64,000 nt of DNA from assembly GCA_964035545.1 (NCBI GenBank), contig OZ037768.1, positions 2,140,741-2,204,740 of the forward strand, given 5' to 3'. The stretch comes from Bugula neritina. Its lineage: Eukaryota; Animalia; Bryozoa. The translations under genes were made by a program, and so were the position numbers. Of the stretch, positions 1 to 64,000 are shown one piece after another; the stretch's first letter is position 1, and each line of letters begins with the position of its first letter. The notes under the pieces were generated by a model, which was not told where the DNA came from, did not search any database, and saw only the letters and a list, made by a program, of their open reading frames with translations.

Positions 1-59
1 GAGACATAGTGCTGAATAGACTATCTCATGCTGTTCAGTCTCCAATAGCTGCTACATGC
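1..59 (+). ncRNA. 3' hairpin and ACA box of an intronic H/ACA snoRNA (copy 1, cut by the window edge), SNORA23-like
   Basis: Positions 1-75 nearly duplicate 477-551. Upper stem GCTGAATAG/CTGTTCAGT, pocket strands CATAGT and CTCCAA, ACA at 54-56. Confidence 0.7.
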
Positions 60-132
60 TACCAATGCTAGAGTTTCATGATGTTGATATGGTCTGGAAT
101 GTCCTATACTAAGTAGTGTGGATTACTTGTAG

Positions 133-2773
133 GACTACAACGATGAGATATTCACTGAGCAGATGATGGTACTGGAGCAGGAGAGCGGGCACAATAAGAA
201 CTACACTGGAAACAGGGGTGCGCGCGGTAGAGGTGGCAACAGGGGAATGATGCAAGGCCGCGGGGGCAGAGGTGGAAACATGATGGCACGAGGGGGTATG
301 AGAGGTAAGTGTGTAGTTGGAGAGATTTCCTGAGAATGTAGACCAGACTAAGGTGTGCTGTTACCACGGTTACCAGTAGCCTGTGTACCTAGAACAGCTG
401 TGAGTGGGTACTGGTGGTGTTTTATCACTGATACTCTCTACGCACCCAGTGTCAAGGTCTAAGATGAATATAGGCAGAGACATAGTGCTGAATAGACTAT
501 CTTATGCTGTTCAGTCTCCAATAGCTGCTACACGCTACCAATGCTAGAGTTGTGTCACCAGAGCACCTATTTGCACTGCTTTGCTTCTGCAACTCGCAAG
601 CCCAGTGTTGCATGCTCTACTCTAGATAGGCTGTACTTCAACATTAACTCTTACAGCAGAAATGTGTGCTCTCCTTAAACCTGAATTTTCATCTTGCAAG
701 TTCATGAGTTTCAAGTTGACTGACTCCACTACTTTGCTTGATTGTGCTAAAGGTCACTCAACTTACATGATTTCCTTAGGAAAGTCGGCTGCTTTCTTTT
801 GCTTGCTTAATTACTTTATAATTTCCCACACTTGTGTTAAATGGACGTAGTTAGAAGCCCAGGTCAGGCTTAGCCCTGACTATCTCTGCCCCCAATCTTT
901 GTCACTAGTAACTCACCGCCGGCTGCGGCCGCACCGCCTCCATCAATCAATGTCCGGCAGCAGTCAGTCAACTAGAAACCCAGAGCCCATCTCCTCCGTC
1001 TCCAGTGCAGAATGTCCTTGTGTCTGTTCTACAGGTGGTGGCATGATGAGGGGTGCTGGCGGATCTCGAGGAGTTCGAGGTAATATGATGAGAGGGCGGG
1101 GTATGCATCGGCCAGCAGCCATTGGCCCCTCCCACAACTCTGACACTCTGTACGAAGACGTGTACGAACCCATCTCATCAGCATCCTTCACTAACTCTTT
1201 CGCTGAGAATGGTGGGCTGGCCGGCAGCCTTGGTGTAGGCAGCGGTGGTGGCAACTCGTACTTTGATGAGTTCCCTGAACCGATTAGTGACAATAGATTG
1301 GGGGGTCTAGAGTTTGCCCGCAACGCTCAGCGGAGTGTTCCAGCGAAACCCATGAGGTTTAACCACAGCCACATGTCCAGTTTACAGAGCATTCACCAGA
1401 AAGCCTTTTAGTCATGCATGTGTGCACTTCATTCGAATTCTATTTTCCCTGGCTTCTATTATGTTGAGTTAATATTTTACTTTTTGTACAGTGTCGTGTT
1501 TTTAAACTCTGTAGAGTTTTTGTGACCTTGATGTTAAACCTGATTTGGTTTTATCGTACTTGTTGCAAACATAATGAACCATTTTTTACGCAAATGAAAT
1601 TTTAGGGCAATGCTTTATAGACGTGTGAATCATGTAGAATAAACAGTTGGGTTTATAATCTGAACTTTAATTTAAATATTATTGCGGTATCAATGTACAT
1701 TTTGATATATGAAATGTAGCCCACTTTGGTGCAAAGCAAGTAATGTAAATACCTTGATTTTCTATTCATTGTTGATGCGAAACTCAACTATTTTGTGTTT
1801 TATATATATTTTCTACTTTTTGAATGTGTCAATTCGAGAGAACTTGAAATAAATTTTGTGTACATAATTTAAATAATTTTTCTATCGAGTCTGGCATTGT
1901 TTTCAACATTAGCAATTTGGTTGTGTGTACACATAAAGTGCACAATAAACAATGGTGTTGCTCCTCATTGAGTCTGGCCTGGGCTTCTTTATTTCTTTTC
2001 ATCTTATCTCAGTTTTTTGTTGTGCTTTCTACTGCAATTTTCTAAACATAGATGAGGCATAATATTTGAGTTGTGAGACATTTGAAGCTACTTGGAGATG
2101 GTAGGCTATCTAACCTGTTGAGGGTATCACTAGAATAGATAACTCCTGTGTGCTTGTTGAATTGGTAAAAAGTCGGCGAGAGTTGTCTGTTCTCTTGGGT
2201 CAGTTTGAAGTTCAGTGTTAGAGTAGCAGCTGGTCAGAGTTGCCTCTCCATTGACTAGTTGAATATAGTTGTTACCAGAGTAACGTGCACTCTAGTCAGC
2301 TTATTTACAATGGTGTCTTAGTAAGTCAATTCTGATACAGCTTGTGATCTTTTCTGTTTGTAGGAGGATTTGGTGATGGCATGAACGGAATGAGTATGGG
2401 AGGGGGCAACATGGGGGGCATGGGTGGAGGTATGAATAATATGGGGGGCATGGGTGGAGGTATGAACAATATGGGTGGTATGGGTATGGGCAACATGGGG
2501 GGCATGGGTGGAGGTATGAATAATATGGGGGGCATGGGTGGAGGTATGGGAAACATGGGGGGCATGGGTGGTCGTATGGGCAATATGGGGGGCATGGGTG
2601 GAGGTATGAATAATATGGGCAACATGGGGATGAATGACATGAGTGGTAATGATGGTGGAATGGGTGAAGATATGGGCCTAATGGGAATGACAGCCACATC
2701 TGTCGGCACTGCTATGAAGAGAAGTTTTGGAGATGATGAATACGAACAGGAGTCTAAATTCAGCCGCTTTTGA
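133..2773 (+). CDS. KHDRBS: 3' part of a KHDRBS/Sam68/SLM-family STAR RNA-binding protein. Exon 133-304, then alternative terminal exons 1035-1411 (or 909-1411) and 2364-2773.
   Basis: Exon 133-304 reads DYNDEIFTEQMMVLEQESG...RGARGRGGNRG, resembling the QUA2 motif PDYNDEIRQEQ of KHDRBS2/3 followed by RGG boxes. It ends in phase 1 at AG|GTAAGT. Acceptors before 909, 1035 and 2364 all restore phase 1 into open frames. AATAAA follows both terminal exons. Confidence 0.75.
339..535 (+). ncRNA. Intronic box H/ACA snoRNA (copy 2), SNORA23/ACA23-like, predicted guide for pseudouridine in 28S rRNA helix 69
   Basis: 5' hairpin closed by TAGACC(339)/GGTCTA(461). H box AGATGA at 462-467. 3' hairpin has lower stem GGCAG/CTGCT and upper stem GCTGAATAG/CTGTTCAGT. 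ACA at 530-532 lies 14 nt from the pocket apex. Pocket strands CATAGT and CTCC are complementary to GGAG-(U)A-ACUAUG of 28S H69. Confidence 0.75.
2381..2640 (+). repeat. Coding tandem repeat (GGMGGGMNNM-like units, 30 bp) in the distal terminal exon
   Basis: Repeated ATGGGGGGCATGGGTGGAGGTATGAATAAT units; gives a Gly/Met/Asn low-complexity tail. Confidence 0.9.
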
Positions 2774-5700
2774 TCCAGGTTAGCCCAACTTTTGTATCAA
2801 CACAATGGTGGGCAGTTGAGGCTGCATTTCATGTGTAGATGTGAAGCCAGGAAACCATAGTATTAATAGTGGGGGGGGGGGTGTTGGCATCTCATTATAC
2901 TAACATGTTGTAGTTAATCAGGTTAACATTTTAAGTGGACTTGTGCTGTGGTTTGTATTCATGTCCTATCAAGTATCACTAGTAAACTAATACTACTAGT
3001 TAATGTAATTCAGTTTCTTAATTAATATCTCATTGTAGCTTTTCTCCAGGTCAAGAGGAGCTGTATTAATTCACTGTGGATCTGTAATAAAGCTGTAAAG
3101 ATTAAAGACCGTTAAAATAGTATAAAAGCTGAAAAATGATTAACTAGCCATCTCTGTATAAACAGCTATTTAATATAAACATTACTTTTACTTAGAGTGA
3201 AACGACAAGTGAGACTTATAATATTAATTAATGATTTTATATTTTAATAATTTAGTACAGTTGATTTTCACTTTCTTTGTAATTTCTACTAAACACTATA
3301 CTTGACTTTACTGTACATATATATTGGTAAACTAAATTTCCATTTAAACAATAAACTTGTAAATAATCTCATTCTCTAATAAATTGAATTAAAAATAATC
3401 GAATTAAATATTAATTATTTTTGGTGCAGTGATAATAGTTTAAAATTAAGATTTGTCTGCTCTGTGTGTCTGCATGTTATTCTCTAATTAGTTCTCAAGA
3501 TAGCAAAGGTAACGTATCAGGTGATCAGTCGGATTGTTTAGTACTTAGGAGTTGTAATACCATTATCTAGACACAGGTTGGCCTATTGTTTTATTGACAT
3601 TTATGTGTTGCTATTGAACTGAGCAAGTAATATTTTATATATAAGGAATTGTCTCTCTATAGGTTAACGAGAAGGAGGTTTAGAGCTAATTAGTCTGGCA
3701 TTTAGAAGTAATTTAAATGGAAAATTTATAAAAAAAAGGGTAGCTGCGGTATTAATTCACTTGTAAGTTTATATCATTTGAAAACATGGATTTACTCAAT
3801 CAGTTGACATAAAGCAAGTATGTAGGCTGCAAACACACATAAGAGCCGAATACATTCACGCAATATGTAGCTTCCTATAGTATAAAACATGGTTTCATGG
3901 TGTGTACACTTACAAGTTATATACAACAAATGAATATCAAGTTTTAAGCCTCATCGGTTTTTTGCTTCTGCTAAACAGGAAATAAAATATGTTACCTGTT
4001 TAAATAAGACAATTGTTAGCAGCAGCTGACTCTATATGCATGCAGTTGAGCACTACAAATTGGTGTGCAGAGTACGTCTAGGCTCAGATCAGCTGAGCAT
4101 GCACTTAGCTGCCTCCATCAAGTCTTGAATACAAAAGTACAATTTCTTCTCAAGTGCTGAAAATATTTCTCTGCTATTGAGACAAGGATGCATAGCTCTA
4201 ACTCTACATTCCACTGCAAACCCTGCAAACCTATACAGTCTTGCATAGACTAGGTTTACTTTCTTTGTGCAGGTTATAATAACTCCTAGTTGTTTAAACA
4301 ATGATAAAGGCAAATTGCTGAGTAGCTATACCGCTTGTCTTAAACCATTGATAAAATTGACCTCAATTATTTACCATGTTTACTGTACAAAAGCTATTTT
4401 CATAATTTTGATATCCTTTAATATTCAACAAGTGTTGGAGTTTTGGCTAGACTGAAGGCAGCTTTTTAGCTCAACTCGAGTCATTGTACTATTTTTGGAA
4501 GGCATTTTGGAGATAGCAAATCTATTTAGATGTTATTGCTTGAGCAGTTTTATACTATGTAGATATATCCATACATTGCTAGTCATATTTTTTGGCAGTA
4601 TGAAAAGAAATGGAAAATTGTTATTTGCATTTCTTCGCATGGAAAGTGGACATCAACAGGTTACCTGTTGTCCACTTTGTGTGAGGATGGTGTGTCAGAT
4701 ACTTCTATAGATAATTTGATGTAAGCAAGAACTGGATCGAATACCAGAAATAAATGTTGAACTGATGAATCGTTTAGGTTTGAATGAATAGAGAGAGCCA
4801 GTAGTTTATAGGAAATAAGTATTGACACAACTGATGAAAATGTTTATTAAATAAAACGATTGTATCTTCCGGCCTTTTAAATTTCAACAGAAAATTATTT
4901 TTGGAAAAAAAATTATTTTTGTTATGCAACTACTGATTGGTTAATTAATTTCTGTCTTGGATTAGTTGTAAGAAAACTAACAATTTGATCTATAAAGACG
5001 TTAAATTGAATAAGATATGCATATACAAACTATATGTGAAGTCTCTCGTGTCACTTGCATGTAGGTGACAGATGTGCCAACAGACGTATTATATCTACTA
5101 ATAGAGTTCTCATGCCATGCTGTCCATGGAGGTTGTAGACTGTATGCTGCAGGTGCATCTTTCACGTTGCTTAGTCAGTCTAGAACTTCAGCTCTGCAGA
5201 AACCAGAAGTGAGCATTTTCATATCCTCATCATAAAGTTCTTCTGCAGCATACTTGTTCTCTTTTCAGATCTCCAGAGCAAGAGTTTAGGCCAGAGTTAT
5301 GCTATAAGTATTCAGGGCCATACATAGAATGAGTGCTGTGTGGTGCTGCATATATCAATAGACTTATGTAAGTATGCTTTCTAAATGTTTAGATTAAATG
5401 CTTAAGAGTTGTGTACTCATGTTTATTAGCGGGCATGAATAGTGGGCATTCTTACCATATGCAGGTTCTAACAGATCTTCTGTAGTGACGGAGTAAAACA
5501 GTTGGCAGAATATAGAAACCAACATAATATGATGGTGCAAGTGTACGGAAGTTCACGCTATTGGATGGTTGCAATACAACTGTGTTTAGGCGTTTGCATC
5601 TGCAATTGAGGTTATGTGTGGATGATGAAATGAAGTGAATATTCACAGTATTTGGCCTATCACAAGTGATTTTTATATATCCAAAGGAATGCAACTGTAT

Positions 5701-6229
5701 TACCATCAATTTACATGCATATAGTACATATAATAAAATAGCTATTTTGTGTTCTAAAACTGACTAAAAAGTGAAAGCTTGTTATTAATATTATATTGTG
5801 ATTCTGTGGTACTTCTTGTTTTACTCTAAATTGTATTGATTGCTATCTTTCTTGTTCAGACAATTAATAATTGTAGAGGAAAACACAAATTAGCCAATTT
5901 GGAAAGGTTGCTTCATTTGGCTTAGTAACAAAAATAACTTCAACATTAATATCTTTTGTCAAGTTTAATCAAATAAAATCTATGTTGTAGATAGATATTC
6001 TTTAAAATACAAGCAATGCCTTACTTGAGATTTTCAAATTCTGAGGTTAATTAGAAACTAGTGCAAGTTTTATGCTAAATTTAGAACTTATTTTAATTTT
6101 GTTTTTCTGATTATATCATCAATCTTGTATATCCTCTCGATAAAGGAAAAAAAACAAAATATATAAAAATATAGATTGAAAAACAATCAACGATTTTCTT
6201 GTATTGTAATATAAATATACAACACTATC

Positions 6230-9200
6230 TCAAGGTTGGGGAGCAGATAGGTATAGCATGTTCAGCCTGCAGTGGAGTGAAAATGTCACATAAACTGTGT
6301 CCATTCTGAAGGTGAAGGTTAAACAGATCCTCAGCAGATTTCCCTTCCACCCATCCATTGATTTGCCTGCAACACAACTAACACTCTTCATGCAAGGAGT
6401 TTACCAGAGTGTCAATTATTGCAGCAATCAGTTGCAGTTTTAAGAATTAGATTAATACGCAGTGATAATATTAGGGCAATGTTTGAGTTCTCTCCTTAGA
6501 CTTAGTGTTATAAAATTGTTGCTTCTTGCTCAACTTATTGATTTATATAATGGAACTCTTGATTTACCCATTGAATCCGGCCACATAGTAAATCTTGGGT
6601 TTGGGCATTCCACTGAAAGAAGAACTAAGAGCTGTACTGTATGCTCCCATATCCTTAAAAGTGATCCAATCACCATCAAACAGTTCTGGGAGAAGCACAT
6701 CATCTAAAATCTTATCCTCTGCATTGGCAACTGGACCCCAGATGGTTGAAAAATATAGCTTATCAACAGGCTGGTTGAATGCTAGAATAAAATCGCCAGA
6801 CAAGTTATAAAATGTATAATGAGATGTTAAATAATCGATCATTTTGAGAAAAGTTTACAATACTTACTAGCAACACTTGGTGGTTGATCTGATTTTTTAA
6901 GCAACAACTCAAAGAAGGAACCAAAGGCACCATCATTGATGTAATACTCCATCTTACAAGCTGAACCATCTTCTTGTTCAACAACTCGCTTAGCAATAAC
7001 ATGTACAGTGAGAGTATAGCCACTGGCGGCAAAGAATCTGCCAGGTTCAGATATAATCTCTACTCCACAGCCAACAGGGAAATGCTCATCAATAGCCCCA
7101 TTTAGTTCCACTGCAATCTGTAACAACCAGATGACAATCGACCTTCACAGTTTACATACTCTGATCATGAAGTCAATGCTTCAAATGTAACTGTCCACAC
7201 TCAATGGTATTTTCTACATGCTAAACTGACATGCACTAAATATTTCAACATGGTACCAAATAAAGACAGTACTGAATTCACAGCTGAAAATAACTGCCCC
7301 CACTGGGATTCGAACCCAAGACCTCCAGCCTGCAAGCCAGTGTGCTAACCATTACACCATGAGGACTACTGGGTAGTCACAACACTGCAACAGCTAGTTA
7401 AAAAGCTGCACGCAGATATGTCTGAATGTAGACTGTCGAGCAAATTTAGAGTTCCAAGATTAGTTGTACCTCTTCAATGGTGATCTGAGCTACTGAAGTT
7501 CCAGGAAAACCACCGCCAACATCCAGCAATTTCATGTCAAAACTGTAAGACAAGCCCACATCAAATGCTTTTCTTGCATCTCCCACTGCCTTGCGAAATG
7601 CAGTTGGATCATAGCAGCCGGTTCCCACATGGAAACTATTACAGTAGAAGAGCATCTCGCATGACTTAATGTTTACTTTAAAGATGAAACTAAGCAGCTG
7701 AAGAATTTATAAGTTCACAGTAAGGCTTTGTAAAATCAACTGCCTTAAAACTACCTGACTCCAACAACTTTTAGCTTGAGTTCCTGAGCTAGACGAAGGA
7801 GCTTGGGCACATCATCAGCTTTACACCCGAACTTGTCACCCATAGTCCACCGGACTTTTTCTGTAGGTTGTGGCAAAAGTCTTATAACCAAGCTATAAAC
7901 ACACTATAAATATGATAATTTGGAGAAATTTATTTCAAATAGAAATTGAATAAAATACAGCCCTATAAAAAAAAATTCATTCAAGTATATATAATTAATA
8001 ATGATGTAATGTGTAATGTTGAGACCATAAATAGAAATGTTGATAAGTTGTCACACTTACGTGCACTTGATTCATGAAGTCTGTCAATCACCAAACACTT
8101 CGGTTTTAATGAGTTTTATGCAGACACACTGTACACTATACATTGTACACTATACATTGTACACTATACATTGTACACTATACATTGTACACTATACATT
8201 GTACACTATACATTGTACACTATACATTGTACACTATACATTGTACACTATACATTGTACACTACACATTGTACACTGTACATTGTACATTGACTATAAT
8301 TATAGAGAATGTATAATGCTTCTGCATAAAGTTGCTTCATTCTGGCAACACCTCATCTCCAAAAGATTCTAACCTTGCAGTTGGAAAGCAGCGTTGTATT
8401 TTCCTCAACTCTGCCTCATTGTCAAAAGTCATCAAATCTACTCCAACTTCCTGGGAATAGCAGATGCTGCTGACCTGTTTGCAAGGATGTGCATAAATGA
8501 TTTGATCTGCAGTCACTCCTAGAGCCAACATTGTTTGTATCTCAGCCTACAATAGTTCCATTAGGAGTTGTGTTCTACCAATAGGAACTTTGTATTGGCA
8601 CTTTCAATAAGCACCAAACCAGGAGGCATAACTCCAATATTCATCAAAGCTGTTGAGGTTGTACTAAATAACACTGAGAGATGTTGTTATTTAAACCGAA
8701 TTTAATGTAACAACTTGGTACTTTTATTTACATTATTTAGTTTGAATATTTAATTTTATGCAACATTATTAGGGACTCCATTCACAGGGTTAAGGGTTAA
8801 GTGCAGAGTATGCAGTGTTAAACTATATCTAAGAAATTATCAAAATTTATGTAAGCATACCATATTACCCAAAACTTCGGTAGATTTGCAAAGCTTATGA
8901 ATTCTAGCACTGAAAGACAAATGGCAAACAGACTTTTCAACATTTCACTCTGGCCAAGTAGCTTGCAGCACTTTAAACAAGAGCTGATTTCATGCGTGGT
9001 TAGTTGTACTCATTATATGCCAGCTTTCCCATTAGCAAGTTTCAAGTTTCAAATGAATTTAATTGGTTGAATTTAATACAAAACTAAACAAATCATGTTG
9101 CTTTGAATGCTTTCCAACCAACAAGCAGGAATATGCATAATGAAATTGTTTTAAAATGTTTATTAATATTACTCTGTTTACCGTGACAACTGTAAAACCT

Positions 9201-10416
9201 TCACAATTTATTATGCTAGATATTAAACAACTTCAAGACTTAATTCATGCTATAATAATTCAAGAGTTCTAAGGCATGCTGACAATTTCTTTTTCCATAC
9301 ATCTGTATGCGGCAATGTCAGTATGATGAAGAAATCGGAAAAAGCCTGTGTTCATGTAGCAATGAAAATTAGGTTTTTGCAAGAATTTCAACTGCCCCAA
9401 ACCAAATTCTTTAAAAAATTAAAGAGCTTGAGCTGTTACCCAAATATACTATTGATTGATTCAAATTAGCTCCTGGCACCTACCTTACTAGCTACTGCAT
9501 GGTACCTACCTTATTGGCTGCTGGTACCTACTTTACTAGCTACTGCATGACACCTACCTTACTGGCTACTGGCACCTACCTTACTAGCTACTGGTACCTA
9601 CCTTACTGGCTACTGGTACCTACCTTACTGGCACAGTCAAACCCACAACCCAGCTGTACCAGGAGGTTCAACAGCACTGGATCAGGGTTACACTTGACAG
9701 CTGTAAAAAGATTTAAATTTTTAACAGATTTTATTCCACCAGCCAAACTGAGATTTAAAAATTTCAACAGTTGAATTAAAACAAATCTATGAGTTTCGCA
9801 CTAGAGTGTGCACCAACTGCAAAGTAAACTACTACAAACTGGGGACTAATTTCACATCTAACAGCCTAACATTACTATGTTCATGTCATGGTAAAGTTCT
9901 ACTAAGAGAATGAGACAATTATTACCATAAAAGGGTTTAATTCGAGGGAAGACCATTTTCCAAACTTTGTACTTTCTTGTCACATCACCAAGATCACATA
10001 TGAAGAAGGCATCGTCACTTTTCTAATGAATATACAGTAAAATCAGTAAAAGAAAGTTGACATGCCTTTGTTGAAGATTCAAAAGATAGACAATTTGTTC
10101 AACTCCCAAACACAGCCATCTGAATGTTATACTCAACTCTGGTCAAACACTGCAATGATAAGAAATATACAGATTAATTCTAACCCCTGGACTGTAAAGG
10201 ATTGCATACTGGATGCATTGGTATGTCATGGCTTCTATAATTCATGTTGTGAAATTGCTAAAAAAAGAGAAAAAAGAGAAGATAACTACTGCAACATTGA
10301 TTAGTTCATACTTCTACCTGCTGGACATGATCTCTAATCTTCTGGTCAATTACTTCAGGAATGGTCGAGCCTGGCTTCACAAAGTTAATGTCAGATTTCA
10401 ACAGTTGTGCAGCCAT
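6230..10416 (-). CDS. ODC-C: ornithine decarboxylase-like paralogue, divergent active site (WGPVANAED). Exons 10416-10318, 10022-9926, 9700-9624, 8546-8374, 7892-7755, 7635-7470, 7117-6868, 6781-6568, 6366-6230.
   Basis: GT-AG exons join into one open frame with [40 protein letters not shown] and MGAY. Exon structure is the same as in the two neighbouring paralogues. Confidence 0.9.
7295..7366 (-). pseudogene. tRNA-like sequence (tRNA pseudogene or tRNA-derived SINE head) in ODC-C intron
   Basis: GTCCTCATGGTGTAATGGTTAGCACACTGGCTTGCAGGCTGGAGGTCTTGGGTTCGAATCCCAGTGGGGGCA has A and B boxes and paired acceptor, D and T arms, but only a 6-nt anticodon loop. It is absent from the paralogous introns. 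Confidence 0.7.
8125..8292. repeat. 14-bp minisatellite (ACACTATACATTGT)n
   Basis: About 11 tandem copies; not present in the paralogous ODC-B intron. Confidence 0.95.
9478..9632 (-). repeat. 22/26-bp tandem repeat containing the exon end and 5' splice site (AGTAAG|GTAGGT)
   Basis: Plus-strand unit CCTACCTTACTGGCTACTGGTA, about 7 copies, starting at the exon boundary 9624. Confidence 0.9.
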
Positions 10417-11418
10417 CACCAGGTTTTAGTCTACACTCAGCTGGCTTTCAATAAAAAATGATTTTAACATCAATATTTTGTGTAATAAACAGGATGTTTA
10501 TATTTAGAACAATAATTGTTCTAAGCTAGCAGAAGTTTCTACAGCCGGCTGCATGGATTGAAGTGTACAGGTAGCAATACACCACTGATCTTATATGCAT
10601 CAGTAGTTATAGAATATAAAGTAATAGAAACATTACAACATGGCAAATTGGAAACAATGTTACATTTGGTACTGGGGGGCGGGGTTATCAAATACTTATT
10701 ACCTAATATAACACATAGACACAGTTATATTCTAAATATTTACATAATATATTCAATATAAATGTAACATTACGATGGTGTTGTACTAACCGGTGGTATT
10801 GTGTATAGAAGCTTCTTGTCTTCAGTCACGTCTGATTAGGACAAACTCTTGTGCAGAAAAAGTAAAGGACTTTGTTTCACAGCTGCCACAACAGTTCAAG
10901 GAGGGGCTCTCTCTTTTTCCCTTTGTAGCCAAAGCTCCGATACTCAACATAAAGATAAAATTCACGCAAGTAAAAAGTACCCTATAGCTAAAGAATGAAA
11001 TGCTATATCTTTAGGCTAGAATTCTCCTGGTACAAAAGTTCATAATAATCATGAACATATTATGTGAACGAATGAATGTTGTCCTTAGGCTAATTATTTA
11101 TCATCTGCTGCCGTTATATGTATGTCCTGTATATCGTTCAAGTGTCTATTTAATGTTGCTGATATAATATATAATACATTATGTATCCAAATAAAAAGAT
11201 TGTAAATATGAAAAGATAGAATACTTGTAAGTAATCAGCACAAAACACTGTTGAGCACTAACTCACATTGTAGGGTAGTTGAACGCTATGTATGTAGCAT
11301 ACTATATAGTAGCACAGCATACAAATTATCAGCTATAAAAAACTGCTTGAATACATCTATAGCATTATTGTGACAAGAAAACATTGTAAAATATCAAAAT
11401 AAATAAATAAAGTATTAC

Positions 11419-11494
11419 CTGAACCAATAGAACACTTTCAGCTCGAAAAGGAAGTATAAATTAACTCTGAAGATACAAAATAAGTTAATTTATA
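11419..11494 (-). promoter_or_regulatory. Putative TATA promoter and short non-coding first exon of ODC-C
   Basis: Minus strand: TATAAA (11494-11489), then TCTTCAGAGTT about 20-25 nt downstream, then donor CAG|GTAATA at 11419. The block is conserved upstream of ODC-B (18136-18211). Confidence 0.6.
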
Positions 11495-12138
11495 GACATT
11501 CAGCAATATATTTTACATATCAAGAACCTCAACATTGGTAATATTATAAATACTTGGCAATGTGATTATAATTTCTCCTTTTATTGCTCTGCTAATCAGA
11601 CACAAACTCTGCAATGGACTAATACAAGGTTGAAACCTCATGTCATGCACACGTACATCTTTTCCGGCACTGTTTCTGTCAATATATTATTTTGGTTTTA
11701 GTCTGGAAGCAAGATATGAAATGAATTTTAAAGACCAATCAGAGTGCAGCTTACTTATAACTCCCTCATAAATTATTGTTCAAAAATGAGCATTTCTAAG
11801 GTATGTGCCAAAAAGGGATTTTTGGTGATGTTACTATTTAACAATAGCAACCAAAGGAGTTATTTGTCCTCCTACCAGTTTAGTGGCACAACTCCAAATG
11901 AAAGAATTAAATTCTGAGCTCAATCATAACTAGCCTCATTGTACATACTGCAATCAAATAAAAATATGTGAAACAAGCCTCTGTGCCCTACACTACTAAA
12001 CATCCTTGTAGAATAAAAGCATGCTAAACACTGATTCTGCATAATCTAAGGCTTCATTTAGACCGCACCATCAAACAAGTGCAATCAAATTAGGTTACTA
12101 TTACACGGCTACTGCAACAACTGGCTACATCGACATTT

Positions 12139-12144
<6 letters not shown>

Positions 12145-12195
<51 letters not shown>
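12145..12195. repeat. (TA)n microsatellite
   Basis: About 25 TA units; a second short TA run at 12292-12310. Confidence 0.95.
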
Positions 12196-12197
<2 letters not shown>

Positions 12198-12507
12198 AGG
12201 GGGCTCTGTTTATAGGCCCTCTATGGTATCGAAATATACCAAATGCATATAAGCCCCCTATGAGCAGCCCCCTATGAAACCACATTTAAGAATATATATA
12301 TATATATATAGATATCTTTCCTGCAGTGGAGTCTAATGCAATGCCATTGTCTAGTCTGAAAAAGTGTATAGTGGACTCACTATTTAGCTTTCTCTTATTA
12401 TGTCAGCAAGTATAGTACTGCAGTGAATACAGAAACTTGGTAAAAAGAAAGCCCAAATTACATTGAAAAATTATTTGACAACATTTAATAAAAGACACTT
12501 TATACTG

Positions 12508-12849
12508 CAGGGCTGCCCAACAGGCAGCCACAGGGCCGAATGTGGTTCCCCCACCTATATATGTGTGGCCCTCAAAGGCATAAAACTCAAATTATGTTTC
12601 ACACATAAAACATGAATTAAAATGAAAAAAACCCCTTTAAATGTCTTATTTATACACATGCTATAAAACATGCAGCCTGCAGTAATTATTGGGACTTTAT
12701 TTTGCAATGATTCATAAGAGCTTGAAAGGAAATAGTTTAAACAATATTGATGCTGTGGCCCCTAGAGCGAGCTAAAGCTTTCAATCTGGCCCTTGCCATG
12801 AAATACTTCTTTTCAGTAGCCCTCGCTCTGAAAAGGTTGGACACCCCTG
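12508..12849. mobile_element. Non-autonomous hAT (Charlie-like) DNA transposon / MITE
   Basis: Terminal inverted repeats CAGGGCTGCCCAAC...GTTGGACACCCCTG and subterminal TGTGGCCC motifs. Flanks CTTTATAC(tg) and CTTTATAG resemble a degraded 8-bp target site duplication. Confidence 0.7.
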
Positions 12850-13235
12850 CTTTATAGACATGTGTGCGTGTTCTAAAATTAAGTAAGGGTAAGGTTTCCG
12901 TTTTATGCACATGGATCTGAAACACTTGCTTCAAGCACTTTTGTTTCTAGAAAGTACAACATTTGGACATTATGATTTATTGAGCTTTTTTTATTGATAT
13001 TCACTTCAAGTTATTTGATCTGTAAGCAAGCTTTCTGTGCATATAAATTTCTAATTGTAATAACATTTAGTTAGTTCATCATACTTTTTCAGAAATTTAA
13101 ACATGTTAAACAATTAGAAAACTAGTAGTAATGAGCATATTACAACCAATTGCTCATATCTTATAGATAAAAGAACATGTCCAAGATGAATAGTGACTCA
13201 TTAAAGGTTAAACATGTAAATAGTATTATATTGTA

Positions 13236-16200
13236 TCAAATTTGGGAGCAGATAGGTACAGCGTTTTCAGCCTGCAATGGAGTGAAAATGTCACATAAAC
13301 TGTGTCCATTTTGAAGGTGAAGGTTAAACTGGTCCTCAGTGAATTTCTCCTTGATCTGCCTGCAACACAACCAACACTCTTCATGCAAGGAGTTTACCAG
13401 AGTGTCAATTACTAGGATGTGATACTTAAAGCCTAATCATAGACTCACATCACAAGTAAATATTTGTAGTCCCATGAGCCGTAGTTGGAATCACTTTGAT
13501 GATTATGATATATGGTTCCATGTATCACCAACAATATTACCTGATGGACCGGCTACATTTCATACTTCAGCTTTTTGTTATAAGACTCTTATATGGTTAA
13601 TTAAAATGATTATAGCTACCTACTCATTGAGTCCGGCCACATAGTAAAACTTGGGTTTGGGCATTCCGTTGAAGGAAGAACTGATAGCTGTACTGTATGC
13701 CCCCATATCCTTAAAAATGATCCAATCACCATCAAACAGTTCTGGAAGAAGCACATCATCTAAAATCTTATCCACTCCATTACAAGCTGGACCCCAGATG
13801 GTTGAAGAATACAGCTTACCAAAACGCTGGTTGAATGCTAGAATAAAAATGCCACAAGTTATAAAATTCTCAATGAGATACAAAAAAATACTATGTTAAA
13901 TAATATAATACAATAAATAGTCGACCAACAAAACCTACTAGCAACACTTGGTGGTTGATCTGTAATTTTGAGCAGGAACTCATAGAATGAACCAAAGACA
14001 CCGTCATTGACGTAATACTCCATCTTACAAAGTGAACCATCTTCTTGTTCAACAACTCGCTTAGCAATAACATGTACAGTTAGAGTATAGGCACTGGCTA
14101 CGAAGAATCTGCCAGGTTCAGATATAATCTCTACTCCACAGCCAACAGGGAAATGCTCATCAATAGCCCCATTCAGTTCCACTGCAATCTGTAACAATCA
14201 GAAGAGAGTGTGTCTCTACATACTCTGATCATAAGTTGACGGCTATAATTTTTATTCTGAAAGCCATAACTGTATTCGTATTGAAATCGTTTAAGTTTTA
14301 TTAGTTTTTAAATTTAAAAATATCCAGCTCAAAGTCTGTGTATCTTATGAATGTGATTTAGCGAATATCTGGGCAAAGTGAGTTGTATAAATTTATCATG
14401 GGGTGTTAACGCTGACAGAAGAGCAGCCATATTTGTTTATATTATAACTCAGCAACAGGGTGCATGTGCAGCTGGCAAGAGTTGTAGAGGAATTGCCTTC
14501 CTTTAAGAAAAGACAACTTTGCACCAATTGTATAAAATTGCGTGGTTTTTCATTCGATGTATAGGAATGTAGTGTTGGATTCCTAAATAAATTGTACCTC
14601 TTCAATGGTGATCTGAGCTACTGAAGTTCCAGGAAAACCACCGCCAACATCCAGCAGTTTCATGTCAAAACCGTAAGACAAGCCAACATCAAACGCCTTT
14701 CTTGCATCTTCCACTGCCTTACGAAAGACCATCGGGTCATAGCAGCCACTTCCCACGTGGAAACTATTAATTACGGTAGAAGAGTATCTTGATAACTGAA
14801 TGTTTACTGTGTAAGGATGAAACCTAAGAGCTGAAGTTCACAGTAAGGCTTTGCAAAATCAGCTGCTTTAAAACTACCTGACTCCAACAACTTTTAGCTT
14901 GAGTTCTTTAGCTAGACTAAGGAGCTTGGGCACATCATCAGCTTTACACCCGAACTTGTCACCCACAGACCATTGAAGTTTTTCTGTAGGTGGTGGCAAA
15001 ATTCTGATCACCAAGCTATAAACACACAATAAACATGACAATTTGAAAAGTTATTTCAAATAAAAAATGAATTTAGAAGGCAGCACTATAATAAAGATTG
15101 TATTTAATCATTGGTGTAAATTGTATTGTGTCTAAGTAAAAGTGGATTGAAATTGAAGTGTTTTGGTGAATGACAGACTTCATAAAGTGTGACAACCCTT
15201 CAAAATTTGTATTTATAGTCTAGACTCTAGAGTTTAGACTATAGAGTCTAGACAAGTGGACCAGTGGGGAAAGTTGGATATCCTCTCTCAAATCACGCTG
15301 GCCATGTGCCGTGGGGGAGGGGAGATAACTTTAATCATGTTAACTAACCTTGCAGTTGGAAAGCAGCGTTGTATTTTCCTCAACTCTGCCTCATTGTCAA
15401 AAGTCATCAAATCTACTCCAACTTCCTCGGAATAGCAGATGCTGCTGACCTGTTTGCAAGGATGTGCATAAATGATTTGATCTGCAGTCACGCCTAGAGC
15501 CAACATTGTTTGTATCTCAGCCTACAATAGTTCCATCAGGAGTTGTGTTCCACCAGCAGGAACTTTGTATTGGCAATTTCAATAAGCACCAAACCAGGAG
15601 GCATAACTCCAATATTCATCAAAGCTGTTGAGGTTGTACTAAATAACGCCAAGAGATTGTTATTTAAACCGAATTCAATGTAACAACTTAGTCTTTTTAT
15701 TTAAATTACCTAGTTTGAATATAATTTTATTATTTTGTACTATTGGAGAATATTATATTCACAGGGTTAAAGTTTACCTATGGGGTATGCTGTAATGTTG
15801 GATATTTGCAATATATAAGCTTTGCAAGCCTTCCTACTTCAAACATTTCGATAAACTGTAAAACTTATAAATTCTAAAAATGAAAGATCTAATTAATTAA
15901 CAGACTTTTCAACATTTTACTCTGGCCAAGTAGCTTGCAGCACTTGAAACAAGAGTTAGTTAGTACTTAGTAGTATACTCATTATGAGCCAGCTCTCCCA
16001 TATGAGTGATAGCAAGTTTCAAATGAATTTAATTGGTTGAATTTAATACAAAACTGAACAAATCATGTTGCTTTGAATGCTTTCCAACCAACAAACAGGA
16101 ATATGCATAATTAAATTGTTTTAAAATGTTTATTAATATTACTCTGTTTACCGTGACAACTGTGAAACCATCACAATTTATTATGATAGATATTAAACAA

Positions 16201-17880
16201 ATTCAAGAGATAAGGCATACATGTGATAATTGTTCAGCAACTTAAATCTAAATTTTCCACATCTAAATGAGGTTAGGGCAGTAAATAATGGAGAAATAGA
16301 CACTATTTCAATCCCCACTACTCAAGTTATAATTAACAGTAGTGTCCCATTAGGTAGTGCATATTTTAGCCTTTTTATATAGAGAGTCTTACTGCAAATC
16401 TACAGTTTTACTGCTACATAACTATATGCTATATACTTGATCTTTCAGGAAATGAATATTGTTGATAGTAACACACACATATAAGTATTTCAAAAAGATA
16501 TTTAATAGTATTTCTCCAAAGTAAATTTTGAAAAGAAAATTGAACGTGAAAGCATTTTTGTGGTCATTTATTTAGTGAGAAGTGCTGCAGTGGCAGCTAA
16601 GAGATAAATGCCCTTAAGCATTCGATGTGCTGGCTGCCACCACTCTGGTTAATAAAAGCTTGACTAAGGTGTGCACTTGCCAAGGGAGCACAGCTTTCAA
16701 TTATAAATTGAGCATCAGGGAATTTGGATACTTAGAAAAGCCTGTGTCCATGGAGCAAAAGACATTAACTGCCCTACCAAAAGTTATTAAAAGTTAAAGA
16801 GCTTAGGCTAGTGAAATTTCTCTTCACTTAAGTGATTGATAGAAATTACTGTTGATACCTACCTTACTAGCACAGTCAAACCCACAACCCAGCTGTACCA
16901 GGAGGTTCAACAGCACTGGATCAGGGTTACACTTGACAGCTGTAAACAGATTCAAATTTTAAGGCAGATTTTATTGCAGTTGCCAAACTAAGATTTACAA
17001 ACACCTAGATGAAGGAAATATTAAACTTAGTAGGTATTAAAAAGCAATCTAATGGTTTGTAAATAAATGTTAGTGTAGACTGTTACAATTGTAAGCAGAT
17101 TTCATTCTGCCTGTCAAACTAAGATTTACAAAAAAATTCAACAATTGAATTAGTTTAGAAATTTGAGCTTTATGCTTGAGTGTGCACTGAAGTGTTTAGT
17201 AAACTACAGCAAACTGGGGACTAATTTTACATTCATCAGCATAACGTTACCATTTTCATGTCACTGTAAGGTTGTACTTTATAGGTAATGAGACAATTTA
17301 CCATAAAAGGGTTTAATTCTAGGGAAGATTCTTTTCCAAACCTTGTACTTTCTTGTCACATCACCAAGATCACATATGAAGAAGGCATCGTCACTTTTCT
17401 AATGTGAAATCAGAAAATAATGTTGGTATTTGCCTTCTTTGAAGATTCAAAACTTGAGAAAACTATTTTTTTTTAATTTCTAAACACAGCAATCTGAGTG
17501 TTGTACTCAGGCCTAGTTGAAAATTTGAGGTAAGTGCAGTATAATGAAGAAATTGAGAAAAGCCTGTGTTCTAGATCAGAAATATAGCAAAAGAAGTTAT
17601 GTTCTGAGGAAAATTCCAACCTGCGACTAAACCAAAATTTATTATAAAATTAGAGAACTTAGGACTTAGACTATCTCAATTTCTTCACTTCTGCTCTTAA
17701 ATGCAAATTTGCAGTTAATATGTAATACAGCCAAATTCTGAGGAAATGACTACTGCAACATTGAATAGTCCATACTTCTACCTGCTGGACATGATCTCTA
17801 ATCTTCTGGTCAATTACTTCAGGAATGGTCGAGCCTGGCTTCACAAAGTTAATGTCAGATTTCAACAGTTGTGCAGCCAT
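13236..17880 (-). CDS. ODC-B: ornithine decarboxylase-like paralogue, altered substrate pocket (WGPACNGVD). Exons 17880-17782, 17398-17302, 16939-16863, 15521-15349, 15015-14878, 14763-14598, 14188-13939, 13837-13624, 13359-13236.
   Basis: Open spliced frame with [41 protein letters not shown] and FNG. Confidence 0.9.
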
Positions 17881-18135
17881 CACAAGGTTTTAGTCTACAC
17901 TCAGCGAACTTTCAATAAAAGATGATTTTAACATCAACATTTTGTGTTATAAACAGGATATATGACAGGATGTATGCAGTCTGTTGACATGTTTAGGTTT
18001 ATGTTTATATTTAGAACAATGTCTGTATATTATATGCATCAATAGTAGACTAATAGAAGCATCATAACATGGAGAAATGAAAACATTGTGAAATAGAAAT
18101 ATTGCAAAATATTGAATGATTAAATAAAGTATTAC

Positions 18136-18211
18136 CTGAACCAATAGAACACTTTCAGTTTGAAAAGTACATATAAACTAACTTTGAAGATACAAGTTTA
18201 GTTCATTTATA
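18136..18211 (-). promoter_or_regulatory. Putative TATA promoter and short non-coding first exon of ODC-B
   Basis: TATAAA at 18211-18206 and donor CAG|GTAATA at 18136; paralogous to 11419-11494. Confidence 0.6.
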
Positions 18212-19641
18212 GCAATTCAGCAATATATGTATGTCGATGGCTAATTGGCAAAAACTTATAATGTAAGTAGTACAAGGTTGAAACTCTATACCTTTGCATA
18301 CATATTTGGATTTTTATCATTATTTCTGTCAGTATATCATTGTTACATAGCCTTTACAAATCTCAACAGTTTTGAAGTGAATTTTGAAAGTCAATCAGAA
18401 TGCTGATTTCCAGTATTACTACGTAAAATAGCTACTTCAGAGATACATATTGCCTGAAGCTTATTTTTTTTCAATACACTAAAGTTTAAAAGGTTGGAAT
18501 AAAAGAGGTTTTTTGTGTTAAATATGACTTACTTAGTAGTCTTATGTTGAATTTCTGGCTTAATCAGTGTTGCACGCTTTGCTCTTCATCTCCAATAGCC
18601 GAATTTTTGCAGGGCAGTCCTGGTGACTAGCCAATCAAACCAAATCTACTCGTACTGCAAACCCTAATATATTTCAATCTGCACATCTACCAGTTCAATT
18701 GAACAGAAACACAACTCCAATCAAATGAATAAAAGTTTGAGCTCAAGAAAAATTAGCATATTACACAGTATCCTGCTAAATCGCTAGATGCAGTACCAAG
18801 TTTGAGTTCATTGAGTGTGGTACTTGTATAAACATCTATTCTATGTCCGAACCAAACTCTCTACCCCAGATCACCTCAAACCACTTTAGTCAGTGACTAC
18901 CAAGTTTGTGCTGCAGCTAACGATTTCCCAACTTCAGTGAACATGAATCTGCTTCCAATTCATAAAGTATAAGCATGCTAAGCGATGAACTGGAGAAAAT
19001 ATTTCTAGTTTAGTGATGATAAAACCCACTTTTGCATAGCCTAAGGCTATAACATTTAGACCTACTCCATCACATCATTGAGAGTAAATTGTGCATTAAC
19101 ATTTATATTGATGTTTGATATTATATATATTATCTTTCTGATAGTGCAGTCTAATGCAATGCCACTGTCTGGTCTGCAATGTTATTTAGCTTTACGATGG
19201 TTTTATTGAGGCTGGTGAAAATGTGATACATATATAAATATGCAATGGATTTTCAGGCACAACTGAGAACTTGAGCAGACAACCGCTATTATAACTTGAG
19301 GTGCATTTCCTGAACAAGATTGATCAGCATATTTTAGAATTTGCTTGCAGGCTGAATAAAAATTATTTGTCCCATGCCAAGTTAACCCTTCCTATTAGTT
19401 GCAGCGCTTCAACCTTTGAGCTAACTTGAGAATTCATGTTGAGGGGTTGTCAATCTCGATGATATTTCTATCACAAGATGTGTGAGCAGTGTAGATATCA
19501 TAGGTAGCTTTTAAGAAGCTTTTGCTTTGTGCACAGATATTCTCACAACTACAGTTTGAATAATTTAAATCAATTTATTAAATAATAGGAACAGGAATAA
19601 CCATAGTTGACTGGCCAGCAACTTCTATCAAAAAAAAAATA

Positions 19642-22600
19642 TTATCGCAAAGTTGGGGAACAGAGAGGCATAACATTTTCGGCATGCAGTGGAGTGAAGG
19701 CTTCACACACGCTGTGTCCACTTTGAAGGTGAAGATTGAACTGATCCTCAGCAGATTTTCCCACAGACCCATTGGACACCCTATAAATAACAATACAGCT
19801 GATGACATACAAGTATAACAAATCAGACACGTGTTGATAACTTTCGATTCTTATGTAAAGAATTTGGGCCCATATTTTGACATTGTGTTGATAACAAGAC
19901 AGCTTGTGCTACTGCAATGGACAAAGTTCATATTATTATGGCCCAAACCCCATGACTGATTGCCAATCAAGTGTAAAGTAAACAAAGAGTAGACAGTGAG
20001 AGTATGGGAGCTATTGCTACTTACCCAGTGAGGTTAAGCTCTGCCACGTAGTACAGCTTTGGTTTGGGCATACCATTGAAGCAGGAGCCGGCAGCGAGGG
20101 TGTACGCCCCCATGTCCTTGAAGACAATCCAGTCACCGTCATACAGCTCTGGCAGTACCACCTCCTCACAGATCTTATCTAGTCCGTCACAAGTGGGACC
20201 CCAGATGCTTGAGGAATACAGCTCATCAGAATGCTGGCTGAATGCTGAAGAAATAAACAAATAGGAGACAACTTCCAAAAGAGGCTGTGGTCAGGACGAC
20301 AAGCAGATGTCTGAAAGTAGAATAACTTACAGGGAATACTGGGTGCTTGCTCGGCGTGGTCATAGAGGAGGTTGTTAAAGGAGCCGTACACACCGTCGTT
20401 GACGTAATACATCATCATAGAGGAGTTACCTTCTCTCTCAACAACTCGCTTAGCAATAACATGTACAGTGAGAGTATAGGCACTGGCGGCAAAGAATCTG
20501 CCAGGTTCAGATATAATCTCTACTCCACAGCCAACAGGGAAATGCTCATCAATAGCCCCATTCAGTTCCACTGCAATCTGTAACAATCAGGTGACTGATT
20601 ATGTTGTGCCACCAACAAAAACTAGAACTTTTTACTCTGTAAATCATATTGTCACAAAACTGTTGGTAGCAGTGTGACGAGTTCGAAAAGTCTGGTAGTC
20701 AGAAGTGTATAGACAAGTAGCATACAGCTTGCTAATCCAGTTGTGAGTAAATAGAGTTGCGAATATAAGTAGACTTTATTTCTCGAGTAAGATATGCGCA
20801 GATGAACTTATAAAAATGAACTCCAAGAATGAACTTATAAAAAGGAACTGATTCGTAAACACAACTGCCTCAGTATTTATAGTAAACAAAACACTCTAGA
20901 ACATTCTCAAGCATTCCAGTATAGAAGATTCTAGTAGAAAACATTCTCCACATGCCAATACTATTTATAGAAAATCAAAACAAAACAAAACATTGGAATT
21001 TCCATGGTTATTTCGCAATTATTGCGCAATACCTTGTTTACATTGCTGGGCAGTAGTTAACATGACTAACCAAAACAGTAACAATGAACAATGACCCATC
21101 TCTTTGATTAGTCTAGAATATTTATGAACATTCCTGTATAATCATTAGGAAAAACCCGGTAAGTCTATTTATAGGTATATGTACACTCAGAATTTGTGAC
21201 AACCCCCCATTCTAAGAGAAATTATCTTGATAATTTCTCCTTACTACTTAAAATTCTGAGTCAATTCGGCTTAGATAATCGGCTCCAACATTGTCCTTTC
21301 CTCTTGTTGACTCCACCTTGATTATGAAGTTCTGTAAATACATAGCCCATCTCATCACTCTGCTGTTTATTACTGTACAGGTCCAACAAATTATCTTCGC
21401 ATTCTTCTCTTTCCTTATCGTGATCAATAATTCCAGCACCAGCAGCATCTAGAGTCATTACAGCTCCAACAGTCATAGAGTCGGTAGGCGTCTCCCGCTC
21501 AAAATATTTCTTCAGCATGTTGGCATGGTATGTTCTCCTCTTGCCTTTAATGTTGATGATGTAGTCATTTAGTCTGACTTTCTCCTCAATATTGAATGGT
21601 CCTTGCCAATGCATCAGCAATTTATTTCCATCCGTAGGTAAAAGAATGAGCACTTTGTCACCAGATTTGAAGTCTCTCTGCTTAGCTTTCTTGTCAAAAT
21701 AGTGTTTGTATCTTTTTTGACTGTCTTTTAGCGAAGCTAGTGCCATCTCCATCATGTCATCTAAACGCTCTCTCAATTCAAAAACATGTTGATAGCAGGT
21801 CTTGACTTCATCGGCAGTGTCTTCTTTTGTCCAAAGTTGTCGCAGGATGTACATTGGTCCACGCACAGTTCTTCCATAGAGTAACTCGAATGGGGCGAAG
21901 CCTGTTGATTCCTGTGGGACTTCTCTATATGCAAATAGAGCCGCATTGATGAACCGATGCCACTGTCTTGGCTCTTTAGCACACAACTTTTTTAACATAC
22001 TCTTGAGGGTTCCGTTGAACTTTTCCACAAGTCCATTGGCCATTGCATGGTATGGTGAGGTAGGAAGTTGTCGCATGTCAAGTAATCTGGTAAACTCTTT
22101 CATGTAATCCGAGATGAATTGAGTTCCTTGGTCGCTTATCACCTCCTCTGGTATCCCAACACGACTGTATATGTCAAGCAGCGCTTCAGCTACAGTAGCT
22201 GAGTCAATGTTCTTCAATGGTGTAGCTTCAGGGTATCTTGTAGCATAGTCAACTAAAGTTAGGATGTAGCGGTGTCCTTTCTCACTTGGAGGGTTAATTG
22301 GTCCGACTAGGTCTATTGCACATCTCTTGAATGGGGTGTCAATTAGTGGTGTTTCCTGTACTGGAACTTTCATGACTGAGCCTTTTTTCACCGTCTTCTG
22401 GCAAATGTCACATGATTGACAGAAACGTACGACATCTCCGTTTAGTCCTGGCCAGAAGAAGTTGGAAAGCACTCTATCAGTGGTTTTCTTTACTCCTAGG
22501 TGTCCGCTCATTATGCAGTCATGAGCTTTCTGTAGAACTTCCTTCCTCAGAGAACTGGGTACCATGAGTTGTTTAACAGGTTTTACACTGAAAGACTTCG

Positions 22601-25600
22601 ATTCGGTGTACTCACGGTACAGAATCTTGTTTCTCACCACAAACCTGGTGGTGCATCCCTTTTTCTCCTTCACTTCTTTTGCATCGAAGAAACGCTCCAA
22701 TGTGGGGTCATCTCTCTGCAGTCTGGCTATTTCATCTTTCCCTATACTTAATGGGTTAGCATTTGAATCAATCATCAGGGGTTTGTCTCCTGACTTCTCC
22801 TTGACAGCTTGAGCTCTTGTGGTTACGGCGCAGTCCTTCCAGTTTTCCAGCGGCTGGTCAGCTGATCTCGCTCCGTCCACATTCCCAATAAGCAGGTCAC
22901 AAATCGTCTTGTCCATTACTGCAGCTTTGACGACACCATTGTAAAATGGTGAGCGCACTGAGATAAGTGCCCACTGAGCATCCCTAACACTTGCATCAGC
23001 CATCTTCAAATAAACTGATTCTCCAGTTAAATGTTGAGGTTGCACGTACTTTGCATTGACTACAATGCAACCACAGCCGGTGTCGCGCATTACAGTAGCT
23101 GGTTGGCCATTAATTTCCGCATCAAATATTGCTGTGCCCCCATCTTTGAATTTAGGTCCATTCTTGCAAACAGCAGCGTTGATAAACTTTTTACCATTAA
23201 CTGTGATTTCCATAGGTTCTTCCACTTCAGATGAGATTCCTGGATCTTTGACCACAGTCTTATTCTGAGTGGTCGCTATTGCAGCAGCAGCATGCACTGA
23301 CCTTCCACCATACTTTCTGCAGTCAGAAGTATTGTGATTGTTCATCTTGCAATGTGAACAGTACTTCTTCCCTCGCCGTGGGCAGTTACGAGCAATGTGT
23401 GACTTATCTTTGCAGATGAAGCATGCACCATCGCTTTTACTTCCTTGTTCAGCATTCATGCTATCGGCAGGTGTGTTTTCCATCCTTTTTGTATTAGTTT
23501 TCTTTGTCTTTGCTAGTTTCCTTCCACGAGCGTGCAAGAACAGTGACGCTGCATCACACATATCCTCACTGCTGTTGTAGGAACTTTGCTTTAAATGCAC
23601 AGCAAGGTCGTCTGGGCATGATGATATAAATTGTTCAGTCGCCACTAGTTTGGCTATGTCCATGCCCCCTGAAAGCTCCACCCACTTGTGCACATAACTT
23701 TCTATCCTAGTGAACAGTTGGGCAGGAGTTTCATCCTCGTAAGCTTCTGCCTCTCTGAGCTTTTTTCTGTAGCCCTCTTGAGTCAAGTTAAAGCGCTCCA
23801 ACAAGGCTTCTTTGACTTTTTTATAATCTCTACGATCGGTAGGTGACAACCGGATGTAAGCTTCTGTTGCTGTACCCCTTAGGTACTGACTGAGATGGTA
23901 GGGCCAATCTCCCTTGTCCCAGTTACATCCTTCGGCAACCCACTCGAACCGCTCTAAATAGCTATCCATTTCGTCCACCTTCTCATCAAAGAATGGTATT
24001 TTTGGTTTTGGTTTGTTAGCTATTTCTAACCTGGTGCTCTCATGTCTTGAGTGCTCCAAACTTGTGTTTGCTTTCAGCTTTTCCATATCTAATTCATGTC
24101 GTTGTCTTCTCTCTTCTGCCTCCTGGTCAGCTTTAATCTTGAGTGCCATTGCCTCCTGATCAGCTTTAACCTTGAGTGCCATTGCCTCCTGATCAGCTTT
24201 AACCTTGAATGCCGTTGCCTCCTGATCAGCTTTTATCTTCATCTCCATTAAGGCTTTCTCATTCTCTTGCCTGATCTTTTCCGCTTCACGCTCTAATCTA
24301 CGCTCCTCTCGATCCTTTTCTTTTTCCTCTCGGTCCTTTTCTTTTTCCTCTTGTGCAGCAACAATGGGCAGGTTCTTTTCAACAAAAGCTACGAGCTTGT
24401 CCTCCACTAATCCAAGATCTTTACCCATTTGTGTCACTCTCTCCAACAACGCCATAATGTCTCAACAACTGTTAATTAATCCTGTGTATACTCACGTTGT
24501 AACTGATAACTTCCCTGTGTGCGACTGAGACTTCCCGGAGCAGCCCCCAATTGTCACAAAACTGTTGGTAGCAGTGTGACGAGTTCGAAAAGTCTGGTAG
24601 TCAGAAGTGTATAGACAAGTAGCATACAGCTTGCTAATCCAGTTGTGAGTAAATAGAGTTGCGAATATAAGTAGACTTTATTTCTCGAGTAAGATATGCG
24701 CAGATGAACTTATAAAAATGAACTCCAAGAATGAACTTATAAAAAGGAACTGATTCGTAAACACAACTGCCTCAGTATTTATAGTAAACAAAACACTCTA
24801 GAACATTCTCAAGCATTCCAGTATAGAAGATTCTAGTAGAAAACATTCTCCACATGCCAATACTATTTATAGAAAATCAAAACAAAACAAAACATTGGAA
24901 TTTCCATGGTTATTTCGCAATTATTGCGCAATACCTTGTTTACATTGCTGGGCAGTAGTTAACATGACTAACCAAAACAGTAACAATGAACAATGACCCA
25001 TCTCTTTGATTAGTCTAGAATATTTATGAACATTCCTGTATAATCATTAGGAAAAACCCGGTAAGTCTATTTATAGGTATATGTACACTCAGAATTTGTG
25101 ACACATATTTATACTCCGGGAACTGTAGAGTATATTTAGACTTCCAGGATTAGCTGTACCTCTTCAATGGTGATCTGAGCTACTGAAGTTCCAGGAAAAC
25201 CACCGCCAACATCCAGCAACTTCATGTCAAAACCGTAAGACAAGCCAACATCAAACGCCTTTCTTGCATCTTCTACTGCCTTTCGAAATGCGATGGGATC
25301 ATAGCAGTCACTTCCCACGTGGAAACTGTTTAGAAGAAAAGCATCTGTTGAGTGTGTGCTGGATATAGTTACAGTATGTTTAGAGCAGATTATAACGAGA
25401 TTATACAAGAGCATATGTACTCATGCCATCTACACTCTGGTAAGAACAAGAAAACTTTCAACATAATTTGATAAGAAGATATCAGAGAGTAGAGCAAGAG
25501 AACCTTTCTACAGCCTACCTCACGCCTACAACTTCCAATCCGAGCTCAACGGCAAGACGGAAGAGCTTGTGGCAATCCTCAACTTCGCAGCCAAACTTAT

Positions 25601-27469
25601 TACCCAGAACGCATCTGATCTTCTCTGTGGGAGGTGGTAGGATCCTCAGAACTAATCTGCAACCCGAACATTCTACTTGCATGGCCTTAATTATAACTCT
25701 AAGAGATTCACTGGACATAGCATCAGACTAACTCCTAAAGTTACTCGATCTTCTTGTCACACTATTCCGTCACAAGATTGCAGCAGACCAAACTTATCAC
25801 CACCTCAATCGGATATGCTGCAATATTTCTAGTTGCTGACCTTCTCAATTCTATAACAATTCTTAGAACATATGCTCAAGTGTAGAATAAACTAACCTTG
25901 CAGTTGGAAAGCAGCGTTGTATTTTCCTCAACTCTGCCTCATTGTCAAAAGTCATCAAATCCACTCCAACTTTCTGAGCATAGCGGATGTTGTTAGACTG
26001 TTTGCAAGGATTAGCATAAACAATTCTATCTGAGGAAACTCCAAGAGTCAGTACTGATTGGATCTCAGCCTATAAATCAACAGAATCACTAAACTCCAAG
26101 CTATACAATATGCTGGTGATACTACACAATATACTGGTGATACTATACAATAAGCTGGTGACACTATACGATACTCTGGTGATACTATACAATGAGCTGG
26201 TGACACTATACAATGAGCTGGTGATACTATACAATACTCTGGTGACACCATACAACATAATACGCACCAGGAGTTGTCTGCCTACCTTACTAGCACAGTC
26301 GAATCCTGTACCCAGCAATGCCAACAGATTCAGCAAAACAGGGTCACTGTTACACTTCACAGCTGTAAAATTAAGAAATATTTACTATTATAAAATGCCA
26401 TGAGGAGTTAAATAACGTTAAACCAGGATACATGTGGAGTTCCATTTGCTCACATGTTTACACTCACTAATCTTCCTAGCAGTGTTAGTGTATCTGATCA
26501 GCCATGATACTAAATCTAGGACACCCAGAGTTTGCAAGTGTGTTGTGAGAGAAACCCTACTTGTATATAATACAGCTTACATTAGTGTTTCACATTACTA
26601 AAAAAACAGGCGCATAAGGGGTTGAGATTTTGAGAAGCAATATACGTTGTAGCTCACCATAAAAAGGTTTAATTCGTGGAAAAACATTTTTCCAGATTCG
26701 GTATTTTCTGGCCACATCACCGAGGTCACACATGAAGAATGCATCCTCACTTTTCTGAAGATACAAGTCGAGTATATATATGCTATACATGTTTAGCACC
26801 AGCAATTACAATTGTGACAACGCACAGCTATACAGAATACAGCAGGTTCAATAGGTTCTAAGAGATCAGTTGGCTTCATTAAATCAATAAGCTTGCAGAT
26901 TATTTATCATGTATAATTTTAAGCTGAAGTGCTATGTAAATCTATACATTAATCAACACTGCCTTGATTGCTGCCTATATTCAGTGATGTTCAATACTTT
27001 ACAATATGTAAGCTTCAGATTTAATAGAAATGAACGAAACTTTAAACAATCTATTGAGGAATTTAAAGCCTATTAGAATACTCAAGTCCAGACTTCATAA
27101 GTAGTCTACATTTAATACTATAAGCTGTTACGGACAATGACTCGTGTAATACAACGTGCTATTATACAAAGCTATTGCTGGCTTAGCAAATCGGGATGCT
27201 AATTTGTTGACTCATGGTAATCCCGGGTGATTGCATAACAATTGCATAACGTAAGCCACATCATCATGCCTAGTAGCCACTAGCCAGATGGCCTAAATAA
27301 ACAAACAGCTTAGTATACAGCCCAGTACTCCATTATCAAGCAAATAGGGACTATGTCCACGGCCACTCACCTGGTGCACGTGCTCCTCTATCTTTCTATC
27401 TATTATTTCAGCCATGGTTAAGCCAGGCTTCACAAACGTTATGTCTCCATTCCACAACTGAGCAGTCAT
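19642..27469 (-). CDS. ODC1: ODC-A: canonical ornithine decarboxylase. Coding exons 27469-27371, 26754-26658, 26362-26286, 26069-25897, 25656-25519, 25325-25160, 20577-20331, 20244-20025, 19780-19642.
   Basis: PFYAVKCN (K69), [37 protein letters not shown] (Y323, D332), WGPTCDGLD (C360, D361), MGAYT and FNG are all present in one spliced frame. Confidence 0.93.
20650..21201 (-). repeat. 3' LTR
   Basis: Direct repeat of 24552-25103; AATAAA on the minus strand at 20780-20775. Confidence 0.97.
21261..24455 (-). CDS. Gag-protease-integrase polyprotein (1064 aa), no reverse transcriptase
   Basis: SCAN-like capsid region, two CCHC knuckles ([28 protein letters not shown]), protease RDTGC, integrase HHCC and D-D-E core ([22 protein letters not shown]), WQGPF. 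No YxDD motif. An RNase H C-terminal remnant (RWAMYLQNF...NVGADYLSR) lies in another frame at 21248-21370. Confidence 0.95.
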   Translation of the reverse strand: MALLERVTQMGKDLGLVEDKLVAFVEKNLPIVAAQEEKEKDREEKEKDREERRLEREAEKIRQENEKALMEMKIKADQEATAFKVKADQEAMALKVKADQEAMALKIKADQEAEERRQRHELDMEKLKANTSLEHSRHESTRLEIANKPKPKIPFFDEKVDEMDSYLERFEWVAEGCNWDKGDWPYHLSQYLRGTATEAYIRLSPTDRRDYKKVKEALLERFNLTQEGYRKKLREAEAYEDETPAQLFTRIESYVHKWVELSGGMDIAKLVATEQFISSCPDDLAVHLKQSSYNSSEDMCDAASLFLHARGRKLAKTKKTNTKRMENTPADSMNAEQGSKSDGACFICKDKSHIARNCPRRGKKYCSHCKMNNHNTSDCRKYGGRSVHAAAAIATTQNKTVVKDPGISSEVEEPMEITVNGKKFINAAVCKNGPKFKDGGTAIFDAEINGQPATVMRDTGCGCIVVNAKYVQPQHLTGESVYLKMADASVRDAQWALISVRSPFYNGVVKAAVMDKTICDLLIGNVDGARSADQPLENWKDCAVTTRAQAVKEKSGDKPLMIDSNANPLSIGKDEIARLQRDDPTLERFFDAKEVKEKKGCTTRFVVRNKILYREYTESKSFSVKPVKQLMVPSSLRKEVLQKAHDCIMSGHLGVKKTTDRVLSNFFWPGLNGDVVRFCQSCDICQKTVKKGSVMKVPVQETPLIDTPFKRCAIDLVGPINPPSEKGHRYILTLVDYATRYPEATPLKNIDSATVAEALLDIYSRVGIPEEVISDQGTQFISDYMKEFTRLLDMRQLPTSPYHAMANGLVEKFNGTLKSMLKKLCAKEPRQWHRFINAALFAYREVPQESTGFAPFELLYGRTVRGPMYILRQLWTKEDTADEVKTCYQHVFELRERLDDMMEMALASLKDSQKRYKHYFDKKAKQRDFKSGDKVLILLPTDGNKLLMHWQGPFNIEEKVRLNDYIINIKGKRRTYHANMLKKYFERETPTDSMTVGAVMTLDAAGAGIIDHDKEREECEDNLLDLYSNKQQSDEMGYVFTELHNQGGVNKRKGQCWSRLSKPN
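24552..25103 (-). repeat. 5' LTR
   Basis: Direct repeat of 20650-21201, followed on the minus strand by the PBS. Confidence 0.97.
26101..26256. repeat. 21-bp minisatellite in ODC-A intron
   Basis: About 7 copies of CTGGTGA(T/C)ACTATACAATNNN. Confidence 0.9.
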
Positions 27470-28189
27470 TTTTACTCTCTAATTTTCAATTTAATCAGCT
27501 AATTTTCAATAAACTAAAAATAAAAAACAGTGAAAAGATGAACATATTATTTGAACCCGAGTTTAACAGATGAATAACATGTGTTGTAGAGTGTTTCAGT
27601 TTTGTATTGTAAACTGCTACTGTGCCATCAATAGACAACCTGACGGAAATTTTGTGTTCAGAATGAATTATTAACTTTCCACAAGTTTAAGTGGTTTCAT
27701 CCCAGTTAGACACTATTTTTTATTTTGGTGTAATTACATATAGTAACATACCTATATAAATGTTGCATTGATTACTAAATAGTTATAGCTTATAATAGCT
27801 ACAATAGCTAATATAAATTATTTGGGATAATATTCATATTTTCATGAATATGTGTATGAAAAAAAGCAGTAATACATTAATAATAGATATGATCCTTAAT
27901 GGATACTTATCAACAAAATATCGTTTCAAATAACAAGTATAAAAAATGCAAAATTAATAAGTTAATGCAGATCAAAGGAATTTATTTATGTGCTAAATAA
28001 CAAGCAATTGATCCAATTTTATTTAAATATACATATATTTCAATAATATTTAAAAAATTGCACATAGAATATATATTGTACCAAAATAAATAAATAGCGG
28101 CTATCTAGGATGACACAGTTTAAGTTATGAGTTAGAAGTAGAATATGAAATGGTGGCTTGCACAAAAAGGCTGATACAGACTCAATTAG

Positions 28190-28261
28190 AAATAAGTGGT
28201 CACATAAAGAGAATAAGTGGTCACATAAAGAGAATAAGTGGTCACATAAAGAGAATAAGTA
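28190..28261. repeat. 21-bp tandem repeat (GAATAAGTGGTCACATAAAGA)x3.5
   Basis: Seen directly, in the intron just after leader exon 2 of ODC-A. Confidence 0.9.
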
Positions 28262-28312
28262 GCAGCTGTAGACTTACATGTTTAAATAGAATTCCTGTTC
28301 CTTAAGCAAATA

Positions 28313-28754
28313 TCAGCTAGGTTGCCACGGGGGTTCCTCATTCACATTCAACTTCTCACGGAACAAACAACTCTCCTCAACACTCAAATTTGCAAAGGCT
28401 TTCAAAAATACACCCTGAAATGATAGTTTATAATAATTTAAGCTGTAACTGTGAGGGGCCTCGAAGTGCGACACTGACTCTGAGCTTTTAGTTTCATAGT
28501 TATCAAATCTGACTATAACTGATTATCAATTTGATGGTTCTATTTTATTAGGAATTATTTATTTAAAAAGATGTTGAGATAGTCATAGTGATAGTTACAG
28601 TAGATCACAGTCACCAGAGTCATTGAAGACTTCAATGAAGTTGAAGAGATAATAAAATTAAATGTTCAACTAGTAAATCACTAAATGTTATACTGTAACA
28701 ATAACTTACCAATGATTTGAACCCCCTGGCACGGGTAGGTCTTAGAGAAAATAT
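28313..28754 (-). promoter_or_regulatory. Spliced non-AUG upstream ORF (uCC type) of ODC-A ending EEPPWQPS*; segments 28754-28710 and 28414-28313
   Basis: GCCACC-ATA start, TTG|GTAAGT donor at 28710, TTTCAG|GGT acceptor at 28414. Peptide: IFSLRPTRARGFKSL-GVFLKAFANLSVEESCLFREKLNVNEEPPWQPS* (48 codons). Matches the PPW(E/Q)PS* terminus of AZIN1/ODC uCCs. Confidence 0.88.
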
Positions 28755-28869
28755 GGTGGCGTAGTAAATTCCCTTTAGAAGGGAATCTGATGTTCTAAAG
28801 TGTGAAAGAGGTAAATAATTTTCTCGGCAGTCTTGACTGAAGACCGCTACCAGCTACACCCGCTGAAAA

Positions 28870-29050
28870 AAGAACTGTTGCGCGTGATTACGGCAAGTTG
28901 ATGAATCACGTTACAAAGCGTAATTAGCGGCCAATCAGATCGGCTGTAGCGTGGTCCGGCGTTACTGCGCGAATTTATCATTGAAGTAATATAACTCCTA
29001 GACAACGGAAACACAGCGTGATATTGTTGCGATTGTTACGTTGTGCCCTT
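28870..29050. promoter_or_regulatory. CpG-enriched promoter region of ODC-A (possibly shared with JMJD5)
   Basis: Local CG enrichment, GGCCAATCAG at 28929-28938, position directly upstream of the first leader exon. Confidence 0.5.
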
Positions 29051-29879
29051 TAACCTCTTGAACCAACAAATCACCACGTTCAAATCCATTTTAGCTGGTT
29101 GAAATTCGATGCTTGTAACCGTGCTTATGTATATAACATAGGTTTTACAATACAACTTGATCTATTGCACTTTTTAAAGTGTCTGTGTTTGCTAGCTTTC
29201 AACATTTTTATAAATTATAGCAGCTCGCAGGGTGAAAAAATCTAAATATTATGTCCAGTAAAAAATTAAGTGCAATTAAGCAACATGACCTCTGTAAAAA
29301 GTGGTAGGCTATTATTATACATACATAGAAATTTATGTTATTGAAGTCATGGTTAAGTCATATATATGCATAGAGCTAAGAGACTATATAAAGTTAGTTA
29401 TAATTATTGGAATGTATAAAAAACCAAACAATGAAATATATCAGTATGTTTTGTAAAAACAAAACACTATTGGTCACCTTTCACTGCAATGGATGATCCT
29501 ATCATTAATTAAACATCCCTATCCAAATTATGGCATAAACATTAACCATGCAGTCAAACTGAGCACTTAGCAACAGCTATCGATCACAAATGTAACCCTG
29601 TTTTTCTATTTGGAGTTATCTCCACAAAACATTCTGATACAGAGACGGGAATTTTGAGCTTTATTTTTTACCATATTTTCCGGTGTTTTTTTTTCATTGA
29701 AAGTTCTAACCAAAATAATAATAATCCATGAGACTGAGTATGGTAATATCCACGAGTATGATTATCGTGGCATCTTTGTATGCTGTTTATTGTTTATATT
29801 GTAATCCGCTAACTGCCAATAGACAATCACAATAGTGTACAACTTGAACTTCGTGGTTATCAAACCGTATACGGCGTAT

Positions 29880-30450
29880 AGTAATAATATTAATATTAAC
29901 AATCAATATTAATAATAAAATTAAATATAATATTAATATTAAATTGTAATTTAATTATAGTAAATAATATTAATAAGATTTATCATTTAACTTAATGAAA
30001 TTAAGCTTGTAGTTGTTACTTGTTAGTGTAACTTGTAGTTGAAGTTATTAATTGTTAGACCTACTTTTTGTGTTACTTTTAGTTTTACTTTTACTTTTGG
30101 TGTTACACTTACTGTTAGACTTGGAGTTAGTAATAGTTGTTACAGTTACACTAGCAATAACTGCTAACACTTTGACTTACTCCTGCAGCCGTAGGACTAC
30201 TATTACCTGTACTAGCACTGTAGTACTACTACTAGAAGTAGCACTGCTGCTACTACTACTACTAGTACTTGTACCACTACTAGTACTACTAGACTACTAC
30301 TAATAGTAGTACTAGTAGTACTACTAGACTATTACTATTAGTACTACTACTAGTAGTAATGGTACTATTAGTAATAATAATTAATATTGCTAGGAGTATT
30401 AGTATCACCATGACTGGCTATCAGTATCAGCATGACTATCACTATGAGTA
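29880..30450. repeat. Low-complexity TAA/TAG/TAC-rich tract
   Basis: Degenerate tri- and hexanucleotide runs in both orientations. Confidence 0.8.
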
Positions 30451-31236
30451 TTTGAAATTAAATTGTTGATTTGTATTGGATTTGATTAGAAAGAATTTAA
30501 TGGATAATTGGGTGTAACATGTTTAACAGTTTTAAATTTTGCTACTCACACATTTCAAAATATTTATGAGTTAAAAATTAATTTTATTCTACTGCAGCAT
30601 TTTGCTATAATGCATAGCTTATGTCTATTAGTCATAGCTAGAAATTACCTATTATTGTCAGTGTCATGTCACAAGGTGGCCATCTGTACTCTAGTAGTGT
30701 TGCAATAACATGTTGCATCTAAAAGTTCAAAAAGCTCTTTATAGCCATCCGATTATGCCAGCACAATAAAGGAATTTTATGAAGCAGCAAGTATGATTGT
30801 GTTTAAATTGCAGGTAAGACTGCCTGGGATGTAGGAGACTATGAAGAAGCATTCATTTCCTTTATTGATGAGACTATCAACTTTCTACAAAGAAAATCCT
30901 CTCACATCATTTCTCTGTACATATGTGGTTGTGTCTCTCAGTGTTAATATTTATTACTCAACAAGAAAGGAGCAGATTCCAATTCTTGAAAAGAGAAAAC
31001 GATACGTCACGTCTGATGCAAATGCAGCAGTGAAGCCAGATAGCTCATCTAAACAAGTTGCTGATAAATAGGTGTGCTATCTGTTGTACTCATCTTTTAT
31101 TGAAATATTAAATTTAAATTTCGTTTTTCTTGTTTTTCATTATTGGTTTATATACTGACTTTGACATTAGCCACTTAGTTGAAAGATGTATTTTCTGCCT
31201 TTAGAAAAAATGGCTCAATGCTAAAATCTGCATGCA

Positions 31237-33020
31237 ATGGAGAGAATTAGGACTAAGTTGTCAATAGCCCGGGATCCATGGGGATGTTTTGAGCAAGTCC
31301 ATCCTGTTCTTTTGTCCGACTTGAAGCGTGTAACTCGGAGTTTCGGTTTGGTTCAGTATGATCAATGCCTGGCATCTTGCCAATATGTACTTGATTACGT
31401 TTGGGAGAAATTGAATACTGGCCATTGGAAAGACATAAGTGACCAGTGGCGTCAAATATACTACTCCGTCAGCTACTACAAGTCTGTCTGTCTGTATGAA
31501 CTGCATCATCCTCTTGTGAAATGCATCAAAACCTGCGATATGGGAATCCTCATGGGGGTTAAGCCCTTAAAATGGGATCTTTGCTTGAAAGAGTTGGCAT
31601 CTACTTTGCATAAGTTGCATGAATCTACAGAACTAGTTGAAGGTGTGCACATTCCACGTGATCTTTCTAAACGTTTCATTATGTCTGCTTTATTATTCGC
31701 AATTACAAGCCAAATAATATTTAAGGAAACTGCATTTAAAGTTGTAATCATAATAGTTTATAATGAGGTTTATGAACTGTTTAACGTGGTTTCTTACTCA
31801 TCTATTAGACATACCTGCTGCTAAGATACCCAGACTAGAGCTAATCAGTCCTCCAGAAGACAAGAGCATACAGAGAGTTAGTTGCCCGAGTCTGGAGAGT
31901 TTCCGTAAGCAGTGGCTGTCTACTGGTCAGCCGGTCATACTCACTGACTGCATGCATCACTGGCCAGCACTGGGCAAGTGGAGTCTGGCCTACTTCCAGG
32001 TAGTAGTCTAAGGTCATGACCTTAGCTGCCCAGGCAGCAACACAACGCTAGCCTGGTAGAATAGTACAGCAGGTATAAGTGAAATGAAGCTAGTCTGGTA
32101 GAATAGCACAGCAGGTATGCATTACATTGCATCCAATGTGTATTTTTAGACTGTTGCTGGGTTGAGGACTGTACCTGTAGAGATAGGTTCCAGATATACA
32201 GATGATGACTGGTCACAGCAACTTCTTACCATCTCTCAGTTTATACAGCAGTATATTGTCAATGTGCGTTTGTATATCATTTTCTATGTAATGTTATGAG
32301 GGCTCTAAGTTCCAGCTTTTCCTGTAATCTTGTAACTCTACATTTAGATGCATAGTATAAATCAATAACCTACGAGCATTAATGTTACTTTTTGCATATC
32401 ACCTGCTGCCACCTATTCTCTGCCACCTGTTCTCTGCCACCTGTTTTGTGTCACCTGCTCTGTGTCACCTGCTCTGTGTCACTGGCTGTCACCTGCTCTG
32501 TGTCACTGGCTGTCACCTGCTCTGTGTCACTGGCTGTCACATACTGTCATTATTTTAGCACCAAGCTGAAGGGGCACCTGCCAGGAGGGGATACCTAGCC
32601 CAGCACCAGCTGTTTGATCAGATACCAGAGTTGAGGGATGACGTCATTGTACCCGAGTACTGCTGTCTGGGTGAGAGTCCCGACCCTGACATCAACGCCT
32701 GGTTTGGTCCTGAGGGCACCGTGTCCCCTCTGCACCAGGACCCTAAGGATAACTTGCTGTGTCAAGTGAAAGGCAGGAAGTTAGTGAAGCTCTGCCCTCC
32801 AGACATGGCGGACTGTCTGTATGCGAATGAGGGAATGTTGGCCAACACCAGCCAGGTGGATGCAGAGAGTATCGACCTGCACAAGTTCCCTTTGGCAGCG
32901 AAGGTCAGCTTTACTGAGTCAGTGCTGCACCCTGGAGAGATGCTGTTCATTCCTGCCAAGTACTGGCATCACGTGAGATCTCTTGACGTCAGCTTCTCTG
33001 TCAGCTTCTGGTGGAGCTGA
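31237..33020 (+). CDS. JMJD5: JmjC-domain protein 5 (KDM8; arginyl hydroxylase/peptidase). Exons 31237-31642, 31809-31999, 32150-32263, 32559-33020.
   Basis: [78 protein letters not shown] and terminal SFSVSFWWS. Confidence 0.95.
32398..32549. repeat. Tandem repeat (GTCACCTGCTCTGT/GTCACTGGCT) just upstream of the last JMJD5 acceptor
   Basis: Seen directly. Confidence 0.85.
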
Positions 33021-34138
33021 CGGCTGAACAATGTTCTATCTTCTTAGGCAGATTCATAAAATTACTTTAAAATAAATTAAGCTGATAGTAAAAATATAGA
33101 AGATGAGTTTAAAGTGAATCAATGAGCATGCTTTGATTCTCCCGTATTATGAAGTAATTCTGGTTCCCATCTATTTTCTCTATGATGTGATTTGTAAAAT
33201 TTGAGCTCTAGGTATTTTATAACTTTTCTTTCACATTTAAATATTGTATATACTACCAAAATGTTTTTCCTGCCCTAGCTAGCTTGTTCCAAAATTATAA
33301 ACAAACTAAAATTTTAGACTTTTTTTCGATTGGTGCTCAACTATTTGCTATATTATATAACATGTCTAATATGTTGGTCTAAATTCTAAAGTCTAGTGAC
33401 ACAATGCGATATAGTAAAATAGTTAATGCTTGATAATAAAATTTTGAAAGCATCCTCACATTACATATTTTGTTTCGTCAAAACAAGTTGATATTTCCAA
33501 AACAAATAATGTATAATATTTGTGAAGTTGTTGATACAATAGTCAGTTGAACTTATGTCTAAAAGGTTGAATTAAATACGGTTCACAAAGGCATCTTTGA
33601 AGTTGTCCTCTCTTATCCTTTTATACATGGTTTGCATGACCTAAAGGTGAAAGGTTATCTTCTAGATATGAATGTTGAAAGCAAAAGCAACACTTTGATA
33701 TTTTCTTTACAAGTAGCATGTCCTGTAAAAGAATGGCTCTTATGTGATACATTTTCATGCTTATGCCAGTAAGATAACTTTACTTTATTTCATTATCCGC
33801 AGATCAAGCTTTCCACATTTTGTTACTGTCAAACTAATATTGATATGGTAGGTAAATTTGCTCACTTTTTTAATTTATGATCATCTTATTGAGTTTTTGA
33901 AGTTGCTAAAAATGCATGCTACAAAGTTAATTGTGTTAATCATTTTGTTACTAACAAAACATTTCATTATAATGAATAATTGTTCTATCAATTAAAAATT
34001 TATAACTTTTTTTCATTTTTTTTATCTCATCAAGTCAAATGTAAATTAATAAGATATGCTGTTTATATTTAATGTTGCTATCTGATGTGGTGCACCATAT
34101 TTAGCTATTACTTATCACTTTATTATTTTACAGCTACA

Positions 34139-34993
34139 ATGGCTGAAATAGAGGCTAGCAACATAACCACACAGAGTGTAGAGAAAATCACCAAATTAGC
34201 AAAAGGACTGCCACAAATAATATCAGTAGCCGTGACTTTTTCTGTATTAGCACTTTTGATTGGAATAGTGTATGGCGTATACAGATTTTTCTGCAAAACA
34301 AGATCAAAGCGTGATGAAGATAATGTTGAAAATAAAGTGTTTTACGATCAATTTGACGTCAACTGCAGTCAAATGAACATCGAGCCTGAAGAGCACAAGT
34401 TTGTAAATCCAGCCGCCAAGATTTCGAGTGAAAGTGAGTCTTGCAGCTCTAACGTGTCATCGTCTACGACTCCGGCAAGCAGCAGCGTCAGTAAGTTAGT
34501 CAAATCTGCTCAAGGTGACAGATTTGCCGTGAGTAGAGTTAATGAACGCTCTTCCTCGCCTTCCCCACTAAAGATTAAGATACCAAAGCAGTTTGTGCAA
34601 ACTAGTGCAGCCAGCAATGCTGATGACCAGTTTGCCATCGCTCTAATAGATCACAAATCTAATACTATCCATAATCTTGACTTATCTGATTGCGTCATCG
34701 TCAACACCCAGGGTAATTCTGTCATTACGCCAACTTCAGCGCTCTTTGCACAAAAGTGGAGAGACAAAACAAGATACAGACGCGCTCGACGAGCTAGTGT
34801 TGACACCCGCATGAACCGTAACCAAGGCATCGTGCGGCAGAGTTCCTGCCCAAGTACAATGACCTCTGATGGATTGCAGAGTGAGTCACCTGGAAACAGC
34901 GACCAGTCGACTACTACCGCACCAACCACCCTCCAGAACTCAGAGTCAGGTGTGAGCCTCTCCTCAACAGATGAAACTGTTGACAGGAACTAG
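34139..34993 (+). CDS. Uncharacterised single-pass membrane protein with a Ser-rich cytoplasmic tail (single coding exon)
   Basis: Long ORF with higher GC than its flanks. ATG follows an acceptor (TTTACAG|CTACAATGG). Hydrophobic segment IISVAVTFSVLALLIGIVYGVY is followed by basic residues. Confidence 0.75.
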   Translation: MAEIEASNITTQSVEKITKLAKGLPQIISVAVTFSVLALLIGIVYGVYRFFCKTRSKRDEDNVENKVFYDQFDVNCSQMNIEPEEHKFVNPAAKISSESESCSSNVSSSTTPASSSVSKLVKSAQGDRFAVSRVNERSSSPSPLKIKIPKQFVQTSAASNADDQFAIALIDHKSNTIHNLDLSDCVIVNTQGNSVITPTSALFAQKWRDKTRYRRARRASVDTRMNRNQGIVRQSSCPSTMTSDGLQSESPGNSDQSTTTAPTTLQNSESGVSLSSTDETVDRN

Positions 34994-35636
34994 CAGTAAA
35001 TATGTTTGCCTACCTCAGTTCTTCCACGCTCTTTCTCTACCACCCTTTAACATCTTATTATATATGCATTCTTTCTACTTCTAGAATCTTCTATATTTGG
35101 AAACATGCTTTAATTTTTGTATTGATAGACATATTTGTGCAAGTCTTTGCTTTTTAAACACTACTACTGCCTTCAATCTGTGATACATGTTGGCAACACA
35201 TTTGTGTACACTTTGTTTTCAGTTCTACAGTCCCTTTTAACTACAACTTTTTGCTGCATGTAAAATGCTTTTTAGATGATCGATAGAAGTACAGTGCTAT
35301 TAGTGTTAGTAAAGGGCATTTGATATAACATGTATATACACCAATTTGGCTTTCCATCATAGAATATATAGACTATCAACTTTTATTTTATAAATTTTAT
35401 TATAAATATAGATATGTAGTTGAAATAAACGTATTGTACTCTGATAGCACATAATTACAATAATTTAAATATCATCAGTAGTTCAAAATAAAAAATAAAT
35501 TGGGTGATCAGTATTATTCAATTTACATACACAAGGCACTGCTGGTTTGTTACTATAATATATATATATATATATTTAGAATTTTCTAATGTTCCTTGCT
35601 AAATTGGAACATAATTTCAACCTACAATATGTTGTG

Positions 35637-38600
35637 TTAAGCATTTTTAGCCCCCCATCGGTCTTCAAATCTTTTGTTAGATATCTGTTTAACTCTCTCG
35701 CCTTTACGAGTTTTTTCAGATTCTTTAAGAGATTCAAATTCCCCTGCCTTCAACTCTTTGCCAAAAACTTTGAGCTAAAAATCAAAACTGGCATGTGCAA
35801 GGTTACAAACTAAACAATTTAAAACTAGATAACTTCTGTAGTATTTCTATTTATGAGATCCTTGTGGAATAAATTTAGACTTAACATTTACTTCTATGCA
35901 AGTAATGGGTTAACAAACTGTTAACAAAAACAAGAATATTTTCTCAATTGACAACCCATAATTGTACCCAATAAATAACTTCCTTTGCCACAAGACTGAA
36001 TTCAAACTTTTCTATCATGTCTGCATTTGTATAAAGAAACTCAACAATTATGATTGTCTGGCCTTTCGGAAATGCTATTGAGAATATTAGATATATACTA
36101 ACAAAATTTAATTGTTATAATTGATTGCTTTGATCGCAATATAACAACCGTTCTTTATGATGCATCTATCAACGTTACAGTGATAAACTTTTTTACACAA
36201 TTAAAGTAATAGAGAGACAAAAATAACTCAAACTTATAAATCTAATAATTCAGTTCACCAAATATTTACTCCTTTTGCAAGACTTCTGTATAGATATTGT
36301 CTAATTGGTTGATGACTGCAAAACTGATATGAGAGAGTACCTGAGCCTGCCTGTCATCTTCTTCATGCTCTTGTATATACTGCTTAGTGGCGTCTCTCAG
36401 TTTCTCCCCTTCTCTCCCTGCTCCATGGGCAACTAAACAGTTCGACATCTTATCAATAAGATTACTAATAAACTGCTAAGACGAACATCAAATGAAGATA
36501 ACACAATCAGTATTAGGAGAGGAGTTTACTGGATATTAGAATAACTTATTTAAGAGACATTAATTATTACATAGCAATACTCAGTAAGTACAACTATACC
36601 TGAAACTTAAATTAAAAATGTTGTTTTTCATATGAAATATACACATATCATAACTACTATCTCTATATTATGGAAACTTAGTACAACCTGCAATCATATT
36701 GAAAACACATAATAAATATATGATAAAGTGATTAAGAGAGATTTGTCATTTTAAGTTATTTGTGGTGCAAGGATAAAAACCCATTGAATGACTTCCACCA
36801 AATGTTCACTGAAGACTATTTTAGTCTAGTAAAGGTTTTTAGATGTATTCAAGTTTAATAAATTGAGAGTTATAGTGATTTAATACTCTTTGATTACCTA
36901 TTTTAGTGCAGAAACCTTGTTGCTATATGTTGCAATACAATGATCTTTTGCACATTCATGTTCCTAACGGTCCTCTTTTCATAGTAACATTGAATATTCA
37001 TCATAGTGATGCGTGGATGTTGAATATTATTAAAAAGGGAAAGGGTAAAAGGTTAATGTGTGCGCATGTCAAAGGACACAAAGATGGCTACAACTGCAAC
37101 TGAGTCTGGAATTTAAAGTACATGGAAACAGGATGCTTCCTTTATATTCAAAATTATAAAAAACCTAGGTATGCACAATGACACTTACCTTTGCTAGGAT
37201 GTACAATGGCACTTACCTTTCCTAAACTTGTCAGCCACAGCTGACATAACATCCAGTAGAATGCTCGTAGCAGTGGGCACGTTCGTTGCAGGTGCAACTT
37301 CTACAGGAAGTATCGAGTTGCCAGATGTGCGAGATGGTGGAGGTGCAGTGAGTCTAGATAAACCATACGATGATACAACAACCATATGGTGATACAACAA
37401 CCATACAGCGATACAACAACCATATGGTGATACAATAGCCACATGGTGATACAACAACCATACGTTGATGCAATAACTATATGGTGATATAATAACCATA
37501 TAGTGAAACAATAACCATGTATGGTTCAGCAAGTAATTTATTCAAACTGAATAATAAAAATTTCTACTCACTGAAATATTTTAATATTTGTTAAAGTATG
37601 TAACTGAGCAAAGGCATAATGTAATTCAAAGCATAGAAAAACAAAGCAATAGCCTACTGCTGAAAATCAGAGTTTGAAAGCCGCTTTGCCCAAAAGAGAA
37701 AACTTGTAGTATAGTTACAACTGTAGCAGGACGACACAAGTGCATACTATATTATTATATTACCTTTCATATGACTGGACTGAATAACTTCTGTCATTGG
37801 GCTAAAATTATAAATTAATTGTTTTAAATATTAAATATAGGAAATATGGGTGCATAGGCATATATTACAATAGCGCAATAAATGTTATACTTATATTGTG
37901 ATTCCTGCTAAATGTTGAGAAACAAACTACAATAAGAAAAAAATAAAATAGTGAATAAACTATGAATTCTTTTGGGAAATTCTTACTGCAGGTTCTCCTT
38001 TTAATTCTTGGATTTCTTGTCGGAGAGCCTTTAGTTCTTTCTCGTAAGATACATTGTGGGCCTCGTGCCTTCTGCGTTCCTAGTCATTAAATAATACCTT
38101 ATAACAGGTGCCAGTTATATGATATACTACTACATCGCATAAGAGAGTATGTATTACTAGTTAATGTCAACTGTTTCATTATTTCAAAAATCCAACTATT
38201 TGTTTAATTAAAATGTTCTAAAATTTCAACGTATATCTAACCAAAGGACAGGCACATTGTTGCAAATCATATTTATTTTTATTCAATTTAAAGCATATTT
38301 TATTAAATTTCATATCTAAAACTAGTTCAACTCATGTAATAAAACAACCTACCGAACACAAGAATCTATAAAATCATAAACATTAAATTGAATCAAATGG
38401 ATTATGAGCAGATATGGCTTTGTTGCGCCACACTTACCTCCGCCAGTTCTTGTGCTAAAGCATCATCTGGTACACTACCATCTCTAACAGGAAACCTGCA
38501 ATAAGTTTAGCAGTTTGCGAAGCGAGTAAAATAGCAGAATAAAAAGAATTATACATTATATGATACAAATATCAAGTGTATATTAAAAAATTAAAAAACT

Positions 38601-41600
38601 TGTTTTTTTAAAAATAACCTGAAACATACCTTGGCTGCTCTTCTAAGCGAGCTTTTATTTCCTGCTGCTTTCTCAGCTTTAGCAACCTGTATGCATATTG
38701 TGACCATTATTTAACATTATAAAAAGCATAATAAAATACTTATCCATTTTTATAAAAATGTATTGTCATATCAGTAAATGATTGTGAAATTAAAGCGATA
38801 TAAACTTCATTTTATTCATGTGTGTATTGGAGCTCCACTCAAATTTCATATTATAATATATACATCAGAGATGATATACAATACCAGATAATATAAATTA
38901 TATAGTCTTGTATAACATCAAATAGTGTGTATATCATTATATATTATATCATAGTGTATAGAAAAATACAATGACAGATTTATTGATAATGTTGGAAAAG
39001 TGTTTCTAGCAAAAGTCCTTAAAAGAAAAAGTCTCTACTGTTCCCATAGAGATGAAAACTTTGAACAAATGTAAGTATACGATAATATAATATATATAAT
39101 ACAACATGATATATAACACAATAATCACTAACACATAATTTTAATATGACATCACATAACACATTACATTATATATACGATGTATTATAATATAATATGA
39201 TATAACATCTTACTCTTTCATAATTTTCAAAACTTCATGCATACCCTGAGCGCCTGATATACAACTCACCGCTCTCTTTCAGCTTGCCTTGCCTCCCTAG
39301 CTTCCTGTTTCTGCTGGACACTGACCCTTTCCGGTATGATTGCGTTGTTCCAGTGGTTCCACGTCCTTTCTCCCACTAGAAAATGTCACATTGCAATAGC
39401 AGTTCTGGTTAAGTAATACTATAATACTTTAAACTGCTATCTGTAATTTAAATGGCACAGCAAAAAAGTGTTTGTTGAATTGATAAAGTATAAACATATT
39501 CTAGACAAAATAAAATATTGCAAGAGTTAACACAAAACAAGTGTACAAAAATATCTTTCAAAAAAGGATATGAGAAAAGAATTTTTATGGAATTCATTGG
39601 TTAGAAAATGAGGCATTTTTTGTGAGACGGTATAAATAAGAAATGATGATCTAAACAGAAGACCAACGCATTGAGACAAAATAAATATTTCACAGCAAGT
39701 TGACACAGGTATGTAATTGATTATTAAACACGTTGCAAAACATAATGATATACAGGGCAACCAAAGACATTAGGGGCACGTTAGGTGACAATATCATTGG
39801 TCTTGTTTATTTTATTCTGCTAAGAATGTCATAGTTATAGCAGCTGGTCACCATAATAAGGTAAGGATGTTGAAGAGATGACCAAATTGTTATCATTGTT
39901 TTATAACCAGTTCTAAAGTTCACCCTATAAACCATATTTCAGACGATCAATCCCTTTGTTTTGTATGCTACTAAATTTACTTTTTAAAGCAGAAAGGCAG
40001 ACTGACTGACGTGTTTCATAATTTCGTCATCAAAATTCACAAAACTTAAATCCGTAGCTTCAAACAGAGACGAACGACTTTTTGCATGCAATGAAAAGGT
40101 CAATGACAAAACTGGAGCCTGTTTGACATACAATAACCATGAGGTAAACGATGCCAAGGGTGGGACCTGCAATGTTATTTAGCTATTTCTAGCAGCAGCT
40201 AGTTGAGGCAGCACCAAGACTGTGACAGCTGGCATTGTGACCAGATTGTAAAGTCAACAAAAATTGATATGTTGCAATATTTTATGAATTATTGACATAA
40301 GGTATTTGATTGGATCAGTAAACACTATCTAATGTATTAATACACTGACAGACAAGAGAAGAATGCCCTTCCACTCTCCTCAACCAACTTATTACTATCC
40401 AAGATGAAGAATGGATAAAGAAACCACACTGAATATGTTTTTCGATTAATTGCCATTTATAAGGAGAACATAAAGTAACATTGGTCGCAGCTGTAATAAG
40501 TTTTAATTTACTTTTAACATTATTGAAATGTTATTCAGTATGACAGGGTGGAAAGAGGTATAAATAAAATATTATATGATGAAAGTTGGTACTACTTTGT
40601 TATGAGATGGACACGCATTTTATAATTCTCAACCAAATAACGATTAACTTAAAATAAATTAAAATCAATACTTTGTAAATGCTGTGAAAATATTGCACAA
40701 ATTAATTAACCTTAAATACAGATATACATTTTCAACACTTTATATTGTTGAAATAAATAAGAAAACTTGCAATCAATATAAAATATTGTGACAAGGATAA
40801 TAATGACTGTGTAAAATTAAAAGATACCTTTTGTTGGGTCTATAGTGGCTATAGCTGCTTTGTCATCCTGATTTAACTCGGCGTGCAAAACGTTCATGTG
40901 TAACGCTTTCATCTACAGATGCAAAACGTGCTCACAACTCAAACACGTGCTCACAAATAAAACACGTGATTAGAAGTAAAACAATACTCCATAGAGATGC
41001 ACAATTTTATAAGTTAAGGATAGAAATATTTTTAATCATAATTATTGATTTTTGAATGTCAACAAAAATCTCAAAGTTAGCAAAATGCGATCTGATTTCA
41101 AAATATTTGGCTTTTGTTCATATGAACATAGCATAGAGCAGGTTACATAAACACAACCTGAACTGCGTTGCTTAAAGTTAAATTTAACTTGATTTACAGT
41201 GAAGTAGCATTGTTAAAGACTGGATGGCTACATGAACCTGGGAAAACATAGCTGCCATGCGTGAGAGAGGATGCCGGAGATATGATGTAACCAGGCAGCA
41301 TAGATATTGGTTGTTGGAGTATTTAAACTGTAAGCATGGAAGTATGTGTCACTACTGAATATAAGGGCTACCAGTTTTAGTATAAACAATAACATGCTGG
41401 CCGAGTTTACTTAAAACAACAATAGTGGGAGTCTTCAGGCAACACGGTAGCCTTGGCTCCATGCTACTCGTTAACTTATGTTTGAGTCATCTAAAGAAAC
41501 AGACTACTTTCCTCTTAAACATCTTCTCTTGGAACTGCTACTAGTTCCATTAAACAGTCCAATTATAGTAACTGGGCAAATGTGATAAACACAAGTCTTA

Positions 41601-44600
41601 GTGCAAGCTGACCCACAACTATGACAATCTAAATAACTGACTAGTTTAGCTGCTCAGTGTGAGAATATAAGAAACATTTACTGAAGAAGAGCTAGCCAGC
41701 AGAATTACATAACAAACATCTAGAAAAACCAGCAACTAACTTCAAATCGGAATAAAAAATGTGATGATGCATTTTATAAAAGCTTCAGAATGATTTGCTT
41801 TATTCACACTTTCCTTGTCAAATTTTCTATTATATTAAAAATTAAACAAACGACAATGTTATGCATTGAAAAAATCACACTTTATAAAAGCAGAAATGTG
41901 ATTCCTTGATAACTGTTATGAATTACATATATTATTTACATTTATAAACTTTCAAATGATTTTCATCTGCGTCTAAACATTCAACTAAACTAATATAAAC
42001 ATTTTGATAGTAATAATAACTTAAAATAAATACCTTTGCTTGAACTAGTCTTATGTTGACTTTACAAAGCTCCCTTTGCACAGTAGAAATTAGGTCTGGA
42101 ATCTAAAGCAATGTAAACATTTGACAACATAAACAGCATAACGTCATCAAACAACTTTCTATTTATATATCAAACTTATGTAACTATACATATGTAGTCA
42201 TTTCGTCATCCTGATTTAGCAGTGTATAAATAAAATGGATTTGGGTGTAGTAGTGGAGAAATTTTAAAAGCCTAAATTCTTGGATTTTCTTTATAGATTT
42301 TGGTTCAAGGTACGGGTCCAAATTCTCCTTTGCTACATTTTGCATCTAGAACACAGGCTTTTCCCAATTTTTTTCACCTACCTCCAATAAATGCAGAAAT
42401 GTTTAATTTTTTAGCAGTTGGAAATTATTGTTTTCCCCCATGTTTCTATAAGTCTAATGCATAGTAATGCACCCAGATTAACAAACAACAATAAAACAGT
42501 TCCACTTTCACGTTTCTACAAGCTTTTAGGATCAACTTACATTTTCACATCGGAGAATGTCGTCTGCAAGAAGAATAAAAAGAGTCGCAGTGAATGCAGG
42601 AAGTAGAAACATGTGATAGCCGGCCACATCCAGACCAATAATATACTGATCCCAGATGTACATCAGAGTGTCTTTGTTTAGGAAACCTGAAATATGCAGC
42701 ATAAACACTCAGTTCTAGTGCGGAGAAGAGACAACAGATTATTATTTACAATAGCGTGTCATAGCCTGACATTGTCAACATTCTGTACTGAGACAAACTT
42801 CTCTCTCAAGTCACTCACACACTATCTTATCTATAGAATTGGGAGAATGCTGCATCACCTTCTCACCCACATAAGTCAAATAAACATTTTAACTTTTTCT
42901 CTCCAGTTTTAAAACAGTAATATTTTTGAACTATATATTTCAGAAGTAAAATAAAATGTGAAACATCTAAAACCATTATCTTTGCTTTTAACTTTAAGTG
43001 GGAACTTAATTTTGAACATATTTTGTTATATGAAAGGTCAATTATTATGTACACAAATTTAAAATTAATGAAGGATACATTTCAACTGCAAAGCATAGGT
43101 CAAACTGTAAGTACATAGACTGTAAGTACATAGACTGTAAGTACATAGACTGTAAGTGAATAGACTGTAAGTACATAGACTGCATGCAAGTATGTGCTAG
43201 TAAATTAAAAAGCAGCTAATACTGTAAGTATATACACTGACATACCACTAATTGCATAAGGAAATGTACGTAAAAATAGAAAAACTTGAGTAATTGCAAC
43301 TTATAATAAAATACTTTCTAAAATATTACGAAATAACAGAAATGTTAAGAGGTGTATATATCATACCAACAAACATGGACATAATCAAAGGAGAGACAAC
43401 TTCCACTAAGACTTCTGACAGCATCGGCACAAGCACAGCGCGATCGACAGCTCCCTGTCCTGTTGAAAATATTATATTCTATAAATACTCCAAGTAATAA
43501 AACTGTATTTAAGATGATTTGTAAGAGTAAAACCCATTGTGATTATTAATTATTGAATAATCTGGAGAAATTTATAACATATATGCACTAAAATAACAAT
43601 GTACAATAACACAGTATTGTACACTAACATAGTATTGTGCACTAACACAGTATTGTGCACTAACACAGTATTGTGCACTAACATAGTATTGTACACTAAG
43701 ACAGTATTGTACAATAACACAGTATTGTACAATAACACAGTATTGTACAATAATACAGCAATGTGAAATAATACTAGACTATTGCTAACCATAATTCTAC
43801 AGTTCAGTACAATTTTCAATTAAAACTTTACGATAAACACAATAGCAGACTGCTCATACAAAAATCGCTTTCAGTACCATAATCATATATGAGCGGACAA
43901 CTCCTAAACTATTTAAGCACATGCATAACTCTTGCACCCCATATTACAGGTAACACATTAACAGAGAAAGTTATCAAGTGTGCTGTGATACTAGTGTGTA
44001 TATAAGCAATATACAATGCATCCCTCAATACTCAATAATCATTACGCAATAATCAATACTCAATAATCATTGCTCAATAATCAATACGCAATAGCTAATA
44101 CTCAATAATCACTGTTTAATAATCAATACACAATAACTAATACTCAATACTCAATGCATAATGCCTAAAATCTGCTACAATTTGAATAAAGTAGCCTAAG
44201 TTCTATACAACCAAACATACAAAGTGTCTCTTACGTTGACCAGTTTGGGAAAGACAGGCTATGAAGGTAGCCAGGTTTCCTTGGTTACCCTTTTCATAGG
44301 CTGCTAAGTGCTCCGCCACTTTGTCTGAGAAAGACTTCAGCTCTGTCCTGTGTTCCTGCAGCAAACAGTATGTCAGTATAAAAATCTTGCTGACACTTCC
44401 ATGTGTGTGCTTGCTGACTATTGGAGTTATTCTTAGTAATTATGTGAAGGTAATAGTTGCATGTGCAATATTGGAGCTGAGAATAGTGAGAAGGATAGAA
44501 TATGTGTATAAAAAAATAATGAGGAGAAAAAATAAAATGTTGAGACTTGGAATATTAAAAATAGAAAGTAGGAAAATGCAGGCGAAAAAATTTAGTGGAA

Positions 44601-47600
44601 CAAGTCAAGTCTTTGGCTTTAATTATAACAAATATTCCAGATGCCGAACAAACTCAGTGAAGTAGCTTCGACCTCACCTGTCAGCAGAAACTGATGTTCA
44701 GCAAAGAATATTTACTTATACTTAAATTAGTAGCTACATCATGCTCCAACTTTAAATTATATATTTATTAATTATTATAGAGTTATACTATTTAAAAATA
44801 CTAGTCAACAAATAGATTATCATACAATGCATAATTCATCTTTAATGACCCAAAACTAGAACACCTACATTCTTTATGTCGCAGACGTATTTAGGCCGGT
44901 CTCTAATAAAGGTGAGATACATCTCTACTAATATCATAACAACATTGTTGGCAGCTGGTTTTGTTCTGAAATACAAACAATCTTCAAATTATACCAACTT
45001 AAAACCATTCCACGTATGAAAACTTGCAGTAGAACTTATACTTTAAAGCCAAATAAAATAATTATAATGCTACCATAAAACTTATCCAGCAGTAAATAAA
45101 ATAAGCTGTGCCAATATTCAAATAATATGGAGGACGTCTGGGAAGTTTCTAGAACGAAGCATCTTACTTGCTGATGTGTGGAGAAAGAGTATGAAGCATT
45201 GGAAGGATAAGTAAATAATATACATGATGCAGTTCTTCAGTGTCTTTTTGCTGAGCGTGAAAATATGAAAGTACAGCTTTCATTGCAAAGAAAGAACCTG
45301 TTGAAAGCAAACACATTGTAAAAGAAAAGCACAACAACTGCATATAAAATCAAAATAAACACAAAAAATCAGAACTTATACTGAGTTAACAAAAACATGC
45401 TACATCCAGCAACAAATGTACAACATGTAACAAGAAGTGTACAACATGTAACAACAGCAGGCAAAAGTTAAACCCACAAACGCAAAAATATTTCAAAGTA
45501 CCATGTGAAGCATTTTTTGCGTAGACCTGAAATCAGTTACAATGGAGAAGGTAATAGCCTATAGTTGTACATAAACAATTAGCTAAAAAAATTATCCTTA
45601 GCATTGTATATTATACTCAAAAATAAAATGTTTAAAAGCAGCTCAGCTGCTTGAATGGGGCAAGCAACTCTGAAAAATTTAATTTATTTCTATTTGCTCA
45701 TCATCGTAACCAAGTGCATTTATCAGAACCCTGAATGAGAAGCAGAAGACTGTTTGCAGTAAAACATACCAACTGTTGGCGGGCCAATGTCAGGAAAAGT
45801 GTTTTGAATTCTCAGCATGTTTTCACACGTCTGACTGATCAGCTGATCTTGGTCTGAGATGGCCTTCTTAGGTTCCTTCATCAGCTTCTCCACGTAGTCC
45901 TTTCTTGCTAAATATAGCATAGAGCACATTGATATTTTAGTAAATAGATATTATTAGTTTGCAGCAGAGTCTATGTTCAGTACTAAAATATCTACAGCAC
46001 AACAAGGTACTTAAATATGACAAATCTATTTAAAAATTAAACTTAAATAGACACAGTTTTGTAAATATACATAGACTTATAAAGATACACAATACAAACT
46101 AACTACTATGCAGTATGTATAATTCATGCAATGAAATTTATATGCAGCAGAGAATAATTTAAACTGCTAAAAAGCTCATTGTCCTTCACATAGCAGAAAA
46201 AAACTTATTATGTAGCCAAAGCCAAACTAAAGCTTACTGTAGCAATTCTATCATATTCTGTAGATTATAACGTCCAGACAATAGGTCTATTCACATTTAT
46301 CATACAACATGGAAAACAATTGAGTTAAAATATCTCTTTCAGAAAATACATACCTCTTGGGTCTGACATGAATAAAGTCCATGCATTAGTTCTCAACTTG
46401 GTGGGTATAGGAATGTTAAGACACATGTGAAACTTCACTTTCATTTCAGGCCATCTCTTTAGTATAGAAACTACTCCATCTTTGAGGTGCTCGTTAATAA
46501 GTTCTGGCTTGGCTACACCTACTGCACTGCTGTCACTTAACATCTCTTTAGCCACTGTGTTGTTGACTTGCTGGTCCAGCAAATGTGATGTAGCATTGTA
46601 CAGTTGTTCATAGTTGCTTCCTGCAAAAAACGTTCTATCTCACTTTGCTACTTGCAGAAATGTTGCTCCTTGCATCTATTTTATTAAATATATTAAACTT
46701 AAAAAGAGCATTGAAGTCATTGAAATATATAATAAAAGCACCACTTGTTTTGCACAGTATCAAAGCACATTGTCTTTTATTTTACAATATAAGTTTGTTT
46801 GACAAAGTCGGAGAGAGTGAAATGTAAAGATTTATCATAACTGAATAAAAAAGAGTTGACGAATAAGTAGAAACATAGCAAGCCTAAACAAAAATAATCT
46901 ATAGTTCAACCCAGTGAATGGGGGGAGGGGGTGCAATTTACATTGAATAACATTGATTTCTAGGCATACATGAGACAATTACTATGTTTTAAATAAAATC
47001 TAAAAATAGGATGAAGTATATTATGTGCCACCTGTTTGCAAACTTCTAGATGCTCTGTCCACAAACAAAATCCTTTCAGCTGGGGCTAAATCTGCGAAAC
47101 TGGGTATATGATTCTCTTTTAAATGTTGATCTACCGCCCCTTGTAGAGCACCAATAAAGTTTTTCCATTCCTATGATAAAAGAAGTCATTGATGCTAAAT
47201 TATATGAATAGTTCTTATTCAAAAAATAATTTCATAAACAAATATTTATATTTTTCTTGTTAGTGCACGATCAATAATGATAGGTTTTTTAAATATTATC
47301 TCTTGAGTGAGTTTGAAAATGATTGATTGAATGCAGATTTATTTCATCAAAATGCAGTAAAAAGTTCAATTTCTCAATATCTGTTCAACAAAAACTATTT
47401 ACAACTTGTTGATTCATAATACTTTAAAATAAACAAGTTAATTTGTTTATATAGAAAAACTTTAGAGTCTCAGTCTGGCTTTTCGTATTCGACTTCTCAT
47501 TGAGATTTCAATTTTAGCTTTTAGAAGTAACAATGGCAAACTATAACAAAAAATCTTTGTCAAACTTTCGATATATTCAAATTATCAAACAAGCGAAACT

Positions 47601-47692
47601 TTAATTTTGTAGAATAATTAAATCACCTTTGCCTTTCCAACGGTCTTTTTAGTTTCTATTAGCCACTTCGGATATGCTTCTTTTCCCTCCAT
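35637..47692 (-). CDS. Multi-exon uncharacterised protein with TBC/Rab-GAP-like helical motifs and a C-terminal coiled coil
   Basis: Phase-compatible GT-AG exons run from MEGKEAYPKWLIETKK (47692) to ...RWGAKNA* (35637). They include IPIPTKLRTNAW, AMKAVLSYF, MFVGFLNKDTLMYIWDQYIIG and charged helical exons. Not every internal exon was verified. Confidence 0.7.
37352..37520. repeat. 20-bp minisatellite (ACCATATGGTGATACAACA-like)
   Basis: About 8 degenerate copies next to an acceptor. Confidence 0.85.
43105..43182. repeat. 16-bp tandem repeat (ACTGTAAGTACATAG-like)
   Basis: About 5 copies. Confidence 0.85.
43600..43760. repeat. 18-bp minisatellite (TAACACAGTATTGTACAC-like)
   Basis: About 9 copies; explains the spurious ORF 43550-43819. 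Confidence 0.9.
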
Positions 47693-48472
47693 GTTGTTTA
47701 TTAGCAACACAGGTCAATTGGCTGATATTTAACTCCGCCTTAAATTAAATTCGTGTGCGCGTTTTTGCATAAGAGAATAACTCCTGTATCTACACTAATT
47801 TTACCACCAAGAAAATAATATGTTTCTAATATTAGAGATTAGACAAACCTACAGATTAATATTATTATATTTGCTTAAAGTAAACAAAAGCACTAGGTTT
47901 GGTCAATATAATATTATGCATCAGCGCGTGAGATGTAAAACATAAAACCTAATGTTAGCGACCAGCATAATAGCTAATGGGCTTTCGTAGTATGAGATAT
48001 TGAATTGCCTTCTCAACAGCTACTAGCATTTAAGTTTGAAAGTCAGTGACTAGTACAATCAATTGGTTCTCTTCTTTAAAAACATTGTTTAGGAATTCAA
48101 CTCAATTTTTTCAAAGCAAAACACTTGTTCTTAAGCTACAATAACATTATGAGTGTGGTATTATTTTTTTAATGGAACAATCTATCTTGCACTATTTTAC
48201 TATTTTATTTTGACAAAATATATATGCATAATTTACATATATATGAGTTTTTGTATTGCTACAAAGCGTGCATCTAAGTATATCAGTATTCAAGTTGCAC
48301 TTGGTAAAACTCAACAATTCTCAAAAAACATTACATGAAGCATAGTGATGACATATTCAAGTTCTATAACTTTAGAGGTGAGATTATAGAGTATAGGCAT
48401 CAGGATAACAGCTAAAAGTTCACTTTGTACAGGGTGGCAATGTTGACCAAAAAACTTGAGCAATTTACAAAT

Positions 48473-49945
48473 TTAGTTTTCATTGTCGCCAGATGCTTCC
48501 TTCTTCACACTGTATGGTGTGTCAACAACGATCTCGCCGCAATCTGTGATAACAACATCCTTGCTGGGTCTGTCTTGGGAACCAGTCTTAGTGTTTTCAA
48601 TTCTCCTTACGACTTTCTATATGAAAAAATAATGGAGATGCATAAAGTGATGTTTAGACAGAAAACCAATGTTTACAGCATTTAACAGAATGCTAGCATT
48701 GTTATATATGGTCTATTGCGTCTGTTGTTAGTTAGTTAGTGACATCAGTTCAAGATCAGAGCAAATGGAGAAATAAGTTACAATAGGTGTTGAAAATTAC
48801 AATACAACAACTTCAACCCCAACACAATGATTTGAAATGACTCACCATTCCTTTCACGACCTTGCCAAAGACAACGTGTCGTCCATCCAGCCATGGGGTC
48901 TTGACTGTGGTGATGAAGAACTGAGATCCATTGGTATCCTTACCAGCGTTGGCCATAGACAACCAGCCAGCGCCATAGTGGCTTAGCTTGAAGTTCTCAT
49001 CAGCAAATTTATCCCCATAGATGCTCTTTCCTGCAAGTGACAGAGGAGTAGAATTGGGTTGAATTATGCAACTATTTTAGCCGTTTCATTATTTAAAGTT
49101 CAACAATTGTCATGCAAAAGAACATGAGCCTACCTACAAGAAATACTTGTGCGTTTACTATATACCATATATAAACCATAATATAATATTTAAATTGTTA
49201 AATAACTAAATTTCAAACCTCCAGTTCCATCGCCACGTGTGAAATCTCCTCCCTGAATCATGAAGTCTTTGATTACTCGATGAAACTTGCTGCCTTTGTA
49301 ACCGAAGCCTTTAGCTCCAGTAGCCAAAGCAACAAAGTTATCAACTGTTTTTGGCACAGAGCCACCAAATAAACCGATTTCTATTCTTCCCATTGGCTCA
49401 CCTCCGATGCTTATATCAAAAAATACCTAAAAATATAACAGGATAAATTATAAAATAAATTAATACCTGGAATACTAAGAAATAAATACAGACATCATGT
49501 AGCTCAATTGTTATTGTAGTGCCATAAACATAGAGTATGTGCTAAGGGATTAGGAAAGTTACTGATGCTAGTATAACTTATACTTATACTTATAGTTATT
49601 ATTGTTAATACTATTATTGAATTCAAATTGATTTAAATTTTTCACATATTTAAAAACTAGATCCCTATGCACATAACTTGAAATGGTTAATTTGAATTTA
49701 CTTTCAGTTTTACCTATATGTTCAAGTAAAATATAAAAATTTGTATTTTATTTTCAATCTAAATTTATTTCTTTATTTAGTATATACTACAAGTACAAGC
49801 ACACACACTACACTGTACATCTAGTTCTACATGGCTTTACCTGCTTAGTAACTTTAGGACCATCTCCTGCAGCTGCTTCAGATTTCCTGAAGACTGTAAA
49901 AAATAAAACCGTCACAAGCACCAAAAGAAATACTGCGTACTTCAT
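48473..49945 (-). CDS. PPIB: Peptidyl-prolyl cis-trans isomerase B (cyclophilin B), 4 coding exons
   Basis: Signal peptide [16 protein letters not shown], then [68 protein letters not shown] and [12 protein letters not shown]. An in-frame upstream ATG at 49975 is possible. Confidence 0.96.
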
Positions 49946-50589
49946 ATTTCTCCAAGAAAGTTGTAAGACAGGCATAAACGTAACTCTGAATAATGAAAAG
50001 AAGTGATGAATGAATGAAACAATGTATTTTTTGTCTCCGTGGACCTCGATGATTGGCTTATTTTGAACAGGATATACCCAAATCAAAGATGTGGCTATAG
50101 TTATTTACATACTGGAGTTGTCTAACCTAGACCGGATGGCCCTAGTCCCCAAGTTCTTGTTATAGAGTTACGTTCTCTTAAAATTAGCAGTATACAATAG
50201 TTGTCTGATATTGTAAATACGTAACTTTTTCTGATGATACACAGTTGATCTCTAGCCAAAGTTAAAAATTATCATGAATGTTAAACTTGCATTTGTGATA
50301 GTTATATTGAAAAGTCCTTAAAAGAATCAGGTGAACCCGACGATTTTTCGTTTATTTCAGTAGTAGGAGAACAGGCAACGCAATTATTTTGGAAACACTA
50401 CATGTAGTTCATTTATTCATAATTTTATAATAATATTGTATCACAAAACTGCGATTACTGAAATAGTGTTACAATAGCAGTGAATTTGATACTACCAATA
50501 TTGCTATTAAATGCTAAAAGTAAAGGTAATGCCAATGCCATTCGGCATTTGGGCTCATATTTATAGTACATAATAGCTGTAGTCGATTA

Positions 50590-50820
50590 CGATTAGTATT
50601 ACTATTACTATTAGTATTAGTATTACTATTACTATTAGTATTAGTATTACTATTACTGTATTACTATTAGTATTAGTATTAGTACTAGTAGTAGTATTAG
50701 TATTACTATAACTAAAACTTATGAGTATAACTATAAGTATAAGTATAACTGTAAACTATTAGTATTAGTATAAGTATTACTATTACTATTAGTATTACTA
50801 ATACAGGCATGAGTATGATT
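50590..50820. repeat. Low-complexity (TATTAG/TATTAC)n tract
   Basis: Seen directly, between the divergent PPIB and ARRDC genes. Confidence 0.85.
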
Positions 50821-51777
50821 GACTGAATTCTAAAGTAAAGCATTTTCTAGTTGCTGCAATGAAATTAGCTCTATTTACAATTAGATTTATATCAATCATA
50901 AATGTAAAAAGAATTTACTTTTGGTGTGCAACCTAAATTATTCTTTTTTTCTGACAAATCAGGGTGTTTAACTCTGTTTAAGACAGTTTATTCCTCAAGT
51001 TATTTTCTTTTTTAATTAAAAATTTTTTCCGTCTTAAATGTTCTTAATTGTAATGATTCTATTTTATATTCTCGTTCTACCATTTTTTCTCTGACCAACT
51101 GTCAACAATGCTGGAAACTGTGCACTCTATTTGAAATTAATAATAACATGCTGTGTTTATAGTGACTAAGCTATTTTAAATTTATATGGTGACATTGTGG
51201 TATTAAATTCATTATAGTATGTCTATCAATTTCAACATAAAGCTATATTGGCTGTGACTTAAAGCTGCTGAAATACTATTGTTAAGCAAAAACAAAGCAA
51301 GTCAAGTAAGATTTGATGCATTTACTTATTTTAGCTGCTCATATTAGTGTGCTGTTGAAACCTAAAAAATGCTATAAAAAGTATGTTTTATTTTCTAATC
51401 AATAAATCATTTTGCTACTAGTAAACTGACAATAGTTAACAAACTGACAACTAGTTACAATTACCTTTATGAAATTATAAATACTGAAGCAACATGTTTC
51501 ATACTAACTTTGATATTTTTGTAATTGCTTTTTATTTTTGTAGAATTGTTTCTGTGCTGTGCTCAACCAGCTGCTATTGCAGAGCTTTTGGCCACCTGTC
51601 TGATACACCTGGTTGGTTTATAGCCTGAGATCAGGTCTAAAGGTATATTACAACATTCAATTTATGGGTAGTTGCCAGCAAATTCTGGATATATTGAGGA
51701 AACTATAAATCAGGATATGCCATTTGAACCGCCAGTTGCAAGCTGTGCGGTCTACATGCTGGAAATCTTGGAGAATT

Positions 51778-54700
51778 ATGGGTAAACTAAAGTCTTTTCG
51801 AATTATTCTATCATCTGAAGAGCCGGCGTACTACCCCGGTGATGTAGTGCAGGGCCAGTGCGAGATACAAATAACGGAAGGAGAGTTCTCTATTAAATCT
51901 CTCGCTATAACACTGAGAGGCTACACTAAGGTTCACTGGACCGAATCGAGAAATGTTGGGGCCCGTCTTGGACCCTACACTCAGCATTTCATGGCCGGCA
52001 GTGAATATATGAAAGAGAAAAAGATTCTGGCTCATCCTACTATGGGTAAGTTCAGTTTCCTAGATTCTATGTTGTTAGCATTTGTTTCCAAATATATTTT
52101 TCATATGAACATTTCATAAACATGTAATTTTCATTATATATCATTACATGCTGGGGATAATAGTGTTTCTGGTATGATTGCATGCTGTGTTTTGTAAGGT
52201 TTTGGAGAGTTATGATTTTACATGATTATGGCTAAATTTTTGAAACTTACACCTAATAAGTTGCCGTATTTTTAAAGGTATATATTCACTGTAATGCTGA
52301 GAGTTTTATTACCATACTAATGTAATTATTATGCTATTGTATTGTTCATACATTGTATTCTTTGATCATACTTCTTAATATCTAGCATGCCATTTTTTGG
52401 GTTTGTGTTTCAGGAGCGGATAGAGTCACTTTCAGGGAGGGTCTACATACTTGTCCATTTTCTTTTACTATCCCATCTACAGGGTAAGTTTGAACATTTC
52501 CTAAAGCAGTTTTCATTTATGACTTCTTATTAGCATGATAGTTTTACTGCTACATGATTGAAATTAGACAGTAATATTGGAGTTGTGCTGTTTTAGCTCC
52601 CTTCCCTCCTCATTTGAGGGAAAGTATGGCAGTATTCGCTATTGGCTGAGGGCTGAGTTAAGTCGATTTCGAAGCAGGCATGAAAAATCTGACAAGACTA
52701 AGAAAACGATAGTTTTTCTGAACCCAATGAATATCACACTCAATGACTACCAGGTGAGGGATTCCTTCTGGAAGCCCATTATTATAGCACTTCAAAGCAC
52801 AAGGAACTGTTGAAATTGACAACATCATGGAATTCCTGCAATGTTTGGTTCTGTGCCAACTTTATGAGCTGTTTTTCATTTCTTTTCAGTGGCTTCAAAA
52901 CTATTTATTAGAAAATAAGTGATAGCTTTGCTCCCTGATCAATAGTCATAACAAATATAAGTTTATTGATCTGAACTTTGTAACTGCCAACTATGTGCCC
53001 ATTCCATAACCTTTCCAGCTCAAAATATGTCTATCATGTTCCTATTTAACCAGTGGTTAACTGGGCTGTTGGTAATATTGTCAGCTGTGTAGTTTCTAGA
53101 ATTATTATTCTATACCAGCCCTCATAATAGTTCGTATTGTTATGGCTCTTTATTAGTCACAATGGGTGTGGCTAGAAATCTGAAGCCGGGCTTTGGGTCT
53201 TTGACTTCTAGTAGGTGTAGGACTGTAGGTAGTAGGTGTAGGACTGTAGGTAGTAGGTGTAGGACTGTAGGTAGTAGGTGTAGGACTGTAGGTAGTAGGT
53301 GTAGGACTGTAGGTAGTAGGTGTAGGACTGTAGGTAGTAGGTGTCACAGTGTAGTGGCCGTGTAGTAAGACCTGTCAAGTATAAGAGTATATATGTTATA
53401 GGAGCCAGTAGAAAGTGCTGCTGAGAAGTCATTGTGCTGTGCATTCTGTACTGGTGGCTCTGTTTCCATCACGGCACAGACAGACAAGTCTGGATATTCA
53501 CCAGGTGAGTACAACTCCAGATACCACCATGTCTGTCACACTCTCCCAATCTCCATAACTCTGCTGATGTTAGTCGAGAGGCTGTTTAAGTCAATCGATA
53601 ATGATTGCATTTTCATGAAAATCTTTTTTCCATATAGTTTGATATGAAGTAAGTAATTATTTCAGATAAAATAGAACAGTATAAAGTTGATGACCTGCAC
53701 ATATTCAAGTATGGATTCTCTCCTCTCACACTCTCTGCTTTTTATATGAGTTAGTTTGTTACTTGTCTGCAGTAATCAATACTCCAATAGTACTGCTCTA
53801 CAGCTTTCTAATCATCAGCAAGTACTATATTATACTTTGTTATTGCTTATCGTATTAGTGCATTGGTTTACTGCTACTGCGGCAGCGTCTTGGGGAATTA
53901 AAAGTAGCATTTGCTGGCTTCCTTTATTCTTCATCACCGACTCTACTTTATTAGTAGATGAGCAGCAATGGTACAGTCATATTACTCAATACATTGACAT
54001 GTTCATATACAAAAGGAAGTTTGTGGAAACACAATGATTGCATTTTATTAGCTCTTTGCAAGTTTGTATCTATATACAATCATCTTATACATATATCAAT
54101 GAGGAACTACAAGGAAATACTACCCATGGACAAAAGGAAAGTAATGGGAATCTGAATGCCTGGCTACTATGTTGGAACACAGTTTTTTTTTCACTCCCAA
54201 TGATGGAGTATAAAGTTGAAGTTTTTTATATATTCTTGCAGAATAATAAATTTTATCCAGGGTGTTATGTGTAAACATTGATTGAAATTGCAAGAGCTCC
54301 ATGTTTTTTTACTAAACTTTTTAATAATTTTTCACTTTGTTTACCAACATTACAACTTTGGTTTCACTTGACTACACTGACTACAGCTGCAAGCTGGTTG
54401 GTCAGCTGCGAACATCATATTTCATAGGTCTAGACTTTTCGTCTAGCTGTGATATGCAAATGGCCAATTGTTAGGGCTGTGCGCAAGTGTCCCTCACGGG
54501 TCATTCTCTGAACTCATGCTAACTTCATTGCAGGCGACACAATACTCATTTCTGCTGAATTCGAGAACTTTACGTCTAGGAGGCTGTATCCCACTGCCGC
54601 TCTTTACCAAAGACAGTATTACTACGCCAATGAGCGGCAGAAGATGCGCACAGTTCAGCTCGTCAAATTCCAAGGTCGGCTTTTCTTTCAAACAAACTGC

Positions 54701-56624
54701 AGCACAGCATTAGCTTTTAGACTGACTGTTAGATAGTGTTTCCATTTAATTCATTTGGCATTTATCAGTAGGCTCTATCTGTTCCCACTAATTATTCTGG
54801 TATTATCATAATTATGTGGGCAGATAGGTAGCAATTATAATTCCTTAACAGCTATTCTAGACCTCAACCTGCAGTTTGTGTATAGTTATGTAATATATAG
54901 ATTCACATACAGTTGGCTAACCTCTTCCTTGTGTGTATATTCAGTAGCAGGATATTCTGCACACTAGTTCAAGTAACTATGGCAGCTAAAGAGAGAACAT
55001 TATTGGAAGCTGTACGCTTTTCCTTTGCGACAATTTTCTAGAGCTGATGTAGAGATCAGTGTTGTGTTGGTCACTTCTGAGGCCAGTAATGCTGCCTCGC
55101 TGACTTTTGCTTAACATTTGTAAAACTAAAACTTCGAATATATGTTTGCTTGTAGGCCCGTACTTATCGTCAAAGTGTAACAGTAGCTGGAGTAACGAGC
55201 AACTCACTATACCAAATGTAACTCCCTCTATTGCCAACTGTAGCATCTTGAGAGTTGTTTATTTTGTTAAGGTGAGTCACTGAGCCTCTAAACTGTACTC
55301 ACGCTGTGAAACTGCAACTGCAAATGCATATTTACTGTGTAATGTAGGACTGTGACTGTGTGATTTACACAGCTGAGTTGATTACAGATTGCCTTATGAA
55401 TATTACGTACATTAGTGTGTTTTTAGACGGTGAATAGGTGATAGTATTACCTCCATGTAATTATATACTTCTATTCAGTATGTGCCCTGAATATATATAT
55501 TATGTACTAGATATACTGTAGTCCATCTATATAATTATAGTTGACTATTTCAACACAATAATACAGTCTATTACATCTACTTATTAGTACACAGATGCAA
55601 TTACTATGAGGTATATTTTCAGGTTTCTCTACGTATTCCTGGGTCCATGAAGCTAGCCACTGTCCTTCCTGTTACCCTCGGTTCTAATATAGGTCTGGGC
55701 TATATGCTGATGCCGCCACCGTACTCATCTGCCGCAGGTGGGTTGGAGCCTTAATTATTCTCCTGTTGATGTTGGTTATAGGAATTTTATACAAATTCTC
55801 ACGCAAGTTTATAGTCACCATCCCTGTGAGAACACATGATGAAAAGGGTTTTTGTTAAATCGGGCTAAGGGCTTGGTCAGGTGGGGCACAGGAGCAATTA
55901 TGACTGGATGCTCTTCCTAACATCATCAATTGCCTTTACTGGGGTTCAACTCATGACTTAGTGTTTACTAAACCTAACGCTCTAACCTCTAGACCATGGC
56001 TGCTCTCTAATTTCTTTTATACAAATTATTTAATATTTATTTCTCATGTTTTCACTATCATCAAAACTAAAAAAAAATGTTTTTAATTTGAAATGATATT
56101 CAGATGTTGTTTATATTGTGATTGCTGCTAGAGCTGCCCAGCTATGACTACAACAGTACATCTGATGAGGACGAGGACTATCCTCACCCCCCTAACAGTA
56201 GGGCTCAGACCCCACCACCCTGTTATAGCGATATCTTTGACTCAGATTCAGTAAGTGTACTCACTTTTTACTCTAATATTCTCCAAGTGTTAGTGAAACA
56301 GCTACACAGTGTTTTCTTGCCTTTTCTAAGTTGGATGAAATTTGCATTATTATATTCCAGTGGCATTCTGGGAAATAGTTTTCAAATGATTCATTAGGAA
56401 ATAGATTTATATTTAGCTTGATATTTCAAAATATGTTTTTATTTTGCAGTTATTGAGGTGAAATGTGTGATTTGTTTTGCTAGATATATCATACTAATAG
56501 CGTTTTATATTCATCGCATGTGACATCACAGAACTTCATCTTTTTTGCTCAGGAGGATGACGAAGCTCTAGATGAGGCAGCAGCGCCAGCTGTCACTGAA
56601 GCTGACGTAGTTACCACGCTGTAG
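51778..56624 (+). CDS. Arrestin domain-containing protein (alpha-arrestin, ARRDC2/3/4-like), about 9 coding exons
   Basis: YYPGDVVQG, GYTKVHWTE, LPSSFEGKYGSIRYW, CCAFCTGGSVS..DKSGYSPGD, and C-terminal PPPY, LPSY and PPCY motifs. Exons near 51778, 52415, 52597, 53402, 54535, 55157, 55623, 56132 and 56553. Confidence 0.92.
53208..53345. repeat. 21-bp minisatellite (GTAGGTGTAGGACTGTAGGTA)n
   Basis: About 6 perfect copies, intronic. Confidence 0.95.
55798..56014 (-). mobile_element. tRNA-derived SINE with 13-bp target site duplication
   Basis: TTTTATACAAATT occurs at 55785-55797 and 56015-56027. The minus strand starts with a tRNA-like head (GCAGCCATGGTCTAGAGGTTAGAGCG...GAGTTGAACCCC), then a GGAAGAGCATCCAGTCATAA core. 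Confidence 0.75.
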
Positions 56625-58120
56625 CAGCTGCCAATGACTGCTCGGTGGTCACAATGTCTAGGTGGTCACAATGTCTAATCGCAATATCAAAATTATTTAT
56701 TTATCGGTAGATAAAATTCTTGGCCTTTTGACGCAGTTGATTTACAAGTTTACCGATTTCTACTTATAGTTGCCATGTTGTATATTTTTGTATATCATTG
56801 GTTGCACCAAAAATATTGATTTATTTAGTATTCTTTATTGCCTGTCAATCATTTATATTCCATTGGTGAATATTACCCTCGGATATAGGCCTCCAATCAT
56901 TGTTGTTCATCATTGTATATTTTCCAAAAAAATGTTTGGTTTCTTAGGCGTTAATTTATAATTTAATTTGAGATTACAAGATTTTGAGTATTTTTCATAT
57001 CGTGTGTTTCTTTATGATGCAAATATTTGTGTTTTTACATTTTTACATTGTTTATAATCTCTCAATCATACACTGTGTTATTAGTATTTATTGAAAACAT
57101 CTTTAACTCATCTGTACAATCGACCCGCTCATGATCTGTATAAATACAGTTAACAATAAACCTTTACACTAGTTTCACACATAATGCAGCGTTTGTTGTG
57201 CCTTATTAAAAAGTTAGAAACAAATAAAATTAATGTATAAAAGAATAAACAGAATACATACACATTTTATGTACACTTTCTCATTAAATATATTTAACAA
57301 ATTTATTGATGTAAAACTTTTAACATGTAGAAATGACAGCATACATCCACTAACTAATGTTATAACATGTCTTTTATTTTTCAGTTAGAAGTTATATAAC
57401 TAGTATAAATAATAGAAATGCAAGTTTCTTTTTAAATGGTCACCAACACAATATTATGGTTGGGATATTAACATCGCCAGTGTTTTTACAACGACATAGT
57501 TGCTAATATTTTCAATTACATATGAAAATCAACAGTTGGCAAAATATTTATTTAATTATACTTGAATTAGTTGAATATTTAACACAATGCATTTAAATAG
57601 CACAGCATAGGTATCAGGACAAATTACTAGAACTGGAGTTATCTTCTCTAAACATTGGTTGTGCATGAGCCACCGTGTTAGCCAATGAAAATACACGAGT
57701 TGTGACACTGGAAAGTGGGGAAACGCATTTTCGTGGGGCTTTTTGCACAAAGTATTGCAGAGAAAAAGCTTTTTATCAAACAGTACTGCCTAAAGTATCA
57801 GTATTATCTATTTTGTTAAATGATACCTATATTGTCTATATTCAAGAAACAACTAGAGTTATGTCTATGGTGCTTTTTAAAAGTAAAATCAACAAATAAT
57901 CATATTAGTATCATCACTTGTGAAGTGGAAGGATTTTGTCACGCCCACAGACATCTTATTACCCCGCCTATATCGAAACCGCGCATGGTTTGTACGTGGT
58001 GCAGGTTGCAAAAACTGAAAACACAGTACACCGTTGCACGCGAACACTGCCATTTCCCAACTGTTGTCAAATATTTTCTGCCATTTAGTCGCTCTTTCCT
58101 TTACTATCGACATTTCTATT

Positions 58121-61100
58121 ATGGATAATGAAGAGCACAGATCAACAAAAGTCTTTAGAGATTATTTGCGAATCAAATCAGTACAGCCAAAGCCTGATTA
58201 TGGTAAACTTAAAATCTAACTAAGTAATCAGTAATGACTAATGAGTAATGAGTAATCACAGTCACTGTAATCAGTAATGACAATCATTGAATCACAATGA
58301 GTAATGACTGAAATTACTAATGAATAAACTGTAAAAACTACTGACAAAAATCAAAGCCAAAGAGATTTAAACGAACAGTTTTCTAGCACTAGTTTTTTAA
58401 CGCCCAGGTCAAAGTAATACTAATACTAACAGTACAACTTACAATAAAAGTGAAAGCAAAACTTTATGAGTGAAACTGAATCAAAATGACTGAGACTGAA
58501 TCAAATTCAATCTCATTATAATTACCAAGACCATGAGGCGAAGCAAGTAGACGTAGTAAATCAGTATCAGTATGACTTATGAGTATGACTAAATATCTAT
58601 GAGTATGACTATGAAAAACACAAATGCACATTCACATTGCGGTTGTCATTTTTATTGTAATTTTAAGCATTATTAATATTAGCCCAGTCATTAGGTTTAA
58701 CAGTAACACTAAACTTGTCTAAGATTATTTACTATTAGGTTTGAACTTCAATGGTAATTTTTGATTAGTTTTACCTCTGGCCCTAAATCTAGGCTCTAAT
58801 TATTAACTATAAGTTTAGTAGGTTTAGTGATAGTCATATTCTGATAGAGTGGTTAGTCGTAGTCATAGTGATAGTGAAACTGATTGTAATAGTAATTTTA
58901 TCCTTGAGCACAATGATGATTGATCAAATTCAATTATGGCTATCAGTATCAGCAATAGTAAAACTAAAAGCTTATACCTATATTCAAACTTATAAGGCAT
59001 GATAAGCAACAGACTCAAAGTGAAAGTGCTTCAACGTTAAATGTAATGATTGCCTCAGTCAGTAAAATTTATTTTTAAGTTGAAACTCAGTAATTTTCGT
59101 AGCAATTAGTTCTAGTTATACTAACTAGTGGCTAGTGTTCTTTGCTTATACTACTTATAGTCAATGTTATAGTGATCACGAAAACATTTCACAAACATCT
59201 TGGCATTTCTCCTTTATTCATTTTGTGTTTTAGATGGTATTGTAAAGTTCTTGGAAAACTACGCAAAGGCAAATAAACTGCAGTGCAGGGTGCATGAGGT
59301 AGCTATAGCTAACAAAATATTTGATATGAGGAGTTATCCCTGACTTATACATGCAGCTGATATAATTAGCTGTGTTTGCTGACGCACACTATTGTATTTC
59401 AAGAGTGTATCAAACATTTTGACAGACATAATATTTTACGAGTGGAGTTTAAGATCACTCTGCTTAAGCATACTTTGCACTGGCTGAGGATTTGACCCCA
59501 GATAGAATTTTCTCCGCACAACCATAATATTCATGACGCTGTTGAAGAATAACATAATGAATTTACTGTGTTTTCAGGCATCTCCGGATCGGCCCATAGT
59601 TATCATAACAGTGGAAGGAAGTAACCCAAACCTACCCACTGTACTTCTCAACTCTCATTCTGATGTTGTGCCAGTATTTCCTGTGAGTAGAAGGAAATAG
59701 ACACCTCCTAGTTCGTTTAGTTCAACTTTGTGTGGCTGTATGGAGAGGCTGTTGGTGCATCTTGAAATTTCTCAACTGCCTTAAGTTGTAATTTTATTCA
59801 CCGTCTACTTTTAGTATAACTGGTTACTAGTATTATTCATATTGTTAGTACCAGTATCTACTGTTAGTATCAGTACTTACTGTTAGTATCAGTACCTACT
59901 GTTAGTATCAGTACCTACTGTTAGTATCAGTACCTACTGTTTGTAAAAGTATCTACTTAAATTTGCAGGACTCATGGAAATATGAGCCGTTTTCCGCTAC
60001 GAAGACTGAGAATGGAGATATATATGCAAGAGGCTCCCAGGTTAGCATATTTTTCTGCTAAGAGTGTGTTTATCATCACCGTGTTAGCGTCTATTAAGTC
60101 ATATTCATTCCCTGCTAACCATCTATTCATTGCTCCAGGATATGAAGTGTGTTGGCATTCAGCACCTGGAGTCACTGAGGGAGTTGAATGAACAAGGCGT
60201 GAAGTTGCTGAGAACTGTTCATGTATCTTTTGTACCTGATGAGGAGATTGGAGGTTAGTTTTGGGCAGCCTTTACTTCTTACCGTGTGTTTATATGCTGT
60301 CTAAACATTTTTTCTCCTAAACATAATACATTACACAATAAACTAAATGTTTACTTTCTCTACTTGAAGATTTTTTATATATTCATGCCAATTCTTCAGG
60401 AAAGTAAAATTTGGACAGTTGCTGCTTGAATTTGTTTAATATTGTGCATTTTCACATAAAGCGACAACCGGAGTTAGTAATAATCATGTTTCAAATTTTA
60501 GCTCTCCTCAAATACATAATGTTGTATTGAAAGCTTTTAGTTGTTGAATATTTTGTTTCATCACCGCTTTTAAAGTTAAATGAGTATTTCTTTCCCCAAT
60601 CTTTCTTACTGTGCAAGTATTTTGCCTTCCATACCTGTGATAGCCCGTGTTATCATAGTCTGTGCTTTCTGACAGGTGTCCTGGGAATGAAAACTTGGTG
60701 CAAAACAGAAGACTTTAAATCGCTAAATGTTGGATTTGCTATGGATGAAGGTTTGGCCAACCCTGGAGAAGAAATGAGAGTTTTCTACTCGGAAAGATAT
60801 TGCTGGTGTTAGTTACAGAATATAGAACTTTATATCAACGTACTGGTAGTAGTTGGGTCAAAAGCTAGTGAATACTCACGTTTAACTAGATGCCTTGTAG
60901 GTGTGTGTTGTATGATGTGTAATCGCTCAGGATAACTTGAATCCTAAGTAGATGTCAGTTTATGGTTTCAGTAGTGACCTACAAGAACTTTCTTTTATCC
61001 TTTTCAGGGGGATATTTTGTGGCTAAAGGAAACCCAGGGCATGGCTCTCAGTTTCTCCCAAATACAGTCGGACCAAAAATTGTAAGCGTTATTATACCTT

Positions 61101-63492
61101 TTGGTTAGTTACTGTTCTACTAGTTTTGTCAATTACAGGCTATGAAATATTGTTTGATATCATAATATTCTTAGGTAATTAGTATATTTTTGTACGAAAG
61201 ATAAATTTGCATTCTTTTTTCAGCACAAAATTATGGGGAAAATATTAGAATTCCGCAATGAGCAAGAGGCTAGGTAATCTCAATATACATTCTTGTAATG
61301 ATAGACTGACCAGCTTCTCTACATCCACTTTCAGTTTTGCTGTTTGAAAATCTATGTATTACTATAAAGAGTGTGTATATAACATACTGTCGTTTTAATG
61401 CCATGTGTCAGTGTGTGTCTAACAAGCACTGCCTGTGCCTGTCATCATCAAGTACTGACTGTAGGTTGTCTGCTAATCCAGATCTGATGCTAGGAGATGT
61501 GTCCACTATAAACATCGTAGGATTGAAGATAAGTATTTTTACACGACTAATCCCATTTCCTGTCTCTTACTTAAATAATAATGAAATATTCCGCTATCTC
61601 TCCACCGATAAGTTAAGAGATCCAGATAAATGCGTATCTTTTCTAGTTTCATTTCTTTAGTTATGAGTTCATGTCACTGAAAATCATTTTCTTCTTGGAG
61701 TTCTGTGGAACTCTAAACAGATGTGGTAACACAAAAAATAGATAATGCTTACAAGCTGCATGGATCACCATCTAATGCGTATTAATACCATACAGCACAT
61801 TGTACAGTCAGTTCTCTTTGTAAGGAGGTGTTCAGGGGAATGTGGTTCCTGAAGAACTGAGAGTACAGTTTGATCTGAGAGTAACTCCTAAGGAAGAGAA
61901 ACAAGTAGAGACGATGTTGGAAGAGTGGTGTGCCGAATGTGACGTTACTATTGATTATACACATGTAAGTGTATGCTGTAGGTACACTGTAAGTATGTGC
62001 TGTAAGTACAGTGTAAGTGTATGCTGTAAGTACATTGTAAATGTATGCTGTAGGTACATGTAAGTGTATGCTGTAAGTACATTGTAAGTGTATACTGTAG
62101 GTACATGTAAGTATATGCTGTAAGTACATTGTAAATGTATGCTGTAGGTACATGTAAGTGTATACTGTAGGTACATGTAAGTGTATGCTGTAAGTACATT
62201 GTAAATGTATATGCTGTAGGTACATGTAAGTGTATGCTGTAGGTACAGTGTAAGTACATGCTGTAGGTACAGTGTAAGTATATGCTGTAGGTACAGTGTA
62301 AGTGTATGCTGTAGGTACATGTAAGTGTATGCTGTAGGTATATATATATAATAGGTTCTAATAGCCTGGGTAACTTACTGGTTGTAGCAACAGAGAGAAG
62401 GAGGAGTAACGTCTACAGACCCTGATGATAAGTGGTGGAAAGCCTTCATGACTGCTATTGACAAATGGTAAATCAATGCTCTCTGCTGAATGGTGACGCG
62501 AAAATTTACATTTTCTTAAAAAATCAGAGATGTTTAGGTTTGGCTTTAGCAGCAGTTCGTAGTTGACTCCTAGAAGTGTACACTATATGAATAATTTGAT
62601 GTGACAAGCTGTGATCTCAGGTTTATGTTTATTATAATCACCTCTCTTGCTCTCTTTGCACTAATTTCGTTACAAGTTGGCAGCATAATAGAGTTTCCAG
62701 TTTACGCGATAAATATTCATTCATAGAAATTGTTTATTTGAAGACAGCGTGAACATTTCTCTATTATTAATTTAGGACTTTTATCTCAGCTTGTCAAGAA
62801 AAATACTGCTCTGGTATTTAAAATTTTTTGGATTGTTTTGTAGCGGAGTGAAGATTGTGAAAGAGATATTTCCAGCTGGCACAGACAGCAGATATTTGAG
62901 AGATGTACGTCTGCATAACTCTTATATAAATCTATACTATTCTATACTGTATAGCTCTATTCTATACTATTCTATACTATATACTCTATTCTATACTGTA
63001 TACTCTATTCTATACTGTATACTCTATTCTATACTGTATAACTCTGTTTTATACTATATAACTCTATTCTATACTATATAACTATAATATTCTATATTAT
63101 GCAATATACCTATGCAGTATATAATATGCTGTTATATTACCAGTACATTTGCACTGTGTTTTAACCTTCTATAAAGATGTTATGAAAATAGTATTTCTTA
63201 CTTACTAAAAGGCATTTCAGATAAATTATTTTGCCACTTGAGTTTGATTTTTCTCTAGTAGAAATATGTGTTTTACATGTAAATGTATTTCTCATTTTCT
63301 GTCTCTTGAGTTAGATCAGATAGATTGTATGTCTTGTTGTAGATCGGCCTACCAGCTATTGGGTTTTCACCCATGAACCATACCCCCATTCTACTCCATG
63401 ACCACAACGAGTATTTAAATGAGAAAATCTTCCTTGATGGTGTTCAAATATACAAAACCATCATTGAACATGTGGCCAATACACAGGAGTGA
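58121..63492 (+). CDS. ACY1: Aminoacylase-1 (M20A zinc peptidase family), about 13 exons
   Basis: [80 protein letters not shown] and [19 protein letters not shown]. Confidence 0.96.
59845..59940. repeat. 21-bp tandem repeat (TACTGTTAGTATCAGTACC-like)
   Basis: About 5 copies upstream of an ACY1 acceptor. Confidence 0.85.
61960..62340 (+). repeat. 23/24-bp minisatellite starting at an ACY1 5' splice site (ACAT|GTAAGTGTATGCTGTAGGT)
   Basis: About 16 units, each with GTAAGT-like and CTGTAG/CTGTAA sequences. Confidence 0.92.
62930..63100. repeat. Degenerate (CTATTCTATA)n minisatellite
   Basis: Seen directly in an ACY1 intron. Confidence 0.85.
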
Positions 63493-64000
63493 TATTGAAA
63501 ACAGTTAATATTACAACTGCACCATATTATATACTTCTGCTTTTTTATGCTTGCCAATAGCTATACATTAATAATCTGATAATAATCTAGTCCAAGTTTT
63601 ATTGTTCAGCATACATTTAAATGCTTCATTAAAGTCTTTTTTTACATTTTGACTAAATCAATTAGTATTTCTATATTATTTTATATTTAGGTGACAACAC
63701 ATCTACAATACAAAGAAAGCTTCATCATCATAGCTTTTGAATTGTGTTAGATTTATCTTCCCTTTCTCAACAATTTTCTAAACAGAAACTAATGGGTCAG
63801 CTGTTACTGGGTTTCGTCTGCACTAGACTTCCTGTGTTAGTTCTGATCAAATGCAAAACCACTAGGGCCTAGGCAATAAATGAATACTCATAATATCAAT
63901 ATACATGTATTTATTTATATGTACATATTATTTTGCAGTAGCTACAGTAATAACTAATCAAATGCAGTACTAATAGTGCTATTGATAGTCTGTATCACTA

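Follow-up and report, generated by a model that had tools for sequence, protein, structure and literature searches.

A tandem ODC cluster in Bugula neritina with two lineage-specific paralogues lacking the ornithine pocket and the PPW uORF

Animal ODC and AZIN1 genes carry a uCC uORF recognized by a non-AUG start codon in a favourable context, a pair of prolines close to the C-terminus and a Pro-Ser end (PMC2811004). Divergent ODC paralogues recur across animals, having been found in mouse (Gm853), insects, spiders and Trichoplax. Here we describe a cluster of three ODC-family genes in a 64,000-nucleotide stretch of Bugula neritina DNA (contig OZ037768.1; hereafter, the window). ODC-A shares with eukaryotic ODC1 (PF02784 plus PF00278) its critical residues and the non-AUG PPW uORF, whereas ODC-B and ODC-C lack both the ornithine-binding set and the uORF. 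Like the mouse leucine decarboxylase Gm853/ODCrp, ODC-B and ODC-C are ODC paralogues with an intact core, a degraded antizyme element and, as we propose for them, a new neutral substrate; however, Gm853 keeps the equivalents of Asp332 and Asp361 together with Cys360 (PMC7671201, PMC5518511), while ODC-B and ODC-C replace both acids and are of independent origin, falling inside bryozoan ODC in a tree whose sampling did not extend to Gm853. With AZIN1, AZIN2 and inactive homologues (Drosophila D332Y, Aedes H197N/D332R) they share duplication from ODC and replacement of D332, and ODC-C also lacks Cys360, but they differ in keeping the PLP contacts, carrying Glu at 125 and having lost D361 and the uORF, and they do not group with AZIN1. 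Bacterial FigC, SbnH and DAPDC, alanine-racemase-fold decarboxylases of non-polyamine substrates, likewise derive their specificity from a 3-10 helix and a Cys loop, where basic residues bind carboxylates (PMC7857480), although these enzymes are distant and outside the top PDB matches, ODC-B and ODC-C being 73% identical to true ODC.

The initial annotation had described three intact tandem genes of identical exon structure, and the gene models bear this out: all three lie on the minus strand with nine coding exons each, GT-AG introns throughout, no internal stops (452, 446 and 452 codons including the stop for ODC-A, ODC-B and ODC-C, respectively) and exon sizes that agree with those of Watersipora ODC (Table 1). 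Exon-wise Pfam and PDB matches identified an Orn_Arg_deC_N barrel and an Orn_DAP_Arg_deC sheet domain in each, the two domains of ODC-like group IV (alanine-racemase fold) PLP decarboxylases. ODC-A is ~98% identical over 405 aa to B. neritina KAF6037130.1 and has all 20 critical residues of the tested set, and the fold predicted for its GenBank orthologue is that of ODC (modelled TM 0.85-0.9 to human ODC). Its intron 6 holds a 4.46 kb LTR element at a site that is empty in GCA_010799875.2. An assembly artefact was considered and rejected, as the start of ODC-B has the same position in an assembly made independently and DNA run X3 spans the whole of ODC-C; exons 1-2 of ODC-B are likewise intact in a second Bugula assembly. 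No extra ODC copies were found elsewhere in the genome, where the sole other match was a DAP-decarboxylase-like gene in ciliate code, carried by a small contig.

Table 1. Features of the ODC cluster (window coordinates)
Feature	Position	Strand	Details
ODC-A, canonical ODC	19642..27469	-	coding exons 27469-27371, 26754-26658, 26362-26286, 26069-25897, 25656-25519, 25325-25160, 20577-20331, 20244-20025, 19780-19642
ODC-A uORF, exon part 1, AUA start in GCCACC context	28710..28754	-	identity of 15/15 aa to GenBank Bugula and 14/15 to Watersipora
ODC-A uORF, exon part 2, ends EEPPWQPS*	28313..28414	-	73% identical in Watersipora
RT-less LTR retroelement, ODC-A intron 6	20648..25103	-	identical ~554 bp LTRs, CATAT target duplication, 1064-aa SCAN/gag-protease-integrase ORF
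ODC-B	13236..17880	-	coding exons 17880-17782, 17398-17302, 16939-16863, 15521-15349, 15015-14878, 14763-14598, 14188-13939, 13837-13624, 13359-13236
ODC-B predicted TATA box and non-coding first exon	18136..18211	-	sequence island
ODC-B specificity helix codons	13964..13996	-	Y323F, N327Y, E328, Y331L, D332K, H333I
ODC-B Cys360 loop	13770..13796	-	T359A, C360 kept, D361N
Long conversion tract, B/A	14045..14741	-	covers exon 6 plus the 5' half of exon 7 (A residues 203-298); intron mostly unconverted
Second, shorter conversion tract in B	15349..15425	-	A residues 124-149, in the 3' part of exon 4
ODC-C	6225..10416	-	coding exons 10416-10318, 10022-9926, 9700-9624, 8546-8374, 7892-7755, 7635-7470, 7117-6868, 6781-6568, 6366-6225
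ODC-C predicted TATA box and non-coding first exon	11419..11494	-	sequence island
ODC-C specificity helix codons	6893..6925	-	Y323F, N327F, E328, Y331L, D332K, H333K
ODC-C Cys360 loop	6714..6740	-	T359V, C360A, D361N, G362A, L363E
Long conversion tract in ODC-C	about 6974-7613	-	same tract as in B
Second conversion tract in ODC-C	8374-8450	-	same tract as in B

To compare the active sites, residue numbering was verified against PDB ODC chains and the ornithine-binding set (Y323, Y331, D332, C360, D361) was defined from PMC3543441. This set is intact in ODC-A and changed at four of five positions in ODC-B and at all five in ODC-C, upholding the earlier claim that both paralogues have lost the ornithine pocket; the motifs reported with that claim were all found, including C164W in both. 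The pocket of ODC-B carries C164W, L166V, Y323F, N327Y, E328, Y331L, D332K, T359A, D361N and T390S, and further changes in ODC-C are S200T, G362A and N398S. Specificity in this fold is set by two elements (PMC7857480), the helix and the Cys loop, both of which are altered here. Some observations speak against reading these changes as a switch of substrate. Y331 and D332 have a second role in dimer formation (PMC5518511, PMC3543441), substitutions of D332 in the Drosophila and Aedes homologues have been described as non-functional, and the Entamoeba enzyme, whose residue 361 is Asn, retains ornithine decarboxylase activity (Km 1.5 mM).

Lys69 and the PLP contacts D88, E94, R154, H197, G235-237, E274, R277 and Y389 are kept in all three genes, the core/PLP set being retained at 17/17 positions in ODC-B and 16/17 in ODC-C. 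Catalytic Cys360 is present in ODC-A and ODC-B and is Ala in ODC-C; ODC-B keeps the Schiff-base lysine, the PLP contacts, the K169-D364 dimer bridge, Cys360 and Phe397. Two gene-conversion tracts bear on how this retention is read, the longer of which ends just ahead of the specificity helix. Because conversion has homogenised the Gly loop, E274 and R277 with ODC-A, these residues are not independent evidence, and the claim of a conserved catalytic core stands as to the presence of the residues and is weakened as to what those inside the tract imply. Outside the tracts, none of 12 core residues is changed in ODC-B and one of 12 in ODC-C, and substrate residues differ significantly from core residues (Fisher p 0.002 and 0.001, respectively). 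Relative to other conserved sites, which are changed at 13/90 positions in ODC-B and 17/90 in ODC-C, the substrate set is enriched for changes (p 0.003 and 0.0005); the same comparison gives no significance to the keeping of 12/12 core residues.

The uORF of ODC-A is spliced, comprises 48 codons and shows the uCC features, namely a non-AUG start, good context, paired C-terminal prolines and a Pro-Ser end. It is conserved in three other bryozoan sequences, with 83% identity over its whole length in bryozoan transcript L012, and by analogy with the AZIN1/ODC uORF mechanism it would place a housekeeping ODC under polyamine feedback. Upstream of ODC-B and ODC-C neither a uORF-like peptide nor PPW was detected, confirming that the PPW uORF is restricted to ODC-A. 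The TATA-type first exon said to be shared by ODC-B and ODC-C corresponds to a conserved 145-bp island (83% identical between the two) that is also found in the GenBank Bugula assembly; as none of the RNA contig joints listed reaches it, the island stands and the exon itself is a prediction.

ODC-B and ODC-C are tandem duplicates that arose in the Bugula lineage. Watersipora has a single ODC gene at the syntenic site, and in the tree the pair is sister to Bugula ODC-A and nested inside bryozoan ODC, in agreement with the lineage-specific origin first proposed and with no grouping with an ancient subfamily. After the split from Watersipora, the coding exons of ODC-A were copied in tandem, leaving the uORF exons behind, and the copy took a new, predicted TATA-type first exon and duplicated again to give ODC-B and ODC-C. 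Paralogues of spiders (GFX05614.1 cluster), Trichoplax (RDD39368.1) and Priapulus (XP_014671140.1) have also lost D332 and D361 and have an aromatic residue at 164; the orb-weaver spider proteins share H112 and K332 as well but have lost R277, and the Trichoplax protein shares E328 with ODC-B and ODC-C and the loss of Cys360 with ODC-C. An ancient shared subfamily was nonetheless rejected, given the nesting within bryozoan ODC and an AU test against a joint clade with the spider proteins (p 0.007), which indicates independent origins. No tested function for the spider, Trichoplax or Priapulus paralogues was found in the literature, and literature searches brought up no work on such paralogues in bryozoans or spiders, nor on C360A.

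Spliced RNA contigs of the B/C type are present in two studies, showing that genes of this type are transcribed; when aligned to ODC-C, contig joints fall at six of its introns, their source being B/C-type transcripts. Outside the conversion tracts, omega is 0.55 for ODC-B and ODC-C against a background of 0.024, and for the pocket codons it is 0.003 in other ODCs versus ~1.5 on the B/C branches. Pocket omega on these branches exceeds that of the rest (2dlnL 15.7) and is not significantly above 1 (2dlnL 1.7), which a loss of constraint would account for just as well. Non-pocket codons have an omega of about 0.42-0.49, below 1 (2dlnL 8.1). Thus, evolution at dN/dS near 1, which would speak against function, is not seen outside the pocket, but positive selection on the pocket is not significant.

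It is rather unlikely that ODC-B and ODC-C are recent copies evolving under relaxed selection, retaining weak ODC activity or none and drifting to pseudogenes while conversion from ODC-A masks their decay. The overall omega of 0.55 fits such drift, as do the stem, B and C branches, for each of which, taken separately, omega = 1 is not rejected. RNA contigs of other isolates differ from ODC-B and ODC-C at many sites, and no B/C-type protein was found in any other bryozoan searched: searches seeded with a public full-length ODC plus the exon-7 copies gave canonical bryozoan ODCs and none of the B/C type (other Bugulidae may still carry one), a metagenome scan gave none, and an exon-only homologue search matched one fragment. 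However, about 14 stops would be expected under neutrality and none was found, nor any frameshift, all indels being in-frame; substitutions are far rarer in conserved columns (16/94) than in variable ones (44/91, p 8e-6); exons 1-2 of ODC-B and the first-exon island persist in a Bugula lineage at dS 0.18 from this one; and the five substrate residues carry an excess of changes.

We also weighed whether ODC-B and ODC-C are catalytically dead regulators of ODC-A, acting as antizyme inhibitors or as heterodimer partners that tune or poison it, which we regard as unlikely. Loss of activity has evolved on repeated occasions among ODC homologues (PMC2811004, PMC3543441), an antizyme is encoded in the genome, ODC-C lacks Cys360, loss of D332/Y331 weakens AZIN1 homodimers, and conversion holds part of the barrel identical to ODC-A. 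The antizyme element points the other way. K125, which raises antizyme affinity in AZIN1, is present in ODC-A and in 141 of ~160 canonical ODCs, whereas ODC-B and ODC-C carry K125E and R121C, changes opposite in direction to AZIN1; of the basic residues at 125 and 140 that give antizyme inhibitors their high antizyme affinity, they have lost the first and keep R140, which lies inside a conversion tract. Nor do they show the other hallmark, loss of PLP-binding residues: AZIN1 (P0137) has lost D88, R154, R277 and Y389, while ODC-B and ODC-C keep these contacts, most of them outside the tracts, and their changes cluster at side-chain contacts instead. Additionally, AZIN1 has kept the PPW uORF that both have lost. 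The antizyme-inhibitor side of the original proposal is therefore disfavoured because of K125E/R121C.

Taken together, the residue patterns are best explained, at a probability of roughly 0.5, by ODC-A being a housekeeping ODC, ODC-B a PLP decarboxylase for a substrate other than ornithine and ODC-C a slow or side-reaction variant. The neofunctionalised module suggested at the outset thus holds as to lineage-specific origin, transcription and loss of pocket and uORF, though with no significant positive selection on the pocket. Putrescine is probably no longer a product of either paralogue. ODC-B would decarboxylate a non-ornithine amino acid to a monoamine independently of polyamine levels. 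Of the neutral or acidic substrates first envisaged, a neutral or hydrophobic one is more probable; an acidic one is weakly supported, as the new Glu328 sits four residues before Lys332 in the same helix. ODC mutants at C360 are slow or turn over by decarboxylation-dependent transamination, and ODC-C, lacking Cys360, most likely behaves in one of these two ways.

That ODC-B is instead a basic amino acid decarboxylase of shifted specificity (for lysine, arginine or a modified diamino acid), with Glu328 and Asp168 replacing Asp332 and Asp361, seems very unlikely. E328 is common to ODC-B, ODC-C and the X1 transcript fragment, and within this family the preference for one basic substrate or another depends on where the helix lies and what it contains (PMC7857480), but a distal amine would meet repulsion from Lys332, itself a possible partner of Glu328, and D361N and Y323F take away two more amine contacts. 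A bolder form of the non-ornithine reading, which we hold to be quite improbable as a whole, is that ODC-B is an undescribed animal amino-acid decarboxylase whose pocket signature (His112, aromatic 164, Lys332, neutral 361) is convergent with orb-weaver spiders for the same non-ornithine substrate, that ODC-C, having lost Cys360, acts in nature as a decarboxylating transaminase or an aldehyde synthase, and that the two supply an amine or alkaloid pathway specific to Bugula, perhaps together with the duplicated deoxyhypusine synthase.

If ODC-B is active on a new substrate, ODC-A and ODC-B would form a close natural pair (73% identical and partly homogenised by gene conversion) for mapping the ODC specificity switch, and ODC-B would be, among those found, the second animal ODC paralogue with a new reaction after Gm853. 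The cluster bears on whether invertebrate ODC homologues called inactive from sequence alone are in fact other enzymes, and the joint loss of the uORF and of the antizyme-element charges on how a duplicate escapes polyamine feedback.

The initial annotation described three intact tandem ODC genes of identical exon structure, and our gene models agree: each has nine coding exons, GT-AG introns and open frames, and all of the motifs cited there were found (residue numbering was verified with PDB entries for the human and mouse ODC chains). The canonical ODC-A (A) is 73% identical in amino-acid sequence to each of the duplicates ODC-B (B) and ODC-C (C), which are 89% identical to one another. In homologue searches of the 216-Mb assembly with single exons or public full-length proteins as queries, no ODC genes other than A, B and C were found.

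A is ~98% identical to KAF6037130.1 (Bugula neritina), and a synonymous divergence of 0.18 and intron identity of 79-85% suggest that the KAF6037130.1 assembly represents a different lineage of the B. neritina species complex. The same KAF6037130.1 assembly carries the B first exon island and B exons 1-2 just downstream of A, where the contig ends. Watersipora subatra has a single ODC with exon sizes as in Bugula and with the uORF. Its neighbour 8.6 kb further on is a convergent KH-domain gene, a match to the one at the window's left end, and the interval contains no other ODC copy. In a tree from which converted tracts were left out, B and C are sister to Bugula A (100/100) within a bryozoan clade (100/100), with stems of 0.48 (B/C) versus 0.07 (A) substitutions per site. 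This makes B and C young and asymmetrically fast, and also lineage-specific, as had been proposed.

Gene conversion has homogenised parts of the three genes. Synonymous differences between A and B number 9/91 in a long tract (A residues 203-298) and 1/23 in a short one (124-149), versus 89/202 elsewhere (long tract versus elsewhere, p = 2e-9, Fisher's exact test); the tract boundaries were picked from the same data, and a longest-run permutation test independent of them gave 0/5000. Between A and Watersipora these differences are uniform (39/64 versus 132/207). The long tract stops just short of the specificity helix (about residues 323-333) and contains the Gly loop, E274 and R277, so that their conservation, originally listed with that of other core residues, is explained by conversion and is no independent evidence of function. 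Outside the tracts B keeps K69, D88, E94, R154, K169, G171, H197, S200, D364, G387, Y389 and F397, while C has S200T.

Over 313 codons outside the tracts, our own GY94 fit gave an omega of 0.55 on B/C branches versus 0.024 elsewhere, and omega = 1 was rejected (2dlnL 6.1), so evolution at dN/dS near 1, which the initial annotation had set against its reading, does not describe these genes. Individual B/C branches are too short for omega = 1 to be rejected, and the stem omega is poorly determined because the outgroups are synonymously saturated. In the pocket codons, those of the helix and of the loop around Cys360 (Cys loop), omega is 0.003 elsewhere in the tree and about 1.5 on B/C branches, above that of the remaining codons (2dlnL 15.7), with an excess over 1 that is not significant (2dlnL 1.7); the remaining codons stay below 1 (0.42-0.49, 2dlnL 8.1). 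No stop codons were seen, versus about 14 expected under neutrality. The predicted loss of the ornithine pocket is evident, as 4/5 (B) and 5/5 (C) ornithine-binding residues (set from PMC3543441) are replaced. The corresponding counts are 0/12 (B) and 1/12 (C) for core residues, and 13/90 (B) and 17/90 (C) for other conserved sites. Taken together, these findings show that both proteins are maintained and that the pocket was released or reselected, the data fitting both alike.

Specificity in this fold is set by the helix and Cys loop (PMC7857480). In B the amine-binding acids are replaced, the pocket is filled by Trp164, Phe323, Tyr327 and Leu331, and Lys332 is accompanied by a new Glu328 one helical turn off. 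Glu328 could neutralise Lys332, which would make an acidic side chain less likely than a neutral or hydrophobic one, narrowing the original suggestion of a neutral or acidic substrate; a shifted basic substrate is possible. C lacks Cys360, the residue controlling product formation. ODC C360 mutants, studied by Jackson et al. in 2000, are reportedly slow and drift into decarboxylation-dependent transamination. Enzymatic activity of B and C is argued against by D332 and Y331 also supporting the dimer, and by insect homologues with D332 changes being described as non-functional; on the other side, the Entamoeba ODC is active with Asn at 361 (Km 1.5 mM), which speaks against ODC activity being lost altogether. 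The duplicates had also been proposed to regulate A. As antizyme inhibitors they would have a partner, since an antizyme gene exists in this genome, but where canonical ODCs among the sampled family members have K/R121 and K125 in the antizyme-binding element, B and C have Cys121 and Glu125, which argues against this form of regulation; K125 increases antizyme affinity in AZIN1 (PMC5518511).

The uORF of A is spliced, spans 48 codons from an AUA start in GCCACC context to a C-terminal EEPPWQPS, and has the non-AUG start, two prolines and terminal Pro-Ser that define the published uCC uORF (PMC2811004). The KAF6037130.1 assembly carries an identical copy; identity is 73-93% for the individual exons in Watersipora and 83% for a further bryozoan transcript. 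As first reported, nothing resembling it was found upstream of B or of C; in blastn, A and B/C share coding exons only, which suggests that the uORF exons were not part of the duplicated unit. A 145-bp island common to B and C contains TATAAAT and a splice donor. It matches the TATA-type first exon described for them, which remains a prediction as an exon, with none of the listed RNA contig joints leading to it.

Contigs from two probable RNA runs, aligned to C, have joints at 6 predicted introns, none of which appeared with a DNA-like run; one RNA fragment fuses a C-like helix to a B-like exon 8 start. Since several sites distinguish the contigs from B as well as from C, these sequences attest the class and assign neither gene specifically: genes of the B/C type undergo transcription and splicing in other isolates, and the silence that would have weighed against the initial annotation does not apply to them.

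Features of the window (plain coordinates) and of other contigs (C1, C9, C233) of the assembly
Location	Feature	Observation
1-2773	3' exons of RGG- and Gly/Met-rich gene	Match KH-domain gene adjoining Watersipora ODC
6225-27469	Three ODC-family genes	Minus strand
7280-7390	tRNA-like short repeat, ODC-C intron 6	Contig depth very high; a probable SINE
9484-9624	ODC-C intron 3	Exon 3 donor region tandemly repeated, giving several alternative donor-like sites
20648-25103	LTR element	Identical LTRs; target duplication CATAT; lacks reverse transcriptase, its one intact ORF (1064 aa) encoding SCAN/gag, zinc knuckles, protease and integrase; near-full-length copies elsewhere in the genome number at least 37 (94-99% identity), some of them in a tandem array on C9; probably a Gmr1-like non-autonomous family, judging by domain order
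31237-31824, 51724-52119	Exons	Match KDM8-like N-terminal ARM and arrestin N domain
C1:31393000-31431000	Deoxyhypusine synthase tandem	Two full exon sets plus part of a third; compared exons about 75% identical; second polyamine-pathway duplication in the B. neritina genome
C9:5245518-5248721	Antizyme gene	TCC TGA frameshift-type site
C233:7509-11231	DAP-decarboxylase-like protein and small GTPase	27% GC contig; TAA/TAG read through as Gln; probably a ciliate contaminant

Both D332 and D361 are missing in 17 of the 115 family members sampled, B and C included; others among the 17 are paralogues of Trichoplax, Priapulus, a frog, flies and orb-weaver spiders. The spider cluster (P0089; GFX05614.1 and relatives, annotated as plain ODC) is a divergent paralogue conserved in Trichonephila, Nephila and Caerostris. 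It carries YAHP, Phe164, Lys332, Cys361 and R277C. Like B/C, the cluster has His112, an aromatic residue at 164, Lys332 and a neutral residue at 361; unlike B/C, it has lost R277. A common clade of B/C and spider paralogues was rejected (AU p = 0.007). Their likeness may represent partial convergence, the most interesting lead.

Our literature search found no paper on these bryozoan ODC genes. Duplication of ODC followed by loss or change of function is known to recur (AZIN1/2, Gm853, insect homologues); among these paralogues the leucine decarboxylase Gm853 keeps both aspartates, whereas B and C have replaced both. B and C are real, intact, lineage-specific and apparently undescribed genes, expressed at the class level and with a putative activity, and are a variant of this known evolutionary pattern.
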